Notes under the pieces: model-generated
Told to the model about the DNA's origin: nothing
What the model saw: the letters and a program-made list of their open reading frames with translations, nothing else
Database searches by the model: none
In this document: positions 1-64,000 of the stretch, piece by piece
Position numbering within the stretch: the stretch's first letter is position 1
Layout of the letters: every line of letters begins with the position of its first letter
Program-made: the position numbers and the translations under genes
NCBI GenBank assembly: GCA_964413715.1
Contig: CAYPSN010000003.1
Span: 1,750-65,749, forward strand
Source: an uncultured Candidatus Saccharibacteria bacterium
Lineage (GTDB): Bacteria; Patescibacteriota; Saccharimonadia; CAILAD01; JADZBC01
Length of the DNA stretch: 64,000 nt
Direction of reading: 5' to 3'

Positions 1-1883
1 TGGTTCCCGAAGGCAACAGCTACGTCCGCGATGCGGTCACGCTGGAGACCCTCGAGTACTGCATCCTGCTCGACGAGAACGGTCAGAAGCGCTACGTGCG
101 CGGACCGGCCGTGGTGTTCCCGAGCCCGACGGAGACGTTCAAGACGAACGACAGCCGTCAGCGGGTGTTCCGGGCCATCGAGCTCAACGAACAGTCGGGC
201 CTGTACGTGAAGGTCATCGCCGAGTACACGGAGGATGGGGAGACTCACCCCGTCGGCGAGGAGCTGTTCATCATGGGCAGCGAGCAGGCCATCTACTACC
301 CGCGGGCCGAGCACAGCATCATCACCTACGACGGGAGGCAGAAGCATCATGCCATCGCCATCCCCGCGGGTGAAGGTAGGTACGTCCTCAATCGGACCAC
401 CGGCCAGGTCAACCTGGTCAAGGGTCCGAAGATGTTCCTGCCCGACCCTCGCACGGAGGTGGTGGTCCGAAGGATCCTCGATCCGCACGACGTCCAGCTG
501 ATGTTCCCCGGCAACGATGAAGCACTGGAGGTCAATCGGCGCTACCAGCGCGAGAGCAGCACGCTGGAGGGTGGCGAGCACCTACTGAGCCGTGAGGCAG
601 TGCGGGGTTCGTCGTCCGACGTGTTGGGTTCGTTCGCTGCTGGCGACGAGGAGTTCGGGGGCGACACCATGTCGCGTGGTACCACCCACACCCCACCGCG
701 CACCATCACCCTCGACACCAAGTACGAGGGTGCGGTCGCGGTGCAGGTCTGGCCGGGCTACGCGATCCTCGTCACCAACAAGACGGGGGATCGTCGAGTC
801 GAGGTAGGGCCGAAGGTGGTCCTGATGGAGTACGACGAGACGATGATGGCGCTCGAGCTGTCCACGGGGCGGCCCAAGAGCGACCGGAACCTCCTGCGTA
901 CCGGTTACCTGAGGGTCGTCAACAACGTCGTCAGCGATCGGGTCACCGTCGAGACCAAGGACCTCGTCACTATCCAGGTGGAGCTGTCCTACCGGGTCAA
1001 CTTCGAGGGCGACTCGGCTCGCGAGCAGCAGCGCTGGTTCGACGTCGAGAACTACGTGCAGGTGCTGACGGATCACTGCCGTTCCCGGCTGCGCAACGTG
1101 GCCAAGCGGTACCAGATCCGTGAGTTCTACACGGAGATCATCGACATCATCCGCGACAGCCTCCTGGGTGTCGTGCCGGAGAGCGGCGGTTCCCGCGAGG
1201 GACTGAAGTTCGCCGAGAACGGCATGCGGGTGTACGACGTCGAGATCTTGGATGTGACGATCCAGGACCCCGAGGTGGAAGAGCTTCTCACCGATGCTCA
1301 GAGCTCGGCTCTGAGCGGAGCCATCCGCCTGTCGATGGCAGAGGAGGAGGCCGAGCGGACGAAGGCCACCGAGCAGCTCAATCGCCAGACCCTGACCGAG
1401 CAGCAGCTCACGACGGATCTGCGGGCCGAGCTGGCGTTGACGGCGACTCGTCAGCTGCTCGAGCAGCAACTCGCGGACATCGCGTCCGAACTCGACCAGC
1501 GCAAGGAGCGCGCCAAGGTGGAGGAGCATGACCTCAGGCAGGCTCGCAAGCGTTCGGATCAGGAGACCGAACTCCTCCGGGCTCGCAACGAGGCGGAGCT
1601 CGAGCGACTGCGTGTCGAGACCGAGCTCATGTTGTCCCGTCTCGACAAGGTCCAGCCGGGCCTGATCGAGGCGCTGACGTCGTTCGGTGACCGCCAGCTC
1701 GCTCAGCAGATCGTCACGGCCATCGGCCCGGCGGCTCTCGCCGCCGGTCTGACGACCGCCGACATGCTGAGCAGCGTGTTCGAAGGCACCCCGCTTGCGG
1801 GTGTCATCAGCGCGTTCGCTGAGCGGCCGCTGGCCAACGGCAACGGGTCTCGTCCGGCACTCACGGGCGCCGGACCGGACTGA
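1..1883 (+). CDS. Major vault protein (MVP)-like protein, 5'-truncated at the window edge; lies in a high-GC cassette
   Basis: The reading frame is open from nt 3 with no upstream stop, so the gene starts outside the window. GC is ~67% against a ~45% backbone. The protein is colinear with the eukaryotic MVP shoulder, cap-helix and cap-ring regions as recalled from memory. Examples are VEVGPKVVLMEYDETMMALELSTGRPK against human [27 protein letters not shown], and RWFDVENYVQVLTDHCRSRLRNVAKRYQIREFYTEIIDIIR against [41 protein letters not shown]. A long E/R/Q/L coiled coil follows, then an AIGPxxL...G C-terminus. Confidence 0.6.
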   Translation, partial: VPEGNSYVRDAVTLETLEYCILLDENGQKRYVRGPAVVFPSPTETFKTNDSRQRVFRAIELNEQSGLYVKVIAEYTEDGETHPVGEELFIMGSEQAIYYPRAEHSIITYDGRQKHHAIAIPAGEGRYVLNRTTGQVNLVKGPKMFLPDPRTEVVVRRILDPHDVQLMFPGNDEALEVNRRYQRESSTLEGGEHLLSREAVRGSSSDVLGSFAAGDEEFGGDTMSRGTTHTPPRTITLDTKYEGAVAVQVWPGYAILVTNKTGDRRVEVGPKVVLMEYDETMMALELSTGRPKSDRNLLRTGYLRVVNNVVSDRVTVETKDLVTIQVELSYRVNFEGDSAREQQRWFDVENYVQVLTDHCRSRLRNVAKRYQIREFYTEIIDIIRDSLLGVVPESGGSREGLKFAENGMRVYDVEILDVTIQDPEVEELLTDAQSSALSGAIRLSMAEEEAERTKATEQLNRQTLTEQQLTTDLRAELALTATRQLLEQQLADIASELDQRKERAKVEEHDLRQARKRSDQETELLRARNEAELERLRVETELMLSRLDKVQPGLIEALTSFGDRQLAQQIVTAIGPAALAAGLTTADMLSSVFEGTPLAGVISAFAERPLANGNGSRPALTGAGPD

Positions 1884-1910
1884 GCAGCTACCGCTGCAAC
1901 AAGGGTGACG

Positions 1911-1939
1911 ACCTACGTCATGGGGCCCAGGAGAAATCC
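1911..1939 (+). terminator. GC-rich hairpin terminator downstream of the MVP-like gene
   Basis: tggggcccagg-agaaat-cctgggcccca forms a perfect 11-bp stem just 3' of the stop. It lies at the switch from high-GC to low-GC sequence. Confidence 0.5.
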
Positions 1940-2039
1940 TGGGCCCCATTACATTTTCCGAACAATTGCCTGAACTTGGAGATACTCCTTGGTTTATCAA
2001 CTTATGCTGTATAATGTATTTGATAAGTATGGAGTAGAT

Positions 2040-2609
2040 ATGAGTATTGGATTGATAATTTTACTAGTTGTGGTCGTGCTGGCTATTTGGCTATGGGCTA
2101 CGTATAACGGTTTAGTTAAAGCCAAATTGCGCACCGATGAAGCTTTTAGCGACATTACTGTGCAGATGAAACGCCGGTTTGACCTAATTCCAAATCTAAT
2201 CGAAACGGTTAAGGGTTACGCCAAGCAAGAAAAAACCGTACTCGAGGAAGTAACTAAGGCGCGCACTGCTGCCATGAATGCTCCAGAGGGCGATGCGGCA
2301 GCAATGGCCAAGGCCGACAATGCCTTGAGCGGCACGCTGAAGAGCCTCTTTGCAGTAAGTGAAAATTACCCTGATCTAAAGAGTAACCAGAACTTCCAGC
2401 AGCTTCAGGAAGAATTGGTAGATACCGAAGATAAAATCCAAGCATCGCGCAGGTTTTATAACGGCAATGTGCGCGATCTAAACACAAAACTCCAGGTGTT
2501 CCCGACCAACATGATTGGTGGTGCGCTCGGCTTTAAGTCACGTGAGTTCTTTGATGTTGATGCTGGTGAAAAGGATAAAGTAGACAAGCCAGTCGACGTT
2601 AAGTTCTGA
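2040..2609 (+). CDS. lemA: LemA family membrane protein
   Basis: A GGAG lies 5 nt upstream of the ATG at 2040. An N-terminal TM segment (IGLIILLVVVVLAIWLW) is followed by a LemA-like soluble domain. The adjacent htpX gene is the common lemA-htpX pair. The ORF-track start at 1989 lacks an RBS. Confidence 0.7.
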   Translation: MSIGLIILLVVVVLAIWLWATYNGLVKAKLRTDEAFSDITVQMKRRFDLIPNLIETVKGYAKQEKTVLEEVTKARTAAMNAPEGDAAAMAKADNALSGTLKSLFAVSENYPDLKSNQNFQQLQEELVDTEDKIQASRRFYNGNVRDLNTKLQVFPTNMIGGALGFKSREFFDVDAGEKDKVDKPVDVKF

Positions 2610-2701
2610 CGTTTTGAGTCCATCGGTATGGAACAGGCACCTCGCGGTGCCTGTTTTGTTATCAGATTTTATTCAGGTTTCTTGGTATAATATGACTAGA
2701 T

Positions 2702-3603
2702 ATGTATAGCTCAATTACCAAGAACAAACGCAATTCCTGGCTGCTGGTGGGTTGTTTTGTTATTCTCATAACCATTCTCGGCTGGGTCTTTGCACAGGCC
2801 TTTGGCGAAAGCTGGTTTTTGTATGGTGCGTTGATTTTTTCACTTGGCTACACGTTCATTAGTTACTTTTATTCTGACAAGATGATATTGGCCGTCTCGG
2901 GTGCCAAGGAAATTAAAAAGAAAGATGCGCCCGAGCTTTATAGGCTGGTGGAGAACTTATCAATTACAGCCGGCTTGCCAATGCCGAAGGTATACATTAT
3001 TCAAGACTCAGCGCCCAATGCCTTCGCTACAGGTCGTGACCCGCAGCATGCCATAGTAGCAGTTACCACGGGGCTGATGGATAAGCTTGAAAAAGTAGAA
3101 TTAGAAGGTGTGATAGCTCACGAGCTGAGTCATGTGGGCAATTACGATATTCGGCTAATGAGCCTAGTGGTGGTGTTAGTGTCAGTGGTGGCGCTTCTGA
3201 GCGACTGGTTTTTGCGCATGACAATATGGGGTAGAGATGACGACAGTAATGGCAATAGCCAATTTCAAATGATTATGCTGGCAGCCGGTATTGCCCTTGC
3301 TATTCTGGCGCCAATTATCGGCTCAATGCTGCAGTTGGCGGTGAGTCGAAAAAGAGAATACTTGGCTGACGCCTCGGGAGCTCTGCTTACCCGCTACCCC
3401 GAAGGCTTGGCGCGGGCACTGGAAAAAATCGAAAAAGACACCGAACCACTCGAAGAAGCTAATAAAGCCACAGCCAACCTCTATATAATTAATCCGCTGC
3501 GGTCTAATATAAAAGGAGGTCGGAGTTGGTTTGCGGGGCTGTTTAGCACACACCCACCAACTGCCGAGCGAATTAAACGATTACGAGAAATGGGTACCAA
3601 GGC

Positions 3604-3607
<4 letters not shown>
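2702..3607 (+). CDS. htpX: Zinc metalloprotease HtpX (M48 family)
   Basis: HELSHV (HExxH) motif, multiple TM segments, HtpX-like N-terminus and C-terminal region; ~300 aa. Confidence 0.85.
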
Positions 3608-6337
<2,730 letters not shown>

Positions 6338-6338
6338 A

Positions 6339-6395
6339 AGAAAGAGACCCACAGAAGGAGTCGAGCGAAGGTTGCCCTTCTGGGGGTCTCTTTCT
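6339..6395. terminator. Long GC-rich hairpin serving ligA (+) and the high-GC cassette gene at 6420-6734 (-)
   Basis: aagaaagagacccacagaagg ... ccttctgggggtctctttct forms a ~20-bp stem with one mismatch and a 17-nt loop. Confidence 0.5.
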
Positions 6396-6419
6396 ATGGG
6401 TCTTGGTTCGGATCGGTGA

Positions 6420-6734
6420 CTAGTCGCCGAAGATCACCTCTCCGTTCAGCGCTGCGCGAGTCGCCTTGAAGTGGGGCCACCACGGCATGCGCTTGTCCTT
6501 TTCGAGGACACCTTCAGCCGGGTATTCGTCCCATGTGGGCGTCGTCGGGTTCCAGGTGCAGCCGACCATCAGCTTGAGGGTGCGGACTTCGCGCCCTCCT
6601 ACTGACCTCTTAACGACATCATAGACGCCGATGGTGAACACATCACGACGGGTTTCGTCTCGCCCGATAGCTGTCTCCGCTCTCACGATGAGACAGTCGC
6701 CCTTCTCAAGCCGGGCCATATCGATGGTGGCCAT
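6420..6734 (-). CDS. Hypothetical 104-aa protein (high-GC cassette, partner of the serpin-like gene)
   Basis: Start ATG (MATIDMARLEKG...) sits 5 nt after GGAAGGAGGTGG. A sigma70-like promoter (TTGACA-17-TAAAGT) lies directly upstream on the minus strand. GC-rich codons. No family recognised (W/P-rich C-terminus TWNPTTPTWDEYPAEG...MPWWPHF). Confidence 0.5.
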   Translation of the reverse strand: MATIDMARLEKGDCLIVRAETAIGRDETRRDVFTIGVYDVVKRSVGGREVRTLKLMVGCTWNPTTPTWDEYPAEGVLEKDKRMPWWPHFKATRAALNGEVIFGD

Positions 6735-6770
6735 CTGGACCACCTCCTTCCATAGGTAGGAATGTTGATA

Positions 6771-6799
6771 CTTTACAACAACATACAACATATGTCAAT
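6771..6799 (-). promoter_or_regulatory. Putative sigma70-type promoter for the 6420-6734 gene
   Basis: On the minus strand, TTGACA, a 17-nt spacer, then TAAAGT. The ATG is ~40 nt downstream and the SD is correctly placed. Confidence 0.35.
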
Positions 6800-6945
6800 G
6801 CAAGTCAGCTGGGTTTGGACTATTCCGCATAGACTATAGTCGAATCAAGGTTCTTTCCTATAGCAAGCTAAAAAGAATCAGACTCATAAGGGGGCTGAGT
6901 GAGGAACAGCCTAAATCTTCAATGTACTTGAAGACTTGGGTTGGT

Positions 6946-6977
6946 CCAGGACCGGCATCCGAAGATGCCGGTCCTGG
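6946..6977 (-). terminator. Hairpin terminator downstream of the serpin-like gene
   Basis: ccaggaccggcatc-cgaa-gatgccggtcctgg is a perfect 14-bp stem just 3' of the minus-strand stop at 6995. Confidence 0.5.
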
Positions 6978-6994
6978 CGGAACGAGCAGGAGGA

Positions 6995-7861
6995 TCAGAG
7001 GCTAGAGAGGTCGCCGGGGTCCTTCCAGTCTTCCTCGGTGATGTGCGCCTGGAAGATCGGGACGTCGACCTTGGGGTGTTCCATCCAGACGAGGAAGGGA
7101 CGGTCGACGCGGTAGATCTCCAGTCGGGGACCGGCACCGCGGAAGACCACTCCCAGAGCGGTTGCTTCCTTGGCACGTGCTCCGTGCTGGTTCATGCCGA
7201 ACTTGACCTGCTGCAGCGCTTGTTCGATGTACCACGGTCCGCTGTGCAGCGCGCCGTTCTCCGGATCGACCAGCCACTTCAGATCCGGTTTCTGATCGAG
7301 CTTGACCATCGGGATGATCACCCTGTCGATCTTCTTTCCGGCACGCATGGGCTTCTTGCGCAGCTTCTCGACGGCCTTGATCAGCTTGAACTGGCCGCCG
7401 GGATCGGGAGCCACGCAGATGAAGACCGTCTCGTCGCCCTTGGTGCTGAGCTTGATGATCGGTTCCTCGCTGCCCTCGACCCACAGGATCTCGAACCTCT
7501 TGGAGGAGAAGGCCGGGTAGCTGACGTCACCGACGTGCAGCTGCGTCTCGTCGCCGCTCTCCGGCCACTCGACGAAGATGTCGTTGATGGAGACGGTCCC
7601 GAACTTGGTGGGGTCGTTCCCCCACGAGTTGAGCCGGATGTCGAAGCCGTTCTCGGCCAGGATGGCGTTGATCTCCTCGGCCGTGCGCTTGGCCCAGCTC
7701 TTGAGGCTGGGCATGTGCTTGATGGACTCGGCGTAGCGGCCGTACCGCTTGAGCAGTCTGCGCTGCTCCCTGTTCGAGGCCTCCCAGTTGAGGGGGCCGA
7801 TGAACTCGCCGGCTGCCTCGAGGGCTCCGACGAGGGTGGCCAGACTGAAGCTGGTGGTCAC
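6995..7861 (-). CDS. Short serpin-like protein (C-terminal serpin signature; ~80-100 aa shorter than canonical serpins)
   Basis: GTG start 5 nt after AGGAGGAA. High GC. The C-terminus carries the serpin signature and hinge: KEATALGVVFRGAG (hinge-like), YRVDRPFLVWM (fits the remembered PROSITE serpin pattern), then PKVDVPIFQAHI. Earlier blocks (ETVFICVAPDPGGQ, VIIPMVKL) parallel serpin strand motifs. The upstream sequence is low-GC backbone, so the ORF cannot extend further. Confidence 0.5.
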   Translation of the reverse strand: MTTSFSLATLVGALEAAGEFIGPLNWEASNREQRRLLKRYGRYAESIKHMPSLKSWAKRTAEEINAILAENGFDIRLNSWGNDPTKFGTVSINDIFVEWPESGDETQLHVGDVSYPAFSSKRFEILWVEGSEEPIIKLSTKGDETVFICVAPDPGGQFKLIKAVEKLRKKPMRAGKKIDRVIIPMVKLDQKPDLKWLVDPENGALHSGPWYIEQALQQVKFGMNQHGARAKEATALGVVFRGAGPRLEIYRVDRPFLVWMEHPKVDVPIFQAHITEEDWKDPGDLSSL

Positions 7862-8000
7862 GATTCCTCCTGCTGTTGGATGTACGGAACAACAAAAGGG
7901 CATAAAGCCCTCTGCATAAACAATACTTTATAATAAAACAATAAAAAAGTCAATATAACCAGCTACACATTCGTCCTACTGGCTGGTAAACTAATACTAT

Positions 8001-8300
8001 ATGGCGAAAGATAAATTCAGTGTAAATGAAGTAGACAAGCTGGCTGACCTGGCTAGAATCGGCTTAAAAGATGAAGAGAGAACTGATTTAACCAAGAGCT
8101 TAACTTCGGTATTGGAGTTTGTAGATGCGCTTAATGCGGTAGATACAAAAGACGTGAAGCCGACCAGCCAAGTTACTGGGCTTCAGGACGTTCTGCGCGA
8201 AGACGAAGTTGTGCCCTGCAGCTTAAGTCGTGATGAGTTGCTCGCCAATGCACCAGCCGTGCAGGATGGCTATGTGAAGGTAAAGCGGGTGCTGCAGTAA
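8001..8300 (+). CDS. gatC: Asp-tRNA(Asn)/Glu-tRNA(Gln) amidotransferase subunit C
   Basis: 99 aa with GatC-like sequence; directly upstream of and overlapping gatA. Confidence 0.85.
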   Translation: MAKDKFSVNEVDKLADLARIGLKDEERTDLTKSLTSVLEFVDALNAVDTKDVKPTSQVTGLQDVLREDEVVPCSLSRDELLANAPAVQDGYVKVKRVLQ

Positions 8301-9751
8301 TGGGCATGCGCTACATATCTATTCACGAAGCTCACGATGCTTTGGTCTCCAAGCAGGTTTCTGCGGTCGAGCTCGTGCAATATTATCTGGAGCGCATTAA
8401 ACAGATCGACCCTAAAGTTCGAGCGTGCCTGAGCGTCTGTGGCGATGAAGCACTCGCTGCGGCAAAGGCTGTTGATAAGAAAATTGCATGCGGTGACGCA
8501 ATTGGTTTACTTGAAGGCATTCCATACACCGCCAAAGATATGTATTTGACCAAAGGTATTCGTACTACGGCGGCGAGTAAGATACTCGAAAATTTCATCC
8601 CGCCATATTCGGCAACAGTGATTGAGAAGCTTGATGCCGCTGGTGCGATTTTGATTGCCAAAGTGAATCATGATGAGTATGGCCATGGTGCAAGTACCGA
8701 AAACAGTGGCTATCATCCTACGCATAACCCATGGGATCTGGACAAAGTGCCTGGTGGATCGAGCGGTGGTTCGGCAGCGGCAGTTGCAGCTGACATGGGC
8801 ATATTCAGTCTCGGCACCGACACGGGTGGTTCGAGCCGGCAGCCGGCAGCCTTCTGTGGCGTTACTGGCTACAAGCCAACTTATGGCTTGATGAGTCGTT
8901 ATGGCGTGGTTGCTATGGGCAGTAGCTTTGACACGGTAGGAGTTATTGCTCGTAATGCGGAAGATGTGGCGGTAGTTACTGCGGCAATGAGCGGGCGAGA
9001 TAGCAAAGATGCGACCACGATTGAATCACAGTTTACTGGTGAAATTACTCACCAGTGGCAGGGCAAGACTATTGGCGTGATCGAAGAGTACGTTAAAAAT
9101 TTGGACGACGCAAATAAGCAGGTGTTTGATGCTGCAGTTGAGCAACTTGAGGCGCTTGGTGTGAAAGTAAAGAATGTTACGATCCCAACCATTGCCAATG
9201 CGTTACCGGCATATTACATTCTCATTCCTTCAGAAATTAGCTCTAATCTTAGTCGATACGACGGTATTCGCTATGGCCACCGCAGCGAACAGGCGCATGT
9301 GTTAATCGAAACGTATGAGAAAACGCGCGACGAAGGTTTTGGTGATGAAGTAAAGCGTCGTGTTCTGACGGGTACGTATACGCTTTCGGCGGGCTATTAT
9401 GATGCCTATTACCGCAAGGCTATGCAGCTTAGGACAATGTTGCGAGAGGATTTCGAAAAAGCATTCGATGGCGTGTCGGCTTTGATTGGCCCCACCACGC
9501 CTTCGCCAGCGTTCGGCTTTGGCGTTAATGAAGACCCTGTGTCGATGTACTTAGCCGACATTATGACCGTGGCGGCCAACTTGGTTGGCGTGCCCTCTGT
9601 TAGCGTACCGATGGGACTCGTTGATGGCCTGCCAGTTGGTTTGCAAATCATGACAGCGCAGAATAAAGATGCCGATGCTTTGGGCCTTGCGGCGGCTTTT
9701 CAAGCCGCAACTGAGTGGCATAACCTTAGAGAAAAGGAGTTGGCGATATGA
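8300..9751 (+). CDS. gatA: Glutamyl-tRNA(Gln) amidotransferase subunit A (amidase signature family)
   Basis: Amidase signature GGSSGGSAAAVA; 483 aa; gatCAB context. Confidence 0.9.
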   Translation: MGMRYISIHEAHDALVSKQVSAVELVQYYLERIKQIDPKVRACLSVCGDEALAAAKAVDKKIACGDAIGLLEGIPYTAKDMYLTKGIRTTAASKILENFIPPYSATVIEKLDAAGAILIAKVNHDEYGHGASTENSGYHPTHNPWDLDKVPGGSSGGSAAAVAADMGIFSLGTDTGGSSRQPAAFCGVTGYKPTYGLMSRYGVVAMGSSFDTVGVIARNAEDVAVVTAAMSGRDSKDATTIESQFTGEITHQWQGKTIGVIEEYVKNLDDANKQVFDAAVEQLEALGVKVKNVTIPTIANALPAYYILIPSEISSNLSRYDGIRYGHRSEQAHVLIETYEKTRDEGFGDEVKRRVLTGTYTLSAGYYDAYYRKAMQLRTMLREDFEKAFDGVSALIGPTTPSPAFGFGVNEDPVSMYLADIMTVAANLVGVPSVSVPMGLVDGLPVGLQIMTAQNKDADALGLAAAFQAATEWHNLREKELAI

Positions 9752-10203
9752 GTCAATCAGCCGTTATTGCCCTGATCGTTTTGAGTGGCTTGGCGTATGT
9801 GCTTATTCGACAGTCAGCCAAAACCAGCCTTAAGAAAAAACCATATCGTGGCATGAAAGTCGAAAGTCATGGCGAGGTTTATGATTTAGCGCGTGTTGCG
9901 CCAAAGTGGCACGAGATTCAAGCAATGCTCAAAAACGGCCCGAGCGGTCTGCGCAGCGCTTTGTTCGAAGCCGATAAATTGCTTGACTATGTTATGCAAG
10001 CACGGGGCTTTCAAGGTGAAACTATGGGAGAGCGGCTGAAAAATAATGGTAAAAGGCTCAGTAATCTGAACGACGTTTGGGCAGCGCATAAACTGCGCAA
10101 TCAGTTTGCACATAGTTTGGATCACGACATTGTGCCAGCACAGGTTCAGAAGGCAGTGCAAGACTTAGGTAAAGCAATTGTGAGTTTGGGGGTGCGGATA
10201 TGA
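9748..10203 (+). CDS. Hypothetical membrane-anchored protein inserted between gatA and gatB
   Basis: 151 aa with an N-terminal TM helix (VIALIVLSGLAYVLI). Its start overlaps the gatA stop and its stop overlaps the gatB start, both as ATGA. Confidence 0.5.
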   Translation: MSQSAVIALIVLSGLAYVLIRQSAKTSLKKKPYRGMKVESHGEVYDLARVAPKWHEIQAMLKNGPSGLRSALFEADKLLDYVMQARGFQGETMGERLKNNGKRLSNLNDVWAAHKLRNQFAHSLDHDIVPAQVQKAVQDLGKAIVSLGVRI

Positions 10204-11615
10204 GCGATTATAAGCCAACCATCGGCATTGAAATCCACGTGCAGCTGGCTACCAAATCAAAGATGTTCTGTGGCTGTGACAACGATTCACGAACTGCCGA
10301 GCCAAATACGAATATTTGCCCTGTCTGCATGGCCTACCCGGGTACGTTACCAGTTGTAAATAAGCGCGCTGTCGAACTAGCCATAAAGCTTGGCGAAGGT
10401 CTGAACGCCGAGATCGCTCGACATACGAGTTTTGATAGGAAAAACTACTTTTACCCCGACTCGCCCAAAGGCTATCAAATTACCCAGATGGACGAGCCGA
10501 TTATTGGCCCAGGCTACGTGGAAATCTTGGTTGGCGGCGAATTTAAGCGCATTGGCATTCATCACGCCCATTTAGAAGAAGATGCCGGTAAGTCGACACA
10601 TCCGGATGGTGCCAACTATTCATTGGTCGACTTTAATCGCGCTGGCACGCCGTTGATCGAAATTGTTTCGGAGCCAGACATGCATACGCCCGAAGAGGCC
10701 CGACGATACTTGCAGGAAGTCTACAATATTGCCTCGGCAATTGGTGTAACGCATGGTGATTTGGAGCATGGTAATTTTAAGTTCGACCTGAACGTGTCGG
10801 TTAGCAAAACTGACAAACTCGGTACGCGTACAGAGCTAAAAAACCTAAACTCATTCAGGAACGCCGAACGCGCGCTTTCGTACGAGATACAGCGCCAAAT
10901 TGATGTGCTGGAAAGTGGCGAAGTAGTGGAGCAAGAAACTCGAGGCTATAACGATGCAAAAAACATTACGTTTTCGCAGCGTGGCAAAGAAATGGCGCAT
11001 GATTATCGTTACTTCCCAGAGCCAGATTTGCCACCACTCGTAATTACAGACGCCATGATATCTGAAGCGAAGCAAGAGATTGTAACCCTGCCAATTGTGG
11101 TGCGCAAAGAGCTGGTTGATGCAGGTGTTGGTGTCGACGAACAAGATGTTCTGATTGGCCAACCAAGCACCCTTGCGTTATTTCAAGAAGCTCGCGAAAT
11201 CGTCAGAGACAAGGCGTTGACTTCGAAGCTCGTAAATTGGCTAGTGGGTGACTACCAGGCATTGCTTGGGAGCGGCGTAGCTTCAAAACTTAAGCCCCAG
11301 GCGCTCGCAGAACTCGTAAACTTAGTAGACATGGGCAAGATAAGTTCTAAAATAGCCAAGGATATATTTGCCGACGTTGTGGCTGGCGCAATGCCGCGAG
11401 AGGTTATTGCTGCCAAGGGCATTAGTCAGGTTTCGGACACTAACGAGCTGACGGCGATTGTGAAAAAAGTTATAGAAGAGAACCCTACCGTTGTGGAACA
11501 ATATAAGGCGGGTGAAGAAAAGGTGCTCGGCTTCTTGGTTGGTCAGATTATGAAGGCCACGCAGGGCCAGGCAAATCCTGGGCTTGTTAACCAGATTCTA
11601 CGCGAGCAGCTGTAA
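10200..11615 (+). CDS. gatB: Asp-tRNA(Asn)/Glu-tRNA(Gln) amidotransferase subunit B
   Basis: N-terminal IGIEIHVQL...KMFCGC motif and GatB/YqeY C-terminal domain; 471 aa. Confidence 0.9.
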   Translation: MSDYKPTIGIEIHVQLATKSKMFCGCDNDSRTAEPNTNICPVCMAYPGTLPVVNKRAVELAIKLGEGLNAEIARHTSFDRKNYFYPDSPKGYQITQMDEPIIGPGYVEILVGGEFKRIGIHHAHLEEDAGKSTHPDGANYSLVDFNRAGTPLIEIVSEPDMHTPEEARRYLQEVYNIASAIGVTHGDLEHGNFKFDLNVSVSKTDKLGTRTELKNLNSFRNAERALSYEIQRQIDVLESGEVVEQETRGYNDAKNITFSQRGKEMAHDYRYFPEPDLPPLVITDAMISEAKQEIVTLPIVVRKELVDAGVGVDEQDVLIGQPSTLALFQEAREIVRDKALTSKLVNWLVGDYQALLGSGVASKLKPQALAELVNLVDMGKISSKIAKDIFADVVAGAMPREVIAAKGISQVSDTNELTAIVKKVIEENPTVVEQYKAGEEKVLGFLVGQIMKATQGQANPGLVNQILREQL

Positions 11616-11671
11616 ACGTTTGGCAAGGCGACGCAGGAGTTCTATAATATTAGAGTAAAAAGAGAAGCAAT

Positions 11672-11932
11672 ATGGATACAGCATTCTTAGTGTGGGCAGT
11701 AGTCTTATCGATTGCGACGTTGGTGTTGCTCGTGTTGGCTATTATTGCCGCGGTGTTTAGTGTAAAAATACTCAAATCCGTACGTCATATCGCTGAAAAA
11801 GCACAGGAAAGTGCCGACGCGGTGACAGAAGTAGTCGAAGGTGTACGTGACAGCGTAGTGAGTCCTAGCATCGTAGCGGCGTTCATTAGCAATTACATTA
11901 ATAAACAGGCAAGTAAACGGAGGAAAAAATGA
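11672..11932 (+). CDS. Small membrane protein (hypothetical)
   Basis: 86 aa with a single TM helix; low-GC backbone; start of a three-gene small-protein cluster. Confidence 0.4.
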   Translation: MDTAFLVWAVVLSIATLVLLVLAIIAAVFSVKILKSVRHIAEKAQESADAVTEVVEGVRDSVVSPSIVAAFISNYINKQASKRRKK

Positions 11933-12372
11933 GTAAAGACCGAGAAGAGAAAAAACACGGTTCTGGTGGGGCATTTGCGATTGGCGCTGCGGTAGGGGCA
12001 ATTGCTGGAGCGGTGGCAGGCGTGTTTTTAGCACCAAAGAGCGGTAAAGAAAACCGAGAAGCCGTCGTACAGAAGGCCAAACAAATGAGTCATCAGCTCG
12101 AGGGCCAAATGAAAGAGCTTAAAAAGAACGGCTCAAAAGAAGCTCAAGAACTGCTCAAGAAGGCCGAGAAGCTGCAGGCTCAGTTGGCCAGCAAGACACG
12201 TGAGCTGGCAGATAGCGGCCAAGACCTTTCAGAAGCTGCACTTAAAGAAGCTAAAGACTTGATCCATGATGCCCAAAAGCTTATCAAGGAACTCGGTGAA
12301 TCTGCCGAGGTTGTTGGCGCAACCATTAAGCAAGAAGCCAAGAAAATCACTAAGACTCACAGTAAAAAATAG
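11929..12372 (+). CDS. YtxH-like/general-stress-type protein (hypothetical)
   Basis: 147 aa. An N-terminal glycine-zipper TM segment (GAFAIGAAVGAIAGAVAGVF) is followed by a K/E/A-rich helical region. Confidence 0.4.
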   Translation: MSKDREEKKHGSGGAFAIGAAVGAIAGAVAGVFLAPKSGKENREAVVQKAKQMSHQLEGQMKELKKNGSKEAQELLKKAEKLQAQLASKTRELADSGQDLSEAALKEAKDLIHDAQKLIKELGESAEVVGATIKQEAKKITKTHSKK

Positions 12373-12656
12373 TGGCTAAGTCAGAGAAAAATAGACAGCT
12401 TGACGCAGCTACGGCTGTAGCAGGCAAGGTGAGCCTAAACGAGTTTGTTGAATTGCTTAATAGCCCAAAGCGCTTAGCCTGGCTTAACTTTTATACTGGC
12501 TTTATACGTGGCGTGGCGAGCGTTATAGGTGTAGCGATTGCGATCGTATTGCTTGGACTTGCCGTAACGTATTTAGGTGGCATACCGCTGATCGGTGAGT
12601 TTATACAAAAGGTTGGCCAAGCGGCTAGCCAAGGTGTGCCTCCATCTGGAGTATAG
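12372..12656 (+). CDS. Small membrane protein (hypothetical)
   Basis: 94 aa with one TM segment; overlaps the previous stop. Confidence 0.4.
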   Translation: MAKSEKNRQLDAATAVAGKVSLNEFVELLNSPKRLAWLNFYTGFIRGVASVIGVAIAIVLLGLAVTYLGGIPLIGEFIQKVGQAASQGVPPSGV

Positions 12657-12693
12657 CTTTCCGACATTAATATTCTTTGGATCCAATAACGAT

Positions 12694-12719
12694 AAAACCG
12701 CACCTTGTAGTGCGGTTTT
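12694..12719 (+). terminator. Rho-independent terminator after the small-protein cluster
   Basis: aaaaccgcac-cttgtag-gtgcggtttt hairpin followed by a T-run. Confidence 0.5.
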
Positions 12720-12750
12720 GTTGTTCAGTAGTTGTGTATAATTGCGTTTT

Positions 12751-12782
12751 CTCCACTTAGGCCCCGAAGAGCCTAAGTGGAG
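12751..12782 (-). terminator. Hairpin terminator of the 12800-13297 cassette gene
   Basis: ctccacttaggc-cccgaaga-gcctaagtggag is a perfect 12-bp stem immediately 3' of the minus-strand stop. Confidence 0.45.
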
Positions 12783-12799
12783 AGGGTGCCTGGGTGTGA

Positions 12800-13297
12800 T
12801 CAGGCGACCGGCTGGTCTTCCAGCTCCCAGGAGGTTCGGGTGGTGAACTCCGACAGCCGCGGCGCCTTGAGCTCCTTGGCCTTGTGGTCCAGCCACAGCA
12901 CGATGGCTTGCTGCTGCTTGAGCTGGTCGGGAGAGACGTTCGCTTGCATGGTGGTCTCCCAGCCGATCTGCGAGTTCGCTCGGTCGATGAGCTTGGCGAC
13001 GAAGTCGTCGCCCATCAGCTTGCCGATGGCGGTACGCATGCGATCGTCGCCGATGACGTGCATGAACTGGCCACCAGGACTGGTACGCAGCAGCGTCTTG
13101 AGCGGAACGGACAGCTGGATGATGCTGCCGTCAGCCTTGGCTGCGATGGTGATGCTCTCGACCGTCGTCTCGATCGCGACGTCGTTGTCGGGGTCGCCCT
13201 GGTTTCGGAACTGCACCACCAGCAGATCGCCGTGGCTGTAGCCCTTGCCCGAAGCGATCTTGCCTGGCATGGGGATTCTCTGGAGTGTTGCTTGCAT
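12800..13297 (-). CDS. Hypothetical 165-aa protein (high-GC cassette)
   Basis: ATG follows GAGAGGAAG with a 3-nt spacer. GC-rich codons. The ORF-track extension to 13381 runs into low-GC backbone and is spurious. No family recognised. There is only a weak local resemblance to Hsp20 strand motifs (GDPDNDVAIE, DGSIIQLSVPLK). Confidence 0.45.
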   Translation of the reverse strand: MQATLQRIPMPGKIASGKGYSHGDLLVVQFRNQGDPDNDVAIETTVESITIAAKADGSIIQLSVPLKTLLRTSPGGQFMHVIGDDRMRTAIGKLMGDDFVAKLIDRANSQIGWETTMQANVSPDQLKQQQAIVLWLDHKAKELKAPRLSEFTTRTSWELEDQPVA

Positions 13298-13471
13298 TGA
13301 CTTCCTCTCGTGTCGATTGCAACAGTAATTCATTTTGCCGAAGAATGCTGATTTTTGCAAGTAAACCATACGATGATACAAAAAATCTTACTTTTCAAGA
13401 CTTATGTTGCTTAAGGTTTGGGCATATAATGTATGTAATATGCAAAAGTGGGGTGAGGAGGGGTAACCTGC

Positions 13472-16400
13472 GTGTCGTCTAGTACGGAAACAAAAACCGA
13501 TACACAAAAGCCAGCTGCCAGTTCAGCCGTGGTTGATTTTGTGCATTTACATAATCACACACACTATAGCTTGCTCGATGGCTTGCAGAAGATACCGCAG
13601 CTGCTTGATCAAGTAGAGGCTCTTGGGCAAAAGGCTGTAGCCATTACTGACCATGGTACACTCTCGGGCGCAATTGAGTTTTATAAGGAGTGTAAGAAGC
13701 GCGACATTAAACCCATTATCGGCATGGAGGCGTATGTTGCGCCGAGAAAGCATACCGACAAAAGCTCCAAAGAAGATCGTACGCCGTATCACTTGACCTT
13801 GCTCGCTAAGAACGAACAAGGCTACAAGAACCTCTTGAAGCTTTCGACCATTGCTTGGCTCGATGGTTTTTATTACAAGCCACGTATTGATCGTGATTTA
13901 TTAATGAAATACCACGAAGGCTTGGTGTGCCTGTCGGGCTGCATCGGTGGCGAACTGGGCACTCATATTCTTAATGGCGACCCGGATGATGCCATGGAGG
14001 CTGCCGAGTGGTACAAGAATCTATTCGGCGCAGAAAACTATTTTCTGGAAGTTCAGCCACACATTGGCTGGAAGCCGCAAGACCGCGTGAATGCAGGCTT
14101 GCAGGTTATTGCTAAGACCCTTGGCTTGGGCTTGGTGGCAACTGGCGATGCTCATTACACCAAAGACACTGACCACTATGCCCATGATATTTTGCTCTGC
14201 GTGCAGACTGGCAGCTTACTGGAAGATCCGAACCGCATGAAGCTTGACCAAGATCTGTCGGTGCGTAGCGGGGAATTTTTTGCTGAGAAATTTCCCAATC
14301 TACCAGAAGCCATTACAAATACAGTGAAGATTGCCGATATGTGCGATTTGTACATCGAACTTGGCCAGATTCTGATTCCAAAATTCGACGTGCCCGAAGG
14401 TGAGACAGAAAAGAGTTACTTACGAAGATTGGTATTTACGGGCGCAGCTTGGCGGTACCTGAAAGTACCCAAGGAAGATTTGGCAACTATGAAAGAGAGC
14501 GACATAAAGCCAAAACTTGAGGCCAAAGTGGTCGAGCGGATTGAATACGAGCTAGAGGTGATCGGCAAAATGGGTTACGAAGGTTACTTCTTGATCGTGG
14601 CGGACTTGATTAACTGGAGTAAGAATCAGGGGATAATCTGCGGGCCTGGTCGTGGTAGCGCCGCAGGCTCGATTGTGGCATACCTTACTAACATTACCGA
14701 CCTCGATCCACTGGAGTATGACCTGCTGTTCGAACGATTCCTAAACCCAGACCGTATATCCATGCCTGATATTGATATGGACTACGCCGACGATAGACGT
14801 GAAGAAGTGATTGCTTATGCGACCGAGAAGTATGGACAGGAGCGAGTTGCTCAAATCATTACCTTCGGTGTTATGGCGGCACGTAACGCCGTGCGCGATA
14901 CGGGCAGAGTACTAGGTATGCCGTACGCTGAAGTCGACGCCATTGCAAAACTAATTCCTGCTCCAGTGCAAGGCCGACACATTCCGCTAGCCAAGTCGAT
15001 TGTGGAAGATCAAGATTTATCACGAGAGTATAATTCAAACCCGCGTGCTAAAAACGTGATTGATGTGGCTATGCAGCTGGAAGGTACAATTCGCAATGCA
15101 GGTACGCACGCGGCTGGTGTAGTGATTGCCCCCGAGGCATTAGTCGAGCGCGTGCCACTTACGCGGGCGTCGAAAGGCGGCATTGCCACACAATACACCA
15201 TGGGGCCGGTAGAAGAATTAGGGCTTCTCAAATTCGACTTTTTGGGTCTGTCGAACTTAACGATTATCAAAAACACCCTGCGTATTATTCGAAAAGTTTA
15301 TGGTGTGGAGTTGGATCCGGCTCACATTCCGCTGGATGATGAAAAGACTTATGAGCTGCTGGCGCATGGCGACACAACTGGCGTGTTTCAGTTGGAGTCT
15401 TCTGGTATGAAACGATACTTAAAAGAACTCAAACCAGATCGATTTGATGACATTATCGCCATGTGTGCGTTGTATCGACCGGGTCCACTCTCGGCCGGGC
15501 TGACCGATAGTTTTGTGCGACGCAAAAACGGACTTGAAGAAGTCACCTACGACCATCCCTCGATGGAGCCATCGCTGAAGACCACCTATGGCGTTTTGGT
15601 TTACCAAGAGCAGGTTATGCAATTCTCTAAAGACGTCTGCGGCTTTACTGGTGGTGAGGCCGATACTCTGCGTAAGGCGATTGGTAAAAAGCAAGTTGAG
15701 ACTATGGCCAAAATGAAAAAAGCCTTCATAGAAGGCGGCGTGACCCATTCTAAAGTACCACGTGATATTATGGAGCGATTTTGGGATCACTTACTGGGCT
15801 TTGCCGACTACTGTTTTAATAAATCGCACTCCGCTTGCTACGCCTTAATCGTGGTTCAAACTGCTTATCTTAAGGCTCACTACCCGGCAGCATTCATGGC
15901 AGCGCTGATGACCAGCGATTACGGCAATCTCGACCGCATTGCCATAGAGGTAACAGAGTGCCGCAAGATGGGCCTAGAATTATTGCCCCCAGATGTGAAC
16001 GAGAGCTACTATGAGTTTGCAGTTGTGCCAGAAACCAACAATATTCGTTTTGGCCTGGCGGCGGTTAAGAACGTTGGCTCGGGGCCGATCGCAGCGATCG
16101 TTGCAGCGCGTGACGAAGGTGGCTCGTTCAAATCTGTCGAGGATTTTGCCAAGCGCGTAGATGCTGCCCACGTAAACCGTAAAACCATGGAAAGCTTAAT
16201 TAGGGCCGGGGCATTCGACAGCATGGGTGAACGTGATACGTTGCTGGAAAACGTGGACAAAATTACTTCCTATGCCACTCGGGCGCAAAAGAATGCGCTA
16301 TCTGGTCAGATTGATATTTTTGGCGCTATTGGCATGCAAGACGAAATGCCTCCACTCCAGTTCGACATTCCTAATTCTAAGCCTGATTTACGGCAACACT

Positions 16401-17101
16401 TGATGTGGGAGAAGGAGTTGCTTGGATTGTACATATCCTCGCACCCACTCGATGAGTATGATAACTATTTGTACGACCAGACGATGCCACTCAGTAAGCT
16501 CAATTCAAGCCTCGAGAATCGCTCGGTCCACATTGGCGGAATCATTACTACCTTCCGTAAAATTACCACTAAGGCCGGCTCGAGCATGGCATTCGTGGGT
16601 ATAGAAAGTAAAGACGGCGAAGTCGAACTCATTGTCTTTCCGCGGCCGTTTGAAAATTACCAGGCGATTTTGGCCGTTGATAATGTGGTCGAAGTTGAGG
16701 GTAAGGTTAGTACAAAAGATCGCGACGGTAAGTTGGGTGGCGAATTAAAAATCCTAGTTGATAAGGTAAAGCTGATCGATATAGAAAAAGCGCGCAAGTG
16801 GCTTCCCAAAAAGCGCGAAGAAGCGGTCGAAGACGAAGCGCCAGCGGTAGCGCATCAGGAGCTCTTTGTGCACCTTGATAGCCTCAAGGACAGCTCGCAG
16901 CTCTTGGCAGTTAAGAAAATCTTAGAACGCCAAAAAGGACCATGTGCGAGTTATTTGGTCTTGGGCGGGCCAGAGCGTAAGTTGATTAAATTACCATATA
17001 AGGTGGCGATTAATGACATTGTTACGAGCGAACTGAATGAGCTGCTCGGCGCTGATCATGTAGTGGTAAAAGAAGCTAGCACGCAGCATGCCACGGCATA
17101 A
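13472..17101 (+). CDS. dnaE: DNA polymerase III alpha subunit
   Basis: PHP domain start (HLHNHTHYSLLDG), Pol IIIa core, OB fold; 1209 aa. Confidence 0.9.
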   Translation: MSSSTETKTDTQKPAASSAVVDFVHLHNHTHYSLLDGLQKIPQLLDQVEALGQKAVAITDHGTLSGAIEFYKECKKRDIKPIIGMEAYVAPRKHTDKSSKEDRTPYHLTLLAKNEQGYKNLLKLSTIAWLDGFYYKPRIDRDLLMKYHEGLVCLSGCIGGELGTHILNGDPDDAMEAAEWYKNLFGAENYFLEVQPHIGWKPQDRVNAGLQVIAKTLGLGLVATGDAHYTKDTDHYAHDILLCVQTGSLLEDPNRMKLDQDLSVRSGEFFAEKFPNLPEAITNTVKIADMCDLYIELGQILIPKFDVPEGETEKSYLRRLVFTGAAWRYLKVPKEDLATMKESDIKPKLEAKVVERIEYELEVIGKMGYEGYFLIVADLINWSKNQGIICGPGRGSAAGSIVAYLTNITDLDPLEYDLLFERFLNPDRISMPDIDMDYADDRREEVIAYATEKYGQERVAQIITFGVMAARNAVRDTGRVLGMPYAEVDAIAKLIPAPVQGRHIPLAKSIVEDQDLSREYNSNPRAKNVIDVAMQLEGTIRNAGTHAAGVVIAPEALVERVPLTRASKGGIATQYTMGPVEELGLLKFDFLGLSNLTIIKNTLRIIRKVYGVELDPAHIPLDDEKTYELLAHGDTTGVFQLESSGMKRYLKELKPDRFDDIIAMCALYRPGPLSAGLTDSFVRRKNGLEEVTYDHPSMEPSLKTTYGVLVYQEQVMQFSKDVCGFTGGEADTLRKAIGKKQVETMAKMKKAFIEGGVTHSKVPRDIMERFWDHLLGFADYCFNKSHSACYALIVVQTAYLKAHYPAAFMAALMTSDYGNLDRIAIEVTECRKMGLELLPPDVNESYYEFAVVPETNNIRFGLAAVKNVGSGPIAAIVAARDEGGSFKSVEDFAKRVDAAHVNRKTMESLIRAGAFDSMGERDTLLENVDKITSYATRAQKNALSGQIDIFGAIGMQDEMPPLQFDIPNSKPDLRQHLMWEKELLGLYISSHPLDEYDNYLYDQTMPLSKLNSSLENRSVHIGGIITTFRKITTKAGSSMAFVGIESKDGEVELIVFPRPFENYQAILAVDNVVEVEGKVSTKDRDGKLGGELKILVDKVKLIDIEKARKWLPKKREEAVEDEAPAVAHQELFVHLDSLKDSSQLLAVKKILERQKGPCASYLVLGGPERKLIKLPYKVAINDIVTSELNELLGADHVVVKEASTQHATA

Positions 17102-17102
17102 C

Positions 17103-17135
17103 AAAAACTACCACCCCTCAGGATGGTAGTTTTTA
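17103..17135. terminator. Bidirectional hairpin terminator after dnaE
   Basis: aaaaactacca-cccctcagg-tggtagttttt. Confidence 0.5.
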
Positions 17136-17689
17136 AATAATTGCTGTAGGGCGGCGGTGGAAAGAGCGTGAGCTCTCACCACCACCGGGACGGTGCTTGG
17201 ACCCGCGAAAGTCCAGGTCGGCGTGCCGGCCGACGGAAACCCTTGCGGGTCTCCCGAGGGTACCATGCAGGTTATAACCGAAAGCGGTTATAAACTTTTG
17301 ACCGCATGGCGGCGAAGCTTCGCTTGGTGGGCGCAGCCTGCCCTGCAAATTACCTGGTGCTTTACAGCACAAGGGGTCGAGTTCCGCATCATCTTCATCC
17401 GAACCGCTAAGCTCAGATTAGGAATCTACTTTCCCCAGAGCGACTTGCAGCCGTCGCTCCAGCACAACCTATAGGCTAACCGCTTTTACACCTGCGGCTA
17501 ATTGTGCTGACTTTTTGTCTGGTGCCCGGGCATCCTCGGGGCTACTACAAGTTGCGCTTCGGGCCAAACCGTGCGCTCACTCCTGCGTAGTAGGCGTAAT
17601 TTTTCGGGATAAGGTTTTCCTGCGGCTGCCGGCCGCTGGTTACCTCTGCTGTTGGCAGAAACTTCAGCGGTGCGGCCGCACCTCCCTAG
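17136..17689. other. GC-elevated noncoding block with many perfect hairpins; unassigned structured-RNA candidate
   Basis: No ORF with an RBS is present. Hairpins include ttataaccg-aaag-cggttataa, the self-complementary GGTGCGGCCGCACC, and gagcgac-ttgcagcc-gtcgctc. A CGAAAGTCCAGG stretch weakly resembles the RNase P CR-I (GGAAAGTCCGGG). Confidence 0.25.
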
Positions 17690-17800
17690 ACAAGCTTTTG
17701 AGTGGGGAGTCGCCTCCCCAGGTGCCTCCATCGGCCCGGTGCCCCGGTCCTTTAGCTGCTTCCTTCGCGCTCATTCGCACTGTCAGGACAACATAATATC
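17690..17800 (-). ncRNA. ffs: Candidate SRP RNA (4.5S/ffs-like); extent uncertain
   Basis: The minus strand contains GAAGGAAGCAGC, which matches the remembered E. coli 4.5S helix-8 core exactly over 12 nt (+ strand gctgcttccttc at ~17765-17776). It is flanked by complementary GTCCT ... AGGAC arms. The region is GC-elevated and ORF-free, between dnaE and rplS. Confidence 0.35.
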
Positions 17801-17878
17801 ATACTAAATATAAAATGTCAATACTTTTTTGGCATATCTATTGCCTAGGTGGGGCAAATATGTTAGACTCATAAAGTT

Positions 17879-18502
17879 ATGAACGCAATAGAACTCGTCG
17901 AAAAGAAGAATTATAAAACCAAAGTGGTAGACGTACGCCCTGGTGACACTGTTCGTGTGCACCAGATGATCCGCGAAGGCAATAAGCAGCGTGTGCAGGT
18001 GTTCGAAGGTGTCGTTATTCGCCGCAAGAGCATGAATGGCTTACAGGCAAGCATTACTGTACGCAAGATTGCCTCGGGCGTAGGTGTAGAAAAAACTTGG
18101 TTCCTACACTCACCAAATGTTGTGAAGATCGAGGTAATGCGTCGCGCTAAAGTGCGTCGAGCATTCTTGGGCTACATGCGTGGTTTGCGCGGTAAGGCTG
18201 CCCGTATGGCTGAGCAAGAGTTTGACCGAGCGGCTGCCAATGAAGCCGATGCTCGCACAGCTGGTCAGATAGCTGCCGAAGCCGAGGCCGAAGCTGCTGC
18301 TACCGAAGCCCCAGCCGAAAACGCTGGCGAAGATGTAATGCAGCAAGCTGATACAGTTTCCGCCGAAGAAGTTGCTAAGCAAGAAGAAAAAGAAGCTAAG
18401 CAAGCTGATCCGGAAAAAGACGCTACTGCCAAAGACGACGAAGCCGTCGCTGAAAAGGTAGAGGCCGAAGCTGGCGAAGCCAAAGCCGAGCCAAAAGCTT
18501 AA
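17879..18502 (+). CDS. rplS: 50S ribosomal protein L19 with a ~90-aa Ala/Glu/Lys-rich C-terminal extension
   Basis: The N-terminal ~115 aa is a typical L19 (MNAIELVEKK...VVKIEVMRRAKVRRA). A low-complexity tail (AEAEAEAAATEAP...EAKAEPKA) follows. Confidence 0.85.
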   Translation: MNAIELVEKKNYKTKVVDVRPGDTVRVHQMIREGNKQRVQVFEGVVIRRKSMNGLQASITVRKIASGVGVEKTWFLHSPNVVKIEVMRRAKVRRAFLGYMRGLRGKAARMAEQEFDRAAANEADARTAGQIAAEAEAEAAATEAPAENAGEDVMQQADTVSAEEVAKQEEKEAKQADPEKDATAKDDEAVAEKVEAEAGEAKAEPKA

Positions 18503-18516
18503 ACGAGAAGCTCTGC

Positions 18517-18551
18517 AAAAAAACCGCCCAATATTGATTAGGGCGGTTTTT
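18517..18551. terminator. Bidirectional hairpin terminator after rplS
   Basis: aaaaaaccgccc-aatattgatta-gggcggttttt. Confidence 0.5.
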
Positions 18552-18554
18552 GAT

Positions 18555-19260
18555 TAGTAATTGCGGGAGAAATAGTACCGAAAATGAAGAACGCCTCCCT
18601 GTGAGGGGAGGCGACCAGAGCCAGGAAGCCTGGATGGATTTCGAAGTTAGGCGGGCATTGCCCGCCGGTGGAGAGACGTTGACTGAGGTCAGCTAGGCTG
18701 AAGTCCTCGTATGGGTTTATTGGGGCGGTATTTCCGCGCGCCACCCATACCTTCTCTGTCTCAAGAAGGGGGAGGAAAGAGCCGACTATTCGGTTAGTCG
18801 TCCTGAATGCTCTTGCTGGCAACACCACGAGGGAGTCCTCCATAAACTACCAGCTTTGTTTGCTCACCGGTACTCCGGTCCAAACACTCCCATTTCTTCG
18901 ACGGCAAGGGTGCTGATTCCGTGATCCGATTGTAGCCCTAGGAGCCACGTAGAGTTCTCCTCTATCAGATCGATAGTCCGCAGGCACTCCGGCCCGGCTA
19001 TCCATTTGCAACAGGCCCGCTGCTGCTCGGGTCCACCGCTGGGGTGAACGATCCACCCGCTGTTCCTTGCGGGGTCATCCAGTATGCTCCTGTCGGAACT
19101 CCCCACTTGCGTGGCAGGAGCATCTCCCTCACCTAGAGGAAAGTCAGGTCTGAAGTCAGGTGCTTCATTCCCTAGCCAAGCAAAGGTGTAAGCTCGGCAG
19201 TTTGGTAGCCCGAAGGCGACCGAACATAGGCATAATAGCACAGCATAACAATAATGTCAA
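18555..19260. other. GC-elevated ~700-nt noncoding block; unassigned structured-RNA candidate
   Basis: Only low-complexity ORFs without an RBS (rejected). Many stems are present. TAGAGGAAAGTC near 19125-19140 (+ strand) matches the remembered 5' part of type-B RNase P CR-I over 12 nt, and GGGGGAGGAAAG occurs near 18770. No full RNase P or tmRNA model could be fitted by eye. Confidence 0.25.
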
Positions 19261-19303
19261 TAGCCTTTGACGAATGGCGCAGTGTCTCTGCTATACTTCG
19301 GAT

Positions 19304-19906
19304 ATGAAGTGGGCAACATATGATTATGAACAGTCCATGAGGGCACAGGGACTCTTCAATATAGCTGGTGCGGATGAGGTCGGCCGTGGCTGTTTGGCTG
19401 GTCCGCTGGTGGTGGGCATGGTGGTGCTGCCGGCAGACTGTGAATTACACGTGGCTGACTCCAAACTGCTGTCAGCAAAAAAACGCTTAGTTTTAGCCGA
19501 GCAGATTCGATCAGAGGCCGAATTCTGGTCGCTCGGCAGGGTGGAGCATACTGAGATTGACGAACTAGGCTTGAGTGCAGCAATCACTTTAGCTTACTCA
19601 CGAGCGCTTGAGGGGCTAAAAGTTATCCCAGATAGATTAGTTATTGATGGCCCAAATCGCATACTAGACCGAGATTTTGTAGAACCAATCGTCAAGGCCG
19701 ACCAGAAGATTGCTTCCGTAGCGGCAGCGTCAATCCTTGCCAAAGTTGCTAGGGACGAATGGATGCAGGCACAAGCTACGTTGTATCCTGAGTATGGCTT
19801 TGCCACGAACGTGGGCTATGGGAGCGCTCAACACCTAGCAGCACTCAGACAATATGGCCCGAGTCCGATTCACCGATTAAGCTTCAAGTTAAAGAGCCAT
19901 GGTTAA
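19304..19906 (+). CDS. rnhB: Ribonuclease HII
   Basis: DEVGRGCLAGP catalytic motif. The start is uncertain: the ORF-track ATG at 19274 lies inside a putative TTGACG-19-TATACT promoter, so the ATG at 19304 (possibly leaderless, ~22 aa before DEVGRG) is preferred. 19340 is an alternative. Confidence 0.6.
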   Translation: MKWATYDYEQSMRAQGLFNIAGADEVGRGCLAGPLVVGMVVLPADCELHVADSKLLSAKKRLVLAEQIRSEAEFWSLGRVEHTEIDELGLSAAITLAYSRALEGLKVIPDRLVIDGPNRILDRDFVEPIVKADQKIASVAAASILAKVARDEWMQAQATLYPEYGFATNVGYGSAQHLAALRQYGPSPIHRLSFKLKSHG

Positions 19907-20261
19907 AAACACCACTGCAGTAGGGCATCGAGCCGAAGCATTAGCGGCAGAATATCTGATGCAGAAGGGATACCGGCTGCTTGCGCGAAACGACCGAACT
20001 CGTTTTGCGGAGATCGATTTGATTATGCTGGGCCACGGCGAGATTCTATTCGTAGAAGTTAAGTACCGTAAAAGTGATAGATACGGTGGTGGCAGTGGTG
20101 CTATTACGCCTGATAAGCTACGCCGTTTGCGCAATGCTGCCGAAGCTTGGCTGGCGGAGCATGAGGATTACGCCGACCTTCAGCCCAGGATAGATGTCGT
20201 CACAGTTACTGGTTCGCTATCGGCGCCCCAGGTAGATCGCATTGAAAACATAACGGCTTGA
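19899..20261 (+). CDS. yraN: YraN-family endonuclease (UPF0102)
   Basis: 120 aa with the YraN-like motif RNDRTRFAEIDLIMLGHGEILFVEVKYR; overlaps the rnhB end. Confidence 0.7.
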   Translation: MVKNTTAVGHRAEALAAEYLMQKGYRLLARNDRTRFAEIDLIMLGHGEILFVEVKYRKSDRYGGGSGAITPDKLRRLRNAAEAWLAEHEDYADLQPRIDVVTVTGSLSAPQVDRIENITA

Positions 20262-20393
20262 CTGGAGTAAAGATTTTCGCTAGAATGAGTTTATTCTGAT
20301 AGTTACTACTTCAGTCGGCACCTTGGCCGGCTTTTTTTGACCCCGCACCTGCGGTGGGTAGTGTTAACCCCTATCAAGAGAAAGGAGTCACTT

Positions 20394-21515
20394 ATGACAA
20401 ATCAATTTATTTCTGCAATCGAGCAGATATGTGATGAAAAGGGCTTGAGCAAAGACATCGTACTCGAAGCAGTCGAACAAGCTCTGGCTGCTGCATACAA
20501 AAAAGACTACGGCGATCGCGACCAAGAAGTTCGCGTTGAACTTGACGCCAACACAGGCGAACCACGTATATTCGTAAGCAAAGAAGTGGTGGAAGAGGTA
20601 GAAAACCCATTCTTGCAGATTAGTTTGGCTGACGCTCAAAAGCACAAAAAGGGCGCTAAGCTCGAAGACGTAATTGAATACGAAGAAGACAACAAAGACT
20701 TTGGTCGAGTTGCGGCACAGACTGCTAAGCAGGTTATCGTGCAGCGTATTCGCGAAGCTGAGCGCGAAGTGGTATTTACCGAGTATAGCGACAAAGAAGG
20801 TGTAATCCTTAATGCCGTCGTGCAGCGTGTAGAAGGCAATAATGTATTTGTTGACCTTGGTAAGGCTTCGGGCATTATGTTCCCAGCTGAACAGATTCGC
20901 GGCGAGCACTACTACCCAGGACAACGACTTAAGGTGTACATTGTGCGTGTCGAGCAAACTGCTCGTGGCCCACAGATCGTTGTGAGTCGTTCACACCCGG
21001 ACATGATTCGTCGGTTGTTCGAAATGGAAGTACCAGAAATCGAAGCTGGTACGGTGGAGATAATGGGTATTGCTCGCGAAGGTGGAGCACGTACCAAAAT
21101 TGCCGTAAAGTCGAACGCTGATGGCGTAGATGCCGTAGGTACTTTTGTGGGTGGCCGTGGTGCGCGTGTGCAGGCAGTAATGGCTGATTTGGGTGAAGAA
21201 AAAATCGACATTATTCCTTTCAGCGAAGATCCAAAGCAATTTATCGCTGCGGCTCTAAGCCCTACGAAAGTATTGAATGTGGAACTTGACGAGGACGAGA
21301 AGAAGGCCGTTGTGAAAGTTCCAGAAGATCAGCTGTCATTAGCTATTGGTCGCCAGGGCCAGAACGTTCGTTTGGCTGCCAAGCTGACCGGTTGGAACGT
21401 CGACATCGACGGCGCAGACGATGCTGGCATTGAGGCCACTGCAGATGCTGCCGCAGGTGACGCTGAAGTTGCTGTCGAAGAAGGCGAAGCCACAGAGCCA
21501 AAAACCGACGCTTAA
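20394..21515 (+). CDS. nusA: Transcription termination/antitermination factor NusA
   Basis: AAAGGAG sits 7 nt upstream of the ATG at 20394. NusA N-domain, S1 and KH regions, acidic C-terminus. Confidence 0.85.
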   Translation: MTNQFISAIEQICDEKGLSKDIVLEAVEQALAAAYKKDYGDRDQEVRVELDANTGEPRIFVSKEVVEEVENPFLQISLADAQKHKKGAKLEDVIEYEEDNKDFGRVAAQTAKQVIVQRIREAEREVVFTEYSDKEGVILNAVVQRVEGNNVFVDLGKASGIMFPAEQIRGEHYYPGQRLKVYIVRVEQTARGPQIVVSRSHPDMIRRLFEMEVPEIEAGTVEIMGIAREGGARTKIAVKSNADGVDAVGTFVGGRGARVQAVMADLGEEKIDIIPFSEDPKQFIAAALSPTKVLNVELDEDEKKAVVKVPEDQLSLAIGRQGQNVRLAAKLTGWNVDIDGADDAGIEATADAAAGDAEVAVEEGEATEPKTDA

Positions 21516-21554
21516 AATTAGCACTGTCAAGCCCCGAGTGCTAATTCCAGATAT

Positions 21555-21582
21555 AAACCGTACGTATTTTGTACGGTTTTTT
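21555..21582 (+). terminator. Rho-independent terminator after nusA
   Basis: aaaccgtacg-tattttg-tacggttttttt. Confidence 0.55.
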
Positions 21583-21629
21583 GGTTAGCAATATGCTATA
21601 ATGAATATAGTAATACAAGGAGTGAGTTG

Positions 21630-24107
21630 ATGTCTCCAGAATTTGATCGATTTACCGAAAACGCCAAGCGTAGCCTGCAGAACGCTGGCGAACTGGCTAT
21701 GGGCATGGGTGCAGCTTATGTCGGTACCGAGCATCTCTTGCTTGGTGTGCTCAAGCAGCAAACGTCAATTGGATCAAAAATTCTGACCGATATGGGGGTA
21801 TCACTCGACAAACTCAATTTGGCCGCCGTACCAAATCTGCAAGCCTCGCAGTCTGGGGCAGTACCACAGGCGCTTAGCGCCACGGCCCGCAAGACCATTA
21901 CCTTGGCACTTCGGGTGGCGCAGGAGTTCGGGCAGCCCTATGCTGGCACCGAACATTTACTCTTTGCAATTTTAGGCCAAGATAATGCGCGGGCGAATGT
22001 GTTGCTGCGCGGTATTAAAATCGACCCAGCTGATATTCGTGGTGAGCTGGAAAACTACCTTAGCGCCCAGTCGTATGCGTACGAAGAGCAGGCTGCGCGC
22101 CAGGGCAATAAGAAACAAAAGGGCAACAAAACTCCGATGCTCGATCATTTTGGTATTGATTTAACAGCGCGAGCAGCCTCGGCTGAGCTTGATCCTGTAG
22201 TAGGGCGTGAAAAACAAATTGATCGCATGATCGCGATTTTGAATCGCAGAAGCAAGAACAACCCAGTTTTGATTGGTGAGCCAGGCGTCGGGAAAACGGC
22301 GATTGTTGAAGGCCTCGCCCAGCGCATTGTGTCCGAACAAGTGCCAGAAATGCTGCTTGGCAAGCGAGTCGTAATGCTTGATATGGCGAGCGTGATAGCA
22401 GGCACAAAGTACCGTGGTGAGTTCGAGGAAAGACTCAAGAAATTGATTGAAGAAGCCAAGACCCACAAAGAAGTGATTCTCTTCGTCGACGAGCTGCACA
22501 CCGTAGTAGGGGCTGGTTCGGCCGAAGGTGCAATTGATGCTGCCAACATTCTTAAGCCAGCTTTGGCACGCGGCGAGGTCCAGACGATTGGTGCCACCAC
22601 GCTCGAAGAGTATCGCAAACACATCGAAAAAGACACTGCTTTGGAGCGCAGATTCCAGCCGGTTATCGTTCCTGAAACTACCGTTGAGGAAACGATTGAT
22701 GTGCTTAAAGGCTTGCGTGCTCACTACGAAGAATTTCATAAGGTAGAAATTAGTGATGAAGCTCTAGAAGACGCGGCTAAGTTGGCTGCTCGATATGTGG
22801 CGGATCGGTTTATGCCAGACAAGGCAATTGACTTGGTGGACGAGGCTGCTTCACTTGCGCGGATTCGCAAGGGTGGAACGAGTAGGAAGCTCAAGGACTT
22901 ACAAGCTAAACTCAGTAGTGTGATGGAGCAAATTGATGACGCTGTATACAATCAAGATTTTGAATATGCGGCGCGCCTCAAGTCAGAAGCCAGTGTGCTC
23001 GAGCAAAAGATTTCGGCTCAACTTTCGAAGGACGAGCAGCAGGCTAAAATAACCATTACTAGCGAAGACATTGCTGCAGTTGTGAGCCAGATGACAGGCG
23101 TTCCGCTTACCAAGCTCATTAAAACCGAGTCGGACAATTTGATTAAGCTAGAAAAAACTCTTCAGAAGCGCATTATTGGCCAAAACGAGGCAGTTAGTGC
23201 GGTTGCGCACGCGATTCGCCGTTCTCGCACTGGCATTGCAGACATTAATCGGCCAATTGGCTCATTTATGTTCTTGGGTCCCACTGGAGTTGGTAAAACC
23301 GAACTTGCGCGCACGTTGGCCGAAGAAGTCTTTCACGACAAAGACTCTTTGATAAAGGTGGATATGAGCGAGTTCATGGAGCGGCATAATGTGGCACGTT
23401 TGGTCGGCGCGCCTGCCGGCTACGTTGGCTACGACGATGGTGGCCAGCTAACGGAAAAAGTACGACGTAAACCATATAGCCTGATTCTATTCGATGAAAT
23501 CGAGAAAGCCCATCCAGAAGTCTTCAACATGCTCTTGCAGGTGCTCGAGGATGGATTCCTTACTGATGCTAAGGGTCGCAAAGTAGACTTTCGGAATACC
23601 ATCATAATCATGACCTCTAACGTGGGCGCTAAGCTGCTGCACCAAGAGGCGGTGCTTGGTTTCGCTACCGAAACGGTAGAAGAGGAGCGCAAGCTCGAAG
23701 CCATGCATGATCGTATGGAAAAGACCATCCACACTGAACTTAAAAAGTCATTCCGACCGGAGTTTTTAAATCGCGTTGACCACATTGTGATATTTCGGGC
23801 ATTGTCCAAAGCAGACGTCCGATCAATTGTAGATCTACAGTTGCAGAATCTAGCGCAACGCTTGCTCGCCAAAGGCGTTGGTGTAAAGTTTTCGCGTAAC
23901 CTCAAAGATCTTCTAATTGAAAAGGGCTATGAAGTAGAGCAGGGTGCCAGACCATTACGCCGTGCTATACAGAGACTGGTTGAAGACCGGTTGGCGCTTG
24001 AAATGCTCGAAGGCAAAGTGAATGCTGGTGATAATGTGGTGATTTCTGCTCGTGCAGGCGAAGTACAGATCCGAACAAACAATGAGCAGAAGGCGGCTGC
24101 GGCTTGA
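21630..24107 (+). CDS. clpC: ATP-dependent Clp protease ATP-binding subunit ClpC
   Basis: Two Clp_N repeats, two AAA+ modules ([16 protein letters not shown]), ClpB/C-type middle region; AAGGAG 7 nt before the ATG. Confidence 0.85.
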
Positions 24108-24706
24108 GAATAGCAGTTGATATTGATGAAGTATTGGCTCGTGGCTTGGCAACCTACCTGAATTACTTCAACTCAACGTATAATACGAACTTTTCTGAAG
24201 CCGACTTCACGCCCAACAAAGGCTTTTGGGAAGTACTAGGTGTGGCCGAGGGGGACATTGACCAAATTAGCAAACACTACCGGGCGAGTCACCATTCGAA
24301 AGACTGGTTGCTTGTGCCTGGTGCGGTTGATGCGGTCACAGAGTTAGCAAAACAGCATGAGTTAATTATCATCTCAAACCGCGAAGCAGCCGGTCATGAG
24401 CCAACCAGGCAATGGCTGAAGCGTAACTTTGGCGACGCATTTAGCAAGGTGATTTTTACAAAAGCAGAAATGAAGAATGGAGAGCAGCCAACCAAGGCGT
24501 CGATATGTTTACGGGAAAAGGCAGATGTCTTACTAGAGGACGAAATTAAGGAGATTGTTGCTTGCAATGAGGAGGGCGTGCCGGTGGTAATATTTGAAAC
24601 ACGGTTGAATAAGGAAAAAGTACAGAATATGCCACACCGGGTGCACAGTTGGCAAGAGGCCCTAAACGAGCTTAAGGGATTACATCTACGGCACGATGTA
24701 GCCTGA
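24104..24706 (+). CDS. HAD-superfamily 5'(3')-deoxyribonucleotidase-like protein
   Basis: IAVDIDEVL motif I at the N-terminus; 200 aa; overlaps the clpC stop. Confidence 0.45.
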
Positions 24707-24758
24707 ACAATTGAAAAAGTAAGTTGTTCGCAAAATATTCGCATGCTATACTGAGGAT

Positions 24759-26102
24759 ATGGCAAAACAAAGCGTACAATATGTTTGTGAGGCGTGCGGG
24801 GCGACATTTGCAAAATGGAGTGGCAAATGCCTGAACTGCGGTGCTTGGGAAACGATTGTGGAAATTACAAACGCTCCGAGTGCGCCAGGGCAAACCAAGG
24901 TGGCGCGCATAAAGGCTTCGAAGTTGAGCGAGGTAAAAGCTGCCAAGCTTGATCGGATCGAGGTTGGCATTGGCGAGGTAGACACGGTGTTGGGTGGTGG
25001 TGTTGTACCAGGGTCTCTTGTTCTTTTGGCGGGGGATCCTGGAATTGGCAAGTCGACTCTTGTGCTGCAGCTGGCGAGCAACATCTCGAAGGCTCACCGA
25101 ATACTTTATGTGAGTGGAGAAGAATCCCCTTCACAAATAAAATTACGGGCGGATCGATTGCAGGGCGTGAATCTTGATTTTGATTTCTTGGCGTCTACGG
25201 ACGCTGACCAAATACTTGCCCAAGCAGGCAGTGGTGAGTACGACATGATTATCGTTGACTCAATTCAGACCATGGTCAGTAATGACGCAGTCTCTGCAAT
25301 TAGTACGGTTGGGCAGATTACCAACATTACGGCCCGCATAATGAACGTGGCGAAAGCTAGCCATACCGCCTTTATCATTATTGGTCATGTTACAAAAGAG
25401 GGGAATGTAGCAGGGCCAAGAGTACTTGAGCATCTCGTGGACGCCGTCTTGTATTTAGAGGGCGAAAAATACGGCGCGCTTAAAGTGCTGCGGGCCAACA
25501 AGAATCGCTTCGGCTCGACTAGTGAAGTAGGAATTCTGGAAATGACCGACCATGGTTTGTTGCCTGTCGATAACCCCTCGGCGATTCTTTTGGCCGAACG
25601 CCAGCAATTGCCCGGCTCGGTGGTGTTTGCGGCTATGGAGGGTAGTCGGCCGATTATGGTTGAAGTGCAGGCTCTTGTGGCGCCGTCGGTCTATGGCTAC
25701 CCAAAGCGCACGGCTGTTGGTGTAGACATAAATCGACTTGGCTTATTAGCCGCTGTTATGACGAAACGAGGCGGCATTAATTTGAGCTCATCGGACATTT
25801 ATGTTAATATTGTCGGAGGTCTTAAGATAAGTGAGCCTGCTGTTGACCTAGCAATTATTTTGGCGATTGCCTCCGCACACAAAGGAATTATTCTCCCCGC
25901 GGACTTAACTGCATTCGGCGAAGTTGGCCTAAGTGGTGAATTACGAACCGTAAGTTTTTCGCAAAGACGGCTTGAAGAAGCCAGTAAGCAAGGTTTTGCC
26001 TCGGCTATCGTTTCGCCACAAACCAAAGTAGACTCAACAAACAGTAATATTCTTCCGCTCAAAGTGAAGACTATTGCTGAAGCTATACAAAAAATTAAGT
26101 AA
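24759..26102 (+). CDS. radA: DNA repair protein RadA/Sms
   Basis: N-terminal C4 zinc ribbon (CEACG...CLNCG), RecA-like ATPase (GDPGIGKST), Lon-like C-terminal domain. Confidence 0.9.
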   Translation: MAKQSVQYVCEACGATFAKWSGKCLNCGAWETIVEITNAPSAPGQTKVARIKASKLSEVKAAKLDRIEVGIGEVDTVLGGGVVPGSLVLLAGDPGIGKSTLVLQLASNISKAHRILYVSGEESPSQIKLRADRLQGVNLDFDFLASTDADQILAQAGSGEYDMIIVDSIQTMVSNDAVSAISTVGQITNITARIMNVAKASHTAFIIIGHVTKEGNVAGPRVLEHLVDAVLYLEGEKYGALKVLRANKNRFGSTSEVGILEMTDHGLLPVDNPSAILLAERQQLPGSVVFAAMEGSRPIMVEVQALVAPSVYGYPKRTAVGVDINRLGLLAAVMTKRGGINLSSSDIYVNIVGGLKISEPAVDLAIILAIASAHKGIILPADLTAFGEVGLSGELRTVSFSQRRLEEASKQGFASAIVSPQTKVDSTNSNILPLKVKTIAEAIQKIK

Positions 26103-26117
26103 GGAATTATTAATTCA

Positions 26118-27038
26118 ATGGATACAACTGTTCTTGTTGCGCTTGGGCTTATCGTGATATTCGTTGTTGTGCTGGGCATTATGTTTCGCACGCAACAGCA
26201 ATTTATGAGCCAATTTTTAGCACGTAATAATCGTCCGCAAAAAGCAAAGGCTGACAAGGCTGAAGCTCCTCAAAACAAACCCCAGGTGCTCGTTGATACG
26301 TCGGCGATTATCGATGGAAGAATTGCTGACATTATAAAAACCGGTTTTGTACCAGGTAAATTGTTGGTACCACGTTTTGTGCTCGCTGAACTGCAAAACA
26401 TCGCCGATAGCGATGATGCGATGCGCCGCGGTCGTGGGCGCCGAGGGCTCGAAATGCTTAATCTTATGCGGCAGGACCCAAATGTGGAACTCGACATTAT
26501 CGAAGAAAACCCCGAAGACGTGAAGGAGGTTGATCACAAGTTGGTTTATCTGGCTAAAAAATATCAAACTAACATTCTCACAACTGATTACAATCTTAAC
26601 CGCGTAGCAACAATTGATACGGTAAAGGTGCTGAATGTAAATGAGCTTGCTAATGCAATTCGTCCTGTTGTGTTGCCGGGAGAGGAGCTGACGGTCAAAG
26701 TAGTCCAGCCAGGCAAAGAAAAAGGCCAAGGCGTTGGCTACCTTGCCGACGGCACCATGATCGTAGTTGAGAATGGCGACAAGTTGATGGGGAAAGAAGT
26801 GACCACGGAGGTTACGCGCATATTCCAAACCGTAGCCGGGAAGATGATTTTTGCCGCAGAAAAAAGAGCTAATCAGACTCAATCGCATCGTCAGCACACG
26901 AAGCCGAAGGACCGACCAAAGCGCGATATTGCTACAGTAGCAAATCCAAATGACAAACCATATCACGCTCGTCCGGCCAAACAGAATCAACCTAAGAAGC
27001 CTCAGAGTACTCAAGCGCCTCAGCCCAGCGATAAATAG
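26118..27038 (+). CDS. PIN/TRAM domain protein (YacL-like)
   Basis: N-terminal TM helix, PIN domain (VLVDTSAIIDGRI), TRAM-like region, basic C-terminal tail; conserved position after radA. Confidence 0.65.
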   Translation: MDTTVLVALGLIVIFVVVLGIMFRTQQQFMSQFLARNNRPQKAKADKAEAPQNKPQVLVDTSAIIDGRIADIIKTGFVPGKLLVPRFVLAELQNIADSDDAMRRGRGRRGLEMLNLMRQDPNVELDIIEENPEDVKEVDHKLVYLAKKYQTNILTTDYNLNRVATIDTVKVLNVNELANAIRPVVLPGEELTVKVVQPGKEKGQGVGYLADGTMIVVENGDKLMGKEVTTEVTRIFQTVAGKMIFAAEKRANQTQSHRQHTKPKDRPKRDIATVANPNDKPYHARPAKQNQPKKPQSTQAPQPSDK

Positions 27039-27052
27039 GTTGCTCCTTGTTA

Positions 27053-27088
27053 GTTAAAAACCCCTCTAGCATGAGGGGTTTTTAACTA
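27053..27088. terminator. Bidirectional terminator between the PIN/TRAM gene (+) and the PBP gene (-)
   Basis: gttaaaaacccctc-tagcatga-gaggggtttttaac. Confidence 0.55.
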
Positions 27089-27112
27089 AATGAGGAACCA
27101 AGACCAGGCCAG

Positions 27113-29941
27113 CTAGAACGTATCCTCGCCTGTTCCGCCATAGGTATTATCGGTTACCTTAACACTGGCAGGGGTGCCTGATGTCCACCCTGGACTTGAT
27201 TGATACGGTGCGCTCGAGTCGGTGTTCTGGGCTATCGAGTTGTAGAAGAATGCCGCAGTGTAATTGCCGCTACCACCACTGATACTGGCCGTACACCGGC
27301 CGCCAAAGGCAGGTGTACAGGTTAGTGATACCGTAGGCCCACCAACCGCGGCTACATTCGCCGAGTTACTCAGGCCATTGTAGAGCGCCGAGTCGATAAC
27401 TTTCGCACTATATTGGTGCGATCCTGTTGAGCTAGGCTTGTGTTCGATACTATACGAACCACTGCCGTTGATGTTTTGGCTGGAGATCTCGGTGCCGTCC
27501 ATATAGAAGATGAGTCGGTTGGCAGGATAGCGTCCGCTGACGACATTTGCTGTGACGGTGAAGGTGCTACCAGTAGCTTTGTCGGTTGAGACGGTTACTG
27601 TAGGCTTGGTATCGCCACAACTGTGGACGTCGTCCTTTTCAGTCGGCAGACTACCTCCACTCATGCCAAGTGATGCGGCAATCGCTGAAACGGGTGGTTG
27701 CCATCTGCTGTAAGAAATGTCTGTCGGTGGCACCTCGGCTGTAATGAGCCCGGCGCTAATGGTGTCGATTGCCTCTGGTGGCGTACACTCGGTGGCAAGT
27801 TTGCCAGACACACGATCGACTTTGGCTTGCTGCTCGCTACTTGGTGTTGGTGTTTTGTACCATGATGGGAATATGTCGGTTCTGGTTTTCTTGGTGCCCG
27901 GCGTTGGTGCTTTACCTGTGTTGGCGTCTAGGGTCACTTCTTTTATGCCGCTTGGGCGTTTAAATGAAGCTACGGGCGTGTTGCGAGTGACGGTTGATAT
28001 ATATGTCTGCCAAATTGGTGCCGCTACAATACTTGAAGCTTGGTTCATTGGGCGATTGTTGTTGTTGCCTGCCCATACCCCAACGACGACGTCTGGCGTA
28101 TAGCCCATGGTCCAAGCGTCTTTAAAGTCATTGGTGGTACCGGTTTTGGCAGCGACGGGTCGGTTCGGCAGCGTCAATGGGTTGGCGCAAGGGAATGTAC
28201 CCAGGCTACAGCGGGCTGAGTTGTCGGATAGAATGTTAGAAATTAAATAGGCAATTTGCTGGTCAATAACTTGCTTGCCTTTGTTCTCACTTGGCTTGTT
28301 TTCTTGCAGAACCTTGCCAGATGAATCGGTTACTTTTCGAATAGCTACTTGGTCGCGTTTACGACCTTCGGAGGCAAAGACAGAGTAGGCCTCGACCATT
28401 TCGGTGAGCTTTACTTCGCCACTTCCGAGGGTAAGTGAAAGGCCATAATCATTTTTAGCATTGAGCGTGCTTATACCGAGGTCTTTGGCGGTGTCTAGGG
28501 CGTTATCGAGCCCTGCTAAGTAGAGCGCTTTGACAGCAGGGATATTAAGCGAGCTGGCTAATGCCTGGCGCACTGACACTACACCATAGGTTCTGAGGGT
28601 GTAGTTGGTTGGCTTATAGCCACCACCAAAATCAGTCACCGCATCATATAGTGTTGTGCCTGCGCCGTAGTTCTTCTTGAATAACGTCGAGTATACGATT
28701 GGTTTGAATGATGAGCCTGGTTGGCGTTGGGCGGTTGCTGCGTTGAAGCTACCGAACTCTTGATCGCCGTAGTCGTAGCTACCTACCATGGCTTGAATTT
28801 CGCCAGTCTTTGGATCGGCTGCTACTAATGCGGCATTCGATCCGTTTGCGCGGCGAACGCCAGCCATGCCCTTGGCCACTGCATCCTCTGCAATTTTTTG
28901 TTTTTCAATGTCTAGGGTTGTTACGACCTTTAGGCCACCTTCGTTGACGCGTTTGATGCCATACTCGGCTTCGAGCTGCTCGCGAACATACTGTACGAAA
29001 TGCGGAGCAGTGATATTTGCATAGGGCTGGTATGGTTTGAGTTGGGCTAGAACGTCTTCTTTCTTGGCGGCATCAGCTTGGGCTTGTGTAATGTAGCCTT
29101 GCTCAGCCATGTTGTTAAGGACCCTATTCTGGCGCGCTAGCAGTGCAGTGCGATTCGGCCCGTAGGGTGAATAGTAGCTTGGTGCTTGAGGCATGGCAGC
29201 CAGCAGGGCGCTTTGCGATAAGGTAAGGTCTTTGGCGTCTTTGCCAAAATAGGTCTTTGAGGCTGCCTGGATACCATAGGCAGTTGAGCCGTACGGTATC
29301 TCGTTGAGGTAGAGCTTTAAGATGTCATCTTTCTTATAGAGCTGCTCGATTTCAATTGCCAGTATTAATTCTTTGATCTTGCGCGAGACGGACCGTTCGT
29401 CGGTCAGCAGGGCATTTTTAACATATTGCTGTGTGATGGTTGAACCGCCACCGCGGTTCACGCCCAAGACAACGCCACTAAATGCTCGACCAATTGCCTG
29501 AATGCTGAATGCACCGTGTTTATAAAAGTCTTTATCTTCGATCGCAATGGTTGCATCCTTAATCGACTTCGGCATCTCATTGAATTCAATCAAGCTACGG
29601 TTTTTATCCCCGTATACTTCGAGTAGGAGCGTTTTGCCATCGCTAGCGTAAATTTTGGTTGTTTGCGCGTTTAGACGTGCATTGATTTTATTAGGGCTTG
29701 GTAGGTCTTTTGAGATCCACAAGAACAGCAAAGCTACTACGCCAAGACCGATGGCCGCGAGGGTTAGAATGGTTCGTCTGCCCTTAGGGGTTTTTGCCCA
29801 CGCCCAAATATTACGGGGCTTGAGCTTGTCTAAGCCCTTAACTTGTTTGAGTTTCGTATTACCAGCAGTTGCCTTGATGCGGCTGTTGACTGGCGAAGAA
29901 TCACGTAATCGAACCTTGCGACCTTTGGGGAGTTTTGGCAT
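27113..29941 (-). CDS. Class A penicillin-binding protein (transglycosylase/transpeptidase) with a long S/T/G-rich C-terminal extension
   Basis: N-terminal TM segment, GT51 motifs (EDKDFYKHGAF), transpeptidase SxxK/SxN/KTG motifs. ATG at 29941 with GAAGGA 4 nt upstream (the track's TTG at 29953 is an alternative). ~940 aa, against ~750-800 typical. Confidence 0.8.
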   Translation of the reverse strand: MPKLPKGRKVRLRDSSPVNSRIKATAGNTKLKQVKGLDKLKPRNIWAWAKTPKGRRTILTLAAIGLGVVALLFLWISKDLPSPNKINARLNAQTTKIYASDGKTLLLEVYGDKNRSLIEFNEMPKSIKDATIAIEDKDFYKHGAFSIQAIGRAFSGVVLGVNRGGGSTITQQYVKNALLTDERSVSRKIKELILAIEIEQLYKKDDILKLYLNEIPYGSTAYGIQAASKTYFGKDAKDLTLSQSALLAAMPQAPSYYSPYGPNRTALLARQNRVLNNMAEQGYITQAQADAAKKEDVLAQLKPYQPYANITAPHFVQYVREQLEAEYGIKRVNEGGLKVVTTLDIEKQKIAEDAVAKGMAGVRRANGSNAALVAADPKTGEIQAMVGSYDYGDQEFGSFNAATAQRQPGSSFKPIVYSTLFKKNYGAGTTLYDAVTDFGGGYKPTNYTLRTYGVVSVRQALASSLNIPAVKALYLAGLDNALDTAKDLGISTLNAKNDYGLSLTLGSGEVKLTEMVEAYSVFASEGRKRDQVAIRKVTDSSGKVLQENKPSENKGKQVIDQQIAYLISNILSDNSARCSLGTFPCANPLTLPNRPVAAKTGTTNDFKDAWTMGYTPDVVVGVWAGNNNNRPMNQASSIVAAPIWQTYISTVTRNTPVASFKRPSGIKEVTLDANTGKAPTPGTKKTRTDIFPSWYKTPTPSSEQQAKVDRVSGKLATECTPPEAIDTISAGLITAEVPPTDISYSRWQPPVSAIAASLGMSGGSLPTEKDDVHSCGDTKPTVTVSTDKATGSTFTVTANVVSGRYPANRLIFYMDGTEISSQNINGSGSYSIEHKPSSTGSHQYSAKVIDSALYNGLSNSANVAAVGGPTVSLTCTPAFGGRCTASISGGSGNYTAAFFYNSIAQNTDSSAPYQSSPGWTSGTPASVKVTDNTYGGTGEDTF

Positions 29942-30049
29942 AAAATCCTTCAATAATTACAACTGTTATTATACCACGTACCGCCTTTTTCAAGGCTGAA
30001 TTTTTCGCAATATGCCACAGGGCAATTAAGGTGATATAATGCGAACTAT

Positions 30050-31258
30050 ATGCTAAGTAAACATGACAAAATTGAAGAAATCCTGAGTCGATCTGTTGAT
30101 ACGATTTATCCTTCGCGCGAGGCTTTAGCCGAGGCTTTAAAAGGCAACAAAAGGCTTAACGTGTATATGGGTATAGACCCTACAGCAGACTACATTCATT
30201 TAGGCCATAGCACCAACTATTTACTCCTCGAACGACTTCATGAACTTGGACACAACATTACCGTGTTGGTAGGCGACTTTACCGCCAAAATTGGCGACCC
30301 GAGTGATAAGTCAGCTGCTCGCGTACGGCTTAGTCAAGAAGATGTGGAAAAGAACCTCAAAAGCTACAAGGAGCAAATTGGGAAAATCTTAGATTTATCA
30401 AATCGAGATAATCCAATTCACTTTAAATTTAACTCGAGTTGGTTGGCGAAACTCAGCTTCGAAGACAGTGTTGAACTAGCGTCGAACTTTACCGTCCAGC
30501 AAATGCTCGAGCGCGATGCCTTTGCCAAGCGAGTAACTGAGGAGAAGCCACTCTATGTGCACGAGTTTTTCTACCCGCTCATGCAGGGTTATGATTCTGT
30601 AGCCCTAGAAGCTGATATCGAAATTGGCGGTACCGACCAAACATTTAATATGTTGGCAGGCCGCACCCTCGTAAAGAGATACTTGAACAAAGAAAAGTTT
30701 GTTATTACCACCACGCTACTAGAAGACCCTCTGACTGGTGAGAAAATGATGAGCAAAAGTCAAGGCACAGGTGTATCAATCAAGGCAGAGCCTTTCGAGA
30801 TGTTTGCCGGTGTTATGCGTTTGCCAGACAGTGGCATAGTTCAGGTTTATGTGGATTGTACGCGTTTGTCGATGCAGAATATCGAACAAATAAAACACGC
30901 GCTTGTGCAGGGTGAAAACCCTCGTGACACGAAGTTGCAGCTAGCCGAGGAAGTCGTTGCTATGTATCACGGCGAAGCTGCTGCCAAGCAGGCTCGGCTT
31001 GATTGGACCAATCAAGTCAGTAACAAAGAGCTTCCTCAAGACATCGAAGAGTTAAAACTTGATGATAAGGCTTATGACATCGTGACACTTATTAGTGAGG
31101 AGTTTGAGCTCAGTAAATCAGAAGCACGTCGATTGATCGACCAGAGTGGCGTTCGAATCAATGGCCAAGCTTGTGAACTAGGCGAATATAATCCGGTTGC
31201 GGGCGACATACTGCAAGTTGGCAAAAAACGTTTTAAACAAATAGTAGTCAAAAAATGA
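30050..31258 (+). CDS. tyrS: Tyrosyl-tRNA synthetase
   Basis: HIGH-like HLGH motif, KMSKS (KMMSKS), C-terminal S4 domain; an extended -10 (TGaTATAAT) lies ~10 nt upstream of the ATG. Confidence 0.9.
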   Translation: MLSKHDKIEEILSRSVDTIYPSREALAEALKGNKRLNVYMGIDPTADYIHLGHSTNYLLLERLHELGHNITVLVGDFTAKIGDPSDKSAARVRLSQEDVEKNLKSYKEQIGKILDLSNRDNPIHFKFNSSWLAKLSFEDSVELASNFTVQQMLERDAFAKRVTEEKPLYVHEFFYPLMQGYDSVALEADIEIGGTDQTFNMLAGRTLVKRYLNKEKFVITTTLLEDPLTGEKMMSKSQGTGVSIKAEPFEMFAGVMRLPDSGIVQVYVDCTRLSMQNIEQIKHALVQGENPRDTKLQLAEEVVAMYHGEAAAKQARLDWTNQVSNKELPQDIEELKLDDKAYDIVTLISEEFELSKSEARRLIDQSGVRINGQACELGEYNPVAGDILQVGKKRFKQIVVKK

Positions 31259-33300
31259 CAGCGCGTGGGGTAAGACTCGACACCCCGCTCAAGGAACTAA
31301 AGGGAGTGGGGGACGTGCTCGAACGTGGCCTGGCTCGTTTAGGGCTTGTGACAGTCAAGGATCTGCTTTTGTATTACCCAAGACGCTGGGATGACTATAG
31401 TGTTGTTGAACGTATTGCCGATATCCACCCTGGGCTCGTTACGGTGTGTGGGCGTATTGAACACCTAGAATCCCGCCGATCGTTTCGAAATAAGCGCCTG
31501 AGTGTAACTGAGGCTATCATTGCCGATGATACTGGCACGATTCGGGCGGTATGGTTTAATCAGCGATTCGTTAAAGCACAGCTTAAAATGGGCGAACGAT
31601 ATGTTTTTAAAGGCAAGTTTGAATTCCGCAATAACAATCTGAACTTACAAAGCCCGACTTTTGAGCGAGATAACGGGCGCATGGAACCAAGTATAGTGCC
31701 GATTTATTCGGAAAACAGCGCGGTAACGAGCAAGACGCTGCGTAAGCTCATTGCGCAGGTTATTCGTTTGGCAGACGAGCTTGATGACGAGCTGCCTGAA
31801 ACGGTGCGAGATGCAGAAAATCTAGTTTCGTATGCTGAAGCTATTCGCTCACTTCATAAGCCAGTCTCCGACCAACAACTGCAGGCTGCAAAAGAGAGGC
31901 TGGCGTTCGAAGAACTGTTCATGTTGATCGCTTCAGCGCTCGCATTGAAGCACGATATTAAGCTCGAAACGGCACCCGCTATCGAGTTCCATGCGGCAGA
32001 TGCTGAAGCTTTCTTGGGTAGTTTACCCTTTGCTTTAACAGACGAACAGAAAAAGGCAGCCTGGGCTGTTTTGCAGGACATGACGCGCATTACCCCTATG
32101 AATCGTTTGCTGGAGGGTGATGTTGGTAGCGGCAAGACGGTCGTGGCGCTGATGGCGGCTTTCATAGCGATCCGTCGGGGCTTTCAGGCGGTTCTTATGG
32201 TGCCTACGGAAATCCTGGCACGACAGCATTTTGCTACCTGCCAGCGAGTCTTTGCCGATTTGGATGTGCAGGTTGGTTTGCTAGTTGGTAGTCTCAAACC
32301 AAAAGAAAAACAACAGGTAAAATCAAGCATAGCCGAGGGTTCTGTCCAGCTAGTAATCGGGACACATGCTTTGCTGGAGCAAGATGTTACGTTTGCCTCA
32401 CTTGGCTTGGCGATTATCGATGAACAACACCGATTTGGCGTGCAGCAGCGGCGGCTATTGAAGTCGCAAGGTGCTGCCATGCCGCATGTGCTAACTATGA
32501 CCGCCACGCCGATTCCACGCAGTCTGGCGCTTGTAGTGTATGGCGAGCTTGATGTCAGCATCATCGCTGAATTGCCGCCAGGACGTAAACAAGTATCGAC
32601 CAAATTAATCATGGAAAACGAGCGTGCTCAAATGGAGCAGACAGTCGATGAGGCGATCTCGACTGGTACGCAAGCCTTCATCGTCTGCCCCTTGATTGAA
32701 GAATCAGATAGCTTGGGCGTAAAAAGCGTAAAGGCGGAATATGAGCGACTCGCTAATGGCGTGTTCGCTCACCGCACGATTGAGCTCTTGCACGGCAAGC
32801 TGACGGCCGACGAGAAGCAGCATATTATGGATAGATTTAAGGCTGGTGAAATTGACATTCTGGTAGCCACCACCGTCATTGAAGTTGGTGTGGACGTGCC
32901 GAATGCCAACATCATGATTATCGAAAGTGCTGAGCGTTTTGGCTTGGCAGCCTTGCATCAACTGCGTGGACGAGTTGGACGAGGCGACAAACAGGCTTTC
33001 TGTTATCTGCTCTGTGATACCGATAATCCTATTACACTCAAGCGCCTGCGGGCTATGGAGCGAACCAGCGATGGATTTCGTCTGAGTCAAATTGACCTCG
33101 AGATGCGTGGTCCGGGCGAAATTTATGGCGCTCGGCAGCATGGCGTGCTTGATTTGCGTATGGCGAATGTATTGGATACCAAGCTAATTGTACGCGCCCG
33201 AACCGCGGCCGAAGCTTTCTTGGCAACAGGCAACGTGGTAGAATATCCGAAGATGCTTAAGCGCCTTAATAAGCTTAAAGCAATAACTACTCTTGATTAA
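31255..33300 (+). CDS. recG: ATP-dependent DNA helicase RecG
   Basis: Wedge domain, DEQH box (IIDEQHRFG), helicase motifs (GDVGSGKT); 681 aa. Confidence 0.9.
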   Translation: MTARGVRLDTPLKELKGVGDVLERGLARLGLVTVKDLLLYYPRRWDDYSVVERIADIHPGLVTVCGRIEHLESRRSFRNKRLSVTEAIIADDTGTIRAVWFNQRFVKAQLKMGERYVFKGKFEFRNNNLNLQSPTFERDNGRMEPSIVPIYSENSAVTSKTLRKLIAQVIRLADELDDELPETVRDAENLVSYAEAIRSLHKPVSDQQLQAAKERLAFEELFMLIASALALKHDIKLETAPAIEFHAADAEAFLGSLPFALTDEQKKAAWAVLQDMTRITPMNRLLEGDVGSGKTVVALMAAFIAIRRGFQAVLMVPTEILARQHFATCQRVFADLDVQVGLLVGSLKPKEKQQVKSSIAEGSVQLVIGTHALLEQDVTFASLGLAIIDEQHRFGVQQRRLLKSQGAAMPHVLTMTATPIPRSLALVVYGELDVSIIAELPPGRKQVSTKLIMENERAQMEQTVDEAISTGTQAFIVCPLIEESDSLGVKSVKAEYERLANGVFAHRTIELLHGKLTADEKQHIMDRFKAGEIDILVATTVIEVGVDVPNANIMIIESAERFGLAALHQLRGRVGRGDKQAFCYLLCDTDNPITLKRLRAMERTSDGFRLSQIDLEMRGPGEIYGARQHGVLDLRMANVLDTKLIVRARTAAEAFLATGNVVEYPKMLKRLNKLKAITTLD

Positions 33301-33308
33301 AGAACACT

Positions 33309-34073
33309 ATGAATTCAGGCTTTCTTACATTCGCCGCCAAAGGCAAAGCATTCCGATCGGTTGGCACCCACCAACGCTTCGATCGTGAAGCTTTTCGTTT
33401 GATGTCACCGTTCGTGGATCATTCACTGTTTCCTAGGCGCAAAGATATTCTTATGTTTGAGGGAGTCGGCGGGCCGGACGGTTTGAAGTTTAAAGGAAGC
33501 TACGATACCAATCACATGTGGGATCCAGTAAACGAAATAGGTTTTTTGCCAACTTGGATCGAAAGTCACTTGGGGAGCTTAACGCAGGCTTTACGCGAGA
33601 AGGACTTGGTAGAAGCAAGCTTTCATGCTGGCTGGATGGCACATTACTTAACCGATAGTTTGACTCCAGCCCATCATTTAAGTCACGATCTTATTGCTGC
33701 GGAATACGAGGAAAAAAGCAAGGCTCGCAAGGGTTGGCTGTACTGGGGTCGCAAGGGACTTATGAGCTCACATGTTCATTTTGAAGCAGGTATTGCTACT
33801 TCAATGGTGCTTTCGCCGATTCGGGCAAATTTCGACTGGGCGCTGTATGAACGAATCAAGAAGCACGGCCTGGCGCATTGTGTGCGCGAAGAATCGTACC
33901 GAATTGCTCAGCTTGGTCTGTATGACAAGTTTTTGAAGAAAGGGTGGAGCAATAAGCTGGCTCGCGAGATTAAGTTGTCGGTTGTGCCACGTATTCCTCA
34001 GCTTATTGCGGCTGCCTGGCTTTTAGCCTACGAACAGGCTGATTATTCGCCAAAACTACCGAAAGACGACTAA
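33309..34073 (+). CDS. Zinc-dependent phospholipase C / S1-P1 nuclease superfamily-like protein
   Basis: HYLTDSLTPAHH fits the family H-x3-D-x3-P-x-H zinc-ligand motif, together with an HAGWMAH histidine cluster. 254 aa. Confidence 0.45.
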   Translation: MNSGFLTFAAKGKAFRSVGTHQRFDREAFRLMSPFVDHSLFPRRKDILMFEGVGGPDGLKFKGSYDTNHMWDPVNEIGFLPTWIESHLGSLTQALREKDLVEASFHAGWMAHYLTDSLTPAHHLSHDLIAAEYEEKSKARKGWLYWGRKGLMSSHVHFEAGIATSMVLSPIRANFDWALYERIKKHGLAHCVREESYRIAQLGLYDKFLKKGWSNKLAREIKLSVVPRIPQLIAAAWLLAYEQADYSPKLPKDD

Positions 34074-34606
34074 TGCTGCAAATCATTTCTGGCACATTTG
34101 CACGGAGGGTGTTACAGCAGCCACCTGCTGCCATAACACGCCCAGTGAGCGAGAAAGTGCGCGGCGCAATTTTTAATAGCCTAGCGGCTGATCTTGACGG
34201 TGCTCGAGTGCTGGATCTTTTTGCAGGTAGTGGTGCTTTGGGGTTAGAGGCACTAAGCCGCGGTGCAGCTAAAGTTGATTTTGTAGAAAAAAACAACAAG
34301 GTAGTGAGCGTCTTAAAACAAAACATTGCAATACTTGGCGTTCGCGAGGTGGCTAAGGTGCATGTAGGTTCGGTGGAGCGGTTTTTTGAGCAAGCGAATG
34401 AAGCTTACGACGTTGTGTTCATGGACCCGCCCTACGCTGATTTTGAGCAAGGTATGGTAGAGCAGGCGGTAGGTTTGCTACAATACGGTGGCACTCTTAT
34501 CGTGAGCACCTCTAGTAAGGCAAATCTCGTTGCGCCAAGCGGTACTGAATTGAATCGTCAAAAGACATATGGCGATACTATGATCACGGTACTTAAAAAG
34601 GTTTGA
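34073..34606 (+). CDS. rsmD: 16S rRNA (guanine966-N2)-methyltransferase RsmD
   Basis: VLDLFAGSGALGLEALSRGA SAM-binding motif and DPPY catalytic motif. Confidence 0.8.
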   Translation: MLQIISGTFARRVLQQPPAAITRPVSEKVRGAIFNSLAADLDGARVLDLFAGSGALGLEALSRGAAKVDFVEKNNKVVSVLKQNIAILGVREVAKVHVGSVERFFEQANEAYDVVFMDPPYADFEQGMVEQAVGLLQYGGTLIVSTSSKANLVAPSGTELNRQKTYGDTMITVLKKV

Positions 34607-34664
34607 GTTTTCGTTGACTAAGCAGCAAACTAGTCTGAAGTAGAGTTTAGGTTTAGATATATAT

Positions 34665-34751
34665 GCGGATGTGGTGGAATTGGTAGACACGCTAGCCTTA
34701 GGAGCTAGTGAGGTAACACTCGTGAAGGTTCGAGTCCTTTCATCCGCACCA
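34665..34751 (+). tRNA. tRNA-Leu (anticodon TAG), encoded CCA included
   Basis: gcggatg acceptor arm, D-arm GGTAGA, anticodon loop cTTAGga, long variable arm, T-arm GGTTCGAGTCC, 3' catccgc-a-cca. A terminator follows. Confidence 0.8.
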
Positions 34752-34754
34752 ACT

Positions 34755-34784
34755 AAAAGCCCCCAGTGTCACCTGGGGGCTTTT
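34755..34784 (+). terminator. Hairpin terminator after tRNA-Leu
   Basis: aaaagccccca-gtgtcacc-tgggggctttt. Confidence 0.55.
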
Positions 34785-34902
34785 AGTTGGATATGGTGTT
34801 TTAAAGAAAAGTGTCATATTTCATTGACAATGTTAAGCATATGTGCTAATATCCATTACAGTGTTCTGGTAATCGGCCGGAACTAAACATTGGGGAGGCC
34901 CA

Positions 34903-35256
34903 ATGCTGCGAAGAGCAGAGCCCAGCCCAATCCCGCGCCGTGGCACGGTCGCCATGGACGGGAACCGGATCCGGCAGTTCGACCTCGGGTCGCTCGAGCC
35001 GGGAGACGTGCTCCACGTCAAGACCCTGCAGTCGGACTGGTACTTCACCAGGACGAAGCGCAGTGTCGTGACGCGGGATCAGGTCCGCGGGATCTTCGTC
35101 CAGACGTCCTCGCGGGCGTTCGGACAGATCACCCGCGACCCTGCCAACGTCTCGATCGATCGAGTGATCGAGAAGGGTGAGCAGATCCGCATCAACGGTG
35201 CCCGTCGTACGGGCGACGTCGAGCAGATCTTCCTCAACGGTCGCGAGCTCACCTGA
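34903..35256 (+). CDS. Hypothetical 117-aa protein (high-GC cassette next to tRNA-Leu)
   Basis: GGGGAGG lies 4 nt before the ATG. GC-rich codons. A perfect hairpin ccagggtcccca-cgc-tggggaccctgg lies 25 nt after the stop (35280-35306). No family recognised. Confidence 0.5.
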   Translation: MLRRAEPSPIPRRGTVAMDGNRIRQFDLGSLEPGDVLHVKTLQSDWYFTRTKRSVVTRDQVRGIFVQTSSRAFGQITRDPANVSIDRVIEKGEQIRINGARRTGDVEQIFLNGRELT

Positions 35257-35279
35257 GCAACTTCGCTCACGCTCCAAGG

Positions 35280-35306
35280 CCAGGGTCCCCACGCTGGGGA
35301 CCCTGG
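35280..35306 (+). terminator. Hairpin terminator of the 34903-35256 cassette gene
   Basis: 12-bp perfect stem with a 3-nt loop. Confidence 0.45.
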
Positions 35307-35410
35307 TACAGGGCCCAATCAAGGATCATCTCCGAAGAGGATGGTCCTCTTTCGTTATATGGGCTTATCACCCTGTCCAATCTAGTCACTTTCTGCTAAG
35401 ATATGAAACT

Positions 35411-36694
35411 ATGATTAAACACGAAATTTCCTCCACCAAAAATTCACAAGTCGAACTCAAGGTCGAACTATCAGCTGATTACCTCGAAGAGGTTAAGAAA
35501 ACAGTTGTGAGTCGCATGAAAGCCGGAGTAAAAGTAGCAGGCTTTCGTCCCGGCAAAGCGCCTGAAAGTATCGTAGAGCGTCACTTAGACCAAAACCAAC
35601 TGCAGGCCGAAGTGCTTGAAGCCGCAGTGTCTCGTTCATATACCGACGTTGTTGTTGAAAACAAGCTAGAAACAATCGCCGCGCCTAAAGTCGAACTGAA
35701 AAAGTTCGTGCCATATAGCGAATTAGAATATACGGCAGTGGCTGCTGTAATGCCAAAGATTGAATTTGACCTTACTAAGCTCAAAGTTAAACAAGAGCCT
35801 GTTAAGGTTGATGCAAAAGAAGTTGATGAAACTGTCGAGGGCTTGCGCAAACAAATGTCGAGTGAGAAGCCAAGTAAAAAACCCGCCAAGTTGGGCGACA
35901 AGGTTAAAGTTGACTTTGAAGGCACACGAGAAGGTAAGCCTGTAGAGGGTGCTGCTGCACAAAATAGCGATATTATATTGGGCGAGGGGCGATTTATCCC
36001 TGGCTTTGAAGACAACATCGTTGGACTCAAAGAAGGTGACGAAAAAGAGTTTGAGGTAACTTTCCCCAAAGACTACCATGCTAAAGATTTGGCCGGTGCT
36101 AAAGTTGTATTTAAAGTAAACATTCGAGAAGTGAACGCAGTTGAATTGCCTGTTCTTGACGACGAGTTTGCGAAAGCAATCGGTGATTTTAAGACCCTAG
36201 CAGAACTACGTAAAGACATCGAAGCTAAGATAAAAGTACAAAAATCCGATCAAGCAACACAAGACTACGAGCAGCAAGTTATGGCTGAAGCGCTAAAGCA
36301 AGCTAAGTTTGAAGTTGCGCCTCTGCTTTTGGACGAGCAAAAGCATCGTTTGCAGCATGAAGTAGAAGACAATCTACGTCAGAGCGGGTTAGACGTAGAA
36401 AAATACCTGGCCGTCAGCGGTAAGGCAAAAGACGAGTTCGAAAAAGAGCTCGGCGAAGAAGCCGAAAAACGAGTTAAGACTGGTCTGCTGATTCGTTATA
36501 TCGTTGACTCAAATAGCTTAGAAGTAAGCGATGCTGAAGTTGATCAGGAGCTTGCCAAGCTGCGTGAACAATACACTGACAAACATATGCAGGAAGAAAT
36601 GACGCATGGTCACTTCCGCGATGATTTGGCTCAGCACTTACTCTCTACCAAAGCGCGACAGCTCTTGGTACAATATGCTCTAGGCAAGAAGTAA
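35411..36694 (+). CDS. tig: Trigger factor
   Basis: MIKHEISSTKNSQVELKVEL... has TF N-domain, FKBP-like and C-domain features, and sits upstream of clpP (tig-clpP synteny). The ORF-track start at 35177 lies inside the high-GC cassette and is spurious. Confidence 0.8.
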   Translation: MIKHEISSTKNSQVELKVELSADYLEEVKKTVVSRMKAGVKVAGFRPGKAPESIVERHLDQNQLQAEVLEAAVSRSYTDVVVENKLETIAAPKVELKKFVPYSELEYTAVAAVMPKIEFDLTKLKVKQEPVKVDAKEVDETVEGLRKQMSSEKPSKKPAKLGDKVKVDFEGTREGKPVEGAAAQNSDIILGEGRFIPGFEDNIVGLKEGDEKEFEVTFPKDYHAKDLAGAKVVFKVNIREVNAVELPVLDDEFAKAIGDFKTLAELRKDIEAKIKVQKSDQATQDYEQQVMAEALKQAKFEVAPLLLDEQKHRLQHEVEDNLRQSGLDVEKYLAVSGKAKDEFEKELGEEAEKRVKTGLLIRYIVDSNSLEVSDAEVDQELAKLREQYTDKHMQEEMTHGHFRDDLAQHLLSTKARQLLVQYALGKK

Positions 36695-36716
36695 CTAATA
36701 CAGCGCAGGAGGTGTT

Positions 36717-37316
36717 ATGGAGCGTAATCAAATACTGGTACCAACCGTAATCGAAAAGACTGCACTTGGTGAGCGTGCATACGATATTTATTCTCGTTTG
36801 CTCAAGGAGCGGATTATCTTCTTGGGAACAGAGATCGACGAAAACGTCGCTAATCTAGTGATCGCTCAACTTTTGTTTTTGCAGAGCGACAATGCCAATG
36901 AAGACATTAAGCTGTACGTTAACTCTCCGGGTGGCAGTGTGTCGGCTGGCCTGGCCATTTATGACACTATGCAGCATATCAAGCCAGATGTGTCGACTAT
37001 TGTTGTTGGCATGGCTGCGAGCATGGGGGCTTTCCTGGCGGCTTGCGGCGCGAAAGGCAAGCGCTTCGCCCTACCTAACTCGCGCGTTATGATTCACCAA
37101 CCATCAGGTGGCTTTAGTGGCACGGCATCTGATATTGAAATTACTGCCAAAGAGATTATTAAACTACGACAAAAGCTCAACGAAATAATTGCAGAAAAGA
37201 CAGGCCAGAAAGTTGAGAAGATTGCCGATGACAGCGATCGCGACTTTTGGATGGATGCAGAAGAGGCTAAAGCATATGGAATCGTCGACGCTGTACTAAC
37301 AAGCGGCGACAAGTAA
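36717..37316 (+). CDS. clpP: ATP-dependent Clp protease proteolytic subunit
   Basis: Ser-His-Asp triad context ([18 protein letters not shown]); 199 aa. Confidence 0.9.
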
Positions 37317-37329
37317 GCGCTTAAAACTC

Positions 37330-38577
37330 GTGGCTTACCGAGACTTACTGAAAAACTGGAACTTCGATAAGCTTTGGGGTGCCCAGCTATTTTCTCAGCT
37401 GGCAGCCAACATTTTAAATTTTGCACTGATCATTCGTGTCTATGAGCTAGCGGCAGGTACGCCCTATGCCAATATCGCCGTGAGTGTGTTTATTCTGTCG
37501 TTTGGGTTTCCTTCGATTTTCTTTGCTGTGTTTGCCGGGGCCTTTATTGATCATTTGGATCGTAAAAAAGTATTGGTATTAACTAACGTTTTGCGAGCAG
37601 TTCTGGTTTTATTATTTTTCGTAGTTGAAAAGAATCTGCTTGCCGTCTATGGGCTGATATTTGTGATCTCGACGATTACGCAGTTTTTTGTACCCGCCGA
37701 AGGCGCAACCCTCCCAAACATCGTTGATAAGAAAAACCTTGTCTCGGCAAATTCGCTTTTCCTCTTTACTATCTACGGATCGTTCATAGTAGGTTATTCA
37801 TTGGCCGGGCCGATTATTGGCAGATGGGGGATTGAGTCGATTTATTGGGTAACGAGCATTTGTTTTGTGGTGGCAGCACTTCTAAGTAGCTTATTACCCC
37901 AATTGCGTGCCATCGACAAGCGCGACGTTTCACTTCCGTCAATTGCGCTGAAGGTAAGTCGCAGCACCAGGCACAATTTAACCGAAATTTACCGCAACCG
38001 TCGGTTATTGTTCCCGATATTACAGCTAACGATTGCCCAGGCACTTACTAATATCATTATCGTGCTTGCTCCAGCGCTCTCGCTGTTAGTCTTGGGTAGA
38101 AGCTTAAGCCAAGCCAGTCAAGTATTTATTTTGCCGGCGGGCGCTGGAATGGTGGTTGGTGCCATCTTAATTGGTAACTTTATGCGCAAAAGCAACAAAG
38201 TTCGATTAATTGAGTTCGGGCTGCTATTGGCCGCCACTAGCCTTTTTGTGTTAGGAATTATCAAACACATTCCTGTGAAGAATATCGCAGCTTTGGTAGC
38301 GATGCTCGCACTTTCGCTCGGTTTTGCTAATGCCTTAGTGAGTGTCTCTGCACAAACGCTTCTGCAGCTTAACAGTACTGAGGAGACAAGAGGAAAGATA
38401 TTCGGCGCTCTGAATATGATGGTAAATATCGCTGCAACCGTACCTGTCTTATTGGCAGGGGTGACGGCTGATTTAGTATCTCCACTAACGGTTCTCATTC
38501 TAGTGGCAGGCTTTATCGTGGTGTATTTGTTGTTCCAGCGGCGCAGCCTCGCAAAATTAGCCGTCAAAAACTCTTGA
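37330..38577 (+). CDS. MFS transporter
   Basis: 415 aa with ~12 TM helices and an MFS-like topology. Confidence 0.65.
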   Translation: MAYRDLLKNWNFDKLWGAQLFSQLAANILNFALIIRVYELAAGTPYANIAVSVFILSFGFPSIFFAVFAGAFIDHLDRKKVLVLTNVLRAVLVLLFFVVEKNLLAVYGLIFVISTITQFFVPAEGATLPNIVDKKNLVSANSLFLFTIYGSFIVGYSLAGPIIGRWGIESIYWVTSICFVVAALLSSLLPQLRAIDKRDVSLPSIALKVSRSTRHNLTEIYRNRRLLFPILQLTIAQALTNIIIVLAPALSLLVLGRSLSQASQVFILPAGAGMVVGAILIGNFMRKSNKVRLIEFGLLLAATSLFVLGIIKHIPVKNIAALVAMLALSLGFANALVSVSAQTLLQLNSTEETRGKIFGALNMMVNIAATVPVLLAGVTADLVSPLTVLILVAGFIVVYLLFQRRSLAKLAVKNS

Positions 38578-38787
38578 CAAAGCCTAATCTACTCCTATAG
38601 GATTAGATATAAGAGGATGCTTAAACGAAAATACCGGAATAGCCATATTGGGTTTGCCGGTTTTTTGTCGGTTTAGAAAAACCTTGTTTATCACGTTTTT
38701 ATTCGAACAGTAAAAAAGTGTATGCGCGCCTGATCAGCGCAGTCGTTTGACGCTACAAATATAAACCACCTAGGAGAACAGGACTTT

Positions 38788-41700
38788 ATGCCACAAAAAG
38801 CTGCAGCAAACCGTGTCTATCTAAACCAAAACAAAGAAGTACTCCCACTACCAAACCTTATTGATATTCAGACCGATTCGTACAACTGGTTTGTACGCGA
38901 AGGTTTGAGCGAACTTTTTACCGAAGTGTCGCCCGTACAGGACTTCACTGGTAAGAAGTTTGATTTGTATTTCAAAGATTATCACTTTGAAGAGCCGAAG
39001 CTGACTGAAGAGCAGGCTAAAGAAAAGAATCTGTCTTATGAGGCTCCGCTACGAGCTGAAATCGAGTTGGTGATTAAAGAGACAGGCGAAGTTAGAACCC
39101 AAGAGATTTTCCTTGGCGACTTCCCAGTCATGACTGATCGCGGTACGTTCATCATTAGTGGTGTAGAGCGTGTAGTAGTGTCGCAGTTGGTACGCAGCCC
39201 CGGCGTGTTCTTTACTAAAAGTGAGTCTGACCTCAATGACTTCTTTGGTGCCAAGATTATCCCTAGTCGTGGTGCATGGTTAGAAATCGAAACCGCAGCC
39301 AATGGCGTGATGAGCGTTAAGATTGATCGCAAGCGTAAATTGCCAGTAACGACGCTATTGCGTGCCTTTGGTTACGGAACTGACACAGAGCTCAAAGAGC
39401 TTTTTAAAGACGTCGACACTGGTGAAGTAAAGTTCATTGACGAAACGATTGCTAAAGATTCCTCAAGCACGACTGCCGAAGCATTGATGGAAGTATACCG
39501 ACGTATTCGCCCAGGCGACTTGGCTACGGTAGAAAACTCCAAGAGTTTGATCGACAGCATGTTCTTCGACTTCAAGCGCTATGACTTCTCGAAGGTCGGT
39601 CGTTACAAAATGAATAAGCGTCTTAACCTGGACGTGCCAAACACTGCCGAGAATCGCGTTTTACGCAAAGAAGACCTCATCGCCATCATCGCCGAAACGA
39701 TTCGCATGTCGAATACAGGAGCGATGAGTGAAGATATTGATCACTTGGCTAACCGCCGACTCAAGATGGTTGGTGAGCAAATCCAACAGCGTTTCCGACT
39801 TGGTGTGCTGCGTATGGAACGCATCATCAAAGACCGCATGAGTTTGGCCGACATCGAGACTGTTGCTCCTGGTCAGCTCATTAACGTTCGTCCAATTGTT
39901 GCAACGGTGAAAGAATTTTATGCTTCTCACCAGTTGTCGCAGTTCATGGATCAGGTGAATCCACTCGCCGAATTGGTACATAAGCGACGCTTGAACGCTA
40001 TGGGCCCAGGTGGTTTGAGCCGCGAGCGCGCAGGTTTTGAAGTCCGCGATGTACACAGAACTCACTACGGCCGAATTTGTCCGATTGAAACTCCTGAAGG
40101 ACCAAACATTGGTTTGGTTTCGACTCTGGCGTCGTATGCTAAGGTTAATGAATATGGCTTTATTGAAACACCTTACCTGAAGGTAGTAAATGAAGTAGAG
40201 GCCAGCAAGGCTGCCGGCGAAATCGTTCGTGAGAACGTGAAAGACGCCAAAGGCACCGTAGTAGCCAAGAAGGGCGAAAAGCTTACCGAGGCCGCTGCCA
40301 AAAAACTTGCTAAAGCAGGTATCGAAGTAGTTCCTGTAAAGGCACGACTTACTAGCGAAGTGGTGTATTTGGATGCTGCCGATGAAGAAAAATGCGTTAT
40401 TGCGCAGGCTAACACCCCAACTGACGAACAGGGTTACTTCCTGAAGGACCGCTTGTCAGTTCGTGGTATTAATGGTGAGGCCGACGAAGAAGCGGCTGAC
40501 AAAGTGCAGTACATGGACATTTCGTCGAAACAGACGGTTAGTGTGTCGACTGCATTGATTCCATTCCTCGAGCATGATGATCCAAAGCGTGCTTTGATGG
40601 GTGCTAACATGCAACGTCAGGCTGTACCACTTGTGCGCCCTCAGGCTCCAGTAGTTGGTACTGGTATCGAAGCTAAGGCAGCCGAAGACTCAGGTCAGGT
40701 AATTTTGGCCGAGCAGGATGGTGAAGTTGTGAATGTCTCTGCTCAAGAAATCACCGTTGCCTACAAGAAGGGCGACAAAAAGACCTACAAGTTGGCCAAC
40801 TTTGTACGAAGTAATATGGGTGAAGCTATGCACCAACGGGCAGTTGTCTTGGCTGGCGATAAGGTGAAAAAGGGCGATGTATTGGCTGACGGTATGAGTA
40901 CACAGCTTGGTGAACTTGCCCTAGGTCAGAACGTACTCGTTGCCTTCATGCCTTTTGACGGCTACAACTACGAAGATGCCGTGATTATCTCACAGCGATT
41001 AGTACAAGATGATCGCTACACTTCAATCCACATCGAAGACCACCAGATTGATGTGCGCGACACTAAATTAGGCCCAGAGGTTGTGACTCGAGATATCGCA
41101 AACGTGAGCGAAGAGTCACTCAAAGATCTCGATGAAAACGGTATTGTGCGCATTGGTGCCGAAGTAAGCGCCGGTGACATCCTCGTTGGTAAGATTACGC
41201 CAAAAGGTGAAACTGATCTTTCAAGCGAAGAGCGACTTTTGCGAGCAATCTTTGGTGAGAAAGCCCGCGACGTGAAAGACACCAGCTTGACCATGCCAAA
41301 CGGTTCTTCAGGTAAAGTAGTGGGTGTTAAGATCCTTTCTAAAGAAAACGGCGATGACTTGCCAAGTGGTGTGTTGCAGCAGATTTACGTTTCAGTAGCG
41401 GAAATGCGCAAGATTTCAGTTGGTGATAAGATGGCCGGTCGACATGGTGATAAGGGTGTGATTTCACGCATTATGCCTGTCGAGGACATGCCATACATGG
41501 AAGACGGCACGCCAGTTGATATCGTACTCAACACTCTCGGTGTCGGTACACGTATGAACTTAGGACAAATTTTGGAAACTCACTTGGGTTGGGCAGCGAA
41601 CGCACTTGGCTATACTGTGGCCACACCAGTGTTTGATGGCGTAAGTGTTGACCAGATTAAGGCCGAACTTAAGAAAGCCGGTTTGCCAGAAGACGGTAAG

Positions 41701-42327
41701 GCTCAGTTGTACCACGGCTATAGTGGTGAACCATTCTCACAGAAAACAACAGTTGGCTACAAGTACATGCTGAAACTTCACCACATGGTTGACGATAAGA
41801 TTCATGCTCGCTCAACAGGACCATACGCTATGGTTACTCAGCAGCCACTTGGTGGTAAGGCGCAAATGGGTGGTCAGAGATTCGGTGAAATGGAAGTATG
41901 GGCGCTCGAAGCGTACGGTGCCGCAAACACCCTGCAAGAAATGCTCACCATTAAATCCGACGACGTTATCGGGCGATCCAAAGCTTATGAATCGATCATT
42001 AAAGACGAACCAATAAAGGGTTCTCGCATCCCTGAATCGTTCAACGTGCTTGTAAAAGAACTGCAGAGTTTAACGCTCGCCGTAGAACTAGAGAAAGGTC
42101 CTGGCACCGAAATTGACGCCGAAGACATGTTGGCCGATGTAACCGAAGGTGAAGCGATTGACCTTGGTGAGGCTGAATTGATGATCGGCAGAGAGCAGCA
42201 AGATGGCGATGCAATAGTAGATTTAGGTGCGCCATCGGAAGATGATTTTGAAGTATTAGCCCAAGTCTCGGAAGAAATTGGACCCGACGAAGAGGACTTG
42301 AAACAAATGGAAGGAGAGGAGGTCTAA
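38788..42327 (+). CDS. rpoB: DNA-directed RNA polymerase subunit beta
   Basis: Unambiguous RpoB sequence over 1179 aa. Confidence 0.95.
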
Positions 42328-42328
42328 C

Positions 42329-45300
42329 ATGGGAGATAGTATGCACGAGACTCAGGTGATTGATTTTGAAGCAATCAAGTTATCTTTAGCTTCTCCAGAA
42401 CAAATTTTGCAGTGGTCGCACGGCGAAATTACAAAACCAGAAACAATTAACTACCGCACACAGAAACCTGAAAAAGACGGTCTGTTCTGCGAAAAGATCT
42501 TTGGTCCAACCAAAGATTGGCAGTGTTACTGTGGTAAATATAAGGGTATTCGCTACAAGGGAATTACTTGCGATAAGTGTGGTGTGCTCGTTACTCGAAG
42601 CATTGTGCGTCGCGAACGACTCGGGCACATTAGTCTGGCAGTCCCTGTAGCTCACATTTGGTTCCTGCGTGGCACCCCGTCAACTATTAGCCTTGTTTTG
42701 AACATGGGCGTGCGCGATATTGAGCGCGTCGTGTATTTTGCTAACTTCATTGTAAAAAGCGTTGACGAAGACGCCAGAAAACAAGCCTTGGTTGACTTGG
42801 AAGCTGATTTCAAATCACGCCGAGCTGATATTCTGAAGAAGAGTGAGGCCGAAGAAGGCAAAGAACTGAGTGCGGAAATTACCAAAGAACTCGAAGACCT
42901 CGAGCTCAACTACACCAATGCTAAAACTGAGCTAACTTCGTTTGCTAAGTATCAGCTGCTGCCAGAAAGTCGCTACCGTGACCTAAACCTCAAATACGGT
43001 AACGTATTTAGCGCTGGCATTGGTGCAGAAGCAATCCGTGAGCTGCTCGCCGAAATTAACCTCGAAGAGCTGGCTGATCGTTTGCGCGAAGAGAGTGAAA
43101 GCTCAGTTGGGCAAAAGAAGAAAAAGGCTCTCAAGCGTCTTAAGTCTATCGAGGGGATGATTCAAGCAGAGATTCGTCCTGAGTGGATGGTGACTACCGA
43201 GTTGCCAGTGATTCCACCTGACTTGCGACCTATGGTGCAGCTGGATGGTGGCCGTTTTGCTGCCTCTGACTTAAATGATCTGTATCGCCGAGTTATCAAC
43301 CGCAACAATCGACTCAAGAAGCTCTTTGCCCTTGAAGCGCCAGAAGTAATCTGCCGTAACGAAAAGCGTATGCTTCAAGAAGCTGTTGATGCGCTGATCG
43401 ATAACAATGCTCGTCGTGAACGTGCGGTAAGCGCCACAGGCAATCGTAAAAAGCTTAAAAGTCTTACCGACTTGCTAAAGGGTAAACAGGGTCGATTCCG
43501 ACAAAACCTCCTTGGTAAGCGTGTTGACTACTCAGGACGATCGGTTATCGTTATTGGACCACACCTTGATATTGATCAATGTGGTTTGCCAAAACGTATG
43601 GCACTCGAACTATTCAAGCCGTTCGTAATCGGCAAGTTGATTGCACAGGGCTATGCGCATAACGTAAAGTCAGCTGCTCGTATGGTAGAGCGTGCTCGTG
43701 ACGAAGTCTGGGATACACTTGATGAAGTCATCGCCGACAAGTACGTGTTGCTTAACCGCGCACCGACCTTGCACCGTTTGGGTATTCAAGCATTCAAGCC
43801 CGTACTGATCGAAGGAAAGGCTATTCAGCTTCACCCTATGGTTTGTCCAGCCTTTAACGCCGACTTCGACGGTGACCAAATGGCCGTACATGTACCTTTG
43901 AGCGAAGCTGCACAGCGCGAAGCAAGAGAGATTATGCTTTCACGTAATAACTTGCTTAAGCCATCAAGTGGTGAGCCAATTGTGAACGCTCAGCAAGATG
44001 TCGTTTTGGGCTGTTACTTCCTAACCTCTGTTGAAGAAGGCGTGCGTGGTGAAGGTAAGGCATTCGCTGATCCAAAAGAAGCCATCTTTGCCTATCAAGA
44101 AAAGTACATTGATTTGCGTGCGCAGATTAAGGTAAAAGTTGGCGATAGCATTGAAGATACAACTGTTGGTCGACTGCTGTTTAACGAAGTCTTGCCAGAA
44201 GGCATTGGCTTTATAAACGAAACGCAAGACAAGTCTTCGCTCAAGCAGGTGATGGCGTTAGTATTCTCTAACTACGGTAGTGAAGAAACTGCTCGCTTGG
44301 CTGACGCGATCAAAGAACTTGGCTTCAGATACGCTACTATGTCTGGCTTCTCAATTGGAATGGATGACTTAATCACTCCTAAGCAAAAGGCCGATTTGAT
44401 TGCCGAAGGTGATCAGCGAACCGTCGATTTATTGAATCAGTACAACCAAGGTTTGATTACCGACCAAGAACGTCGTGAGAAAGTTGTTGAAAACTGGAAA
44501 GACGTGGCGACAAAGATTGAAGCAGAGATTGAAAAAGAGCTCAGTCCAGAAAACTCAACCTTCGCTATCGACATTGCCTCTGGTGCTAAGTCTGGCTTGA
44601 AGCAGGTCAATCAAATGGCAGGTATGCGTGGTTTGATGCTTTCACCTACTGGACGCATTATTGAGCTGCCTGTTAAGTCGAACTACAAAGAAGGCCTTTC
44701 GGTACTGGAGTACTTCATCTCCACTCACGGTGCCCGTAAGGGTCTTACCGATACAGCACTTCGAACAGCCGAATCTGGTTACTTGACTCGACGTCTGGTT
44801 GACGTTGCGCAAGACATCATGATTACGCAAGAAGACTGCGGTGACAAAGAAGGCTACCAGATTAACCAAGCTGAGGCTGTTGCTGCTGGTGAAGCATCGC
44901 TTGCGCCATGGGTAGTTGGTCGCACCTCACTTGAAAAGATTGTGCATCCAAAGACGAACGAAGTGATCGTGAAGAAGCACGACATCATTACCGACGAAGC
45001 AGCTCGCAGCATGATTGAAGCGAATGTGGAAAGCGTGAAGATCCGTTCAATTCTGAAGTGTAAAGCTCCTTGGGGTATTTGTCAGAAGTGTTACGGCGTG
45101 GATCTTGCCAAAGGAACGCCAGTCATGCTTGGTGAAGCAGTTGGTATTATGGCGGCACAAAGTATTGGTGAGCCAGGTACGCAGCTGACGATGAACACGA
45201 AACACCTTGCCGGTGTTGGTACAGACATTACTCAAGGTTTGCCACGCGTTCAGGAAATCTTCGAAGCGCGTAATCCAAAAGGACAGGCGATATTGGCTGA

Positions 45301-46105
45301 TGTGGCTGGCGTCATTAAGATTAAGAGTGATGACAACAAACACACCATCACTATTACCCAGCCAGATTCGAAAGTAACTGAATACGAGCTAGGCGATATG
45401 AAGGCATTAGTGAAGAGTGGAGCCGTCGTCGAACACGGTGACGTTATGGCTCAAAGCAAAGATGGTAGCCGCACGGTGAAATCAAAAGCTGCCGGTACGG
45501 TCCAAGTGACGAAGACCCACATTAAGCTCACTCATGACGGAGGCGTTTCTAAGGAATACGTCGTGCCAACCAGTACAGGCTTGCTCGTTAAGAATGGCCA
45601 ATTGGTCGCTGTGGGTGATCGCTTGAGCGAAGGTTCTATCAACCTGCAAGATATGCTACGTTTACAGGGCGAAGAAGCAGTACAACGCTACGTTGTTGAT
45701 GAAGTGCAGGCTATTTACTCCTCACAGGGTCAGTCTATTGCCTCTAAGCACATCGAAGTGATCATCCGACAGATGTTCTCACGCGTTCGCATAGAGGATC
45801 CGATGGACACTGACTTGATTGCTGGTGATATGGTGTCTCGTGCTGTGCTCGAAGAAGCGAATAGCGCTGCTGTGGCCGAAGGCAAGAAGCCAGCTACTTA
45901 TGAACAGCTTCTGATGCCAATGACTAAGGTGTCTACTTCTTCAGACAGCTGGCTGTCGGCTGCAAGCTTCCAGGAAACCACAAAGGTTCTGATTGGTGCC
46001 GCTACCCGCGGTAAGGTCGATAAGTTACGTGGACTCAAAGAAAACGTGATCATCGGTCGCTTGATCCCGGTCGGTACGGGATTCCGTGATGAGGAGGACT
46101 TGTAA
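42329..46105 (+). CDS. rpoC: DNA-directed RNA polymerase subunit beta'
   Basis: Zinc finger CxxC...CxxC and NADFDGD catalytic motif; 1258 aa. Confidence 0.95.
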
Positions 46106-46156
46106 GCTGCTTGACCAGGTTAGAGTAATCTGATAAAGTAACAAAGTTGTAAGACT

Positions 46157-46576
46157 ATGCCAACAATTAATCAACTCATTCGTAACCCCCGCTCCAAAGC
46201 TCGTCGCAAGAGTAAATCTCCTGCGATGGCACGGAGTTTGAATACGCTCAAGAACAAGACGACGACAAACAACTCGCCGTTCAAGCGTGGGGTTTGTGTA
46301 AAGGTGTTTACAGCCACTCCACGTAAGCCAAACTCAGCCCTTCGTAAAGTCGCCCGTGTGCGACTTACAAACGGCATGGAAGTAACGGCTTACATTGGTG
46401 GCGTTGGCCATAACCTTCAGGAACACTCTGTGGTTCTCGTTCGTGGCGGTCGTGTAAAAGACCTTGGTGGCGTGCGTTACCACATCGTGCGTGGCGCCTT
46501 GGACACCGCTGGTGTTGCAAACCGCAAGCAGGGTCGTAGTAAGTATGGTGCAAAGTTAGAGAAGGCTAAGGCCTAG
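46157..46576 (+). CDS. rpsL: 30S ribosomal protein S12
   Basis: Unambiguous; carries a ~15-aa insertion ([13 protein letters not shown]). Confidence 0.95.
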
Positions 46577-46584
46577 AGGAAAGT

Positions 46585-47061
46585 ATGCCAAGAAAGAAGA
46601 CCAAATCTTTAAAGCGTGAACTAAGCCCAGACATTGTGTATAACAATGTTATGGTTACTCGTATGATTAACAAAGTTATGCGCAGTGGTAAGAAGCGACT
46701 TGCTGAAAAGCTCGTTTACGACGCACTCAAGGTGGCTGCAGATAAAACCCAAAAAGATGCCTTAGAGGTATTTGAGGGAGCTATTAAAAATGTTTCGCCA
46801 CAGGTACAGGTGAAGAGTAAGCGCATTGGTGGTACGAACTACCAGGTGCCAATGGAAGTGCGCGGTGATCGAAAAATCCATCTGGCAATGACATGGATTC
46901 TAACGTCTGCTCGGGGACGAAGTGGCCAGTCTTTTGATAGGCTCCTTGCTAACGAGCTGGTGGATGCTTATAACAACACCGGCGAGTCGGTGAAGAAGAA
47001 GCAAGATACTCACCAGATGGCCGAAGCCAACAAGGCTTTTGCTCACTTCGCCCGCTACTAA
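46585..47061 (+). CDS. rpsG: 30S ribosomal protein S7
   Basis: Unambiguous. Confidence 0.95.
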   Translation: MPRKKTKSLKRELSPDIVYNNVMVTRMINKVMRSGKKRLAEKLVYDALKVAADKTQKDALEVFEGAIKNVSPQVQVKSKRIGGTNYQVPMEVRGDRKIHLAMTWILTSARGRSGQSFDRLLANELVDAYNNTGESVKKKQDTHQMAEANKAFAHFARY

Positions 47062-47085
47062 TCAGGCTTAGTAGAAAGTTTAATC

Positions 47086-47115
47086 AAAAAACTCGCCACT
47101 CAGGCGGGTTTTTTG
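47086..47115 (+). terminator. Weak hairpin plus T-run after rpsG
   Basis: ctcgcc-actca-ggcggg followed by ttttttg. Confidence 0.35.
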
Positions 47116-47151
47116 ATGCTGTTTATTGTGGATTATTACTGGTCAAATGAT

Positions 47152-47187
47152 AACGACCCTAGTACATTTGCATGCACTAGGGTCGTT
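47152..47187 (-). terminator. Hairpin terminator of the 47206-47394 gene (high-GC cassette)
   Basis: aacgaccctagt-acatttgcatgc-actagggtcgtt is a perfect 12-bp stem. Confidence 0.45.
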
Positions 47188-47205
47188 GGGGGGGGCAGGG
47201 GTAGC

Positions 47206-47394
47206 TCAGTCGGGTGGCAGGGGAGTGCTGATCTCCCTGAACTCGGGGCTACCGCTGGACGGGGTGGCGCGAAGTTCGCGTGCTGGCACGAGGCCTTCTG
47301 CGGCGTGTTCTTCGGTTCGGCTGAACTGAGCGCCCACGTAGGCAGCCATCTGCGCTGCCCGCGCCTTGGCGGTCTTGTCACCAGTACTCTCCAT
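47206..47394 (-). CDS. Hypothetical 62-aa protein (high-GC cassette, upstream partner of tdk)
   Basis: GAGGAG lies 5 nt before the ATG. GC-rich. Sequence is MESTGDKTAKARAAQMAAYVGAQFSRTEEHAAEGLVPARELRATPSSGSPEFREISTPLPPD. No family recognised. Confidence 0.4.
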   Translation of the reverse strand: MESTGDKTAKARAAQMAAYVGAQFSRTEEHAAEGLVPARELRATPSSGSPEFREISTPLPPD

Positions 47395-47456
47395 GTTTGC
47401 TCCTCGCTCTATAGGACCTCAGTTATCCTATACTAGCTTGCAGTCTTTGCCAAGTC

Positions 47457-48005
47457 CTAACGAGCAGAGACGAAGCACTGCCTGCAGCGCGCTTCATAGC
47501 TGTAGGTGCCGTCTTCTGGCAGGATGGAGGGGAGCCCTCCGGTAACTTCTTTGCCGTCCTTGAGAACCTGACTGAAGCGTGCCTCGTAGCTCTTGCACAC
47601 ATCGCAAACAGCGATAAGGCACTGCACGCTTGTTGGACCAAGCTCCATCAGGGCGACGGTGCTTTCGATCAGCCTGCCTCGATAGTCCATATCGAGTCCG
47701 ACAGCATGAATGACTAGCCCCTTGGCCAAGAGCGAGTTCAACGCCCCCAGGTCGTCTTGACCGAACATGTGAACTTCATCGATGCCAATGACGTCGTAAT
47801 TGGCGAGCCAGTCGATGTCGAGTCTGTCGACCTTCGTCGTTTGGATGCTGGCACCTGCACGAGAACTGACTTGGGTTTCTCTGTCGTGAAGCTTGGGCTG
47901 CACAACGACCCACCGCATGTCGCTATGAGCAAGTGGCGAAAAGATTTTGACAAGCTCGAGGGATTTCCCCGACTTCATGGGTCCCATCGTAAGGTGTAGC
48001 GGCAT
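47457..48005 (-). CDS. tdk: Thymidine kinase (TK1/type II family)
   Basis: P-loop GPMKSGKS, VIGIDEVHMF, GLDMDYRG, and a C-terminal zinc ribbon (CDVC...CRQC) parallel the human TK1 motifs. ~68% GC, in a foreign-looking cassette. Confidence 0.8.
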   Translation of the reverse strand: MPLHLTMGPMKSGKSLELVKIFSPLAHSDMRWVVVQPKLHDRETQVSSRAGASIQTTKVDRLDIDWLANYDVIGIDEVHMFGQDDLGALNSLLAKGLVIHAVGLDMDYRGRLIESTVALMELGPTSVQCLIAVCDVCKSYEARFSQVLKDGKEVTGGLPSILPEDGTYSYEARCRQCFVSAR

Positions 48006-48245
48006 TACGTGCGTCTCCTGTGGTTTGTTTGGCGTGATTCTATTCTAGACCATGCATCCAGTCTCTCGCTAGTTCTTTAACTTGCGAGGCCTGCGGGCAG
48101 TAGAATTTTTGTTGGCAGCTCGTTCGAGCCAAACATTACTTGATAAAGTTGAGCAAATTCACTATAATTACCAAGGAATAAAGCACGGAAAACCAAACCG
48201 GCTTTTTTGTTTACTAACTTAGCTTACAGAAGGAAGAACGAATTT

Positions 48246-50354
48246 ATGGCTCGCGAGTATTCATTAGAAAACACACGAAACATCGGTATTATTGCTCACA
48301 TTGATGCTGGTAAAACGACCGTTACAGAAGGTATCTTGTACCGTACTGGACGTGTCCATAAGATTGGTGAAGTGCACGAAGGTGCTGCAACCATGGACTG
48401 GATGGAGCAAGAGCAAGAGCGTGGTATTACGATTACCTCGGCAGCCACAACTTGTTTCTGGAATGATAAGCGCATTAACATTATTGACACTCCAGGACAC
48501 ATCGACTTTACCGTAGAGGTAGAGCGATCGTTGCGTGTTCTTGACGGTGCTGTTACGGTTTTCGACGGCAAAATGGGCGTAGAGCCACAGAGTGAAACGG
48601 TGTGGCGTCAGGCCGACAAGTACGGCGTGCCTCGTATTTGCTTCATCAATAAGATCAATCAAACCGGCGGTGATTTTTACAAATCCCTCGAATCAATCCA
48701 CGAGCGTCTCAGCAAGCGGGCGTACCCAATTCACTTGCCAATTGGTTTTGAGCAAGACATTAATGGCTTAGTCGACTTGGTTGAGATGAAGGCCTACGAG
48801 TACAAAGATTACACCGACAAAGAGCTAAAAGAGATTGAGATTCCGGAAGATATGAAAGAAAAGGTGGCTCACTACCGCCAGCACTTGATTGAAGCGGCCG
48901 TTGAGAGTGATGACTCGTTGATGGAAAAATACCTCGAAGGCCAAGAACTTACGACTGAAGAAGTTAAGACTGCGATTCGTAAGTCAGTTCTTTCCGGTCA
49001 GTTCTATGCCGTTTCCGGCGGTGATGGTCGTGGCGTGATTGTAGAAAAGCTGCTTGACGCCGTAGTAGACTACTTGCCAAACCCACTCGACATTACCGCG
49101 CCACTTGGTAAAGATGTTAAAACTGGCGAAGACAAAGTCCTAGAAGTTTCTGATGAAGCACCGTTTGCTGGCTTGGCCTTTAAGATCGCAACCGACCCAT
49201 TTGTCGGTAAGTTGGCTTTCTTCCGAGTGTATTCAGGTGTACTAAAGAGTGGTAGCTATATTCTCAATGCCTCAACGGGCGAAAAAGAGCGCGTCGGTCG
49301 AATCGTACGTATGCACGCCAACAATCGTGAAGAAGTAAACGAAGTGTATGCTGGTGAAATCGCTGCTGCAGTAGGACTTAAGAATACTATTACGGGCCAC
49401 ACCATTTGTGACCCTGCACACCCCGTGATGCTCGAGTCAATCACCTTCCCAGAGCCAGTTATTTCGATCGCAATTGAGCCAAAAACCAAAGCCGACCAAG
49501 AAAAGATGGGTATTGCCTTGTCTCGTTTGGCCGAAGAAGATCCGACCTTCCGTGTGCACTCTGACGAAGATAGTGGTCAGACCATCATTGATGGTATGGG
49601 TGAGTTGCACCTCGATGTGATTGTGGACCGCATGAAACGTGAATTTAAGGTAGAAGCCAACGTAGGGCGTCCTCAGGTTGCCTACCGCGAGACTATTCGC
49701 AAGTCTACTCAGATCGAAGGTAAGTTTGTGCGCCAATCTGGTGGTCGTGGTCAGTATGGTCATGTTTGGCTAGAACTTAGCCCGCTCGTTCACACCGATG
49801 ACGATGAAGAGCGCAAGACATTCGAGTTTGAAAACGCCATTGTGGGTGGTGTGGTGCCCAAGGAATACATCAAGCCAGTTGAGGAAGGCGTTCGCGAAGC
49901 CATGGGTAATGGTGTTCTAGCCGGCTATCCAGTAGTCGATATTCATGCCAAGCTTTATGATGGTAGCTATCACGATGTAGACTCTTCGGAACTTGCTTTC
50001 AAGATTGCCGGCTCGATGGCACTTCAGGCAGGCGTACGCCAGGCTGACCCAGTTATTCTAGAGCCAGTCATGCGAGTTGAGATTACGACGCCAGAAGACT
50101 TCATGGGTGATGTGATAGGTGATATCAACGCCAAGCGTGGTCGAGTAGAGAAGATGGAAGATCGCAGCGGCGCTAAGATCATTAGCTCTTTCGTGCCGCT
50201 TTCTGGGATGTTTGGCTATGCTACAAGCTTGCGCTCGATGACACAAGGACGTGCTAGTTATGCTATGGAGTTTGACCATTACGCTGAAGTGCCACGTAAC
50301 GTTGCCGATGAGCTTATTGGCAAGCGCCAGGCAGCCGTCGAAGAAGGTCGCTAA
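48246..50354 (+). CDS. fusA: Elongation factor G
   Basis: [10 protein letters not shown]-domain and full EF-G architecture. The ATG at 48246 has AAGGAAG ~8 nt upstream, whereas the track start at 48207 has no RBS. Confidence 0.95.
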
Positions 50355-50377
50355 GAGAAGGTCCTAAGGCTAAAACT

Positions 50378-50410
50378 AAAAAACAACCCCATTGACAGGG
50401 GTTGTTTTTT
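50378..50410 (+). terminator. Rho-independent terminator after fusA
   Basis: aaaaaacaacccc-attgaca-ggggttgtttttt. Confidence 0.6.
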
Positions 50411-50449
50411 AGTTTATTGTAGTTATTGTTCGTGCAAGTAGCTTCAGAG

Positions 50450-50930
50450 TATGCGCTAGTTACCTAAGCAAGTTAGTTGAGACTTGTAGCTGTAATGAAA
50501 GCAGGCGTGCTGCAGCACACCACCTGTTGTGCAGAATCATCTCATTGTACTCGCCGCCATCAGAGTACTCCTCGCAGAGGCAGCTTCAGGAGAGCGCCCC
50601 GGGTTGAAGAGAGACTGAAGTTACGTTGCAAAAACTACGTATTCAGCGAAAGCTGAGTGCCCGGATGCGCATCTGGGCTGTGTGAGTAAAGGTGGGTCTA
50701 AGGATGATCACTTGGAGACCCTTAAAAACGCACAACGTAGTTGGTGGGGCGTCATGATCACGACGCCTTGACATCACCCCAGACAAGAAGCGTTCCACCA
50801 CGCGATGGGGTCCGGTAATGATGTCCGCTCGGCCCGAAAGCTGTGTAGTCCTGCCTGAAGGACGCCGGTACACAAGCTTTCGGGCCGCCCGCCCCAGGCA
50901 ACCCCTGGGGCATTTGTCATTTCCGGGCAC
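50450..50930. other. GC-elevated noncoding block between fusA and tuf; unassigned structured-RNA candidate
   Basis: No ORF with an RBS is present. Long near-perfect hairpins include cggcccgaaagctgtgt...acacaagctttcgggccg (17 bp), ggcgtcatgatcacgacgcc and gggtct...agaccc. Confidence 0.25.
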
Positions 50931-51052
50931 CTACCTCTTTACATTTCGGCAATTTTTACCTATAATCGAAAAGTCTAATGCCTAGGCATATTTTTTGTGA
51001 CCTAAGCACAGCGCTTTTATAAAAAGATTAACCAAGCATTCAAGGAGAATAT

Positions 51053-52237
51053 ATGGCAGAAACATTTGATCGCAGTAAGCCCCATGTAAATGTCGGTACC
51101 ATGGGTCACGTAGACCACGGTAAAACCACACTTACAGCTGCAATTACGCACGTATTGGCTAAAAAGTTACCAAGCGCGGTAAACAAGCCAATTAACTATG
51201 ATGAAATCGACAAGGCTCCAGAAGAGCGCGAACGCGGTATCACCATCGCTACTTCACACCAAGAATACGAAAGTGAAAAGCGTCACTACGCTCACGTTGA
51301 TATGCCAGGTCACGCTGACTACGTGAAGAACATGATTACCGGTGCTGCTCAGGTTGACGGCGCTATCTTGGTAGTATCTGCTGCAGACGGCCCAATGCCA
51401 CAGACTCGTGAGCACGTACTGCTTGCTCGTCAGGTTGGTGTGCCTTACATCCTTGTTTACATGAACAAGATGGACATGGCTGATCCAGAACTAGCCGAAT
51501 TGGTAGAAATTGAAATTCGCGAACTTCTTGCCAAAAACGGCTACGACGAAAATGCGCCTATCATTAAGGGTTCTGCCCTTAAGGCTCTCGAGGGCGATGC
51601 AGCAGCTGAAGACTCTATTATGGAGCTCGTAAAAGCTATGGACGAAAGCGTTCCAGAGCCAAAGCGTGAAATCGACAAGCCATTCTTGATGCCAATCGAA
51701 GACGTATTCTCAATTAAAGGTCGTGGTACTGTTGCTACTGGTCGTATCGAGCAGGGTATCGTTAAAGTAGGTGAAGAAGTAGAGATCGTTGGTCTTCACG
51801 ACACTAAGAAAACAACCGTAACTGGTGTAGAAATGTTCAAGAAATTGCTCGACGAAGGTCGTGCTGGCGACAACGTAGGTTTGCTCTTACGCGGTATTGA
51901 ACGAACTGACATCGAGCGTGGTCAAGTACTTGCTAAGCCAGGCTCAATCACACCTCACACTGAATTTGATGCAGAAGTTTACGTATTGAAGAAAGAAGAA
52001 GGTGGTCGACACACTCCATTCTTCAAAGGCTACAAGCCACAGTTCTACATCCGTACAACCGACGTAACTGGCGAAGTTACTCTACCAGACGGCGTAGAAA
52101 TGGTAATGCCTGGTGATAACATTCAGATGAAGGTTAAACTCATCGCTCCAATTGCTATGGAAGATGGTTTGCGATTCGCAATCCGTGAAGGTGGCCGAAC
52201 TGTTGGCGCAGGTGTTGTAACCAAGATCAACAAATAA
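51053..52237 (+). CDS. tuf: Elongation factor Tu
   Basis: Unambiguous ([22 protein letters not shown]). Confidence 0.95.
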
Positions 52238-52264
52238 ACATCAAGGATCGAACGGAACCTTAAC

Positions 52265-52585
52265 ATGCCAGAACAAGCCAACAAACAACGCATACGAATC
52301 AGACTAAAAGCCTACGACAGCAAGATTATCGATCAATCTGCTAAGCAGATTCTCGATACTGCTGTACGTACCGGTGCTCAAGTAGTGGGCCCAGTGCCGC
52401 TTCCTACGGACAAAAACAAGTTTACGGTGCTATCGAGCCCCCACGTTTTTAAAGACGCTCGAGAGCAGTTTGAAATGCGCACACACAAGCGTTTGATTGA
52501 TATCACAGAGCCAACTCCTAAGACGATAGATTCTTTGATGAATCTTAATCTTCCAGCTGGTGTTGATATCGAAATCAAAATGTAA
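52265..52585 (+). CDS. rpsJ: 30S ribosomal protein S10
   Basis: Unambiguous. Confidence 0.95.
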
Positions 52586-52617
52586 TTTGCCTTGGCATCT
52601 AATAGGTAAGTCCTAAC

Positions 52618-52647
52618 TAAAACACCCCCTGAATAAAGGGGGTGTTT
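52618..52647 (+). terminator. Terminator after rpsJ
   Basis: aaaacaccccct-gaataa-agggggtgtttt. Confidence 0.55.
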
Positions 52648-52670
52648 TAGTTATGCAAAAAGGCGAGTGA

Positions 52671-52740
52671 GGCGGACCAAAGTCATTAAATGGTTAATTA
52701 CTTTGGTCCGCCCGCCTGACCCCCCGGTGAAGGGGTCAGG
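52671..52740 (-). terminator. Tandem hairpins downstream of the 52736-53050 cassette gene
   Basis: Two perfect stems: ggcggaccaaagt...actttggtccgcc (13 bp) and cctgacccc-ccggtgaa-ggggtcagg (9 bp). The second overlaps the stop codon. Confidence 0.45.
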
Positions 52741-53050
52741 CGGTATGGGCGTAAGGCTTCCCTGCAGGGTAGGGAGGCTCGAACACAGGGCGTTGATCGG
52801 AGATCTCCTGCATGCGTGCTCGTACCTTGAGCCGAAGCTCTTCGAGGCTCTCGCGATCCTGCGACACCCAGGTGAGAAGGAAAGACCTTCTCTCTCCTTC
52901 GAGCCGTTCTGAGACATGCACCGTAGGGCTGATCCCTTCAAGTGCTCGCTCGACCCACTCTGCGTTGTAAGAGGGCCGGTTTGTGAGCGAGAGAACAAGC
53001 CCCGTGCTCGTGCGATGGAGACTGAACCCCAGCGATTGAAACTCAACCAT
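52736..53050 (-). CDS. Hypothetical 104-aa protein (high-GC cassette); possibly ABM/Dabb-type ferredoxin-like fold
   Basis: AAAGGAGG lies 7 nt before the ATG (MVEFQSLGF...). GC-rich. SFLLTWVSQDRESLEELRLKV weakly resembles the ABM-family motif. The ORF-track N-terminal extension lacks an RBS. Confidence 0.45.
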   Translation of the reverse strand: MVEFQSLGFSLHRTSTGLVLSLTNRPSYNAEWVERALEGISPTVHVSERLEGERRSFLLTWVSQDRESLEELRLKVRARMQEISDQRPVFEPPYPAGKPYAHTA

Positions 53051-53399
53051 GACCGAACCTCCTTTCACAGGTAGATTGTGGCTCGGTAGTCTGAAGACAA
53101 GATCTACAGGCTGCCGAGCACAAGACTGTGAAATTTGCAAAGTACTTAAGGTCATGCCTTAATGTGCACAAATCATACTATAGGCAGCCAAATCTGTCAA
53201 TAACAAAAACTTCACAAAAACACTAGACAAAACAGCAAACTTGTATTATTATGTAAACCTACGTTTGGTTCGCCCAAATTGCACCTTATAGCACCTTGAG
53301 CCTTCGGCTCTTGGAATCAGTCCCCGAATCATTGTTGGGAATTTATTCTAAGAGCCGAAATGTCGAAAATATAAAATGTGAAAATAAAATCGACAAAAG

Positions 53400-53860
53400 G
53401 CTCATAAAACTGTCTTGGCTCCTTGGCCTCCTTCGGGACGCCACTGGAGCAGTAGTAGTGCAAAGGTAGAGCGCCGCGCTTCCGTGGCTTCGGCCAGGAC
53501 GCCACCGCGTCTCCTCGCACTGCTACAGCGCTCCACAGGAGCCAAGACACTCTTCGGCGCAATGACTGCGAACGTGCCCTCACGGGCTTCTCGCCTTTGC
53601 GTCGCCAGCGGGGCGGGATCCGCCGCCTGCTCCGCTCGGACTACGAGCGCTGAACCTGTGACTGGGCTGTTGCCCTGGCGCGGAGTATAGCCTCACGAGA
53701 GGTTGGCACACACGTCGACCTCTCTCGCTCGTGTCAACCAGCTTTGGTTGACCATGAGCGCGACGCCGGGATCCGCCGCCTGGTGTCGCCGCCGGTGCGG
53801 GGCGGCCTCCGGGCCGCCCCGCACCTCGCCCTGACAATACGTCAGGGTTTCTTTTATTTT
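53400..53860. other. High-GC noncoding block with tetraloop hairpins and an internal 16-nt direct repeat
   Basis: No credible ORF. cgggatccgccgcctg occurs twice (~53610 and ~53770). Hairpins include the palindrome gcggggcggcc-tcc-ggccgccccgc, ccctgac-aatac-gtcaggg, gtcaacca-gctt-tggttgac, and several cc-TTCG-gg loops. Confidence 0.2.
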
Positions 53861-53908
53861 AGGAATAATTTCTTCGACTCCTCATAGTTTTTATGCTTAA
53901 ATAGGTAT

Positions 53909-54172
53909 ATGAATAACGGGCGGAAAAAGGCATACCATGAGTCTGACTTTGCGTTTTTAGTTAAAGCAGCGCTGTATTTAATCCTGGGGCTTACTTGGAT
54001 TTCAGTAAATGGCCATCGGGTGATCCCAATTGGCGTAATTTTAGGCTTTCTATTTTCCAAGGTCGACGTGCTAAAAATTGACCGTAAAATTGAATACGCC
54101 CTTCTGGTAGTTGGTGCGCTCCTCGGCTTGGTCTTTACGGGTATCGGCTTAACAGTGGCGCTGAACTTCTAA
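53909..54172 (+). CDS. Small membrane protein (hypothetical)
   Basis: 87 aa with two TM helices; low GC. Confidence 0.4.
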   Translation: MNNGRKKAYHESDFAFLVKAALYLILGLTWISVNGHRVIPIGVILGFLFSKVDVLKIDRKIEYALLVVGALLGLVFTGIGLTVALNF

Positions 54173-54174
54173 AT

Positions 54175-54528
54175 ATGGAATTTGCACCTACACCAGCTTT
54201 TTGGGTGAGCTTGCTGCCGGCGCCCTTTTTGCTTTATCTCAACGTCCGTGTTGGCTTGCTGCTCATCGAGGTACGAAAAAAGACCAAGAAAAGCGCAAAG
54301 CATTACAGTAAGCTCTATCATCAAGGCAGGGCACTCGGCATTATTTCGGCTGGATTTGCCCTATTGCCCGCTATTGTGGAGTGGCGGATTTTTGTCCAGA
54401 GCCCATTTTGGGCTATTTCTTATCTTATTGGCGGGATATTGGGAATTTTAGCTCTGCGTATGGTGCGCAAGGGCTTGTTAGCGGAACTCGGCAGGGCCAA
54501 GCAGACTTCACGCTCAAAAAAGAGTTGA
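54175..54528 (+). CDS. Small membrane protein (hypothetical)
   Basis: 117 aa with TM helices; follows the previous gene by 3 nt. Confidence 0.4.
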   Translation: MEFAPTPAFWVSLLPAPFLLYLNVRVGLLLIEVRKKTKKSAKHYSKLYHQGRALGIISAGFALLPAIVEWRIFVQSPFWAISYLIGGILGILALRMVRKGLLAELGRAKQTSRSKKS

Positions 54529-54554
54529 CACTCCTGTTGGTTATCTGGTAAACT
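54525..54554 (+). promoter_or_regulatory. Putative sigma70 promoter of the S10 ribosomal-protein operon
   Basis: TTGACA, an 18-nt spacer, then TAAACT. A ~140-nt leader with stems precedes rplC. Confidence 0.35.
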
Positions 54555-54694
54555 AACGCTTGGTCTAAAACAATCCATCAGTCTTCATGGCTGGGAAGAG
54601 ATTAGGTCCGTTTGGTCATATAGTCTTAGACGGAAACCCATCTGCTTGCCAGGATTTGTTTTTCTAAGTAAACACAGGGTATAAAGGAAACCAA

Positions 54695-55300
54695 GTGAAA
54701 GCATTGCTTGCAAAAAAAGTTGGAATGACACAGATTTTTGACGAATCTGGCGTAATGACTCCAGTTACCGTACTGGAGGCTGGTCCTTGTGTAGTTACTC
54801 AACTCAAAAGCGAAGAGCGTGATGGCTATCGTGCCGTGCAGATTGGTTTCGGTGATGCCAAGCACCAGCCAAAGCCACAGGCTGGACACCTTAAGTCGGC
54901 TAAAGCAAACAGCCGTCATATGGCAGAATACCGTATTGATAGTGAAGAAACAGAATTCGCAGTAGGTGATGAAATCAAAGTTGATATTTTTGAAGCTGGC
55001 GAGACTGTAGCGGTAAGTGCTGTATCCAAGGGTAAAGGATTTGCCGGTACAATTAAGCGCCATAACTTCAAACGCGGACCAAAGACTCACGGTAGTCATA
55101 ACTATCGGGCACCTGGTTCGATTGGCGCTGGTTATCCTCAACACGTATTTAAAGGCCAAAAAATGGCTGGCCAAATGGGTAATGAGCAAGTAACGGTTAA
55201 GAACCTAAAGATTATGGAAGTTGACGCTGCTAATAATCTGCTTGTCGTACGTGGTGCAGTTCCTGGTCCAAAGAAAAGCTTAGTGATGGTAAAGGGTTAG
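54695..55300 (+). CDS. rplC: 50S ribosomal protein L3
   Basis: Unambiguous. Confidence 0.95.
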
Positions 55301-55301
55301 A

Positions 55302-55934
55302 ATGATGAAAGTAGCCACATATACAGCTTCAGGTAGCAAGGCAAGCACAGAGGTAACTCTAGACAAGTCAGTATTTGGTCGTGAGCTTAATCCTGAGCTT
55401 TTAGGGTTGGCTTATCGTCGCAGCCTAGCGAATCGACGCACCAACAACGCCAAGACGCTTACTCGAGGCCTTGTTTCAGGTGGGGGACGCAAACCATGGC
55501 GCCAAAAGGGCACAGGACGTGCTCGCGTAGGTTCGAGCAGAACTCCACTTTGGCGAACAGGTGGTATCGTTTTTGGCCCAACCGGAAACGAAAATTACAA
55601 TATTACGATGACCCGTAAGATGGTCCGTAGTTCTGTGGCTCAAGCTCTCAGTGCACAGGTTGACGCAATCAGCGTGATTGAAACCTTTGCACCTAAAGAG
55701 GCGAAAACTCGTGTGGCGGTTGAGTTGTTGGCCAAACTAGGCGTAGAAGGCCGCGTGCTTATCATCGTTGCAGAAATGAACGACACACTGGTGCGTTCTG
55801 TTTCTAACCTATCTGACGTATATGCTTCTACGGTTGGTCGCGTGACCGCATTCGACGTGCTAAATGCCGATGCAATTATTATTGAAAAGCCGGCTCTAGA
55901 CGGTCTAAAGCAGTGGCTAGGGGGTAAAAACTAA
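55302..55934 (+). CDS. rplD: 50S ribosomal protein L4
   Basis: Unambiguous. Confidence 0.95.
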   Translation: MMKVATYTASGSKASTEVTLDKSVFGRELNPELLGLAYRRSLANRRTNNAKTLTRGLVSGGGRKPWRQKGTGRARVGSSRTPLWRTGGIVFGPTGNENYNITMTRKMVRSSVAQALSAQVDAISVIETFAPKEAKTRVAVELLAKLGVEGRVLIIVAEMNDTLVRSVSNLSDVYASTVGRVTAFDVLNADAIIIEKPALDGLKQWLGGKN

Positions 55935-56293
55935 TGAGTAGCCTTATTCTCAAGCCAGTGATTTCAGAAAAGAGTATTATGCTTGCTGCACAGCGAGTAT
56001 ATACCTTTGAAGTGCCAATGCAGACGAATAAGATCGAAGTTGGTCGCGCAGTGAAGGCGGCTTTCAATGTGGATGCAACTGACGTGCGCATAATTATCAC
56101 TAAAGGCAAAGTTAAGCGTTTCAAGGGCAAAATGGGTAAGCGAGTTGATGTCAAAAAAGCTCTTGTAAGCCTCAAAGACGGTCAGACTATCTCTGTTTTC
56201 GAAGCAGAAGCCGAGACTAAGGAAGACAAGAAGGACAAAAAGCCCGTCAAGAAAGCTGAAGACAAAAAGTCTCAGTCTAAGGAGTTGAAGTAA
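55934..56293 (+). CDS. rplW: 50S ribosomal protein L23 (Lys-rich C-terminal tail)
   Basis: L23 core plus a [24 protein letters not shown] tail. Confidence 0.9.
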
Positions 56294-57126
56294 TGGCCGT
56301 ACGCGTCTATAAACCAAATACAGCTGCCCGCCGTAATATGAGCGTGAGTGACTTTGCCGAGATTACTAAGAAATCTCCCGAAAAATCACTGCTTTTAAAG
56401 CGCAAACAGAAGGCAGGACGCAATAATCAAGGTAAAATTACCGTTCGCCATCGTGGCGGTGGTGCCAAGCGTGCTATTCGAATCGTTGATTTTAAACTGC
56501 AGGGCGTTGAAGGTGCAAAAGTTATTGCCATCGAGTACGACCCAGGTAGAAGTGCACGCTTAGCCTTGCTTCAGCTCAAAGAAGGCGGCAAAGCTTATGT
56601 TATTGCAAATGCTGGGATTAAAGTTGGCCAAACCATCTCTTCGGGCGAAAGTGCAGAAATCAAGGTCGGCAATCGTCTACCACTCTCAGCCATTCCGGTC
56701 GGTTCTGTAATCTCTAACATCGAGCTTACTCCTGGTCGTGGTGGTCAGCTGGCTCGCTCGGCTGGTGCACGTGCCCAGCTTGCTGCTAAAGAAGGCGTGT
56801 ATGTACAAGTTAAACTGCCATCGGGTGAAGTTCGCTTGGTGCATCACACGTGCATGGCGACACTTGGTGCGATTGGTAATGCCGATCATCAGAACATTAA
56901 GGTTGGTAATGCAGGACGCAAGCGCCACATGGGTATCCGCCCAACCGTTCGCGGTAAGGCCATGAACCCGGTCGATCACCCTCACGGTGGTGGTGAAGGC
57001 GGCACTGATATTGGTATGCCTTTCCAGAAGACTCCTTGGGGTAAGCATGCACTCGGTAAGCGTACACGCAGCCGTAAGAAGGGCGCAGATATGATTATTC
57101 GCCGACGCGGAAAGGGTAATAGGTAG
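56293..57126 (+). CDS. rplB: 50S ribosomal protein L2
   Basis: Unambiguous. Confidence 0.95.
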
Positions 57127-57134
57127 GATTAGTT

Positions 57135-57413
57135 ATGAGTAGATCACTGAAAAAAGGTCCATACGTAGACGCAAAATTGCTCAAAAAAGTAATGGCACTT
57201 GGTCCAAACGACAAGACTGTTATTAAAACTTGGGCACGAGCGAGTAGTATTTCTCCAGAAATGGTCGGCAAGACCATTGCGGTGCATAATGGCAAGCAGC
57301 ATATCCCAGTTTTTGTAACTGAAAATATGGTTGGTCATAAGCTCGGCGAATTTTCTCCAACCCGAAAATTCCGTGGCCATGGTGGTAAATTAGCAAAGGC
57401 ACAAGGAAAGTAG
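57135..57413 (+). CDS. rpsS: 30S ribosomal protein S19
   Basis: Unambiguous. Confidence 0.95.
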
Positions 57414-57414
57414 T

Positions 57415-57795
57415 ATGAAGGTCCAAGCCAAAACCCGCCAGCTTCCAATCTCGGCTCGTAAGCTACGTCTTGTGGCTGATATGGTGCGTGGCAAAGATGT
57501 CGTCGCTGCCCAGCAAATTCTGGCTGCAACCAACAAGAAGGCTGCCGTCATGGTAAGTAGTACGCTCAAAAGTGCAAGCGCAAATGCTGAGAATAACTAC
57601 AACCTGAATCCTAAAGCTCTACACATCGACGAGATTCGTGTAGATGAGGGTTCAACGCTAAAGCGAATGCGTCCACGTGCTAAAGGTGCGAGTAGTGCAA
57701 TTCTGCATCGTAGCTCTCATCTGTTGGTTGTTGTGAGCGATGCTAAAGAGCAAGCCAGCAGTACCCCAAAATCGACTAATAAGGAGGCAAAATAA
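57415..57795 (+). CDS. rplV: 50S ribosomal protein L22
   Basis: Unambiguous. Confidence 0.95.
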   Translation: MKVQAKTRQLPISARKLRLVADMVRGKDVVAAQQILAATNKKAAVMVSSTLKSASANAENNYNLNPKALHIDEIRVDEGSTLKRMRPRAKGASSAILHRSSHLLVVVSDAKEQASSTPKSTNKEAK

Positions 57796-58412
57796 TGGGT
57801 CAAAAAGTAAATCCAACGAGTTTTCGTCTCCAGGTCAATAAAGGCTGGTCAAGCAAATGGTTTGCCGAAAAAGACTTTGCTAAGAACCTCGCGAATGATA
57901 TCGCAATTCGCCGTGTAATCTCTCGCACGCTCAACTTCCGCGCGGGTGTAGCCGCAGTTGATATCGAGCGCTCAACAGGAGCTGTGAGTGTGACTATTCA
58001 CACCTCAAAGCCGGGTGTTGTAATCGGTCGCAGTGGTTCTGGAATCGAAGCACTGAAAAAAGCTTTGGCAAAAGTTGCTGGCTCAAACATTAAAGTAAAT
58101 ATCGAAGAAGTTAAGCAGCCTGAAATGTGTGCACAGCTGATTGCTGAAAATGTTGCTTCCCAGCTTGAGCGCCGTATTGCCTTCCGTCGCGTCATCAAGA
58201 TGACGGTCGATAGTGCTGTCAAAGCCGGTGCCTTGGGTGCAAAAGTACGTGTGGCTGGTCGCTTGAACGGAGCCGAAATGGCTCGCGCCGAAGTTGCTTC
58301 ACAAGGTAGTATTCCGCTCCATACCCTGAGAGCGAATATTGAGTACGGTACGGCGGAAGCCAAGACCACCTATGGTGTGATTGGTGTAAAAGTATGGGTA
58401 TACAAGAAGTAG
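57795..58412 (+). CDS. rpsC: 30S ribosomal protein S3
   Basis: Unambiguous. Confidence 0.95.
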   Translation: MGQKVNPTSFRLQVNKGWSSKWFAEKDFAKNLANDIAIRRVISRTLNFRAGVAAVDIERSTGAVSVTIHTSKPGVVIGRSGSGIEALKKALAKVAGSNIKVNIEEVKQPEMCAQLIAENVASQLERRIAFRRVIKMTVDSAVKAGALGAKVRVAGRLNGAEMARAEVASQGSIPLHTLRANIEYGTAEAKTTYGVIGVKVWVYKK

Positions 58413-58427
58413 GCTGAGGAAAAAGAA

Positions 58428-58859
58428 ATGCTGTTACCAAAGAAAACCAAATTCAGAAAAGCAATGAAAGGCAAGAATGCCGGTGTTGCTACTCGTGGTA
58501 CCGAAATTAACTTCGGTCGCTACGGCCTACAGGCGATGAGTAACGAACGTATTACTTCACGTCAGATTGAAGCTGCCCGTCGTGCTATGACTCGATACAT
58601 TAAGCGTGGTGGTAAAATCTGGATTCGAATTTTCCCTCACACACCTGTTACTTCTAAACCAGCCGAAGTTCGAATGGGTAGCGGTAAGGGCGCACTTAGC
58701 CACTACGTGGCGAAAGTCCAGGCTGGTAGAATTATGTTTGAAATGGATGGTGTCACAGAAGAAATTGCCAAGGAAGCCATGCGCCTAGCAGCAATGAAAC
58801 TGCCTGTGAAGACCAAGTTTATTGTGAAATCATCACCAGGAGAGAGTCATGAAGGTTAA
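58428..58859 (+). CDS. rplP: 50S ribosomal protein L16
   Basis: Unambiguous. Confidence 0.95.
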
Positions 58860-59061
58860 GGAAATGCGCACAAAATCTACAAAAGAGCTCGAGACTATGT
58901 TGGTAGACTTGCAGAGCAAGCTGGCTCAAACCCATATTGATATGCGTGTTAAAGAATCGCCAAACGTAAAGCAGATACGTGCACTCAAGCGCGACATTGC
59001 ACGAGTTCTGACACTGCAGTGTGAAGCTGAAATCAAGGAAATGGAGAAATCAAATGAGTAG
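58849..59061 (+). CDS. rpmC: 50S ribosomal protein L29
   Basis: Typical L29. Confidence 0.9.
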
Positions 59062-59314
59062 AGTATTAAGCGGCAAGGTCGTATCAAACAAGATGGATAA
59101 GACTGTAGTTGTGGCCGTAGAGCGCCTCAAGACTCATCCTTTGTATAAGAAACAGTATAAGACAACTGCTAAGTTCAAAGCTCATGACGAAGAGAATCAG
59201 TTCAAAGTTGGTGATCTTGTTGAGATTACAGAAACCCGTCCATTGAGCAAGACCAAGAAGTTTACCGTTACCAAGAAAACAGGTGAAGTAATCGTGAAAG
59301 GGGCCAGCAAATGA
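59054..59314 (+). CDS. rpsQ: 30S ribosomal protein S17
   Basis: The ATG at 59054 ([17 protein letters not shown]) overlaps the rpmC stop. The ORF-track start at 59021 is an in-frame upstream extension. Confidence 0.9.
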
Positions 59315-59679
59315 TACAGCCACAGACCCGATTAAAGATTGCTGACAACACCGGCGCTAAGCAGATTATGTGTATTAAGGTGTTGGGTGGCTCACGTCGT
59401 CGTTACGCGCGCGTTGGTGATATTATTGTTGCGAGTGTGAAGACTGCCACGCCAAACGGTACGGTGAAGAAAAAAGAAGTTATTCGTGCAGTAGTAGTGC
59501 GTACACACAAAGAAACACTACGTGCCGACGGTTCTTCAATTCGTTTTGATGAAAATGCCGCAGTTGTTATAGACAAGGCGGGCATGCCACGAGGAACACG
59601 TATCTTTGGTCCAGTAACGCGTGAATTGCGCGAGCGTGGCTACATGAAGATTGTTTCATTGGCACCGGAGGTACTGTAA
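59311..59679 (+). CDS. rplN: 50S ribosomal protein L14
   Basis: Unambiguous. Confidence 0.95.
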
Positions 59680-60062
59680 TGGCTGGTATGAAGCTCAAAT
59701 TGAAAGACAAAGTCATGGTTATTAAAGGCCGCGACAAAGGCAAGAAGGGTGAAGTGGTGGCAGTGCTGCCAAAGACGAATCAAGTGGTCGTCGAGGGCGT
59801 ACAGGTTGTGAAGCGTCACACGAAGCCAAATGCAAAAACGCCACGTGGCGGGATCGTCGAAGTAGTGAAGCCAATTGATGTAGCTAAGGTCATGGTACTT
59901 GATCCATCGACTGGACGTCCAGCGCGCATTGGCTATAAGCTTGATGCCAAAGGCAACAAAGAGCGTGTTTTCAAGGTTTCGCCGTTCAAGAACAAAACCA
60001 CAAAGCCAGCTACGGCAAAGGCCACCAAGGCCGATAGTACTGCAAGGAAGAGTGAGAAGTAG
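59679..60062 (+). CDS. rplX: 50S ribosomal protein L24 (K/A-rich C-terminal tail)
   Basis: KOW motif; GGAGG lies 8 nt before the first ATG. Confidence 0.9.
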   Translation: MAGMKLKLKDKVMVIKGRDKGKKGEVVAVLPKTNQVVVEGVQVVKRHTKPNAKTPRGGIVEVVKPIDVAKVMVLDPSTGRPARIGYKLDAKGNKERVFKVSPFKNKTTKPATAKATKADSTARKSEK

Positions 60063-60064
60063 AC

Positions 60065-60613
60065 ATGAATAGACTAAAAGAACATTACCGAACTACAGTG
60101 ACTAAAGACTTGGCTGACAAGCTTGGTTTGAAGAACCCCCATCAAATTCCGAAAGTGGAGAAGATTGTGGTAAGTGTTGGTGTTGGTCGTGCGCTGCAAG
60201 ACAGCAAGCACCTCGACCAAGCTGTAGCTACGCTCACGAAAATTACTGGCCAGAAGCCAGTTATCACCAAAGCGCGCAAGAGTATCGCAACCTTCAAGTT
60301 GCGTGATGGCAATGAAATTGGCGCAACAGTCACTCTGCGTGGCGATAGAATGTACTTTTTCCTTGACCAATTGGTGAACGTGGTGCTCCCTCGTATCCGT
60401 GACTTCCATGGTGTAAAGGCTGGTGCTTTTGATCCAATGGGTAACTATAGCATTGGTATTAAGGAACAGACGGTTTTTCCACAAATTTCTTACGAAGATG
60501 CTACTACCACCCACGGGTTGCAAATTAACATAATTACAAGCGGTAAAGACCGAGAAGCCTCATATGCGCTTCTGGCTGGTCTTGGAATGCCGTTTGAGAA
60601 AGGAGCGAACTAA
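60065..60613 (+). CDS. rplE: 50S ribosomal protein L5
   Basis: Unambiguous. Confidence 0.95.
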
Positions 60614-60882
60614 TGGCTAGAAAAGCACTCATTCAACGAGAGTTAAAGCGACAAAAGTTAGCAGAAAAATATGCCGTTAAGCGCGCCGAATTAAAAGCTG
60701 CAGGTGACTTGGAGGGCTTGGCAAAGTTGCCACGTAACTCAAATCCAAATCGCATGCGTAACCGCTGTGAAGTGACTGGAAGATCACGGGGCTACCTCCG
60801 TAAGTTCGGATTGTCGCGTATCACATTCCGCGAATATGCATCCAAAGGGCAGATTCCTGGCGTAACAAAATCAAGTTGGTAA
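60613..60882 (+). CDS. rpsN: 30S ribosomal protein S14 (long, non-zinc type)
   Basis: 89 aa with no CxxC pairs. Confidence 0.9.
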
Positions 60883-60898
60883 AGGAAAGGAGACAAGC

Positions 60899-61294
60899 AT
60901 GATTACAACAGATCCAATTGCAGATATGCTGACACGCATCCGAAATGCGCGTGGTGCTAGCATGTCTCGTGTCTCAATTCCTTACTCAAGGATTAAGTTT
61001 CAGATTGCCGAGATTCTTAAGGCAAGCGGCTATCTTTCTGACGTTAAAGTTTCCAAAAATGGTGCTTTTCAGGTGCTTGACCTCGGTATCGACGGCGAAG
61101 GCGTGAAGCGACCTTTGCAAAAACTCTTGCGCGTAAGCAAGCCGGGCCGCCGTGTATATGCCAAGCGTGATGAAATTCCTCACGTGCTAAGCGGTCGTGG
61201 GATCGTGATAGTTTCGACTTCGTCAGGCCTCATGACTGGTCAGCAGGCAAGACAAAAGGGCTTGGGCGGTGAATTAATTTGTAAGGTTTGGTAG
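60899..61294 (+). CDS. rpsH: 30S ribosomal protein S8
   Basis: Unambiguous. Confidence 0.95.
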   Translation: MITTDPIADMLTRIRNARGASMSRVSIPYSRIKFQIAEILKASGYLSDVKVSKNGAFQVLDLGIDGEGVKRPLQKLLRVSKPGRRVYAKRDEIPHVLSGRGIVIVSTSSGLMTGQQARQKGLGGELICKVW

Positions 61295-61301
61295 GTAGAA
61301 G

Positions 61302-61841
61302 ATGAGTAGAATTGGTAAAATCCCCGTATCTATCCCCGCAGGCGTCACGCTTGAAGTGAAAGATGGTGTTATCGTGGTGACCGGCTCAAAAGGTACCCTT
61401 ACACAGCCACTTTTTGATGGCTTTTCTATCGAACAGACCGAAGGAAGCCTGACTATCGTACGTACTGAAGAAAACACTGAAACTCAGAAGCAGTTTGGGC
61501 TACTTCGTACACTGGTCGCTAACATGATCCAGGGTGTGTCTGAAGGTTTTTCAAAAACGCTCGAAATTAATGGTGTTGGTTATCGTGCAGCTGCTGAAGG
61601 TCGCGGCGTTAGTCTCAGCTTAGGCTACTCCCACAAGATTAGCTATCTTCCACCAGAAGGCGTTGATTTAAAAGTTGAAGGCAACACTATTGTAGTGTCA
61701 GGCTTTGATAAGCAACTCGTTGGTGAAGCGGCAGCCAAGATCCGTTCATACCGTAAACCAGAACCATATAAGGGTAAAGGCATTAAGTACGCAGGTGAAC
61801 ACATCAGACGCAAGGCTGGTAAGACGGCGGCAAAGGGATAA
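61302..61841 (+). CDS. rplF: 50S ribosomal protein L6
   Basis: Unambiguous. Confidence 0.95.
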   Translation: MSRIGKIPVSIPAGVTLEVKDGVIVVTGSKGTLTQPLFDGFSIEQTEGSLTIVRTEENTETQKQFGLLRTLVANMIQGVSEGFSKTLEINGVGYRAAAEGRGVSLSLGYSHKISYLPPEGVDLKVEGNTIVVSGFDKQLVGEAAAKIRSYRKPEPYKGKGIKYAGEHIRRKAGKTAAKG

Positions 61842-61845
61842 GATA

Positions 61846-62193
61846 ATGAAAAGAATACATTCAGAACAACTCAAGAAAAAAAGGATCCGCGCGAATATTT
61901 TCGGTACTGCTCAGCGTCCTCGTTTAGCGGTAGCAGTGTCTAACCGACAATTGACCGCTCAGCTGATTGACGATGCTGCTGGCCAGACCTTGGCCTATGC
62001 TACGTCGACAAATCAAAAGGATTTGGCAGGTAAGAGCATGACGCAGAAGGCTGTTTGGGTAGGTGAGCAGATAGCTCAAACCGCTAAGGCAAAGAAAATT
62101 GACACAGTGGTTTTTGATCGCGGTACGCACATTTATCACGGTCGAGTGGCAGCATTAGCTGGCGCCGCACGCGAGAAAGGACTAAAATTCTAG
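61846..62193 (+). CDS. rplR: 50S ribosomal protein L18
   Basis: The ATG (MKRIHSEQLKKKRIRANIFGTAQRPRLAV) follows AAAGGGATAAG. The ORF-track start at 61705 overlaps rplF in another frame and is spurious. Confidence 0.9.
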   Translation: MKRIHSEQLKKKRIRANIFGTAQRPRLAVAVSNRQLTAQLIDDAAGQTLAYATSTNQKDLAGKSMTQKAVWVGEQIAQTAKAKKIDTVVFDRGTHIYHGRVAALAGAAREKGLKF

Positions 62194-62195
62194 AT

Positions 62196-62684
62196 ATGGC
62201 AGCAACAGAAGTAGTAAAAGAGTTTGAAGAAAAGATCATTGCCCTAGATCGCGTAACTCGCGTGGTGAAGGGTGGACGTCGTTTTCGATTCCGTGCAACT
62301 GTAGTAGTTGGTAACGGTCAAAACAAGGTTGGTGTTGGTGTTGGCAAGGGCCAAGACGTGCAGTCAGCTATTGCAAAAGCGGTGAGTAAGGCTAAAAAAG
62401 CCATGGTCACTGTTGATCTCACGAACGGAACCATCCCCCACGAAACCCAAGTAACTTTTGGCGGAGCTACCGTTTTTATGAAGCCAGCTAGCCCAGGAAC
62501 TGGTGTGATTGCCGGAGGAGCTGTTCGTTCAGTAGTAGAAGCTGCCGGTATTAGAGATCTTCTAACCAAGTCACTTGGTTCAACCAACAAGATTAACAAT
62601 GCCTATGCCACCCAAGAAGCACTTGCCGGACTAGGTCGAGTCGCTGCTTTTGATAAGAAACCTGTATCTAAGGAGGCAAAATAA
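62196..62684 (+). CDS. rpsE: 30S ribosomal protein S5
   Basis: Unambiguous. Confidence 0.95.
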   Translation: MAATEVVKEFEEKIIALDRVTRVVKGGRRFRFRATVVVGNGQNKVGVGVGKGQDVQSAIAKAVSKAKKAMVTVDLTNGTIPHETQVTFGGATVFMKPASPGTGVIAGGAVRSVVEAAGIRDLLTKSLGSTNKINNAYATQEALAGLGRVAAFDKKPVSKEAK

Positions 62685-63197
62685 ATGAAAATTCACGAAT
62701 TGCCTTTAACCTCGCATAAGGCTAAGAAGCGAGTTGGTCGTGGTATCGGTGCAGGGCAGGGTAAGACTGCTGGTCGCGGTACAAAAGGGCAGAATGCTCG
62801 TACTGGCGGTGGCGTACGCTTAGGTTTTGAAGGTGGGCAGACTCAGCTGGCGCAGCGCCTACCAAAAGCCAGAGGCTTTAAGGCTATCAACCCTACTAAT
62901 TACCAGGTCGTGAACGTCGGCGACTTGGCTAAGTTCAAGGCTGGTAAAGTTGACGCTGCCATGTTGGCAAAAGCCGGATTAGTCAAAAAGGCTGATGGTT
63001 TGATAAAATTACTTGCAGTAGGTGACGTTTCGGCGGCCTATACTGTAGAGGTAAATGCAGCCAGCCAGGCAGCAATTGCAAAAATTGAAGCTGCTGGTGG
63101 CAAGGTGAGTGTAGACGGCAAGACCAAGCCTGCTGTTGAGGCTAGCGATAAGGCAGAAAAACCGGCCAAGAAGACGAGTGCGACACAGAAAAACTAA
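62685..63197 (+). CDS. rplO: 50S ribosomal protein L15 (extended C-terminus); directly follows rpsE with no rpmD between
   Basis: L15 N-terminus (GRGIGAGQGKTAGRGTKGQ); starts 1 nt after the rpsE stop. Confidence 0.9.
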   Translation: MKIHELPLTSHKAKKRVGRGIGAGQGKTAGRGTKGQNARTGGGVRLGFEGGQTQLAQRLPKARGFKAINPTNYQVVNVGDLAKFKAGKVDAAMLAKAGLVKKADGLIKLLAVGDVSAAYTVEVNAASQAAIAKIEAAGGKVSVDGKTKPAVEASDKAEKPAKKTSATQKN

Positions 63198-63215
63198 ACG
63201 AGAGGGTGACGCTGC

Positions 63216-64000
63216 ATGAATACCGCGGTGTTGAGACAAGTATATCGTAACAAGGACTTGCGAAAGCGTGTCGGCGTGGTGGCGCTTGTACTCTTTGTGT
63301 ATGCCTTTATTTCCAACGTACCAGTTCCGGTACCCGACACGGTAAAGCTGCAAAGCTTTCTGCTGCGTCTGTTTCAGTCTAACCCGCTCTTAGGTTTTGC
63401 TAATTTATTCTCGGGCGGAGCCATGACGAACTTTTCAATAATCTTGATGGGGCTTGGTCCGTACATTAATGCCTCAATCATCATGCAGCTGCTCACCCAA
63501 GTTGTGCCCAAACTCGAAGCCCTCAATAAGGAAGGTGAAGCGGGCAGGAATAAGATTAACTACTATACGAGGCTTTTGACAGTACCATTGGCGCTTGTGC
63601 AGTCTGTGGCGATGATCTTTTTTGTGCAAACTACTTCTAAGCAAATTGCAGGGGTTGATTTAATCGGTAAGCCTTCGCCGTTTCAGTGGGTTTTGATGGT
63701 TGCGACTATCACCGCTGGTAGCATGCTCTTGATGTGGCTGGGGGAAATTATTACCGATCGTGGGGTGGGTAATGGTATCTCTATCTTGATTGTTGCCGGA
63801 ATCGTTTCACGCTTGCCTGCGACAATCTCGCAGCAATTAACACTTATCCAAACTGACCCTTCCAAGATAGTCGGTGTTGTTGCTATGGCCGGGCTTTTCA
63901 TTTTGACAGTGGTTGGGGTGGTATTTATTAATGAGGGGCAGCGTAATATTCCTGTTTCCTATGCTCGACGAACCAACGCGAATGCCGCCTATGGCTCAGT
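63216..64000 (+). CDS. secY: Protein translocase subunit SecY (3'-truncated at window end)
   Basis: The ATG sits ~6 nt after GAGAGGGTGA, and the frame stays open to the window end. SecY TM1-TM3 motifs are present (LFSGGAMTNFSIILMGLGPYINASIIMQLL). The gene is absent from the ORF track because there is no in-window stop. Confidence 0.8.
   Translation, partial: MNTAVLRQVYRNKDLRKRVGVVALVLFVYAFISNVPVPVPDTVKLQSFLLRLFQSNPLLGFANLFSGGAMTNFSIILMGLGPYINASIIMQLLTQVVPKLEALNKEGEAGRNKINYYTRLLTVPLALVQSVAMIFFVQTTSKQIAGVDLIGKPSPFQWVLMVATITAGSMLLMWLGEIITDRGVGNGISILIVAGIVSRLPATISQQLTLIQTDPSKIVGVVAMAGLFILTVVGVVFINEGQRNIPVSYARRTNANAAYGS

Follow-up and report, generated by a model that had tools for sequence, protein, structure and literature searches.

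GC-rich accessory transcription units and candidate structured RNA genes in the intergenic spacers of a Saccharimonadia chromosome

Compositional mosaic of the segment

The window, by which we mean the whole 64,000-nt stretch analysed, is a correctly assembled part of a Saccharimonadia (Saccharibacteria, CPR) chromosome. As the preliminary description had supposed, the backbone is CPR-like, and the neighbours of its RpsG are Saccharibacteria MAGs. A GC scan of the window recovered the abrupt steps reported earlier, at essentially the same coordinates. Their direction was right but their size had been overstated, the islands having a GC of 0.56-0.65 and not 0.65-0.70, and the backbone one of ~0.48-0.49 and not 0.45. 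The GC-rich blocks are the following:

1-1995: GC 0.644
6337-6733: GC 0.59
6889-7925: GC 0.61
12720-13327: GC 0.60
34837-35379: GC 0.61
47128-47630: GC 0.58 (thymidine kinase gene alone, 0.56)
52659-53040: GC 0.58
53384-53906: GC 0.61
17082-17806, 18500-19240 and 50640-50960: further blocks overlooked before, all three non-coding

The sharpest signal of this mosaic, which is real, is GC3. The 53 backbone genes have a mean of 0.465 (sd 0.045, maximum 0.54), while the eight island ORFs are GC3-rich, as already described (0.64-0.86; z = 4.0-8.8 against the backbone genes). The GC-rich patches belong to two classes: (a) small accessory transcription units with foreign high-GC codon usage and (b) candidate structured non-coding RNA genes. 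Six coding cassettes plus one noncoding block had been proposed; the mosaic stands, but the seven blocks are not equivalent, since the thymidine kinase (TK), o165, o104b and the 53400-53860 block keep their positions across the genus.

Accessory transcription units

Class (a) contains a homologue of the major vault protein (MVP), a mini-serpin, a TK and four short ORFans, each unit consisting of its own promoter, a Shine-Dalgarno sequence (SD), one gene and a hairpin. The SD and GC-rich hairpin claimed for each coding island were located and checked by eye, and it is equally true that no backbone gene is broken by an island. The gaps that house them are ordinary terminator-to-promoter spacers, variable among relatives.

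1..1883, + strand: 3' 626 codons of a bacterial MVP homologue (GC 0.65, GC3 0.86)
1920..1949, + strand: MVP terminator, a 13-bp GC-rich hairpin (right end of the shared MVP unit at ~1947)
6339..6395, - strand: o104a terminator, a long hairpin plus T-run
6420..6734, - strand: o104a, 104-aa ORFan (GC3 0.74, SD GGAAGGAGGTG)
6946..6977, - strand: perfect 14-bp hairpin downstream of the serpin-like gene
6995..7903, - strand: compact serpin-like gene (mini-serpin), 288-302 aa depending on the start (GC3 0.86)
12751..12782, - strand: o165 downstream hairpin
12800..13297, - strand: o165, 165-aa ORFan (GC3 0.86)
34665..34751, + strand: tRNA-Leu(tag), backbone landmark directly left of island 4
34755-34784: tRNA-Leu(tag) terminator
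34824..35306, + strand: o117 transcription unit (promoter TTGACA-17-TAATAT at 34824-34852, SD GGGGAGG)
34903-35256, + strand: o117 ORF, 117 aa (GC3 0.85)
35280-35306, + strand: o117 hairpin
47152..47394, - strand: o62 unit (62-aa ORF at 47206-47394, GC3 0.71; hairpin at 47152-47187)
47457..48005, - strand: TK, 182 aa (GC3 0.66), between the rpsG terminator and the fusA promoter
52671..52743, - strand: o104b terminator, two tandem hairpins (~85% conserved across the genus, with compensatory changes)
52736..53050, - strand: o104b, 104-aa ORF (GC3 0.64, SD AAAGGAGGT)

The complete MVP gene codes for ~869-877 aa and starts ~730 bp left of the window; a full copy is present in L171-L173. Three Pfam domains exceed the cut-off (MVP_shoulder, 96.7 bits; Vault_3, 38.3; Band_7, 36.9), and 6404 homologues were found. 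The MVP unit extends over 2783 bp, -10 box to terminator, and shares 94.7% identity with its copy in another MAG (L086), where the homology ends at window position 1947 and the flanks are unrelated. The neighbours of the gene differ among the window genome, L085 and L086. The unit is thus mobile between genomic contexts. Its shared ends, promoter to terminator, are tighter than random fragment capture predicts.

The serpin-like protein scored slightly under the Pfam Serpin cut-off (26.2 bits against 27). Its AlphaFold model, of pLDDT 86, is disordered in the loop 231-247 and has serpins as all of its top PDB matches (E ~1e-10). The family has 15 members. One homologue, 61-63% identical according to the alignment used, forms an island of GC3 0.70 in a different context of another Saccharimonas MAG. 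Beyond the Saccharibacteria copies, the closest relatives (~49% identity) lie on contigs of uniformly high GC, 70% in L091 and 73.5% in L194, and there the genes match their genome. L091 also encodes an HTH_31+MLTR_LBD regulator.

Among the short ORFs, o104a represents a two-member cluster with no match in Pfam, PHROG or NCBIfam, and o117 is a singleton cluster with none in Pfam, PHROGs, NCBIfam, viral contigs or phages. o165, for which a longer 193-aa version can be read (12800-13381, GC3 0.81), has only 3 relatives among 1.84 billion representatives. One of them is found in L008 at the same locus (DUF5665 / dnaE), with 59% identity and a GC3 of 0.73.

Two of the gaps, rpsG/fusA and rpsJ/rplC, are hot spots that vary from relative to relative. 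In the former, the insertion point of TK (Pfam TK, 79 bits) falls precisely into the interval that separates the rpsG terminator from the conserved fusA promoter. Orthologues 79-82% identical occupy the same site in L005-L007, and the gene is absent in L008-L010; the spacer measures 121-168 bp in L009 and L010, and other genes are found there in L008, L011, L012 and L023. The rpsJ-rplC spacer varies from 750 to 3100 bp. o104b is 63% identical in L005, and in L006 and L007 the same SD and promoter flank, which are conserved, precede a different ORF body.

Structured non-coding elements

The non-coding blocks fold far better than shuffles, with covariation in one of them, and four candidate RNA genes were delimited:

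17100..17821, - strand: ~680-nt candidate between dnaE and rplS (promoter 17821..17793, terminator 17107-17130; folding z = -5.2)
18519..19260, - strand: ~700-nt candidate between rplS and rnhB (promoter 19260..19232, terminator 18519-18551; folding z = -6.9)
50392..50911, + strand: ~500-nt candidate in the fusA-tuf spacer (promoter 50392-50420, terminator 50891-50911; folding z = -5.0)
53406..53845, + strand: highly structured block, the noncoding one described before (perfect 14-bp end hairpin at 53794-53825; MFE z = -12.9 against shuffles)

None of the first three had an Rfam match, nor had the fourth at E<1. The promoter and body of the fusA-tuf element are conserved in L005, L006, L008 and L010, and RNAalifold gave 111 pairs, 34 of them with compensatory changes. 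The 53406..53845 block contains internal repeats, is partly conserved in L006, L007 and L010, and holds no plausible ORF (GC2 0.74, no Pfam match). It is most likely a structured RNA rather than a decayed cassette.

Origin of the accessory units

The codon usage of the islands is foreign. They use ATC (100%), AAG (98%) and GTC/CTC/CTG/GCC, unlike the native optimum, the tuf and ribosomal protein genes favouring ATT, GAA, GTT/GTA, GGT and CGT. The 70% GC contig L091 shows a similar pattern, though in the islands the two-fold codon families are even more extreme and GCC is favoured over GCG. Such an extreme bias could reflect selection or a particular donor class.

Of the origins proposed before, recurrent acquisition from a high-GC donor is the best supported, by the foreign codons, the high-GC serpin relatives, the changing contexts of MVP and the graded GC3. 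An MVP homologue of 59% identity likewise comes from a contig whose GC is uniformly 62%. We put at roughly 0.65 the probability of recurrent lateral acquisition from high-GC donors, with staged amelioration and spread by homologous recombination. DNA of high-GC organisms, plausibly the Actinomycetota on which Saccharibacteria live, would have been taken up and fixed by illegitimate recombination in the only places that a streamlined genome tolerates, i.e., the spacers between an operon terminator and the next promoter. The imported units would then have gained native-type AT-rich promoters and spread among related Saccharibacteria via homologous recombination in the conserved core genes that flank them. 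Recombination does take place in the population, two strains diverging by 0-0.07% along 12 kb and by 3-11% along the 8 kb that follow. We infer which way the transfer went, that the host was the donor and that uptake and recombination were the route. The nearest relatives of both MVP and the serpin lie in Saccharibacteria or CPR genomes; hence, a pool of Saccharibacteria genes would be the proximate source, and it is composition that points to an ultimate origin of high GC. Ordinary gene import at recombination hot spots is a phenomenon of a known kind, and a dedicated cassette machinery is unnecessary.

The third-position GC of the islands would slowly decay toward the backbone value, so that differences in GC3 would reflect age. 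MVP, the serpin, o165 and o117 (~0.86) would be recent or recently replaced, and TK, o104b and o62 (0.64-0.71) would have been acquired in the genus ancestor. Judged by position, the noncoding block is as old as the genus, and so are TK, o165 and o104b. The numbers make amelioration plausible: compared with genus relatives, the four-fold sites of the backbone have almost reached saturation (identity 0.22-0.56, mostly 0.30-0.44), and the GC4 of the syntenic TK stays at 0.60-0.64 in three lineages, as expected from a donor GC4 of ~0.9. The GC4 of o165 (0.77/0.70, n = 53 sites), despite the shared locus in a genus relative, is somewhat above what simple amelioration from the genus ancestor permits. 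This weighs against the favoured reading, as do the tight ends of the shared MVP unit and the codon families more extreme than those of L091.

The islands might instead be old Saccharibacteria accessory genes whose GC3 is kept high by GC-biased gene conversion (gBGC) at recombination hot spots or by gene-specific codon or mRNA selection, which we consider unlikely but the most serious of the alternatives. The genus-old elements are indeed syntenic and GC-elevated in every lineage, the codon bias exceeds that of 70% GC genomes, and in several unrelated low-GC contigs (L087, L187) the MVP gene has a higher GC than the sequence on either side. The islands also lie in recombination-prone variable gaps of a population that is a recombination mosaic. 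However, to our knowledge, documented gBGC effects in bacteria are far smaller than a GC3 of 0.86 against 0.47, and the island codons are opposite to the native translational optimum. MVP homologues are fully low-GC in the low-GC contigs L185 and L192, which means that high GC is not inherent in the family. The serpin homologues on 70-74% GC contigs match their genomes, and the graded GC3 of TK agrees with the arithmetic of amelioration.

A novel cassette-capture mechanism had also been suggested. In the form considered here, integron-like or new, it would move single promoter-to-terminator units with the hairpins as sites and a recombinase encoded outside the window. We regard it as improbable. 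A strong, often perfect hairpin ends every unit, the -10 box and hairpin tightly bound the MVP unit common to L086, the insertions are repeated and clean with core genes never damaged, and the o104b locus keeps its flanks while the ORF body changes. However, in line with the preliminary description, domain searches found no integrase, transposase or other recombinase in the window, direct or inverted repeats flanking the islands were no longer than in shuffles, and neither an att duplication nor a partial tRNA copy was found near tRNA-Leu. A k-mer comparison detected no motif shared by the island junctions, and there were no target duplications. On inspection by eye, the hairpins had no common sequence or core motif (RYYYAAC/GTTRRRY) of an attC-like site and resembled ordinary intrinsic terminators, such as those that end the backbone operons. 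Deletion bias in a streamlined genome would also give tight boundaries. In contrast to integron arrays, the units lie scattered, in either orientation, and each has a promoter of its own.

Still less probable is that the islands are remnants of phages or plasmids, either prophage morons in decay or plasmid genes that became integrated, and not direct cellular imports. In carrying one gene between a promoter and a terminator of their own, the units resemble phage morons; 11 large viral contigs of IMG/VR encode MVP homologues (37-44% identity), and TK matches PHROG 592 and phage TKs. However, no phage TK exceeds 38% identity, PHROG matches are lacking for six of the eight island proteins, and no phage genes adjoin the islands. 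The serpin and o117 had no relative on viral contigs, o165 and o117 no match in phages, and MVP and the serpin none among plasmid sequences.

Finally, a chimeric assembly or engineered sequence, for which nothing but the abrupt composition steps would speak, can practically be dismissed, since the junctions (the rpsG-o62-TK-fusA arrangement, MVP/LemA, ligA/gatC and dnaE-upstream) recur at 97.6-100% identity in ~10 independent assemblies from different projects and assemblers in ENA, JGI, NCBI and Logan (several SPAdes-type and MEGAHIT ERZ assemblies, a 197,652-bp JGI contig, a 140,079-bp NCBI contig and Logan contigs). They are also present in a strain variant of 98% ANI, and the search for the same cassettes in related genomes recovered orthologous islands in genus relatives, e.g., those of TK, o165 and o104b.

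GC-rich islands in a Saccharimonadia backbone

A 150-nt scan of the window, whose mean is 49.4% GC, recovered a series of GC-rich blocks at the coordinates that a preliminary description had given for the GC steps. The contrast reported there stands, but its size had been somewhat overstated (the backbone is at about 48% GC and the islands at 56-65%), and the inventory, right in the blocks that it listed, had overlooked three more (17082-17806, about 18500-19240, and about 50640-50960). The contrast is strongest at third codon positions. Backbone genes have a GC3 of 0.465 ± 0.045 with a maximum of 0.54 (n=53 genes), and the island ORFs depart from them with z = 4.0-8.8, the atypical composition that characterizes genomic islands.

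GC-rich blocks of the window and the units in them (o104a, o165, o117, o62, and o104b are small ORFs named by their length in amino acids)
1-1995, GC 0.644: island 1, major vault protein (MVP) homologue, GC3 0.86
6337-6733 and 6889-7925, GC 0.59-0.61: island 2, o104a, GC3 0.74, and a serpin-like protein, GC3 0.86
12720-13327, GC 0.60: island 3, o165, GC3 0.86
34837-35379, GC 0.61: island 4, o117, GC3 0.85
47128-47630, GC 0.58: island 5, o62, GC3 0.71, and thymidine kinase (TK), GC3 0.66
52659-53040, GC 0.58: island 6, o104b, GC3 0.64
53384-53906, GC 0.61: island 7, non-coding

Composition changes at the start codon or Shine-Dalgarno (SD) sequence on one edge of an island and at a terminator hairpin on the other, and the island promoters are AT-rich. 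Each coding island has its own SD sequence and a perfect or near-perfect hairpin, and inspection of the gene calls bore out the earlier claim that no backbone gene is broken by any of them. The backbone had been called CPR-like, in agreement with the nearest RpsG loci, which belong to Candidatus Saccharibacteria/Saccharimonadia MAGs (among one-genome-per-species GTDB contigs, six share 90-92% identity with it and about fifteen share 70-75%). It consists of the usual CPR core, which includes LemA, HtpX, LigA, GatCAB, DnaE, L19, RNase HII, NusA, a ClpB/ClpC-type AAA+ chaperone, RadA, PBP1, TyrRS, RecG, RsmD, tRNA-Leu, Tig, ClpP, RpoBC, S12, S7, EF-G, EF-Tu, S10, and L3. Inside the gatA-gatB operon there is also a 151-aa ORF (9748-10203, + strand) of backbone composition that overlaps each neighbor by 4 nt and has no Pfam match.

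The mosaic is real and not an artefact. A chimeric or engineered assembly, one of the explanations first raised for it, is refuted, since numerous assemblies made independently show these gene orders: an exact-protein look-up found rpsG-o62-TK-fusA also in ERZ28655916 (a 140-kb scaffold), ERZ27309394 (MEGAHIT), ERZ28656156, and Logan SRR6747781, and MVP-LemA-HtpX-LigA-o104a-serpin-GatCAB-...-o165-DnaE recurs, with nucleotide identities of 97.6-100%, in assemblies from ENA, in Logan contigs, and in a JGI contig of 197,652 bp. The island proteins tested, which did not include the truncated MVP of the window, are all present in the protein collection, as clusters of one to six members.

Proteins coded by the islands

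Island 1 codes for a bacterial MVP homologue with MVP_shoulder, Vault_3, and Band_7 domains, the Pfam scores being over the gathering thresholds for the shoulder (96.7 bits vs 25) and for the vault repeat (38.3 vs 28.8). Full-length forms have 854-877 aa, that of the parent contig measuring about 870, and the family is large (6404 matches). The shoulder and vault repeat domains and the full length are common to this protein and the bacterial and phage MVP homologues described previously (bioRxiv 10.1101/872010; 10.1101/2023.11.10.566534). Unlike the described bacterial MVPs, that of island 1 is encoded by a GC-rich island of a Saccharibacteria genome; neither Saccharibacteria nor Patescibacteria came up in a text search of bioRxiv 10.1101/872010.

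The second gene of island 2 scores 26.2 bits with the Pfam Serpin model (gathering score, 27). Its AlphaFold model has a pLDDT of 86, and the top Foldseek PDB matches are all serpins (E of about 1e-10, TMq 0.5-0.6), with a low-confidence loop at residues 231-247 occupying the site expected for the reactive-centre loop. The protein falls some 90-100 residues below canonical serpin length, and we regard it as a compact serpin-like protein with a predicted serpin fold. TK (PF00265) is full length, with 79.2 bits against a gathering score of 20.6 over residues 3-178 of 182, and it scores below the NCBIfam equivalog cut-offs. Among the remaining ORFs, o104a is an ORFan, o165 (predicted structure with pLDDT 54) has three relatives in 1.84 billion representatives, and o117 is a singleton with a near-consensus promoter immediately past the tRNA-Leu terminator.

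Insertion sites and movement of the units

We compared the islands at rpsG-fusA and rpsJ-rplC with the loci of relatives, leaving out ligA/gatC and tRNA-Leu/tig (the GatA metagenome scan gave relatives at ≤57% identity). In both intervals the contents vary or are absent. The rpsG-fusA spacer measures just 121 and 168 bp in two relatives (L009 and L010) and up to 4.2 kb elsewhere. It carries TK in three others (L005-L007) and a HAD-like gene in L024, and in L008, L011, L012, and L023, where it is 1.8-4.2 kb long, unrelated genes. When the sequences are compared, the point of insertion falls exactly between the terminator of rpsG and the promoter of fusA, which is conserved. The rpsJ-rplC spacer spans 0.75-3.1 kb among relatives. 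The units are autonomous and foreign in composition, and they lie in terminator-to-promoter spacers that are variable among relatives.

Some of the islands are old. TK is syntenic in three species with 79-82% amino-acid identity, a relative of o165 (59% identity) lies at the same DUF5665/dnaE locus in L008, and homology of o104b, the noncoding block, and a candidate structured RNA element in the fusA-tuf spacer is detectable across the genus. TK, o165, and o104b are syntenic in relatives, whereas MVP and the serpin-like gene occur in unrelated contexts. MVP was found in three different neighborhoods in three genomes, with a GC3 of 0.83-0.88 in each. A segment of 2783 bp is 94.7% identical between the window genome and a MAG contig (L086) with unrelated flanks. 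Its 5' limit is the -10 box, some 100 bp before the start codon, and its 3' limit lies 64 bp after the stop codon, a short way past the hairpin. The promoter and 5'UTR of this shared unit are AT-rich; therefore, its last transfer was that of an already naturalised unit. The closest homologue of the serpin-like protein is likewise an island (GC3 0.70) in another context, in a Candidatus Saccharimonas MAG.

The contig L086 (GCA_964416735.1, 10.8 kb) has a mosaic of the same kind as the window, only denser: 6 of its 11 called genes have a GC3 of 0.86-0.93 (MVP, a 443-aa protein, adh_short, and three small ORFs), and the genes interleaved with them have 0.57-0.60. Two apparent tRNA-like sequences were seen by eye directly upstream of MVP in the window genome (contig L171, positions 920-1100, about 1 kb to the left of the window start), and in L087, a CPR-like contig of 37% GC, ARAGORN placed MVP between tRNA-Gly/tRNA-Leu(taa) and tRNA-Leu(tag) (9659-9824 and 12637-12718). 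The vicinity of tRNAs could be due to chance, or the units could preferentially land in clusters of tRNAs.

Recombination is visible in the population. The contigs L171 and L172, from two strains of the species and both with a complete MVP, were compared over window positions 1-18300 plus 2 kb to the left. They are 0-0.07% divergent over 12 kb from the left end to gatA and 3-11% divergent from gatB on, with a sharp step near 10200 and a peak of 11.4% in o165 against 3-6% in its flanks, which is a clear recombination mosaic. In a polarised comparison of MVP substitutions (outgroup L086), the two strains differ at just 2 sites, since they are almost the same throughout the left 12 kb. One unit or more has moved recently between unrelated contexts, and the population undergoes homologous recombination.

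Codon usage and age of the islands

Island genes use ATC (100%), AAG (98%), and GAG (83%), and prefer GTC to GTG and GCC to GCG, with CTC about as frequent as CTG. This pattern is common to the GC-rich genes of L086 and close to that of a 70% GC contig with a serpin-like homologue (L091). It is the opposite of the native optimum in tuf, fusA, and the r-protein genes (ATT, GAA, GTT/GTA, GGT, and CGT); hence, selection for expression in this organism is rejected as the cause of the high GC3.

At 4-fold sites, backbone orthologues are 22-56% identical to those of genus relatives, mostly 30-44% (roughly 1.2 substitutions per site), and a gene acquired by the genus ancestor with a GC4 of about 0.9 should now be near 0.6-0.65. 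TK (0.60-0.64 in three lineages) and o104b (0.57-0.60) match this prediction. The values of MVP (0.79-0.84) and of the serpin-like gene (0.84) are too high for residence since the genus ancestor, which fits their shifting contexts. With 0.77/0.70 (n = 53), o165 is slightly above the expectation from its synteny; an allelic replacement at its locus is plausible, since it is the most divergent segment between the two strains. The amelioration of horizontally acquired genes was reportedly described by Lawrence & Ochman in 1997. The islands fit it in that their GC3 is graded from 0.86 to 0.64, with the older syntenic units nearer to the backbone; what does not fit is that, for its apparent age, o165 seems to have ameliorated too little.

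A less likely alternative for the units that are old and syntenic is that gBGC or selection keeps their GC3 high. The unusually extreme two-fold codon bias of the islands speaks for such maintenance, as does the recurrence of the MVP GC excess in other low-GC contigs, namely L087 and the viral contig L187 (52% GC in the MVP region vs 36% in the flanks). Against it, MVP is fully low-GC, equal to its flanks, in two other viral contigs (L185 and L192).

Comparison with known systems

Pfam scans found no integrase, transposase, or recombinase domains in the island and backbone ORFs across the window, as the preliminary description had surmised for integrases and transposases. Its statements on the flanks also held: direct and inverted repeats are not longer than in shuffled controls, and the tRNA-Leu is without a partial duplicate that would resemble an att site. 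A search for a shared junction motif found no k-mer common to the island junctions.

A phage or plasmid origin has little support. Distant MVP homologues (37-44% identity) do occur on 11 large viral contigs from IMG/VR (L183-L193, 29-470 kb). Against such an origin, no island protein other than TK matched a PHROG, the serpin-like protein and MVP had no plasmid matches, o165 and o117 had no phage matches, and no relatives of the serpin-like protein or o117 were found on viral contigs.

A novel mechanism of cassette capture, as had been suggested, or any other dedicated mechanism that moves the units is unsupported, the sole hints being how tightly the MVP unit is bounded and the o104b locus, where conserved flanks enclose a variable body. 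The islands resemble integron cassettes in being single-gene units with a terminal palindrome, imperfect or perfect, and an integron reading fails on all three counts. There is no IntI beside an attI among the window ORFs (Pfam). The attC R''/R' cores (RYYYAAC ... GTTRRRY) are missing from the hairpins, which by eye are unrelated perfect GC-rich stems, that of o62 alone starting with AAC and ending with GTT. Unlike the promoterless, co-oriented tandem arrays of integrons, the units are dispersed over 54 kb on both strands, each with its own promoter-like site and SD sequence. The tRNA-linked genomic islands share with them the atypical GC and the vicinity of tRNAs (o117 directly follows tRNA-Leu, and MVP apparently follows two tRNA-like sequences); unlike these, the units lack an integrase, direct repeats, and a duplicated tRNA 3' end, and measure 0.5-2.8 kb rather than 10-200 kb.

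The closest counterpart is the core-flanked hot spot of horizontal gene transfer. Such hot spots, according to what Oliveira et al. reportedly described in Nat Commun in 2017, are often without mobile-element genes, which was ascribed to homologous recombination in transformable bacteria. Here too, the same core intervals have differing or empty contents, there are no integrases or repeats, composition is atypical, and the population recombines. The case differs from typical hot spots in the very small size of the units, each a single gene between a promoter and a terminator of its own, in sites within the otherwise near-universal str/S10 ribosomal-protein order of a CPR epibiont of about 1 Mb, and in an unusually strong contrast of composition (GC3 +0.4). 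We conclude that the islands are a well-documented case of something already known, horizontally transferred islets at core-flanked hot spots with amelioration, from putative high-GC donors; a recombinase-based cassette system is not indicated.

Origin and significance

Of the explanations first offered, recurrent acquisition from high-GC donors is the one supported, by the foreign composition, the shifting contexts of MVP and the serpin-like gene, and the high-GC relatives of the latter. The next-closest serpin-like proteins (about 49% identity) are on contigs of uniformly 70% and 73.5% GC with a GC3 of 0.90-0.92, and an MVP homologue (59% identity) is on a contig of uniformly 62% GC. On one of the serpin contigs an MmyB-like regulator (HTH_31+MLTR_LBD) adjoins the gene, which we take as a pointer to Actinomycetota. 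Initial capture would have been by illegitimate recombination of imported DNA, spread would have followed by recombination via the flanking core genes, and amelioration may have come last.

Saccharibacteria depend on scavenged nucleic acids. They live as epibionts of Actinobacteria (PMC8406219). The islands could be direct host-to-epibiont imports: a DNA-scavenging Saccharibacterium would have repeatedly fixed single genes of its high-GC actinobacterial hosts and added native promoters, and the genes would then have circulated as minimal promoter-to-terminator units between terminators and promoters, even in the str/S10 cluster, without a recombinase. We consider this stronger reading unlikely, at about one chance in four. 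If true, it would be a compact case of "you are what you eat" gene flow in which the hosts of uncultured CPR bacteria are inferable from island composition; provided that the donors are the hosts, the composition of the islets could help to link uncultured Saccharibacteria to them.

The window offers a clean case, recovered reproducibly by assembly, of a CPR epibiont genome that has imported genes to a substantial extent and is still doing so, with the imports at precise safe sites that include the interior of the most conserved bacterial gene cluster. Their predicted functions (a vault-like shell protein, a protease-inhibitor fold, and nucleoside salvage) hint at needs of the epibiont-host interface. 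For genome scans, the lesson is that an abrupt GC island that lacks mobility genes does not have to mean a new mechanism or a misassembly.

GC-rich non-coding blocks

The case also yields a set of uncharacterised candidate structured RNAs. Island 7 had been described as noncoding, and its sole ORF indeed has a GC2 of 0.74 and matches no family. As RNA, the block is predicted to form a string of long helices followed by a perfect 14-bp hairpin. The three additional blocks resemble island 7: each combines a TTGACA-17-TAT(T/A)(A/G)T promoter with a hairpin terminator and has an MFE z between -5 and -7. The GC-rich blocks fold far below the MFE of shuffled sequences; therefore, a portion of the mosaic most likely consists of structured RNA, for which a GC content above that of a 48% GC genome is to be expected.

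Candidate structured RNA units
17100-17821, - strand: near rplS, TTGACA-17-TATTAT promoter (with TG), hairpin and T-run, z = -5.2
18519-19260, - strand: near rplS, TTGACA-17-TATTAT promoter (with TG), hairpin and T-run, z = -6.9
50392-50911, + strand: fusA-tuf spacer, about 500 nt, own promoter and terminator, z = -5.0
53406-53845, + strand: island 7, MFE z = -12.9

The two units that flank rplS, of about 700 nt each, are mutually dissimilar, and mutual comparison of all four blocks found no similarity. Rfam 15 returned only tRNA-Leu at the gathering threshold and no credible match at E<1 in regions 17000-19400 and 50300-54000; tmRNA, RNase P, and SRP were rejected as identities, with no ARAGORN or Rfam match. 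The fusA-tuf element is kept in four genus members (L005 16554-17271, L006 13794-14511, L008 14421-15148, and L010 12769-13530), and RNAalifold gave compensatory changes in 34 of 111 predicted pairs. These four GC-rich candidates of 450-700 nt, without an Rfam match and with covariation in one, are possibly the more original lead. A second conserved promoter, for tuf, lies downstream of the fusA-tuf element.

An exact 16-nt direct repeat, CGGGATCCGCCGCCTG, occurs in island 7 at 53614 and 53767 (+ strand). The matching region of L007 contains poly-G/poly-C runs and Ns, which suggests that this element is hard to assemble.

Two tandem hairpins follow o104b and are better kept across the genus than the ORF itself. 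They lie just downstream of rpsJ (52671-52743, - strand) and are about 85% conserved in the equivalents of L005-L010, with compensatory changes. At this locus the promoter/SD flank and the hairpins are constant, and the coding body of the window and L005 differs from that of L006 and L007. Ahead of rplC there are two small genus-conserved genes (87 and 117 aa; 53909-54528, + strand) that match no family. The 87-aa protein has counterparts with 35-37% identity in distant Saccharibacteria (L026 and L030), and its gene is therefore a lineage-specific addition to the S10 operon.

Follow-up and report, generated by a model that had tools for sequence, protein, structure and literature searches.

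The first 1,949 nt of the window, by which we mean the whole stretch of 64,000 nucleotides that was analysed, appear to be the 3′ two-thirds of a single-gene mobile cassette encoding a major vault protein (MVP) homolog. This homology, proposed in an earlier note made from the letters of this DNA, is confirmed for the repeat, shoulder and cap-helix regions, which a C-terminal region follows. The cassette would have entered a Candidatus Saccharibacteria chromosome by horizontal transfer, at a variable position flanked by a tRNA cluster and lemA, and its product would form a vault-like cage. We consider this joint reading (a mobile cassette with a bacterial-type MVP homolog, inserted horizontally and specifying a cage) to be likely.

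The MVP-like reading frame is open from window nt 3 and continues for 626 codons to a stop codon at 1881-1883. The earlier note was right to call the ORF partial, but its length of 595 aa belongs to a mechanical ORF that starts at the first GTG, nt 96. The missing 5′ part, whose recovery the note had suggested, is supplied by a public contig (L002) that is 100% identical to window positions 1-12000 and carries the full gene at 6573-9182. This adds the 243 N-terminal residues that the window lacks; the full protein has 869-877 aa, and its residue 244 corresponds to window codon 1. Coordinates of the individual features are collected in Table 1.

Table 1. Features of the cassette portion and its resident neighbours in the window (coordinates in nt; residue numbers refer to the full-length protein).
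Feature	Position	Strand	Basis
MVP-like gene, C-terminal 626 codons and stop	3..1883	+	Translation, Pfam, PDB sequence search
Beta-strand MVP-type repeat domains (residues 244-401)	3..476	+	AlphaFold2 strands, pLDDT about 70-80
Predicted disordered insert, acidic, Gly/Ser-rich (residues 432-485)	567..728	+	pLDDT <50
Last repeat domain, R9-like, with STGRPK at nt 861-878	735..902	+	Vault_3 1.5e-9; pLDDT 83-89
Shoulder domain (SPFH/Band-7 fold)	921..1268	+	MVP_shoulder 1.2e-27, Band_7 4.8e-9; pLDDT about 88-92
Predicted cap-helix, ~125 residues without interruption	1269..1643	+	AlphaFold2 helix 666-790, pLDDT 75-85
C-terminal short helices and tail, at the vault cap-ring position	1644..1880	+	AlphaFold2 helices 798-849, pLDDT 43-60
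Terminator-like GC-rich hairpin closing the cassette	1920..1949	+	Terminator scan, L002 9219-9248
lemA, resident, outside the cassette	2040..2609	+	Pfam LemA 1.2e-55
htpX, resident, outside the cassette	2702..3607	+	NCBIfam HtpX 3e-103

The Pfam search proposed in the earlier note gave significant matches, above curated cut-offs, to two MVP models: MVP_shoulder (PF11978; E 1.2e-27, 96.7 bits with the cut-off at 25, aa 307-422 of the window translation, profile positions 2-118 of 118; 2.5e-27 on the full-length protein) and Vault_3 (PF17795; E 1.5e-9, 38.3 bits against a cut-off of 28.8, aa 259-296). Band_7 is also matched (E 4.8e-9, 36.9 bits against a cut-off of 23.6). Only one repeat exceeds the Pfam threshold; Vault_4 reaches 11.5-12.9 bits, under its cut-off of 22.9, PF01505 has no match in the Pfam scan of the protein, and NCBIfam holds no model for it. 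In sequence searches of the PDB, major vault proteins are the only matches, both with the single sequence (phmmer, E 2e-18) and with a profile of 27 family sequences (9.4e-35). The phmmer alignment bears out the colinearity with the MVP repeat, shoulder and cap-helix regions that had been read from the letters, since it pairs query residues 13-174 with MVP 275-434 and query residues 263-579 with MVP 477-807. The first repeat domains of Table 1 align to rat and human MVP 275-434, the central part of the MVP repeat region, the R9-like repeat aligns with MVP from about residue 467-477 to the shoulder, and the cap-helix aligns with the stretch downstream of the shoulder. The STGRPK block, which the note had set against SAGRPK, lies inside this alignment. 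The alignment stops at about MVP residue 807, and the C-terminal ~80 residues are modelled as short helices at low confidence.

Comparison of folds, likewise suggested beforehand, places vault entries at the top. With an AlphaFold2 monomer model (mean pLDDT 67, pTM 0.33, about 200 disordered residues), the best 12 Foldseek matches are all vault or MVP entries (E 1e-31 to 2e-25), followed by MVP R1-R7 crystal structures at ~1e-12 (the repeat region matches the murine R1-R7 structure 3GNG at 2.7e-12) and then by SPFH cages. The global TM-score against vault chains is 0.22, a superposition that is uninformative because the domains are oriented otherwise in the monomer model than in the extended conformation of the vault; the modelled similarity to vault chains is secure at the domain level only. 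In the viral structure library BFVD, SPFH proteins were found and no full MVP. The long C-terminal coiled coil remarked on earlier corresponds to the single predicted helix of residues 666-790, in which E, L, A and R are abundant. About 545 N-terminal residues consist of MVP-type repeats, and the N-terminus itself is polar and folds in the model as a beta repeat. Strand groups are predicted at residues 9-57, 69-143, 224-300, 308-350, 361-401 and 488-543, with disordered inserts between them. Our own reading of this strand pattern suggests about 6-7 repeat units rather than nine, a count that is only approximate because of the model's mean pLDDT. The protein shares with eukaryotic MVP (PDB 4V60, 4HL8, 9BW5) the same colinear beta repeats, SPFH-like shoulder, cap-helix and C-terminal region, as well as the S(T/A)GRPK block, but it is only 16-19% identical to it, appears to have fewer repeats in a model of moderate confidence, and, unlike it, carries two long disordered acidic inserts.

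Bacterial MVP-like proteins were published in 2013 (Daly et al., PMC3762200) and 2019 (Sokolskyi, bioRxiv 10.1101/872010), from Corallococcus coralloides (H8MNI3), Plesiocystis pacifica (A6FXM1), Microscilla marina (A1ZGE7), Saprospira grandis (H6L4P8) and Herpetosiphon aurantiacus (A9AUD4). The window protein is of the same family and the same length class (about 810-880 aa). It is 42-47% identical, over residues about 1-850, to homologs in Nannocystis exedens DSM 71, Enhygromyxa salina DSM 15201 and Thermoflexibacter ruber, and to Microscillaceae and Saprospiraceae proteins within the same range over the full length; judged by these identities, it is nearer to the bacterial clade than to eukaryotic MVP. 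The Band-7 signal of its shoulder matches that reported for myxobacterial and Cytophagales proteins (10.1101/872010). What sets it apart is the host, a member of the CPR (Candidatus Saccharibacteria), whereas the known proteins come from gliding myxobacteria, Bacteroidota and Chloroflexota, and the setting, as in Myxococcota the GC of the MVP gene matches that of its flanks, whereas the window gene is a compositionally foreign, self-contained cassette. Our literature search found no paper connecting MVP with CPR; NCBI labels one Parcubacteria MAG protein “major vault protein”.

Given that MVP is best known from eukaryotes and that GC jumps abruptly from 0.65 to 0.45 at the hairpin, one might suppose eukaryotic contamination or a chimeric assembly, in which a high-GC MVP fragment was wrongly joined to a CPR contig. 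However, six assemblies (ENA, JGI, Logan) made with different assemblers all contain the MVP-lemA-htpX junction, 99.5-100% identical to the window, and this shared junction excludes such a reading, which we find scarcely credible. Three contigs of 114-198 kb (L002, L003 and L004) carry the full MVP-like gene in their interior, the first two with low-GC bacterial genes on either side of it. Identity of the protein is 45-70% with relatives from bacterial MAGs and isolates, compared with only 16-19% for eukaryotic MVP, and the gene is flanked by a sigma-70-like promoter and an intrinsic-terminator-like hairpin. The earlier note had named clearly eukaryotic best hits and flanking DNA as the sign of contamination; the best relatives are bacterial, and so are the flanks (tRNAs, lemA, htpX, ligA, gatCAB, dnaE, rpoBC). 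These flanks are syntenic, at about 71% nucleotide identity, with the Candidatus Saccharibacteria contig CAYTBW010000003.1, which agrees with the note's assignment to a CPR-like genome.

The description of a high-GC cassette beside lemA-htpX also holds. GC is 0.62-0.70 up to about nt 1900 and 0.38-0.52 beyond, with a sharp step, and the high-GC island is exactly one gene: the MVP-like gene has a GC of 0.65 and a GC3 of 0.86, against a GC3 of 0.47-0.52 in ten neighbouring or housekeeping genes and of 0.50 in lemA-htpX. In full, the cassette measures 2.78 kb and consists of a promoter-like site, a leader, the ORF of 869-877 aa and the terminator hairpin. The same 2,783 nt recur at 94.7% identity in another contig (L001), where the flanks are unrelated. 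By homology to that copy and by the GC profile, the shared cassette and the high-GC tract stop at window nt 1947; the hairpin sits at the shared end of both copies, and the promoter-like site TTGATT-17-TATAAT (sigma-70-like) is kept in both. An empty site is seen in a relative (L090), where the order is tRNA-Leu, 62 nt, lemA, compared with tRNA-Leu, tRNA-Val, MVP gene, lemA in the window genome. Because of the GC3 contrast, the empty site in a relative and the near-identical copy in an unrelated context, the MVP-like gene is, as far as sequence comparison can tell, a foreign one-gene cassette that was acquired horizontally. Along the borders of the insertion, comparison of filled and empty sites revealed neither a target-site duplication nor an integrase or a repeat of a tRNA fragment, and there is no PLSDB match that would indicate plasmid carriage. 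The search for a donor yielded no high-GC cellular genome; the nearest relatives, at 66-70% identity, are in other Saccharibacteria MAGs, and the only compositionally native high-GC relative seen is on a viral contig (L099), at 43% identity.

A strongly non-native base composition and a patchy distribution among relatives are also what would be expected of a decaying, non-functional horizontally transferred gene, a state that the condition of the gene makes highly improbable. Five of the six assemblies have an intact ORF of 854-877 aa, and in L007, the sixth, the copy is truncated by a contig end; promoter-like site and terminator are retained in both cassette copies, and the core domains are highly conserved, with 170 invariant columns across 27 family sequences. 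Between the copies of the window genome and L001, dN/dS is 0.11 (dS 0.156). L001 is assigned to CPR too, because of the relatives of its MurC, and the dN/dS between two CPR genomes therefore points to selection in cells. The MVP-like gene is thus under purifying selection and appears to be functional, and we infer from the sequence that it is expressed.

By analogy, its most likely function is that of a soluble, self-assembling vault-like cage, and the idea of a vault-like nanocompartment, raised in the earlier note, is plausible for this protein. No transmembrane segment was found in it; because no hydrophobic 19-mer exceeds a Kyte-Doolittle score of 1.34, the maximum, and the net charge is -42, the protein would be soluble, acidic and cytoplasmic. 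Its copies would assemble side by side, in the manner of eukaryotic MVP and of other cage proteins with an SPFH domain. The SPFH-like shoulder would make up a closed dome together with the cap-helix of 125 residues, and the hollow, vault-like particle would be walled by the N-terminal beta-repeats. In every solved SPFH assembly that we know of, the wall of the closed dome consists of the long helix after the SPFH fold. MVP of the rat vault has nine repeat domains, R1-R9, and builds a hollow, two-halved particle of 39-fold symmetry; the wall of the particle envisaged here is probably shorter than the eukaryotic one, because the strand pattern reads as about 6-7 repeats versus nine.

SPFH cages (HflK/C, flotillin, prohibitin, stomatin, QmcA) share the SPFH fold and long helix of the window protein, and membrane proteases are classical partners of SPFH proteins, as FtsH is of HflK/C. 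With Band_7 above its Pfam cut-off, Foldseek matches to flotillin, prohibitin, HflK/C and QmcA at 1e-8 to 1e-5, and htpX 820 nt downstream, the protein could be viewed as an SPFH scaffold associated with the membrane, akin to flotillin, HflK/C or stomatin, that cooperates with the membrane proteins encoded next to it, LemA and the protease HtpX, and forms no free particle. We consider this very unlikely. SPFH cages are seated in the membrane by an N-terminal anchor and have no MVP repeat wall, whereas the window protein has neither a transmembrane nor a hydrophobic anchor and devotes its N-terminal part to MVP-type repeats, and in Foldseek its MVP matches are better than its SPFH matches by more than 20 orders of magnitude. 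The link to lemA-htpX implied by the earlier note fails on genomic grounds: two relatives (L090, L091) have lemA-htpX without an upstream MVP gene, a sister genome carries a paralogous MVP gene about 110 kb away, and no neighbour is conserved across the family. A functional link is therefore rejected; the MVP gene adjoins lemA-htpX because of the insertion, and the adjacency is incidental.

No conserved partner gene, and no recurring protease neighbour, was found by clustering the neighbouring ORFs of 80 bacterial loci (ORFs within 5 kb of the gene) and 80 viral loci (whole locus, at most 8 kb on either side); the neighbours that recur are only ubiquitous histidine kinases and small lineage-specific groups. 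The eukaryotic vault has vault RNA, TEP1 and PARP4, whereas the window gene has no vault RNA nearby, is not known to have a TEP1 or PARP4 partner, and shows no conserved partner in these 160 loci. At the gathering threshold, Rfam identified one tRNA in the 64-kb window and no vault RNA (RF00006), and a permissive scan of the cassette and flanks gave tRNAs and sub-threshold noise, again with no vault RNA. The protein has no match at E<=1e-3 among the anti-phage defence systems of PADLOC or the phage protein families of PHROG.

The premise that MVP homologs are, at best, very rare in prokaryotes does not survive a wider search. Relatives were found in 431 GTDB species-representative bacterial genomes of many phyla, in more than 6,400 clusters at 90% identity and, at E<=1e-30, in 553 clusters at 50% identity. 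At least 209 viral contigs of IMG/VR, many of them 100-500 kb long, carry a relative as well, as do huge phages of 462 kb and 735 kb recorded in INPHARED (40-45% identity). Part of the IMG/VR contigs labelled “viral” may in fact be fragments of CPR genomes. Recent papers describe vaults as absent from prokaryotes, or their homologs as present in “only a few Bacteria” (PMC9778704; PMC12962969); with hundreds of bacterial species and hundreds of viral contigs, the family is far broader than the literature we searched describes. Phage MVP homologs of this same bacterial-type family, likewise on mobile genomes, are known from the Caudoviricetes ctOa11 and ct2Ri15, and a copy 99% identical to a phage MVP in a Clostridium MAG indicates exchange from phage to cell (Santos et al. 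2023, bioRxiv 10.1101/2023.11.10.566534). The viral relatives found here are mostly on far larger contigs (100-735 kb) than those phages. For Asgard archaeal MVP homologs, half of which group with the eukaryotic clade, a closed cup has been modelled (PMC12962969, 2026); we liken them to the window protein by description, their host being archaeal versus bacterial here.

The viral relatives are 39-48% identical to the window protein. On viral contigs the MVP gene looks native, because its GC tracks that of the flanks, from 0.29 to 0.71, and some copies have a tail fibre, homing endonuclease or NinI-like phosphatase nearby. In a neighbour-joining tree that is effectively unrooted, holds no eukaryotic sequences or support values and serves as a rough guide only, diversity is greatest among the viral sequences, between which the CPR clades are interspersed. 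Together with the huge-phage and IMG/VR relatives, these observations would suit a phage-derived “moron”, a shell or structural protein that serves huge phages, for example in a compartment inside the cell or associated with the virion, and that a past phage would have left behind in this CPR chromosome, where its cellular role would be exapted or absent. This we judge unlikely: unlike in ctOa11 and ct2Ri15, there are no phage genes around the lone cassette, which is a single inserted gene without integrase or repeat, dN/dS is 0.11 between two CPR genomes, the protein is covered by no PHROG family, its identity to viral relatives is 48% at best, and part of the viral evidence may come from mis-called contigs. 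Broader still, and in our estimation unlikely, is the proposal that MVP-like shells are primarily a mobile prokaryotic and viral module, exchanged as cassettes among CPR and huge phages and forming cages in Saccharibacteria, from which the eukaryotic vault descended.

Taken alone, the window adds one more member to an already described bacterial family and offers no contextual clue to function. The locus is nonetheless a well-delimited MVP-like example in a reduced, ultrasmall-cell lineage, in which the gene appears to travel as an autonomous cassette under purifying selection. Should any member of the family assemble into a cage, the study of vault assembly and function would gain simple systems in bacteria and phages, which would also supply compact scaffolds for engineered nanocompartments. 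If the mobile-module reading is true, a genetically tractable Saccharibacteria-host co-culture or a huge phage could reveal the purpose of vault-type particles.

Judged by its sequence, the protein encoded at the 5' edge of the window is homologous to MVP, the major vault protein. Matches to the Pfam models MVP_shoulder (1.2e-27), Vault_3 (1.5e-9) and Band_7 (4.8e-9) all pass the curated cut-offs, and phmmer against all PDB sequences retrieves major vault proteins only (E ~2e-18), in colinear blocks (query 13-174 with MVP 275-434, query 263-579 with MVP 477-807) that include the STGRPK/SAGRPK block at window nt 861-878. With a 27-sequence family profile the PDB match strengthens to 9.4e-35. 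The earlier note, which had proposed an MVP homolog in a bacterial context, pointed to that block and named the Pfam models as a check, was thus correct. Its 595-aa partial ORF is the mechanical call from the first GTG (96..1883), while the frame is really open from window nt 3 to the TGA at 1881-1883, i.e. 626 codons. The full gene is found on L002, a public contig 100% identical to window 1-12000; given its position there, and since window nt 1 is L002 7300, the first 243 residues are missing from the window, and L002 supplies the 5' part that the earlier note had hoped to recover.

Contamination as the source of the gene, the other concern of that note, is refuted. The window HtpX sequence is present on 18 public contigs, and in all six of those compared (from ENA, JGI and Logan, built with several assemblers) the order MVP-lemA-htpX is kept at 99.5-100% identity to the window. 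On L002, bacterial genes of low GC lie 5' of the MVP gene, along with clustered tRNA genes (Gly, Phe, Cys, Leu-taa, Val-cac). The same junction in six assemblies, together with these bacterial flanks, rules out a chimeric assembly and eukaryotic contamination.

The MVP-like family is not rare in bacteria, contrary to the initial view that prokaryotic homologs are very rare. A search of 5.8 billion proteins gave at least 6,404 matches at E<=1e-5; among the matches listed, almost all are 800-900 aa long with the same Pfam domains, and one is already named by NCBI as 'major vault protein [Parcubacteria group bacterium Gr01-1014_20]'. Exhaustive HMMER scanning of 1.84 billion 50% cluster representatives yielded 1,062 matches at E<=1e-3 and 553 at E<=1e-30, and 431 genomes among the GTDB species representatives carry a relative. 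The nearest are from Saccharibacteria MAGs (66-70%), then Paceibacterota/Parcubacteria (50-55%); others come from Vulcanimicrobiota, Myxococcota (including the isolates Nannocystis exedens DSM 71 and Enhygromyxa salina DSM 15201), Bacteroidota (Thermoflexibacter ruber), Chloroflexota, Planctomycetota, Riflebacteria, Bacillota and further groups. Bacterial homologs were in print in 2013 (PMC3762200) and again in 2019 (10.1101/872010), followed by those of phages in 2023 (10.1101/2023.11.10.566534) and of Asgard archaea in 2026 (PMC12962969); the top-ranked literature on MVP with CPR, Saccharibacteria or huge phages leaves MVP unmentioned. The window gene is a further member of an already known bacterial family, notable for its host, an ultrasmall CPR bacterium.

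The GC content is 0.62-0.70 from window nt 1 to about 1900 and falls over at most 100 nt to the 0.38-0.52 seen in the other 62 kb (overall 0.489). On L002 the island of high GC coincides with a single gene (about 6550-9250, GC 0.65 vs 0.45-0.50 on both sides), with a GC3 of 0.863 as against 0.47-0.52 in lemA, htpX, ligA, gatA, gatB, dnaE, rpoB and rpoC. A second copy lies on L001, a contig of GCA_964416735.1 that, judged by its MurC relatives, comes from a CPR organism; the two contigs have 2,783 nt in common at 94.7% identity, and nothing beyond. This common block begins inside a promoter-like site (TTGATT-17-TATAAT), contains a leader of ~70 nt and the SD-like GAAAGGGGA, and runs to window 1947, where the terminator hairpin lies; by its sequence, the gene is an autonomous transcription unit. 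The two copies differ by a dS of 0.156 and a dN of 0.017, and the resulting dN/dS of 0.11 indicates purifying selection and contradicts the alternative that the gene is dead. The one-gene island, its GC3 and the shared block uphold the high-GC cassette first noticed in the sequence alone: the MVP gene is a foreign, self-contained cassette with clear mobile-cassette behaviour.

Coordinates of the features discussed (residues are those of the full-length protein)
Feature	Location	Strand	Basis or remark
Full MVP gene	L002 6573-9182		869 aa, or 877 aa from upstream ATG
Promoter-like site TTGATT-17-TATAAT	L002 6451-6479		hexamers recognisable in both copies
Common block	L002 6468-9246 = L001 1650-4429		alignment
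GC-rich hairpin, 13 bp	window 1920-1949		terminator scan
lemA	window 2040-2609		Pfam LemA 1.2e-55
htpX	window 2702-3607		NCBIfam 3e-103
123-aa ORF	window 6420-6791	minus	GC3 0.72; no family match
302-aa ORF	window 6995-7903	minus	GC3 0.86; weak Pfam Serpin C-terminal match, 5.9e-6, just under cut-off
193-aa ORF in GC-rich islet	window 12800-13381	minus	GC3 0.80
INPHARED MVP-like genes	LR756500.1 20949-23363; LR756501.1/LR756503.1 17692-19590		tblastn
Beta-strand repeat units	residues 9-143, 224-401, 488-543		AlphaFold2, reasonable confidence
Shoulder	residues 551-663		AlphaFold2, pLDDT about 88-92
One unbroken helix	residues 666-790		AlphaFold2
Short helices	residues 798-849		AlphaFold2, low confidence
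Disordered segments (n=4), including acidic inserts	residues 159-217 and 432-485		AlphaFold2

Past htpX the window continues with ligA, gatCAB, dnaE and ORFs that match rpoB and rpoC in length (1179 and 1258 aa), with a single tRNA-Leu farther downstream. The LemA protein also scores, below threshold, against the NCBIfam model of MamQ, a magnetosome protein (3.4e-24, 85 bits vs a cut-off of 250); as MamQ belongs to the LemA family, this is expected and no sign of magnetosomes. The sister contig CAYTBW010000003.1, titled Candidatus Saccharibacteria, encodes an HtpX in the same 90% cluster and a syntenic block about 71% identical to the window. Its order is tRNA-Gly/Phe/Cys, a 180-aa gene, tRNA-Leu(taa), 62 nt and lemA, which reads as an empty site for the cassette. 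At this point the window genome holds tRNA-Val(cac) and the MVP cassette, and a third relative a MazG-like gene and a 109-aa gene, so that the interval is a variable spot, an insertion hot spot. The tRNA-Val(cac) (L002 6335-6411) precedes the cassette by 57 nt, slightly beyond the window edge; it is extra relative to the empty site, yet outside the cassette common to L001. Since the cassette was inserted, and relatives have lemA there without MVP, the lemA-htpX setting mentioned in the earlier note is coincidental. The sister genome has its own GC-rich MVP gene (69% amino acid identity, GC3 0.83, flanks 0.48) in a different context, ~110 kb from its lemA-htpX, implying that GC-rich MVP genes were acquired repeatedly and independently from some high-GC reservoir. 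Comparison of filled and empty sites revealed no integrase, direct repeat or phage gene at the insertion. Natural transformation, reportedly demonstrated in Saccharibacteria, is a possible route of entry.

It is also possible that the gene originated as a phage-derived moron. By tblastn, INPHARED contains MVP relatives at 40-45% identity in three huge-phage records, unannotated and labelled 'uncultured phage', with lengths of 462 kb and 735 kb. IMG/VR adds at least 209 viral contigs with an MVP relative; many measure 100-500 kb, and some may be CPR fragments. Some of these contigs have neighbouring genes that match tail fibre, homing endonuclease, NinI-like phosphatase and ParB-like proteins. 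A rough NJ tree places the non-CPR bacteria in one large clade and interleaves the CPR clades with the viral sequences, which show the greatest divergence. The GC of viral MVP genes tracks that of their flanks, from 0.29 to 0.71. PLSDB plasmids gave no MVP match and BFVD gave SPFH proteins only; in the literature searched, viral MVPs are confined to two human-gut phages (10.1101/2023.11.10.566534).

The MVP gene has the GC of its flanks in Myxococcota and most other phyla, and lies on average 0.09 above them in CPR loci. The excess of +0.17 in the window is equalled among 160 loci only by L010 (on the sister contig), L076 and L154 (an IMG/VR locus). Regression of gene GC on flank GC (slope 0.72) predicts 0.53 for the window genome, where 0.655 is observed; the general trend thus explains only part of the excess. 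When neighbouring genes were clustered, no conserved partner emerged in 80 bacterial loci (the largest group, generic histidine kinases, covers 9 loci) or in 80 viral loci. No vault RNA or other Rfam family was found in or beside the cassette, and PADLOC, PHROG and NCBIfam models do not match the protein.

The window genome appears peppered with short higher-GC acquisitions. A second foreign-looking insert (window 6337-8300), absent from both relatives, lies between ligA and gatC and carries the 302-aa and 123-aa ORFs. In window 52650-53900, where GC is 0.60-0.70 (genome 0.49), no ORF shows the codon-position GC pattern of coding sequence and Rfam matches do not exceed noise; degraded foreign DNA or a structured RNA not yet catalogued may account for this stretch. 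Besides the small islet with the 193-aa ORF, others lie at 34901-35400 and 47101-47500, and ORF 47457-48005 (GC3 0.67) resembles, by eye, a thymidine kinase.

AlphaFold2 on the 27-sequence alignment gave a moderate model (mean pLDDT 67, pTM 0.33), in which the strands, as we read them, point to about 6-7 repeats, not nine. Foldseek against PDB, the structural check proposed at the outset, ranks vault/MVP entries 1-12 (E 1e-31 to 2e-25), followed by murine R1-R7 crystal structures (about 1e-12) and then the SPFH cages flotillin, prohibitin, HflK/C, erlin and stomatin (1e-8 to 1e-5). Global TM-scores to vault chains are low (0.22) because domain orientations differ, and the likeness is therefore secure at the domain level only. 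The protein lacks hydrophobic segments (maximum Kyte-Doolittle 19-mer 1.34), is acidic with a net charge of -42, and is expected to be soluble and cytoplasmic. A membrane SPFH scaffold acting with HtpX or LemA is disfavoured, as this MVP homolog has no anchor and its adjacency to lemA-htpX is incidental. To our knowledge, all solved assemblies of an SPFH domain with a long helix behind it are closed domes built by lateral polymerisation. By analogy with vaults and SPFH cages, the MVP homolog would thus most likely self-assemble as a hollow particle that resembles a vault and has a shorter repeat wall.

Follow-up and report, generated by a model that had tools for sequence, protein, structure and literature searches.

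Two open reading frames stand in tandem on the minus strand at the ligA-gatC junction of the window, the 64,000-nucleotide stretch of Candidatus Saccharibacteria DNA that was analysed (Table 1). The upstream one encodes a serpin-like protein of 288 amino acids, and the other encodes a protein of 104 amino acids. The original prediction, which was made from the sequence, described the small gene as divergently organised, which the tandem arrangement of the two genes on one strand contradicts. Other elements of that prediction hold up. The W-rich 104-residue ORF exists and is preceded by TTGACA-17-TAAAGT, and the translation of the larger ORF, whose length had been estimated at ~289 residues, includes all three of the proposed serpin C-terminal motifs (KEATALGVVFRGAG, YRVDRPFLVWM and PKVDVPIF). 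The proposed CPR host is supported by the named relatives of LigA, which are Candidatus Saccharibacteria and are 63-66% identical. High-GC ORFs with low-GC promoter sequence had also been noted: the serpin-like ORF is 63% GC (GC3 0.89) and the 104-aa ORF is 60% GC (GC3 0.74), versus 46.5% in the spacer that separates them. The genome as a whole is 49% GC, and the flanking genes have a GC3 of about 0.50. Rfam scans of the window and of this region returned one tRNA elsewhere and sub-threshold noise, and nothing more.

Table 1. Positions of genes and sequence features at the ligA-gatC junction, in window coordinates
Feature	Position	Strand	Basis or detail
Hairpin with 20-nt arms, between convergent ligA and 104-aa gene	6339..6398		Inverted repeat I1, 95% complementary
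104-aa orphan gene	6420..6734	-	ORF, ATG 6734-6732; 4 Trp in product
Shine-Dalgarno of 104-aa gene, GGAAGGAGGTGG	6751-6740	-	By sequence
Promoter-like site of 104-aa gene, TTGACA-17-TAAAGT	6770..6798	-	Consensus scan; well-conserved orthologous site in L009
Two consecutive hairpins just 3' of serpin stop codon	6907..6977	-	RNA fold; inverted repeats I6, I2
Compact serpin-superfamily gene, 288 aa	6995..7861	-	GTG start 7861-7859, TGA stop 6997-6995
Codons of family-specific C-terminal tail EDWKDPGDLSSL, after s5B	6998..7033	-	W279 95%, P282 96% conserved
Codons for residues 227-256: hinge, loop, s1C-like segment, start of s4B	7094..7183	-	Antithrombin alignment, translation, family statistics
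Shine-Dalgarno of serpin gene, GGAGGAA	7864..7870	-	By sequence; 2 nt upstream of GTG start
Promoter-like site of serpin gene, TTGACT-17-TAAAGT	7925..7953	-	Consensus scan; absent from the original prediction
Remnant of ancestral ligA-gatC intergenic sequence (CAGCTACACATT...ATACTATATG)	7957..8000	+	Marks edge of inserted block

Insertion history of the ligA-gatC junction

A consensus scan of the region found two promoter-like sites, where 0.8 were expected. Both have the form TTGAC-N18-TAAAGT, are 72% identical over 32 nt and lie 1155 bp apart. Since the second site precedes the serpin-like gene, each gene has a promoter-like site of its own, and the two genes are separate transcription units. 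The likeness of the sites might be taken for a duplication made by the serpin insertion, but this is disfavoured because each promoter has its own orthologue, that of the serpin gene in L011 and that of the 104-aa orphan in L009. L011 carries the nearest Saccharibacteria homologue of the serpin gene, at a different locus, and L009 belongs to a related genome. The TTGAC of the serpin gene and the stretch from its -10 box to the 5' UTR align with the region upstream of the L011 homologue, and the start region, CAGGAGGAATC-(G/T)TG, is also common to the serpin gene and the L011 homologue.

The 3' flanks of these two genes are shared as well. The first of the hairpins that follow the serpin gene (6977-6946) closes a UUCG loop with a GC-rich stem of 14 bp, and the second (6937-6913) has a 10-bp stem followed by UUU; the pair folds at -44.2 kcal/mol (z = -6.0) and is probably a terminator or mRNA 3' end. 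Compared with the sequence downstream of the L011 homologue, it shows about 85% identity and a single compensatory pair change. Among 107 loci the double hairpin was seen in these serpin loci only; it moves together with the serpin gene. Scans of IMG/VR and phage GenBank (tblastn) yielded no match to the hairpins and no viral homologues of the serpin protein family. The hairpin between ligA and the 104-aa gene is terminator-like on both strands and is probably a bidirectional terminator. It is conserved in L009 and absent from L105, L106 and L107, and we assign it to the 104-aa insertion because the empty sites lack it.

Three loci, L105, L106 and L107, have an empty junction; that of L009 holds the 104-aa orphan alone, and the window shares the full pair of genes with seven independent assemblies. 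At L106 and L107, ligA is immediately followed by the GCTACACATT...ATATG motif that is also present in the remnant at 7957..8000. The empty junction in three relatives indicates two independent insertions of high-GC DNA. Synonymous divergence from L009 is far lower in the orphan (pS 0.42) than in the flanks (pS 0.71-0.80). It is well supported that the region represents two independent GC-rich foreign insertions into the Saccharibacteria ligA-gatC junction, and not one cassette. The older insertion is the orphan with its own promoter and bidirectional terminator. The younger is a self-contained unit of promoter, 5' UTR, 288-aa ORF and 3' double hairpin, placed between the orphan promoter and the gatC-side flank. 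The serpin gene was gained by this Saccharibacteria lineage via horizontal transfer. Values of dN/dS (about 0.24 for the serpin gene, and 0.18 against L009 for the 104-aa gene) show that both genes are under purifying selection. For CPR biology, the locus documents how a reduced genome took up one foreign, GC-rich single-gene unit after another in the same intergenic region.

The original prediction had joined the genes into a two-gene cassette, perhaps a protease-inhibitor or toxin-like module. Their adjacency on the same strand, their GC-rich composition and their TTGAC-N18-TAAAGT promoters would suit a functional pair of the protease-inhibitor or toxin-antitoxin-like kind, but we consider such a pair very improbable, and the module is largely refuted. 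At the same site in the related genome (L009/L010) the 104-aa gene is present without a serpin, while the serpin homologue of L011 has no 104-aa gene beside it; the small gene is absent from all other serpin-family loci examined. Neighbour clustering over about 88 such loci gave no conserved partner, the largest neighbour cluster being found in 7 loci, and the 104-aa family comprises 3 clusters versus at least 865 for the serpin family. Each gene also has its own promoter, and a pair of hairpins lies between them. The toxin-like element of the proposal gains nothing from PADLOC or PHROG, both of which were blank.

The 104-aa orphan is unrelated to the serpin gene. Its three homologue clusters, found in 5.8 billion proteins, are all from close Saccharibacteria, and scans of Pfam, NCBIfam, PADLOC and PHROG and a profile search of PDB gave no match to the protein. 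AF2 models it poorly (pLDDT 56), with insignificant Foldseek matches (E>=0.14). Some members of the serpin family carry an N-terminal add-on domain of about 85 amino acids; the 104-aa protein was compared with this domain and is unrelated to it.

A compact serpin scaffold

Pfam Serpin (PF00079) matches the 288-aa protein with E=5e-6, although its 26.4 bits marginally miss the gathering cut-off of 27.0, and the match is limited to the last 70 or so residues (model positions 300-367 of 370). Some relatives exceed the cut-off (30-35 bits), and 61 of 100 family members are matched at E<=1e-3. A profile of the family matches PAI-1 with E=4e-11 over about 150 residues (profile 125-276, PAI-1 209-376). 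The AF2 model of the protein (pLDDT 92.7, pTM 0.82) has the serpin tertiary fold of sheets A, B and C with helices, and Foldseek assigns it to serpins with probability 1.0, the best structural matches being relaxed serpins. NCBIfam, PADLOC and PHROGs scans of the protein found no matches. By sequence the protein belongs to the serpin superfamily, and the product is truly short, which is what the original prediction of a short serpin-like protein had proposed. That prediction had named an empty HMM search, an unrelated fold or a longer, frameshift-corrected ORF as results that would count against it, and none of these was found.

Canonical serpins have about 350-400 amino acids and nine helices (hA-hI), which the 288-aa protein does not reach; only six helices of at least 4 residues are present in its model. 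The missing part had been placed in the first 80-100 residues, but the N-terminal helices and the hF/s3A motifs seem to be kept, as judged from the secondary structure of the model and from motif matching. The deficit instead appears to be internal, from hB to hF. The putative hB-hF linker has only 13 residues, and in canonical serpins such as alpha-1-antitrypsin roughly 80 residues separate these helices. About 70 residues that correspond to hC-hD-s2A-hE appear to be missing, a mapping based on the order of secondary structures and on motif resemblance to alpha-1-antitrypsin, with sequence alignments that span the C-terminal 55% only. Alignment indicates that the B/C-sheet core, s6A, s5A, hinge, reactive-centre loop, s4B and s5B are kept, and hA, s6B, hB, one A-sheet strand, hF and s3A are presumably kept too. 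The N-terminal mapping is inferential, since the alignments of the family with alpha-1-antitrypsin by hhalign and hmmsearch covered only the C-terminal 70-100 residues or so. The conserved C-terminal tail, WKDPGDL, is an addition to the serpin core, and its motif is found in 121 of 162 family members.

The ORF is about 90 residues below canonical serpins and Pfam matches its C-terminal 70 residues only, so that it might be taken for a decaying fragment or frameshifted remnant of a full-length serpin gene. This reading has almost no chance of being correct, as it is refuted by family-wide length conservation. The family comprises at least 865 clusters (50% identity representatives, E<1e-30), nearly all of 280-305 amino acids, and its hundreds of homologues of equal length have colinear N-termini. 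Purifying selection on the gene, the strong Shine-Dalgarno and promoter-like site directly upstream, the confident model across the whole chain and the identity of the protein in several independent assemblies all argue against a fragment as well. Shortness is characteristic of the family as a whole and does not stem from truncation or a frameshift.

Family members derive from bacterial and archaeal-looking metagenome contigs, and a profile search of genome contigs with a narrower alignment found them in three MAGs only (Holophagales, Thermoanaerobaculia and Burkholderiales). The protein begins no more than 15 residues from the conserved N-terminal helix in 143 of 162 members, and almost none has a signal peptide: an extension resembling one was seen in 1 of the 162. 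The family gene exceeds its surroundings by at least 8 GC points in 8 of 58 loci. The family is apparently undescribed: a literature search on short, mini or truncated prokaryotic serpins, or on serpins in CPR/DPANN, found nothing relevant. The main serpin phylogeny (PMC8233489) discarded any sequence whose length fell over 25% below the median, and most of the compact family would be excluded by this length filter. Curated models also mostly miss this large family.

The hinge and the reactive-centre loop

The hinge of the window protein reads G227(P15)-A-R-A-K-E-A-T-A. Arg241 (codon 7141-7139) resides in the distal loop at the canonical P1 distance from this hinge, and in a gap-free alignment to antithrombin 362-426 it is opposite the P1 residue, Arg393. 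An s1C-like LEIYRVD follows the loop, and P255-F256 then open s4B. Among 205 family sequences, P15 is Gly in 100%, P14 is Ala in 99%, P12 is Ala or Val in 89%, P10 is Ser in 79% and P9 is Ala in 91%, in agreement with the hinge consensus of inhibitory serpins (P15 Gly, P14 small, P12-P9 small and uncharged). The atypical Glu at P10 of the window protein is present throughout its own clade, and a search for residues that co-vary with it returned clade markers only. At P13, 92% of the family have Arg, Lys or His, and GARAKEATA is almost invariant in the window protein's clade.

Conservation in the family is lowest in the distal loop, and the length of the reactive-centre loop varies by several residues. 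Arg or Lys occurs 12-14 residues past the hinge Gly in 76% of the 205 sequences, and in most family members the basic residue is one or two positions nearer the hinge than the canonical P1. Between tandem paralogues the hinge is retained, with 12-16 of 21 residues identical, but the distal loop is not, with 2-5 of 14-16. An s1C-like h-x-h-(D/N)-x-P-F motif is conserved across the family. In the AF2 model, residues 227-240 form a strand beside s5A, which is the loop-inserted, relaxed state; the pLDDT is 97-98 for residues 221-240, and the s1C strand is absent.

Inhibitor or scaffold

Serpins are textbook proteins that work through a metastable fold. The evidence tilts slightly towards the compact protein being a cytoplasmic inhibitor that acts as a suicide substrate for an Arg/Lys-specific protease and has Arg241 as its predicted P1 residue. 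In this model the exposed loop would be attacked near Arg241 by a protease that cleaves C-terminal to Arg or Lys, after which the hinge, Gly-Ala-x-Ala/Val-x-Ser/Glu-Ala, would enter sheet A as its strand 4 and hold the enzyme captive. No candidate target protease is encoded next to the serpin gene or as a conserved neighbour in the approximately 88 family loci. Taken as a whole, the combination of two insertions, a compact serpin and an inhibitor mechanism is the best explanation of the locus, and we give it a probability of roughly 0.6.

A non-inhibitory role is a real rival, because the model is in the loop-inserted state, but we regard it as rather unlikely. The "hinge" would in that case be a permanent fourth strand of sheet A in a stable scaffold, which might, for example, use its variable loop or its conserved tail at the C-terminus to bind a ligand or partner; ovalbumin, Hsp47 and PEDF are known non-inhibitory serpins and would be its analogues. 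The confidently inserted strand, the absent s1C strand and the best matches to relaxed serpins fit such a scaffold. So does the conservation of P13 and of GARAKEATA, which is stronger than expected of a flexible hinge, and so does the apparent lack of hD, s2A and hE, which are thought to help the conformational switch. The charged Glu at P10 should disfavour loop insertion and, like the inserted state of the model and a basic residue that is often 1-2 positions nearer the hinge, counts against an inhibitor. However, the hinge fits the small-residue pattern that separates inhibitory from non-inhibitory serpins, a basic residue is found near P1 in most members, and tandem paralogues differ chiefly in the distal loop. 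The conserved s1C-like motif, moreover, points to a state with a formed s1C strand. AlphaFold may also simply favour the conformation of lowest energy when a protein is metastable, and a single best AF2 model cannot tell a resting state from an end state.

If these proteins are still inhibitory, a family about 25% below canonical size would define the minimal loop-insertion machinery and could provide a compact scaffold for engineering; if they are locked in the relaxed state, the serpin fold would have been reused for another role. We propose only tentatively, and with some doubt, that the proteins of about 290 amino acids constitute a distinct, ancient and widespread "mini-serpin" class of Bacteria and Archaea. 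Its members would be intracellular inhibitors with a four-stranded A sheet and without hC, hD, s2A and hE, spread horizontally as single genes into reduced genomes (Saccharibacteria and small archaeal ones). Such a class would represent the smallest functional serpin scaffold.

Among the closest known systems are prokaryotic serpins, for example thermopin (Thermobifida fusca, PDB 1mtp), tengpin, miropin and aeropin. The best sequence match of the family profile is PAI-1 (clade E), which is similar in the Gln at the shutter position equivalent to His334, the Ser at P10 and the Arg at or near P1. The spontaneous latent, loop-inserted form of PAI-1 also resembles the state predicted for the compact protein. 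PAI-1 is, however, a secreted vertebrate protein of 379 amino acids, and the match spans only the C-terminal 55% of the compact protein. The viral minimal serpins (cowpox CrmA, 341 amino acids, and myxoma SERP-1) are likewise reduced, and CrmA has the highest target-normalised TM-score against the model (0.54). CrmA dispenses with helix D and with parts of hA and hE, and is still a working intracellular caspase inhibitor. Unlike these viral proteins, the compact family is prokaryotic; its members are smaller still, by about 50 residues, and the residue near P1 is Arg or Lys in place of Asp.

Compact serpins and their relation to canonical serpins

The 288-amino-acid product of the minus-strand ORF at 6995-7861 belongs to the serpin superfamily, as the original prediction held, and the serpin motifs quoted in support are present in this ORF. 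Pfam Serpin matches residues 206 to 274 (E=5e-6, 26.4 bits), covering only model positions 300 to 367 and falling 0.6 bits below the 27-bit gathering cut-off, and antithrombin and PAI-1 are weak phmmer matches in the PDB. A profile built from 17 homologues finds PAI-1 with E=4e-11 (profile positions 125-276, PAI-1 residues 209-376), and a 100-sequence family profile gave the same outcome. With the family alignment, AlphaFold2 (AF2) produces a confident model (pLDDT 92.7, pTM 0.82), which Foldseek matches to serpins with probability 1.0. The protein has the predicted fold and the hinge of a serpin, and departs from canonical serpins in length and helix complement. Its nearest structures are thermopin and other prokaryotic serpins and relaxed vertebrate serpins, its nearest sequence is PAI-1, and CrmA-type reduced viral serpins are nearest in spirit.

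The short length is a family trait. A word-indexed search returned 19 homologue clusters of 285 to 316 amino acids, and an exhaustive profile search returned 3200 representatives at E<=1e-3, of which 865 reach E<=1e-30; among the matches listed, nearly all representatives have 280 to 305 amino acids and align end to end. Start positions are also colinear, lying at most 15 residues from a conserved N-terminal helix in 143 of 162 members. The shortness of the protein is thus not due to fragmentation or a frameshift. One of the 162 carries a signal-peptide-like extension, and the 288-amino-acid protein is predicted to be cytoplasmic. Pfam Serpin matches 61 of 100 family members, among which no other Pfam family recurs. 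Our literature searches found no description of this family; the most complete serpin phylogeny (PMC8233489) excluded any sequence whose length fell more than 25% below the median.

Some members have additional features. Tandem arrays of two or three paralogues occur on metagenome contigs (see table); these paralogues are 33-40% identical, with conserved hinges and divergent distal loops. Four proteins (P0085, P0136, P0148 and P0158) share an N-terminal add-on of ~85 residues with the motif H-x-G-P-I-x-R-x-L-x-x-G-x-V-V-x-W, which matches no Pfam family and does not resemble the 104-amino-acid protein encoded nearby. A WGR domain is inserted in another member, P0073.

Alignment with canonical serpins covers the C-terminal 55% of the protein, and when alpha-1-antitrypsin was aligned by sequence only, the N-terminal half stayed uncovered. 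The N-terminal 125 residues were mapped by conservation and the secondary structure of the model, with alpha-1-antitrypsin as the canonical reference; these assignments are proposals. We take I64-N65-x-x-L68...G72 to resemble I157-N158-x-x-V161...G of alpha-1-antitrypsin, and W99 is presumably breach Trp194. In the model, only 13 residues link putative hB to putative hF, versus ~80 in canonical serpins, which suggests deletion of hC, hD, s2A and hE and would leave the A sheet with four strands, plus the loop once inserted. A C-terminal tail, WKDPGDL, is specific to the family (W279 95% and P282 96% conserved).

Coordinates of features in the window, in compared loci (L numbers) and, where marked, in residues of the 288-amino-acid protein
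Feature	Position	Strand	Remarks
ligA	4322-6337	+	Left border of region
gatC	8001-8300	+	Right border of region
Serpin-like ORF	7861-6995	-	288 aa; GTG start, GGAGGAA Shine-Dalgarno 2 bases before
Orphan ORF	6734-6420	-	104 aa; preceded by GGAAGGAGGTGG
TTGACT-17-TAAAGT	7953-7925	-	Promoter-like, precedes serpin ORF (consensus scan)
TTGACA-17-TAAAGT	6798-6770	-	Promoter-like, precedes orphan ORF (consensus scan)
Promoter direct repeat	6768-6799, 7923-7954	-	32 nt, 72% identical, 1155 bp apart
5' UTR hairpin	7895-7913	-	AGGGC-UUUAU-GCCCU, then U-rich run
3' double hairpin	6907-6977; L011:6870-6945	- (window)	After serpin stop codon
Shadow ORF	6941-7933	+	330 aa, antisense
Empty ligA-gatC sites	L105:6014-6056; L106:6014-6061; L107:5504-5557
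Tandem arrays	L030:2739-5423; L031:978-2750; L092:5869-7816; L094:729-2676
Vault-like gene, 3' part	1-1883	+	64% GC
Smaller GC-rich islets	12800-13381; 47457-48005; about 53400-53900	-; -; 
Proposed hA	Residues 7-21		Helix in model
Proposed s6B	Residues 25-27		W26 90% conserved
Proposed hB	Residues 31-47		Helix; N30, Q33 96% conserved
Proposed single A-sheet strand	Residues 53-58		Strand in model
Proposed hF	Residues 61-70		Helix; I64-N65-x-x-L68...G72
Proposed s3A and breach Trp	Residues 86-98, W99		W99 98% conserved
s1B-s3B, hG/hH, s2C, s6A	C-terminal 55%		Alignment; invariant Pro184 in s6A
hI region			Alignment; shortened
s5A	Gln217		Alignment; shutter position, PAI-1 likewise Gln
Hinge, reactive loop, s4B, s5B	P255-F256		Alignment; P-F opens s4B

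Hinge and reactive loop

We predict, with a probability of roughly 0.55, that the protein functions as a suicide-substrate inhibitor and acts on an Arg/Lys-specific protease. A hinge of small residues marks inhibitory as opposed to non-inhibitory serpins, and among 205 family sequences P15 is Gly in 100%, P14 Ala in 99%, P12 Ala or Val in 89%, P10 Ser in 79% and P9 Ala in 91%. Arg or Lys follows 12 to 14 residues beyond the hinge Gly in 76% of these sequences; in the window protein, Arg241 lies at the exact P1 distance and aligns without gaps with antithrombin Arg393.

A less likely but serious alternative is that the protein is a non-inhibitory scaffold with its loop already inserted. In the AF2 model, residues 227-240 form a strand beside s5A (pLDDT 97-98), and there is no s1C strand; moreover, P10 is Glu in the clade of the window protein, and in most family members the basic residue comes one or two positions before canonical P1. 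Such a scaffold fits poorly with the hinge pattern and frequent basic residue near P1, and also with the distal reactive loop, which is the least conserved stretch of the family and varies even between tandem paralogues (2-5 of 14-16 positions identical, versus 12-16 of 21 in the hinge). An s1C-like motif preceding P-F, by contrast, is conserved in the family, which likewise favours an inhibitor.

Insertion between ligA and gatC

The two ORFs between ligA and gatC lie in tandem on the minus strand with the serpin ORF upstream, and not divergently as first described. Their GC content (serpin 63%, orphan 60%) exceeds that of the genome (49%), and GC3 is 0.89 and 0.74, respectively, versus ~0.50 in flanking genes. 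A consensus scan found two promoter-like sites in the region versus 0.8 in shuffles, and these form a direct repeat, which may reflect either common descent or a promoter type specific to the lineage. Exact TTGAC-N18-TAAAGT has only three occurrences across the 64 kb of the window, as does TAAAGTAT. Between the serpin promoter and the Shine-Dalgarno sequence is a terminator-like hairpin with a non-significant fold energy (z = -1.3) and a stem that is not kept in L011, a Saccharibacteria serpin homologue at another site. One public gene call (L001) selected the long antisense ORF, which we reject as a GC-rich shadow since the homology evidence is all on the minus strand.

The named LigA relatives are Candidatus Saccharibacteria. 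Three relatives (LigA 84%, 78% and 77% identical) have ligA-gatC spacings of 45-55 bp, with gatC following ligA. The intergenic motif GCTACACATT...ATATG of these empty sites is retained at window positions 7957-8000, so everything from 6338 to ~7956 is inserted. In L009, a related locus lacking the serpin gene, the sole inserted unit consists of hairpin, orphan ORF and promoter; the window has this orphan unit and a serpin unit located between the orphan promoter and the gatC-side flank. The count of inserted units is thus 0 in the three relatives, 1 in L009 and 2 in the window, with the newer, serpin unit adjoining GCTACACATT, which suggests that the junction repeatedly receives single-gene units. 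Synonymous differences between window and L009 are saturated in ligA, gatC and gatA (pS 0.71-0.80), whereas pS of the orphan gene is only 0.42, a value that strong GC3 bias may lower somewhat. Taken with the empty site of the closest relative, the low pS suggests that the orphan unit reached both lineages after their split. The identical arrangement occurs in seven independent assemblies, and so the locus is not chimeric.

The orphan protein has three homologue clusters (81-100% identity) in 5.8 billion proteins and matches nothing in Pfam, NCBIfam, PADLOC, PHROGs, PDB or phage records; AF2 gives only a low-confidence model of it (pLDDT 56), with no significant fold match. We take it as a real gene based on dN/dS of 0.18 versus L009. 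The proposed two-gene cassette does not hold. The orphan lies between gatC and ligA without a serpin gene in both L009 and L010, and the closest serpin homologue, P0002 of Candidatus Saccharimonas sp. (62% identity), neighbours pilin and NUDIX genes, with the 104-amino-acid gene absent. Other family contexts have nothing in common (Burkholderiales, one low-GC and one high-GC contig, and a contig of archaeal appearance that has TruD and PTH2). Clustering of neighbouring ORFs called on 88 family loci, 80 from a metagenome scan, revealed no conserved partner, the top cluster reaching seven loci that are partly near-duplicate contigs. The serpin gene stands alone, and its pairing with the orphan is local to this lineage.

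The serpin unit and the L011 copy share TTGAC, -10 region, 5' UTR and Shine-Dalgarno sequence despite their different genomic sites. Their 3' double hairpins, a GC-rich 14-bp stem with UUCG loop followed by a 10-bp stem, are ~85% identical over ~88 nucleotides, versus 68% for ORF DNA, and the stem bearing the UUCG loop shows one compensatory base-pair change. This structure folds at -44.2 kcal/mol (z = -6.0), and was not found in the viral contigs searched or the other loci compared. These common flanks indicate that the serpin gene is transferred within Saccharibacteria as one unit of promoter, ORF and hairpins. The nearest homologues outside Saccharibacteria are 48-50% identical. Family genes exceed their flanks by a median of 2.5 GC points and so are usually compositionally native; in 8 of 58 loci, among them L011 and the archaeal-looking L020, the excess reaches 8 points or more.

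Other GC-rich islands

The window begins with the 3' part of a gene for a protein of ~870 amino acids, for which matching public contigs carry annotations of the domains Band_7, Vault_3 (weak) and MVP_shoulder. The Saccharibacteria genome, of 49% GC, here has a major-vault-protein-like gene on a 64% GC island. Among the smaller islets, in the order of the table, one contains a 193-amino-acid orphan ORF adjoining dnaE, which may be the counterpart of a similarly placed 165-amino-acid gene in L009, one contains a 182-amino-acid ORF that looks thymidine-kinase-like by eye, and one, with 58% GC, has no convincing ORF.
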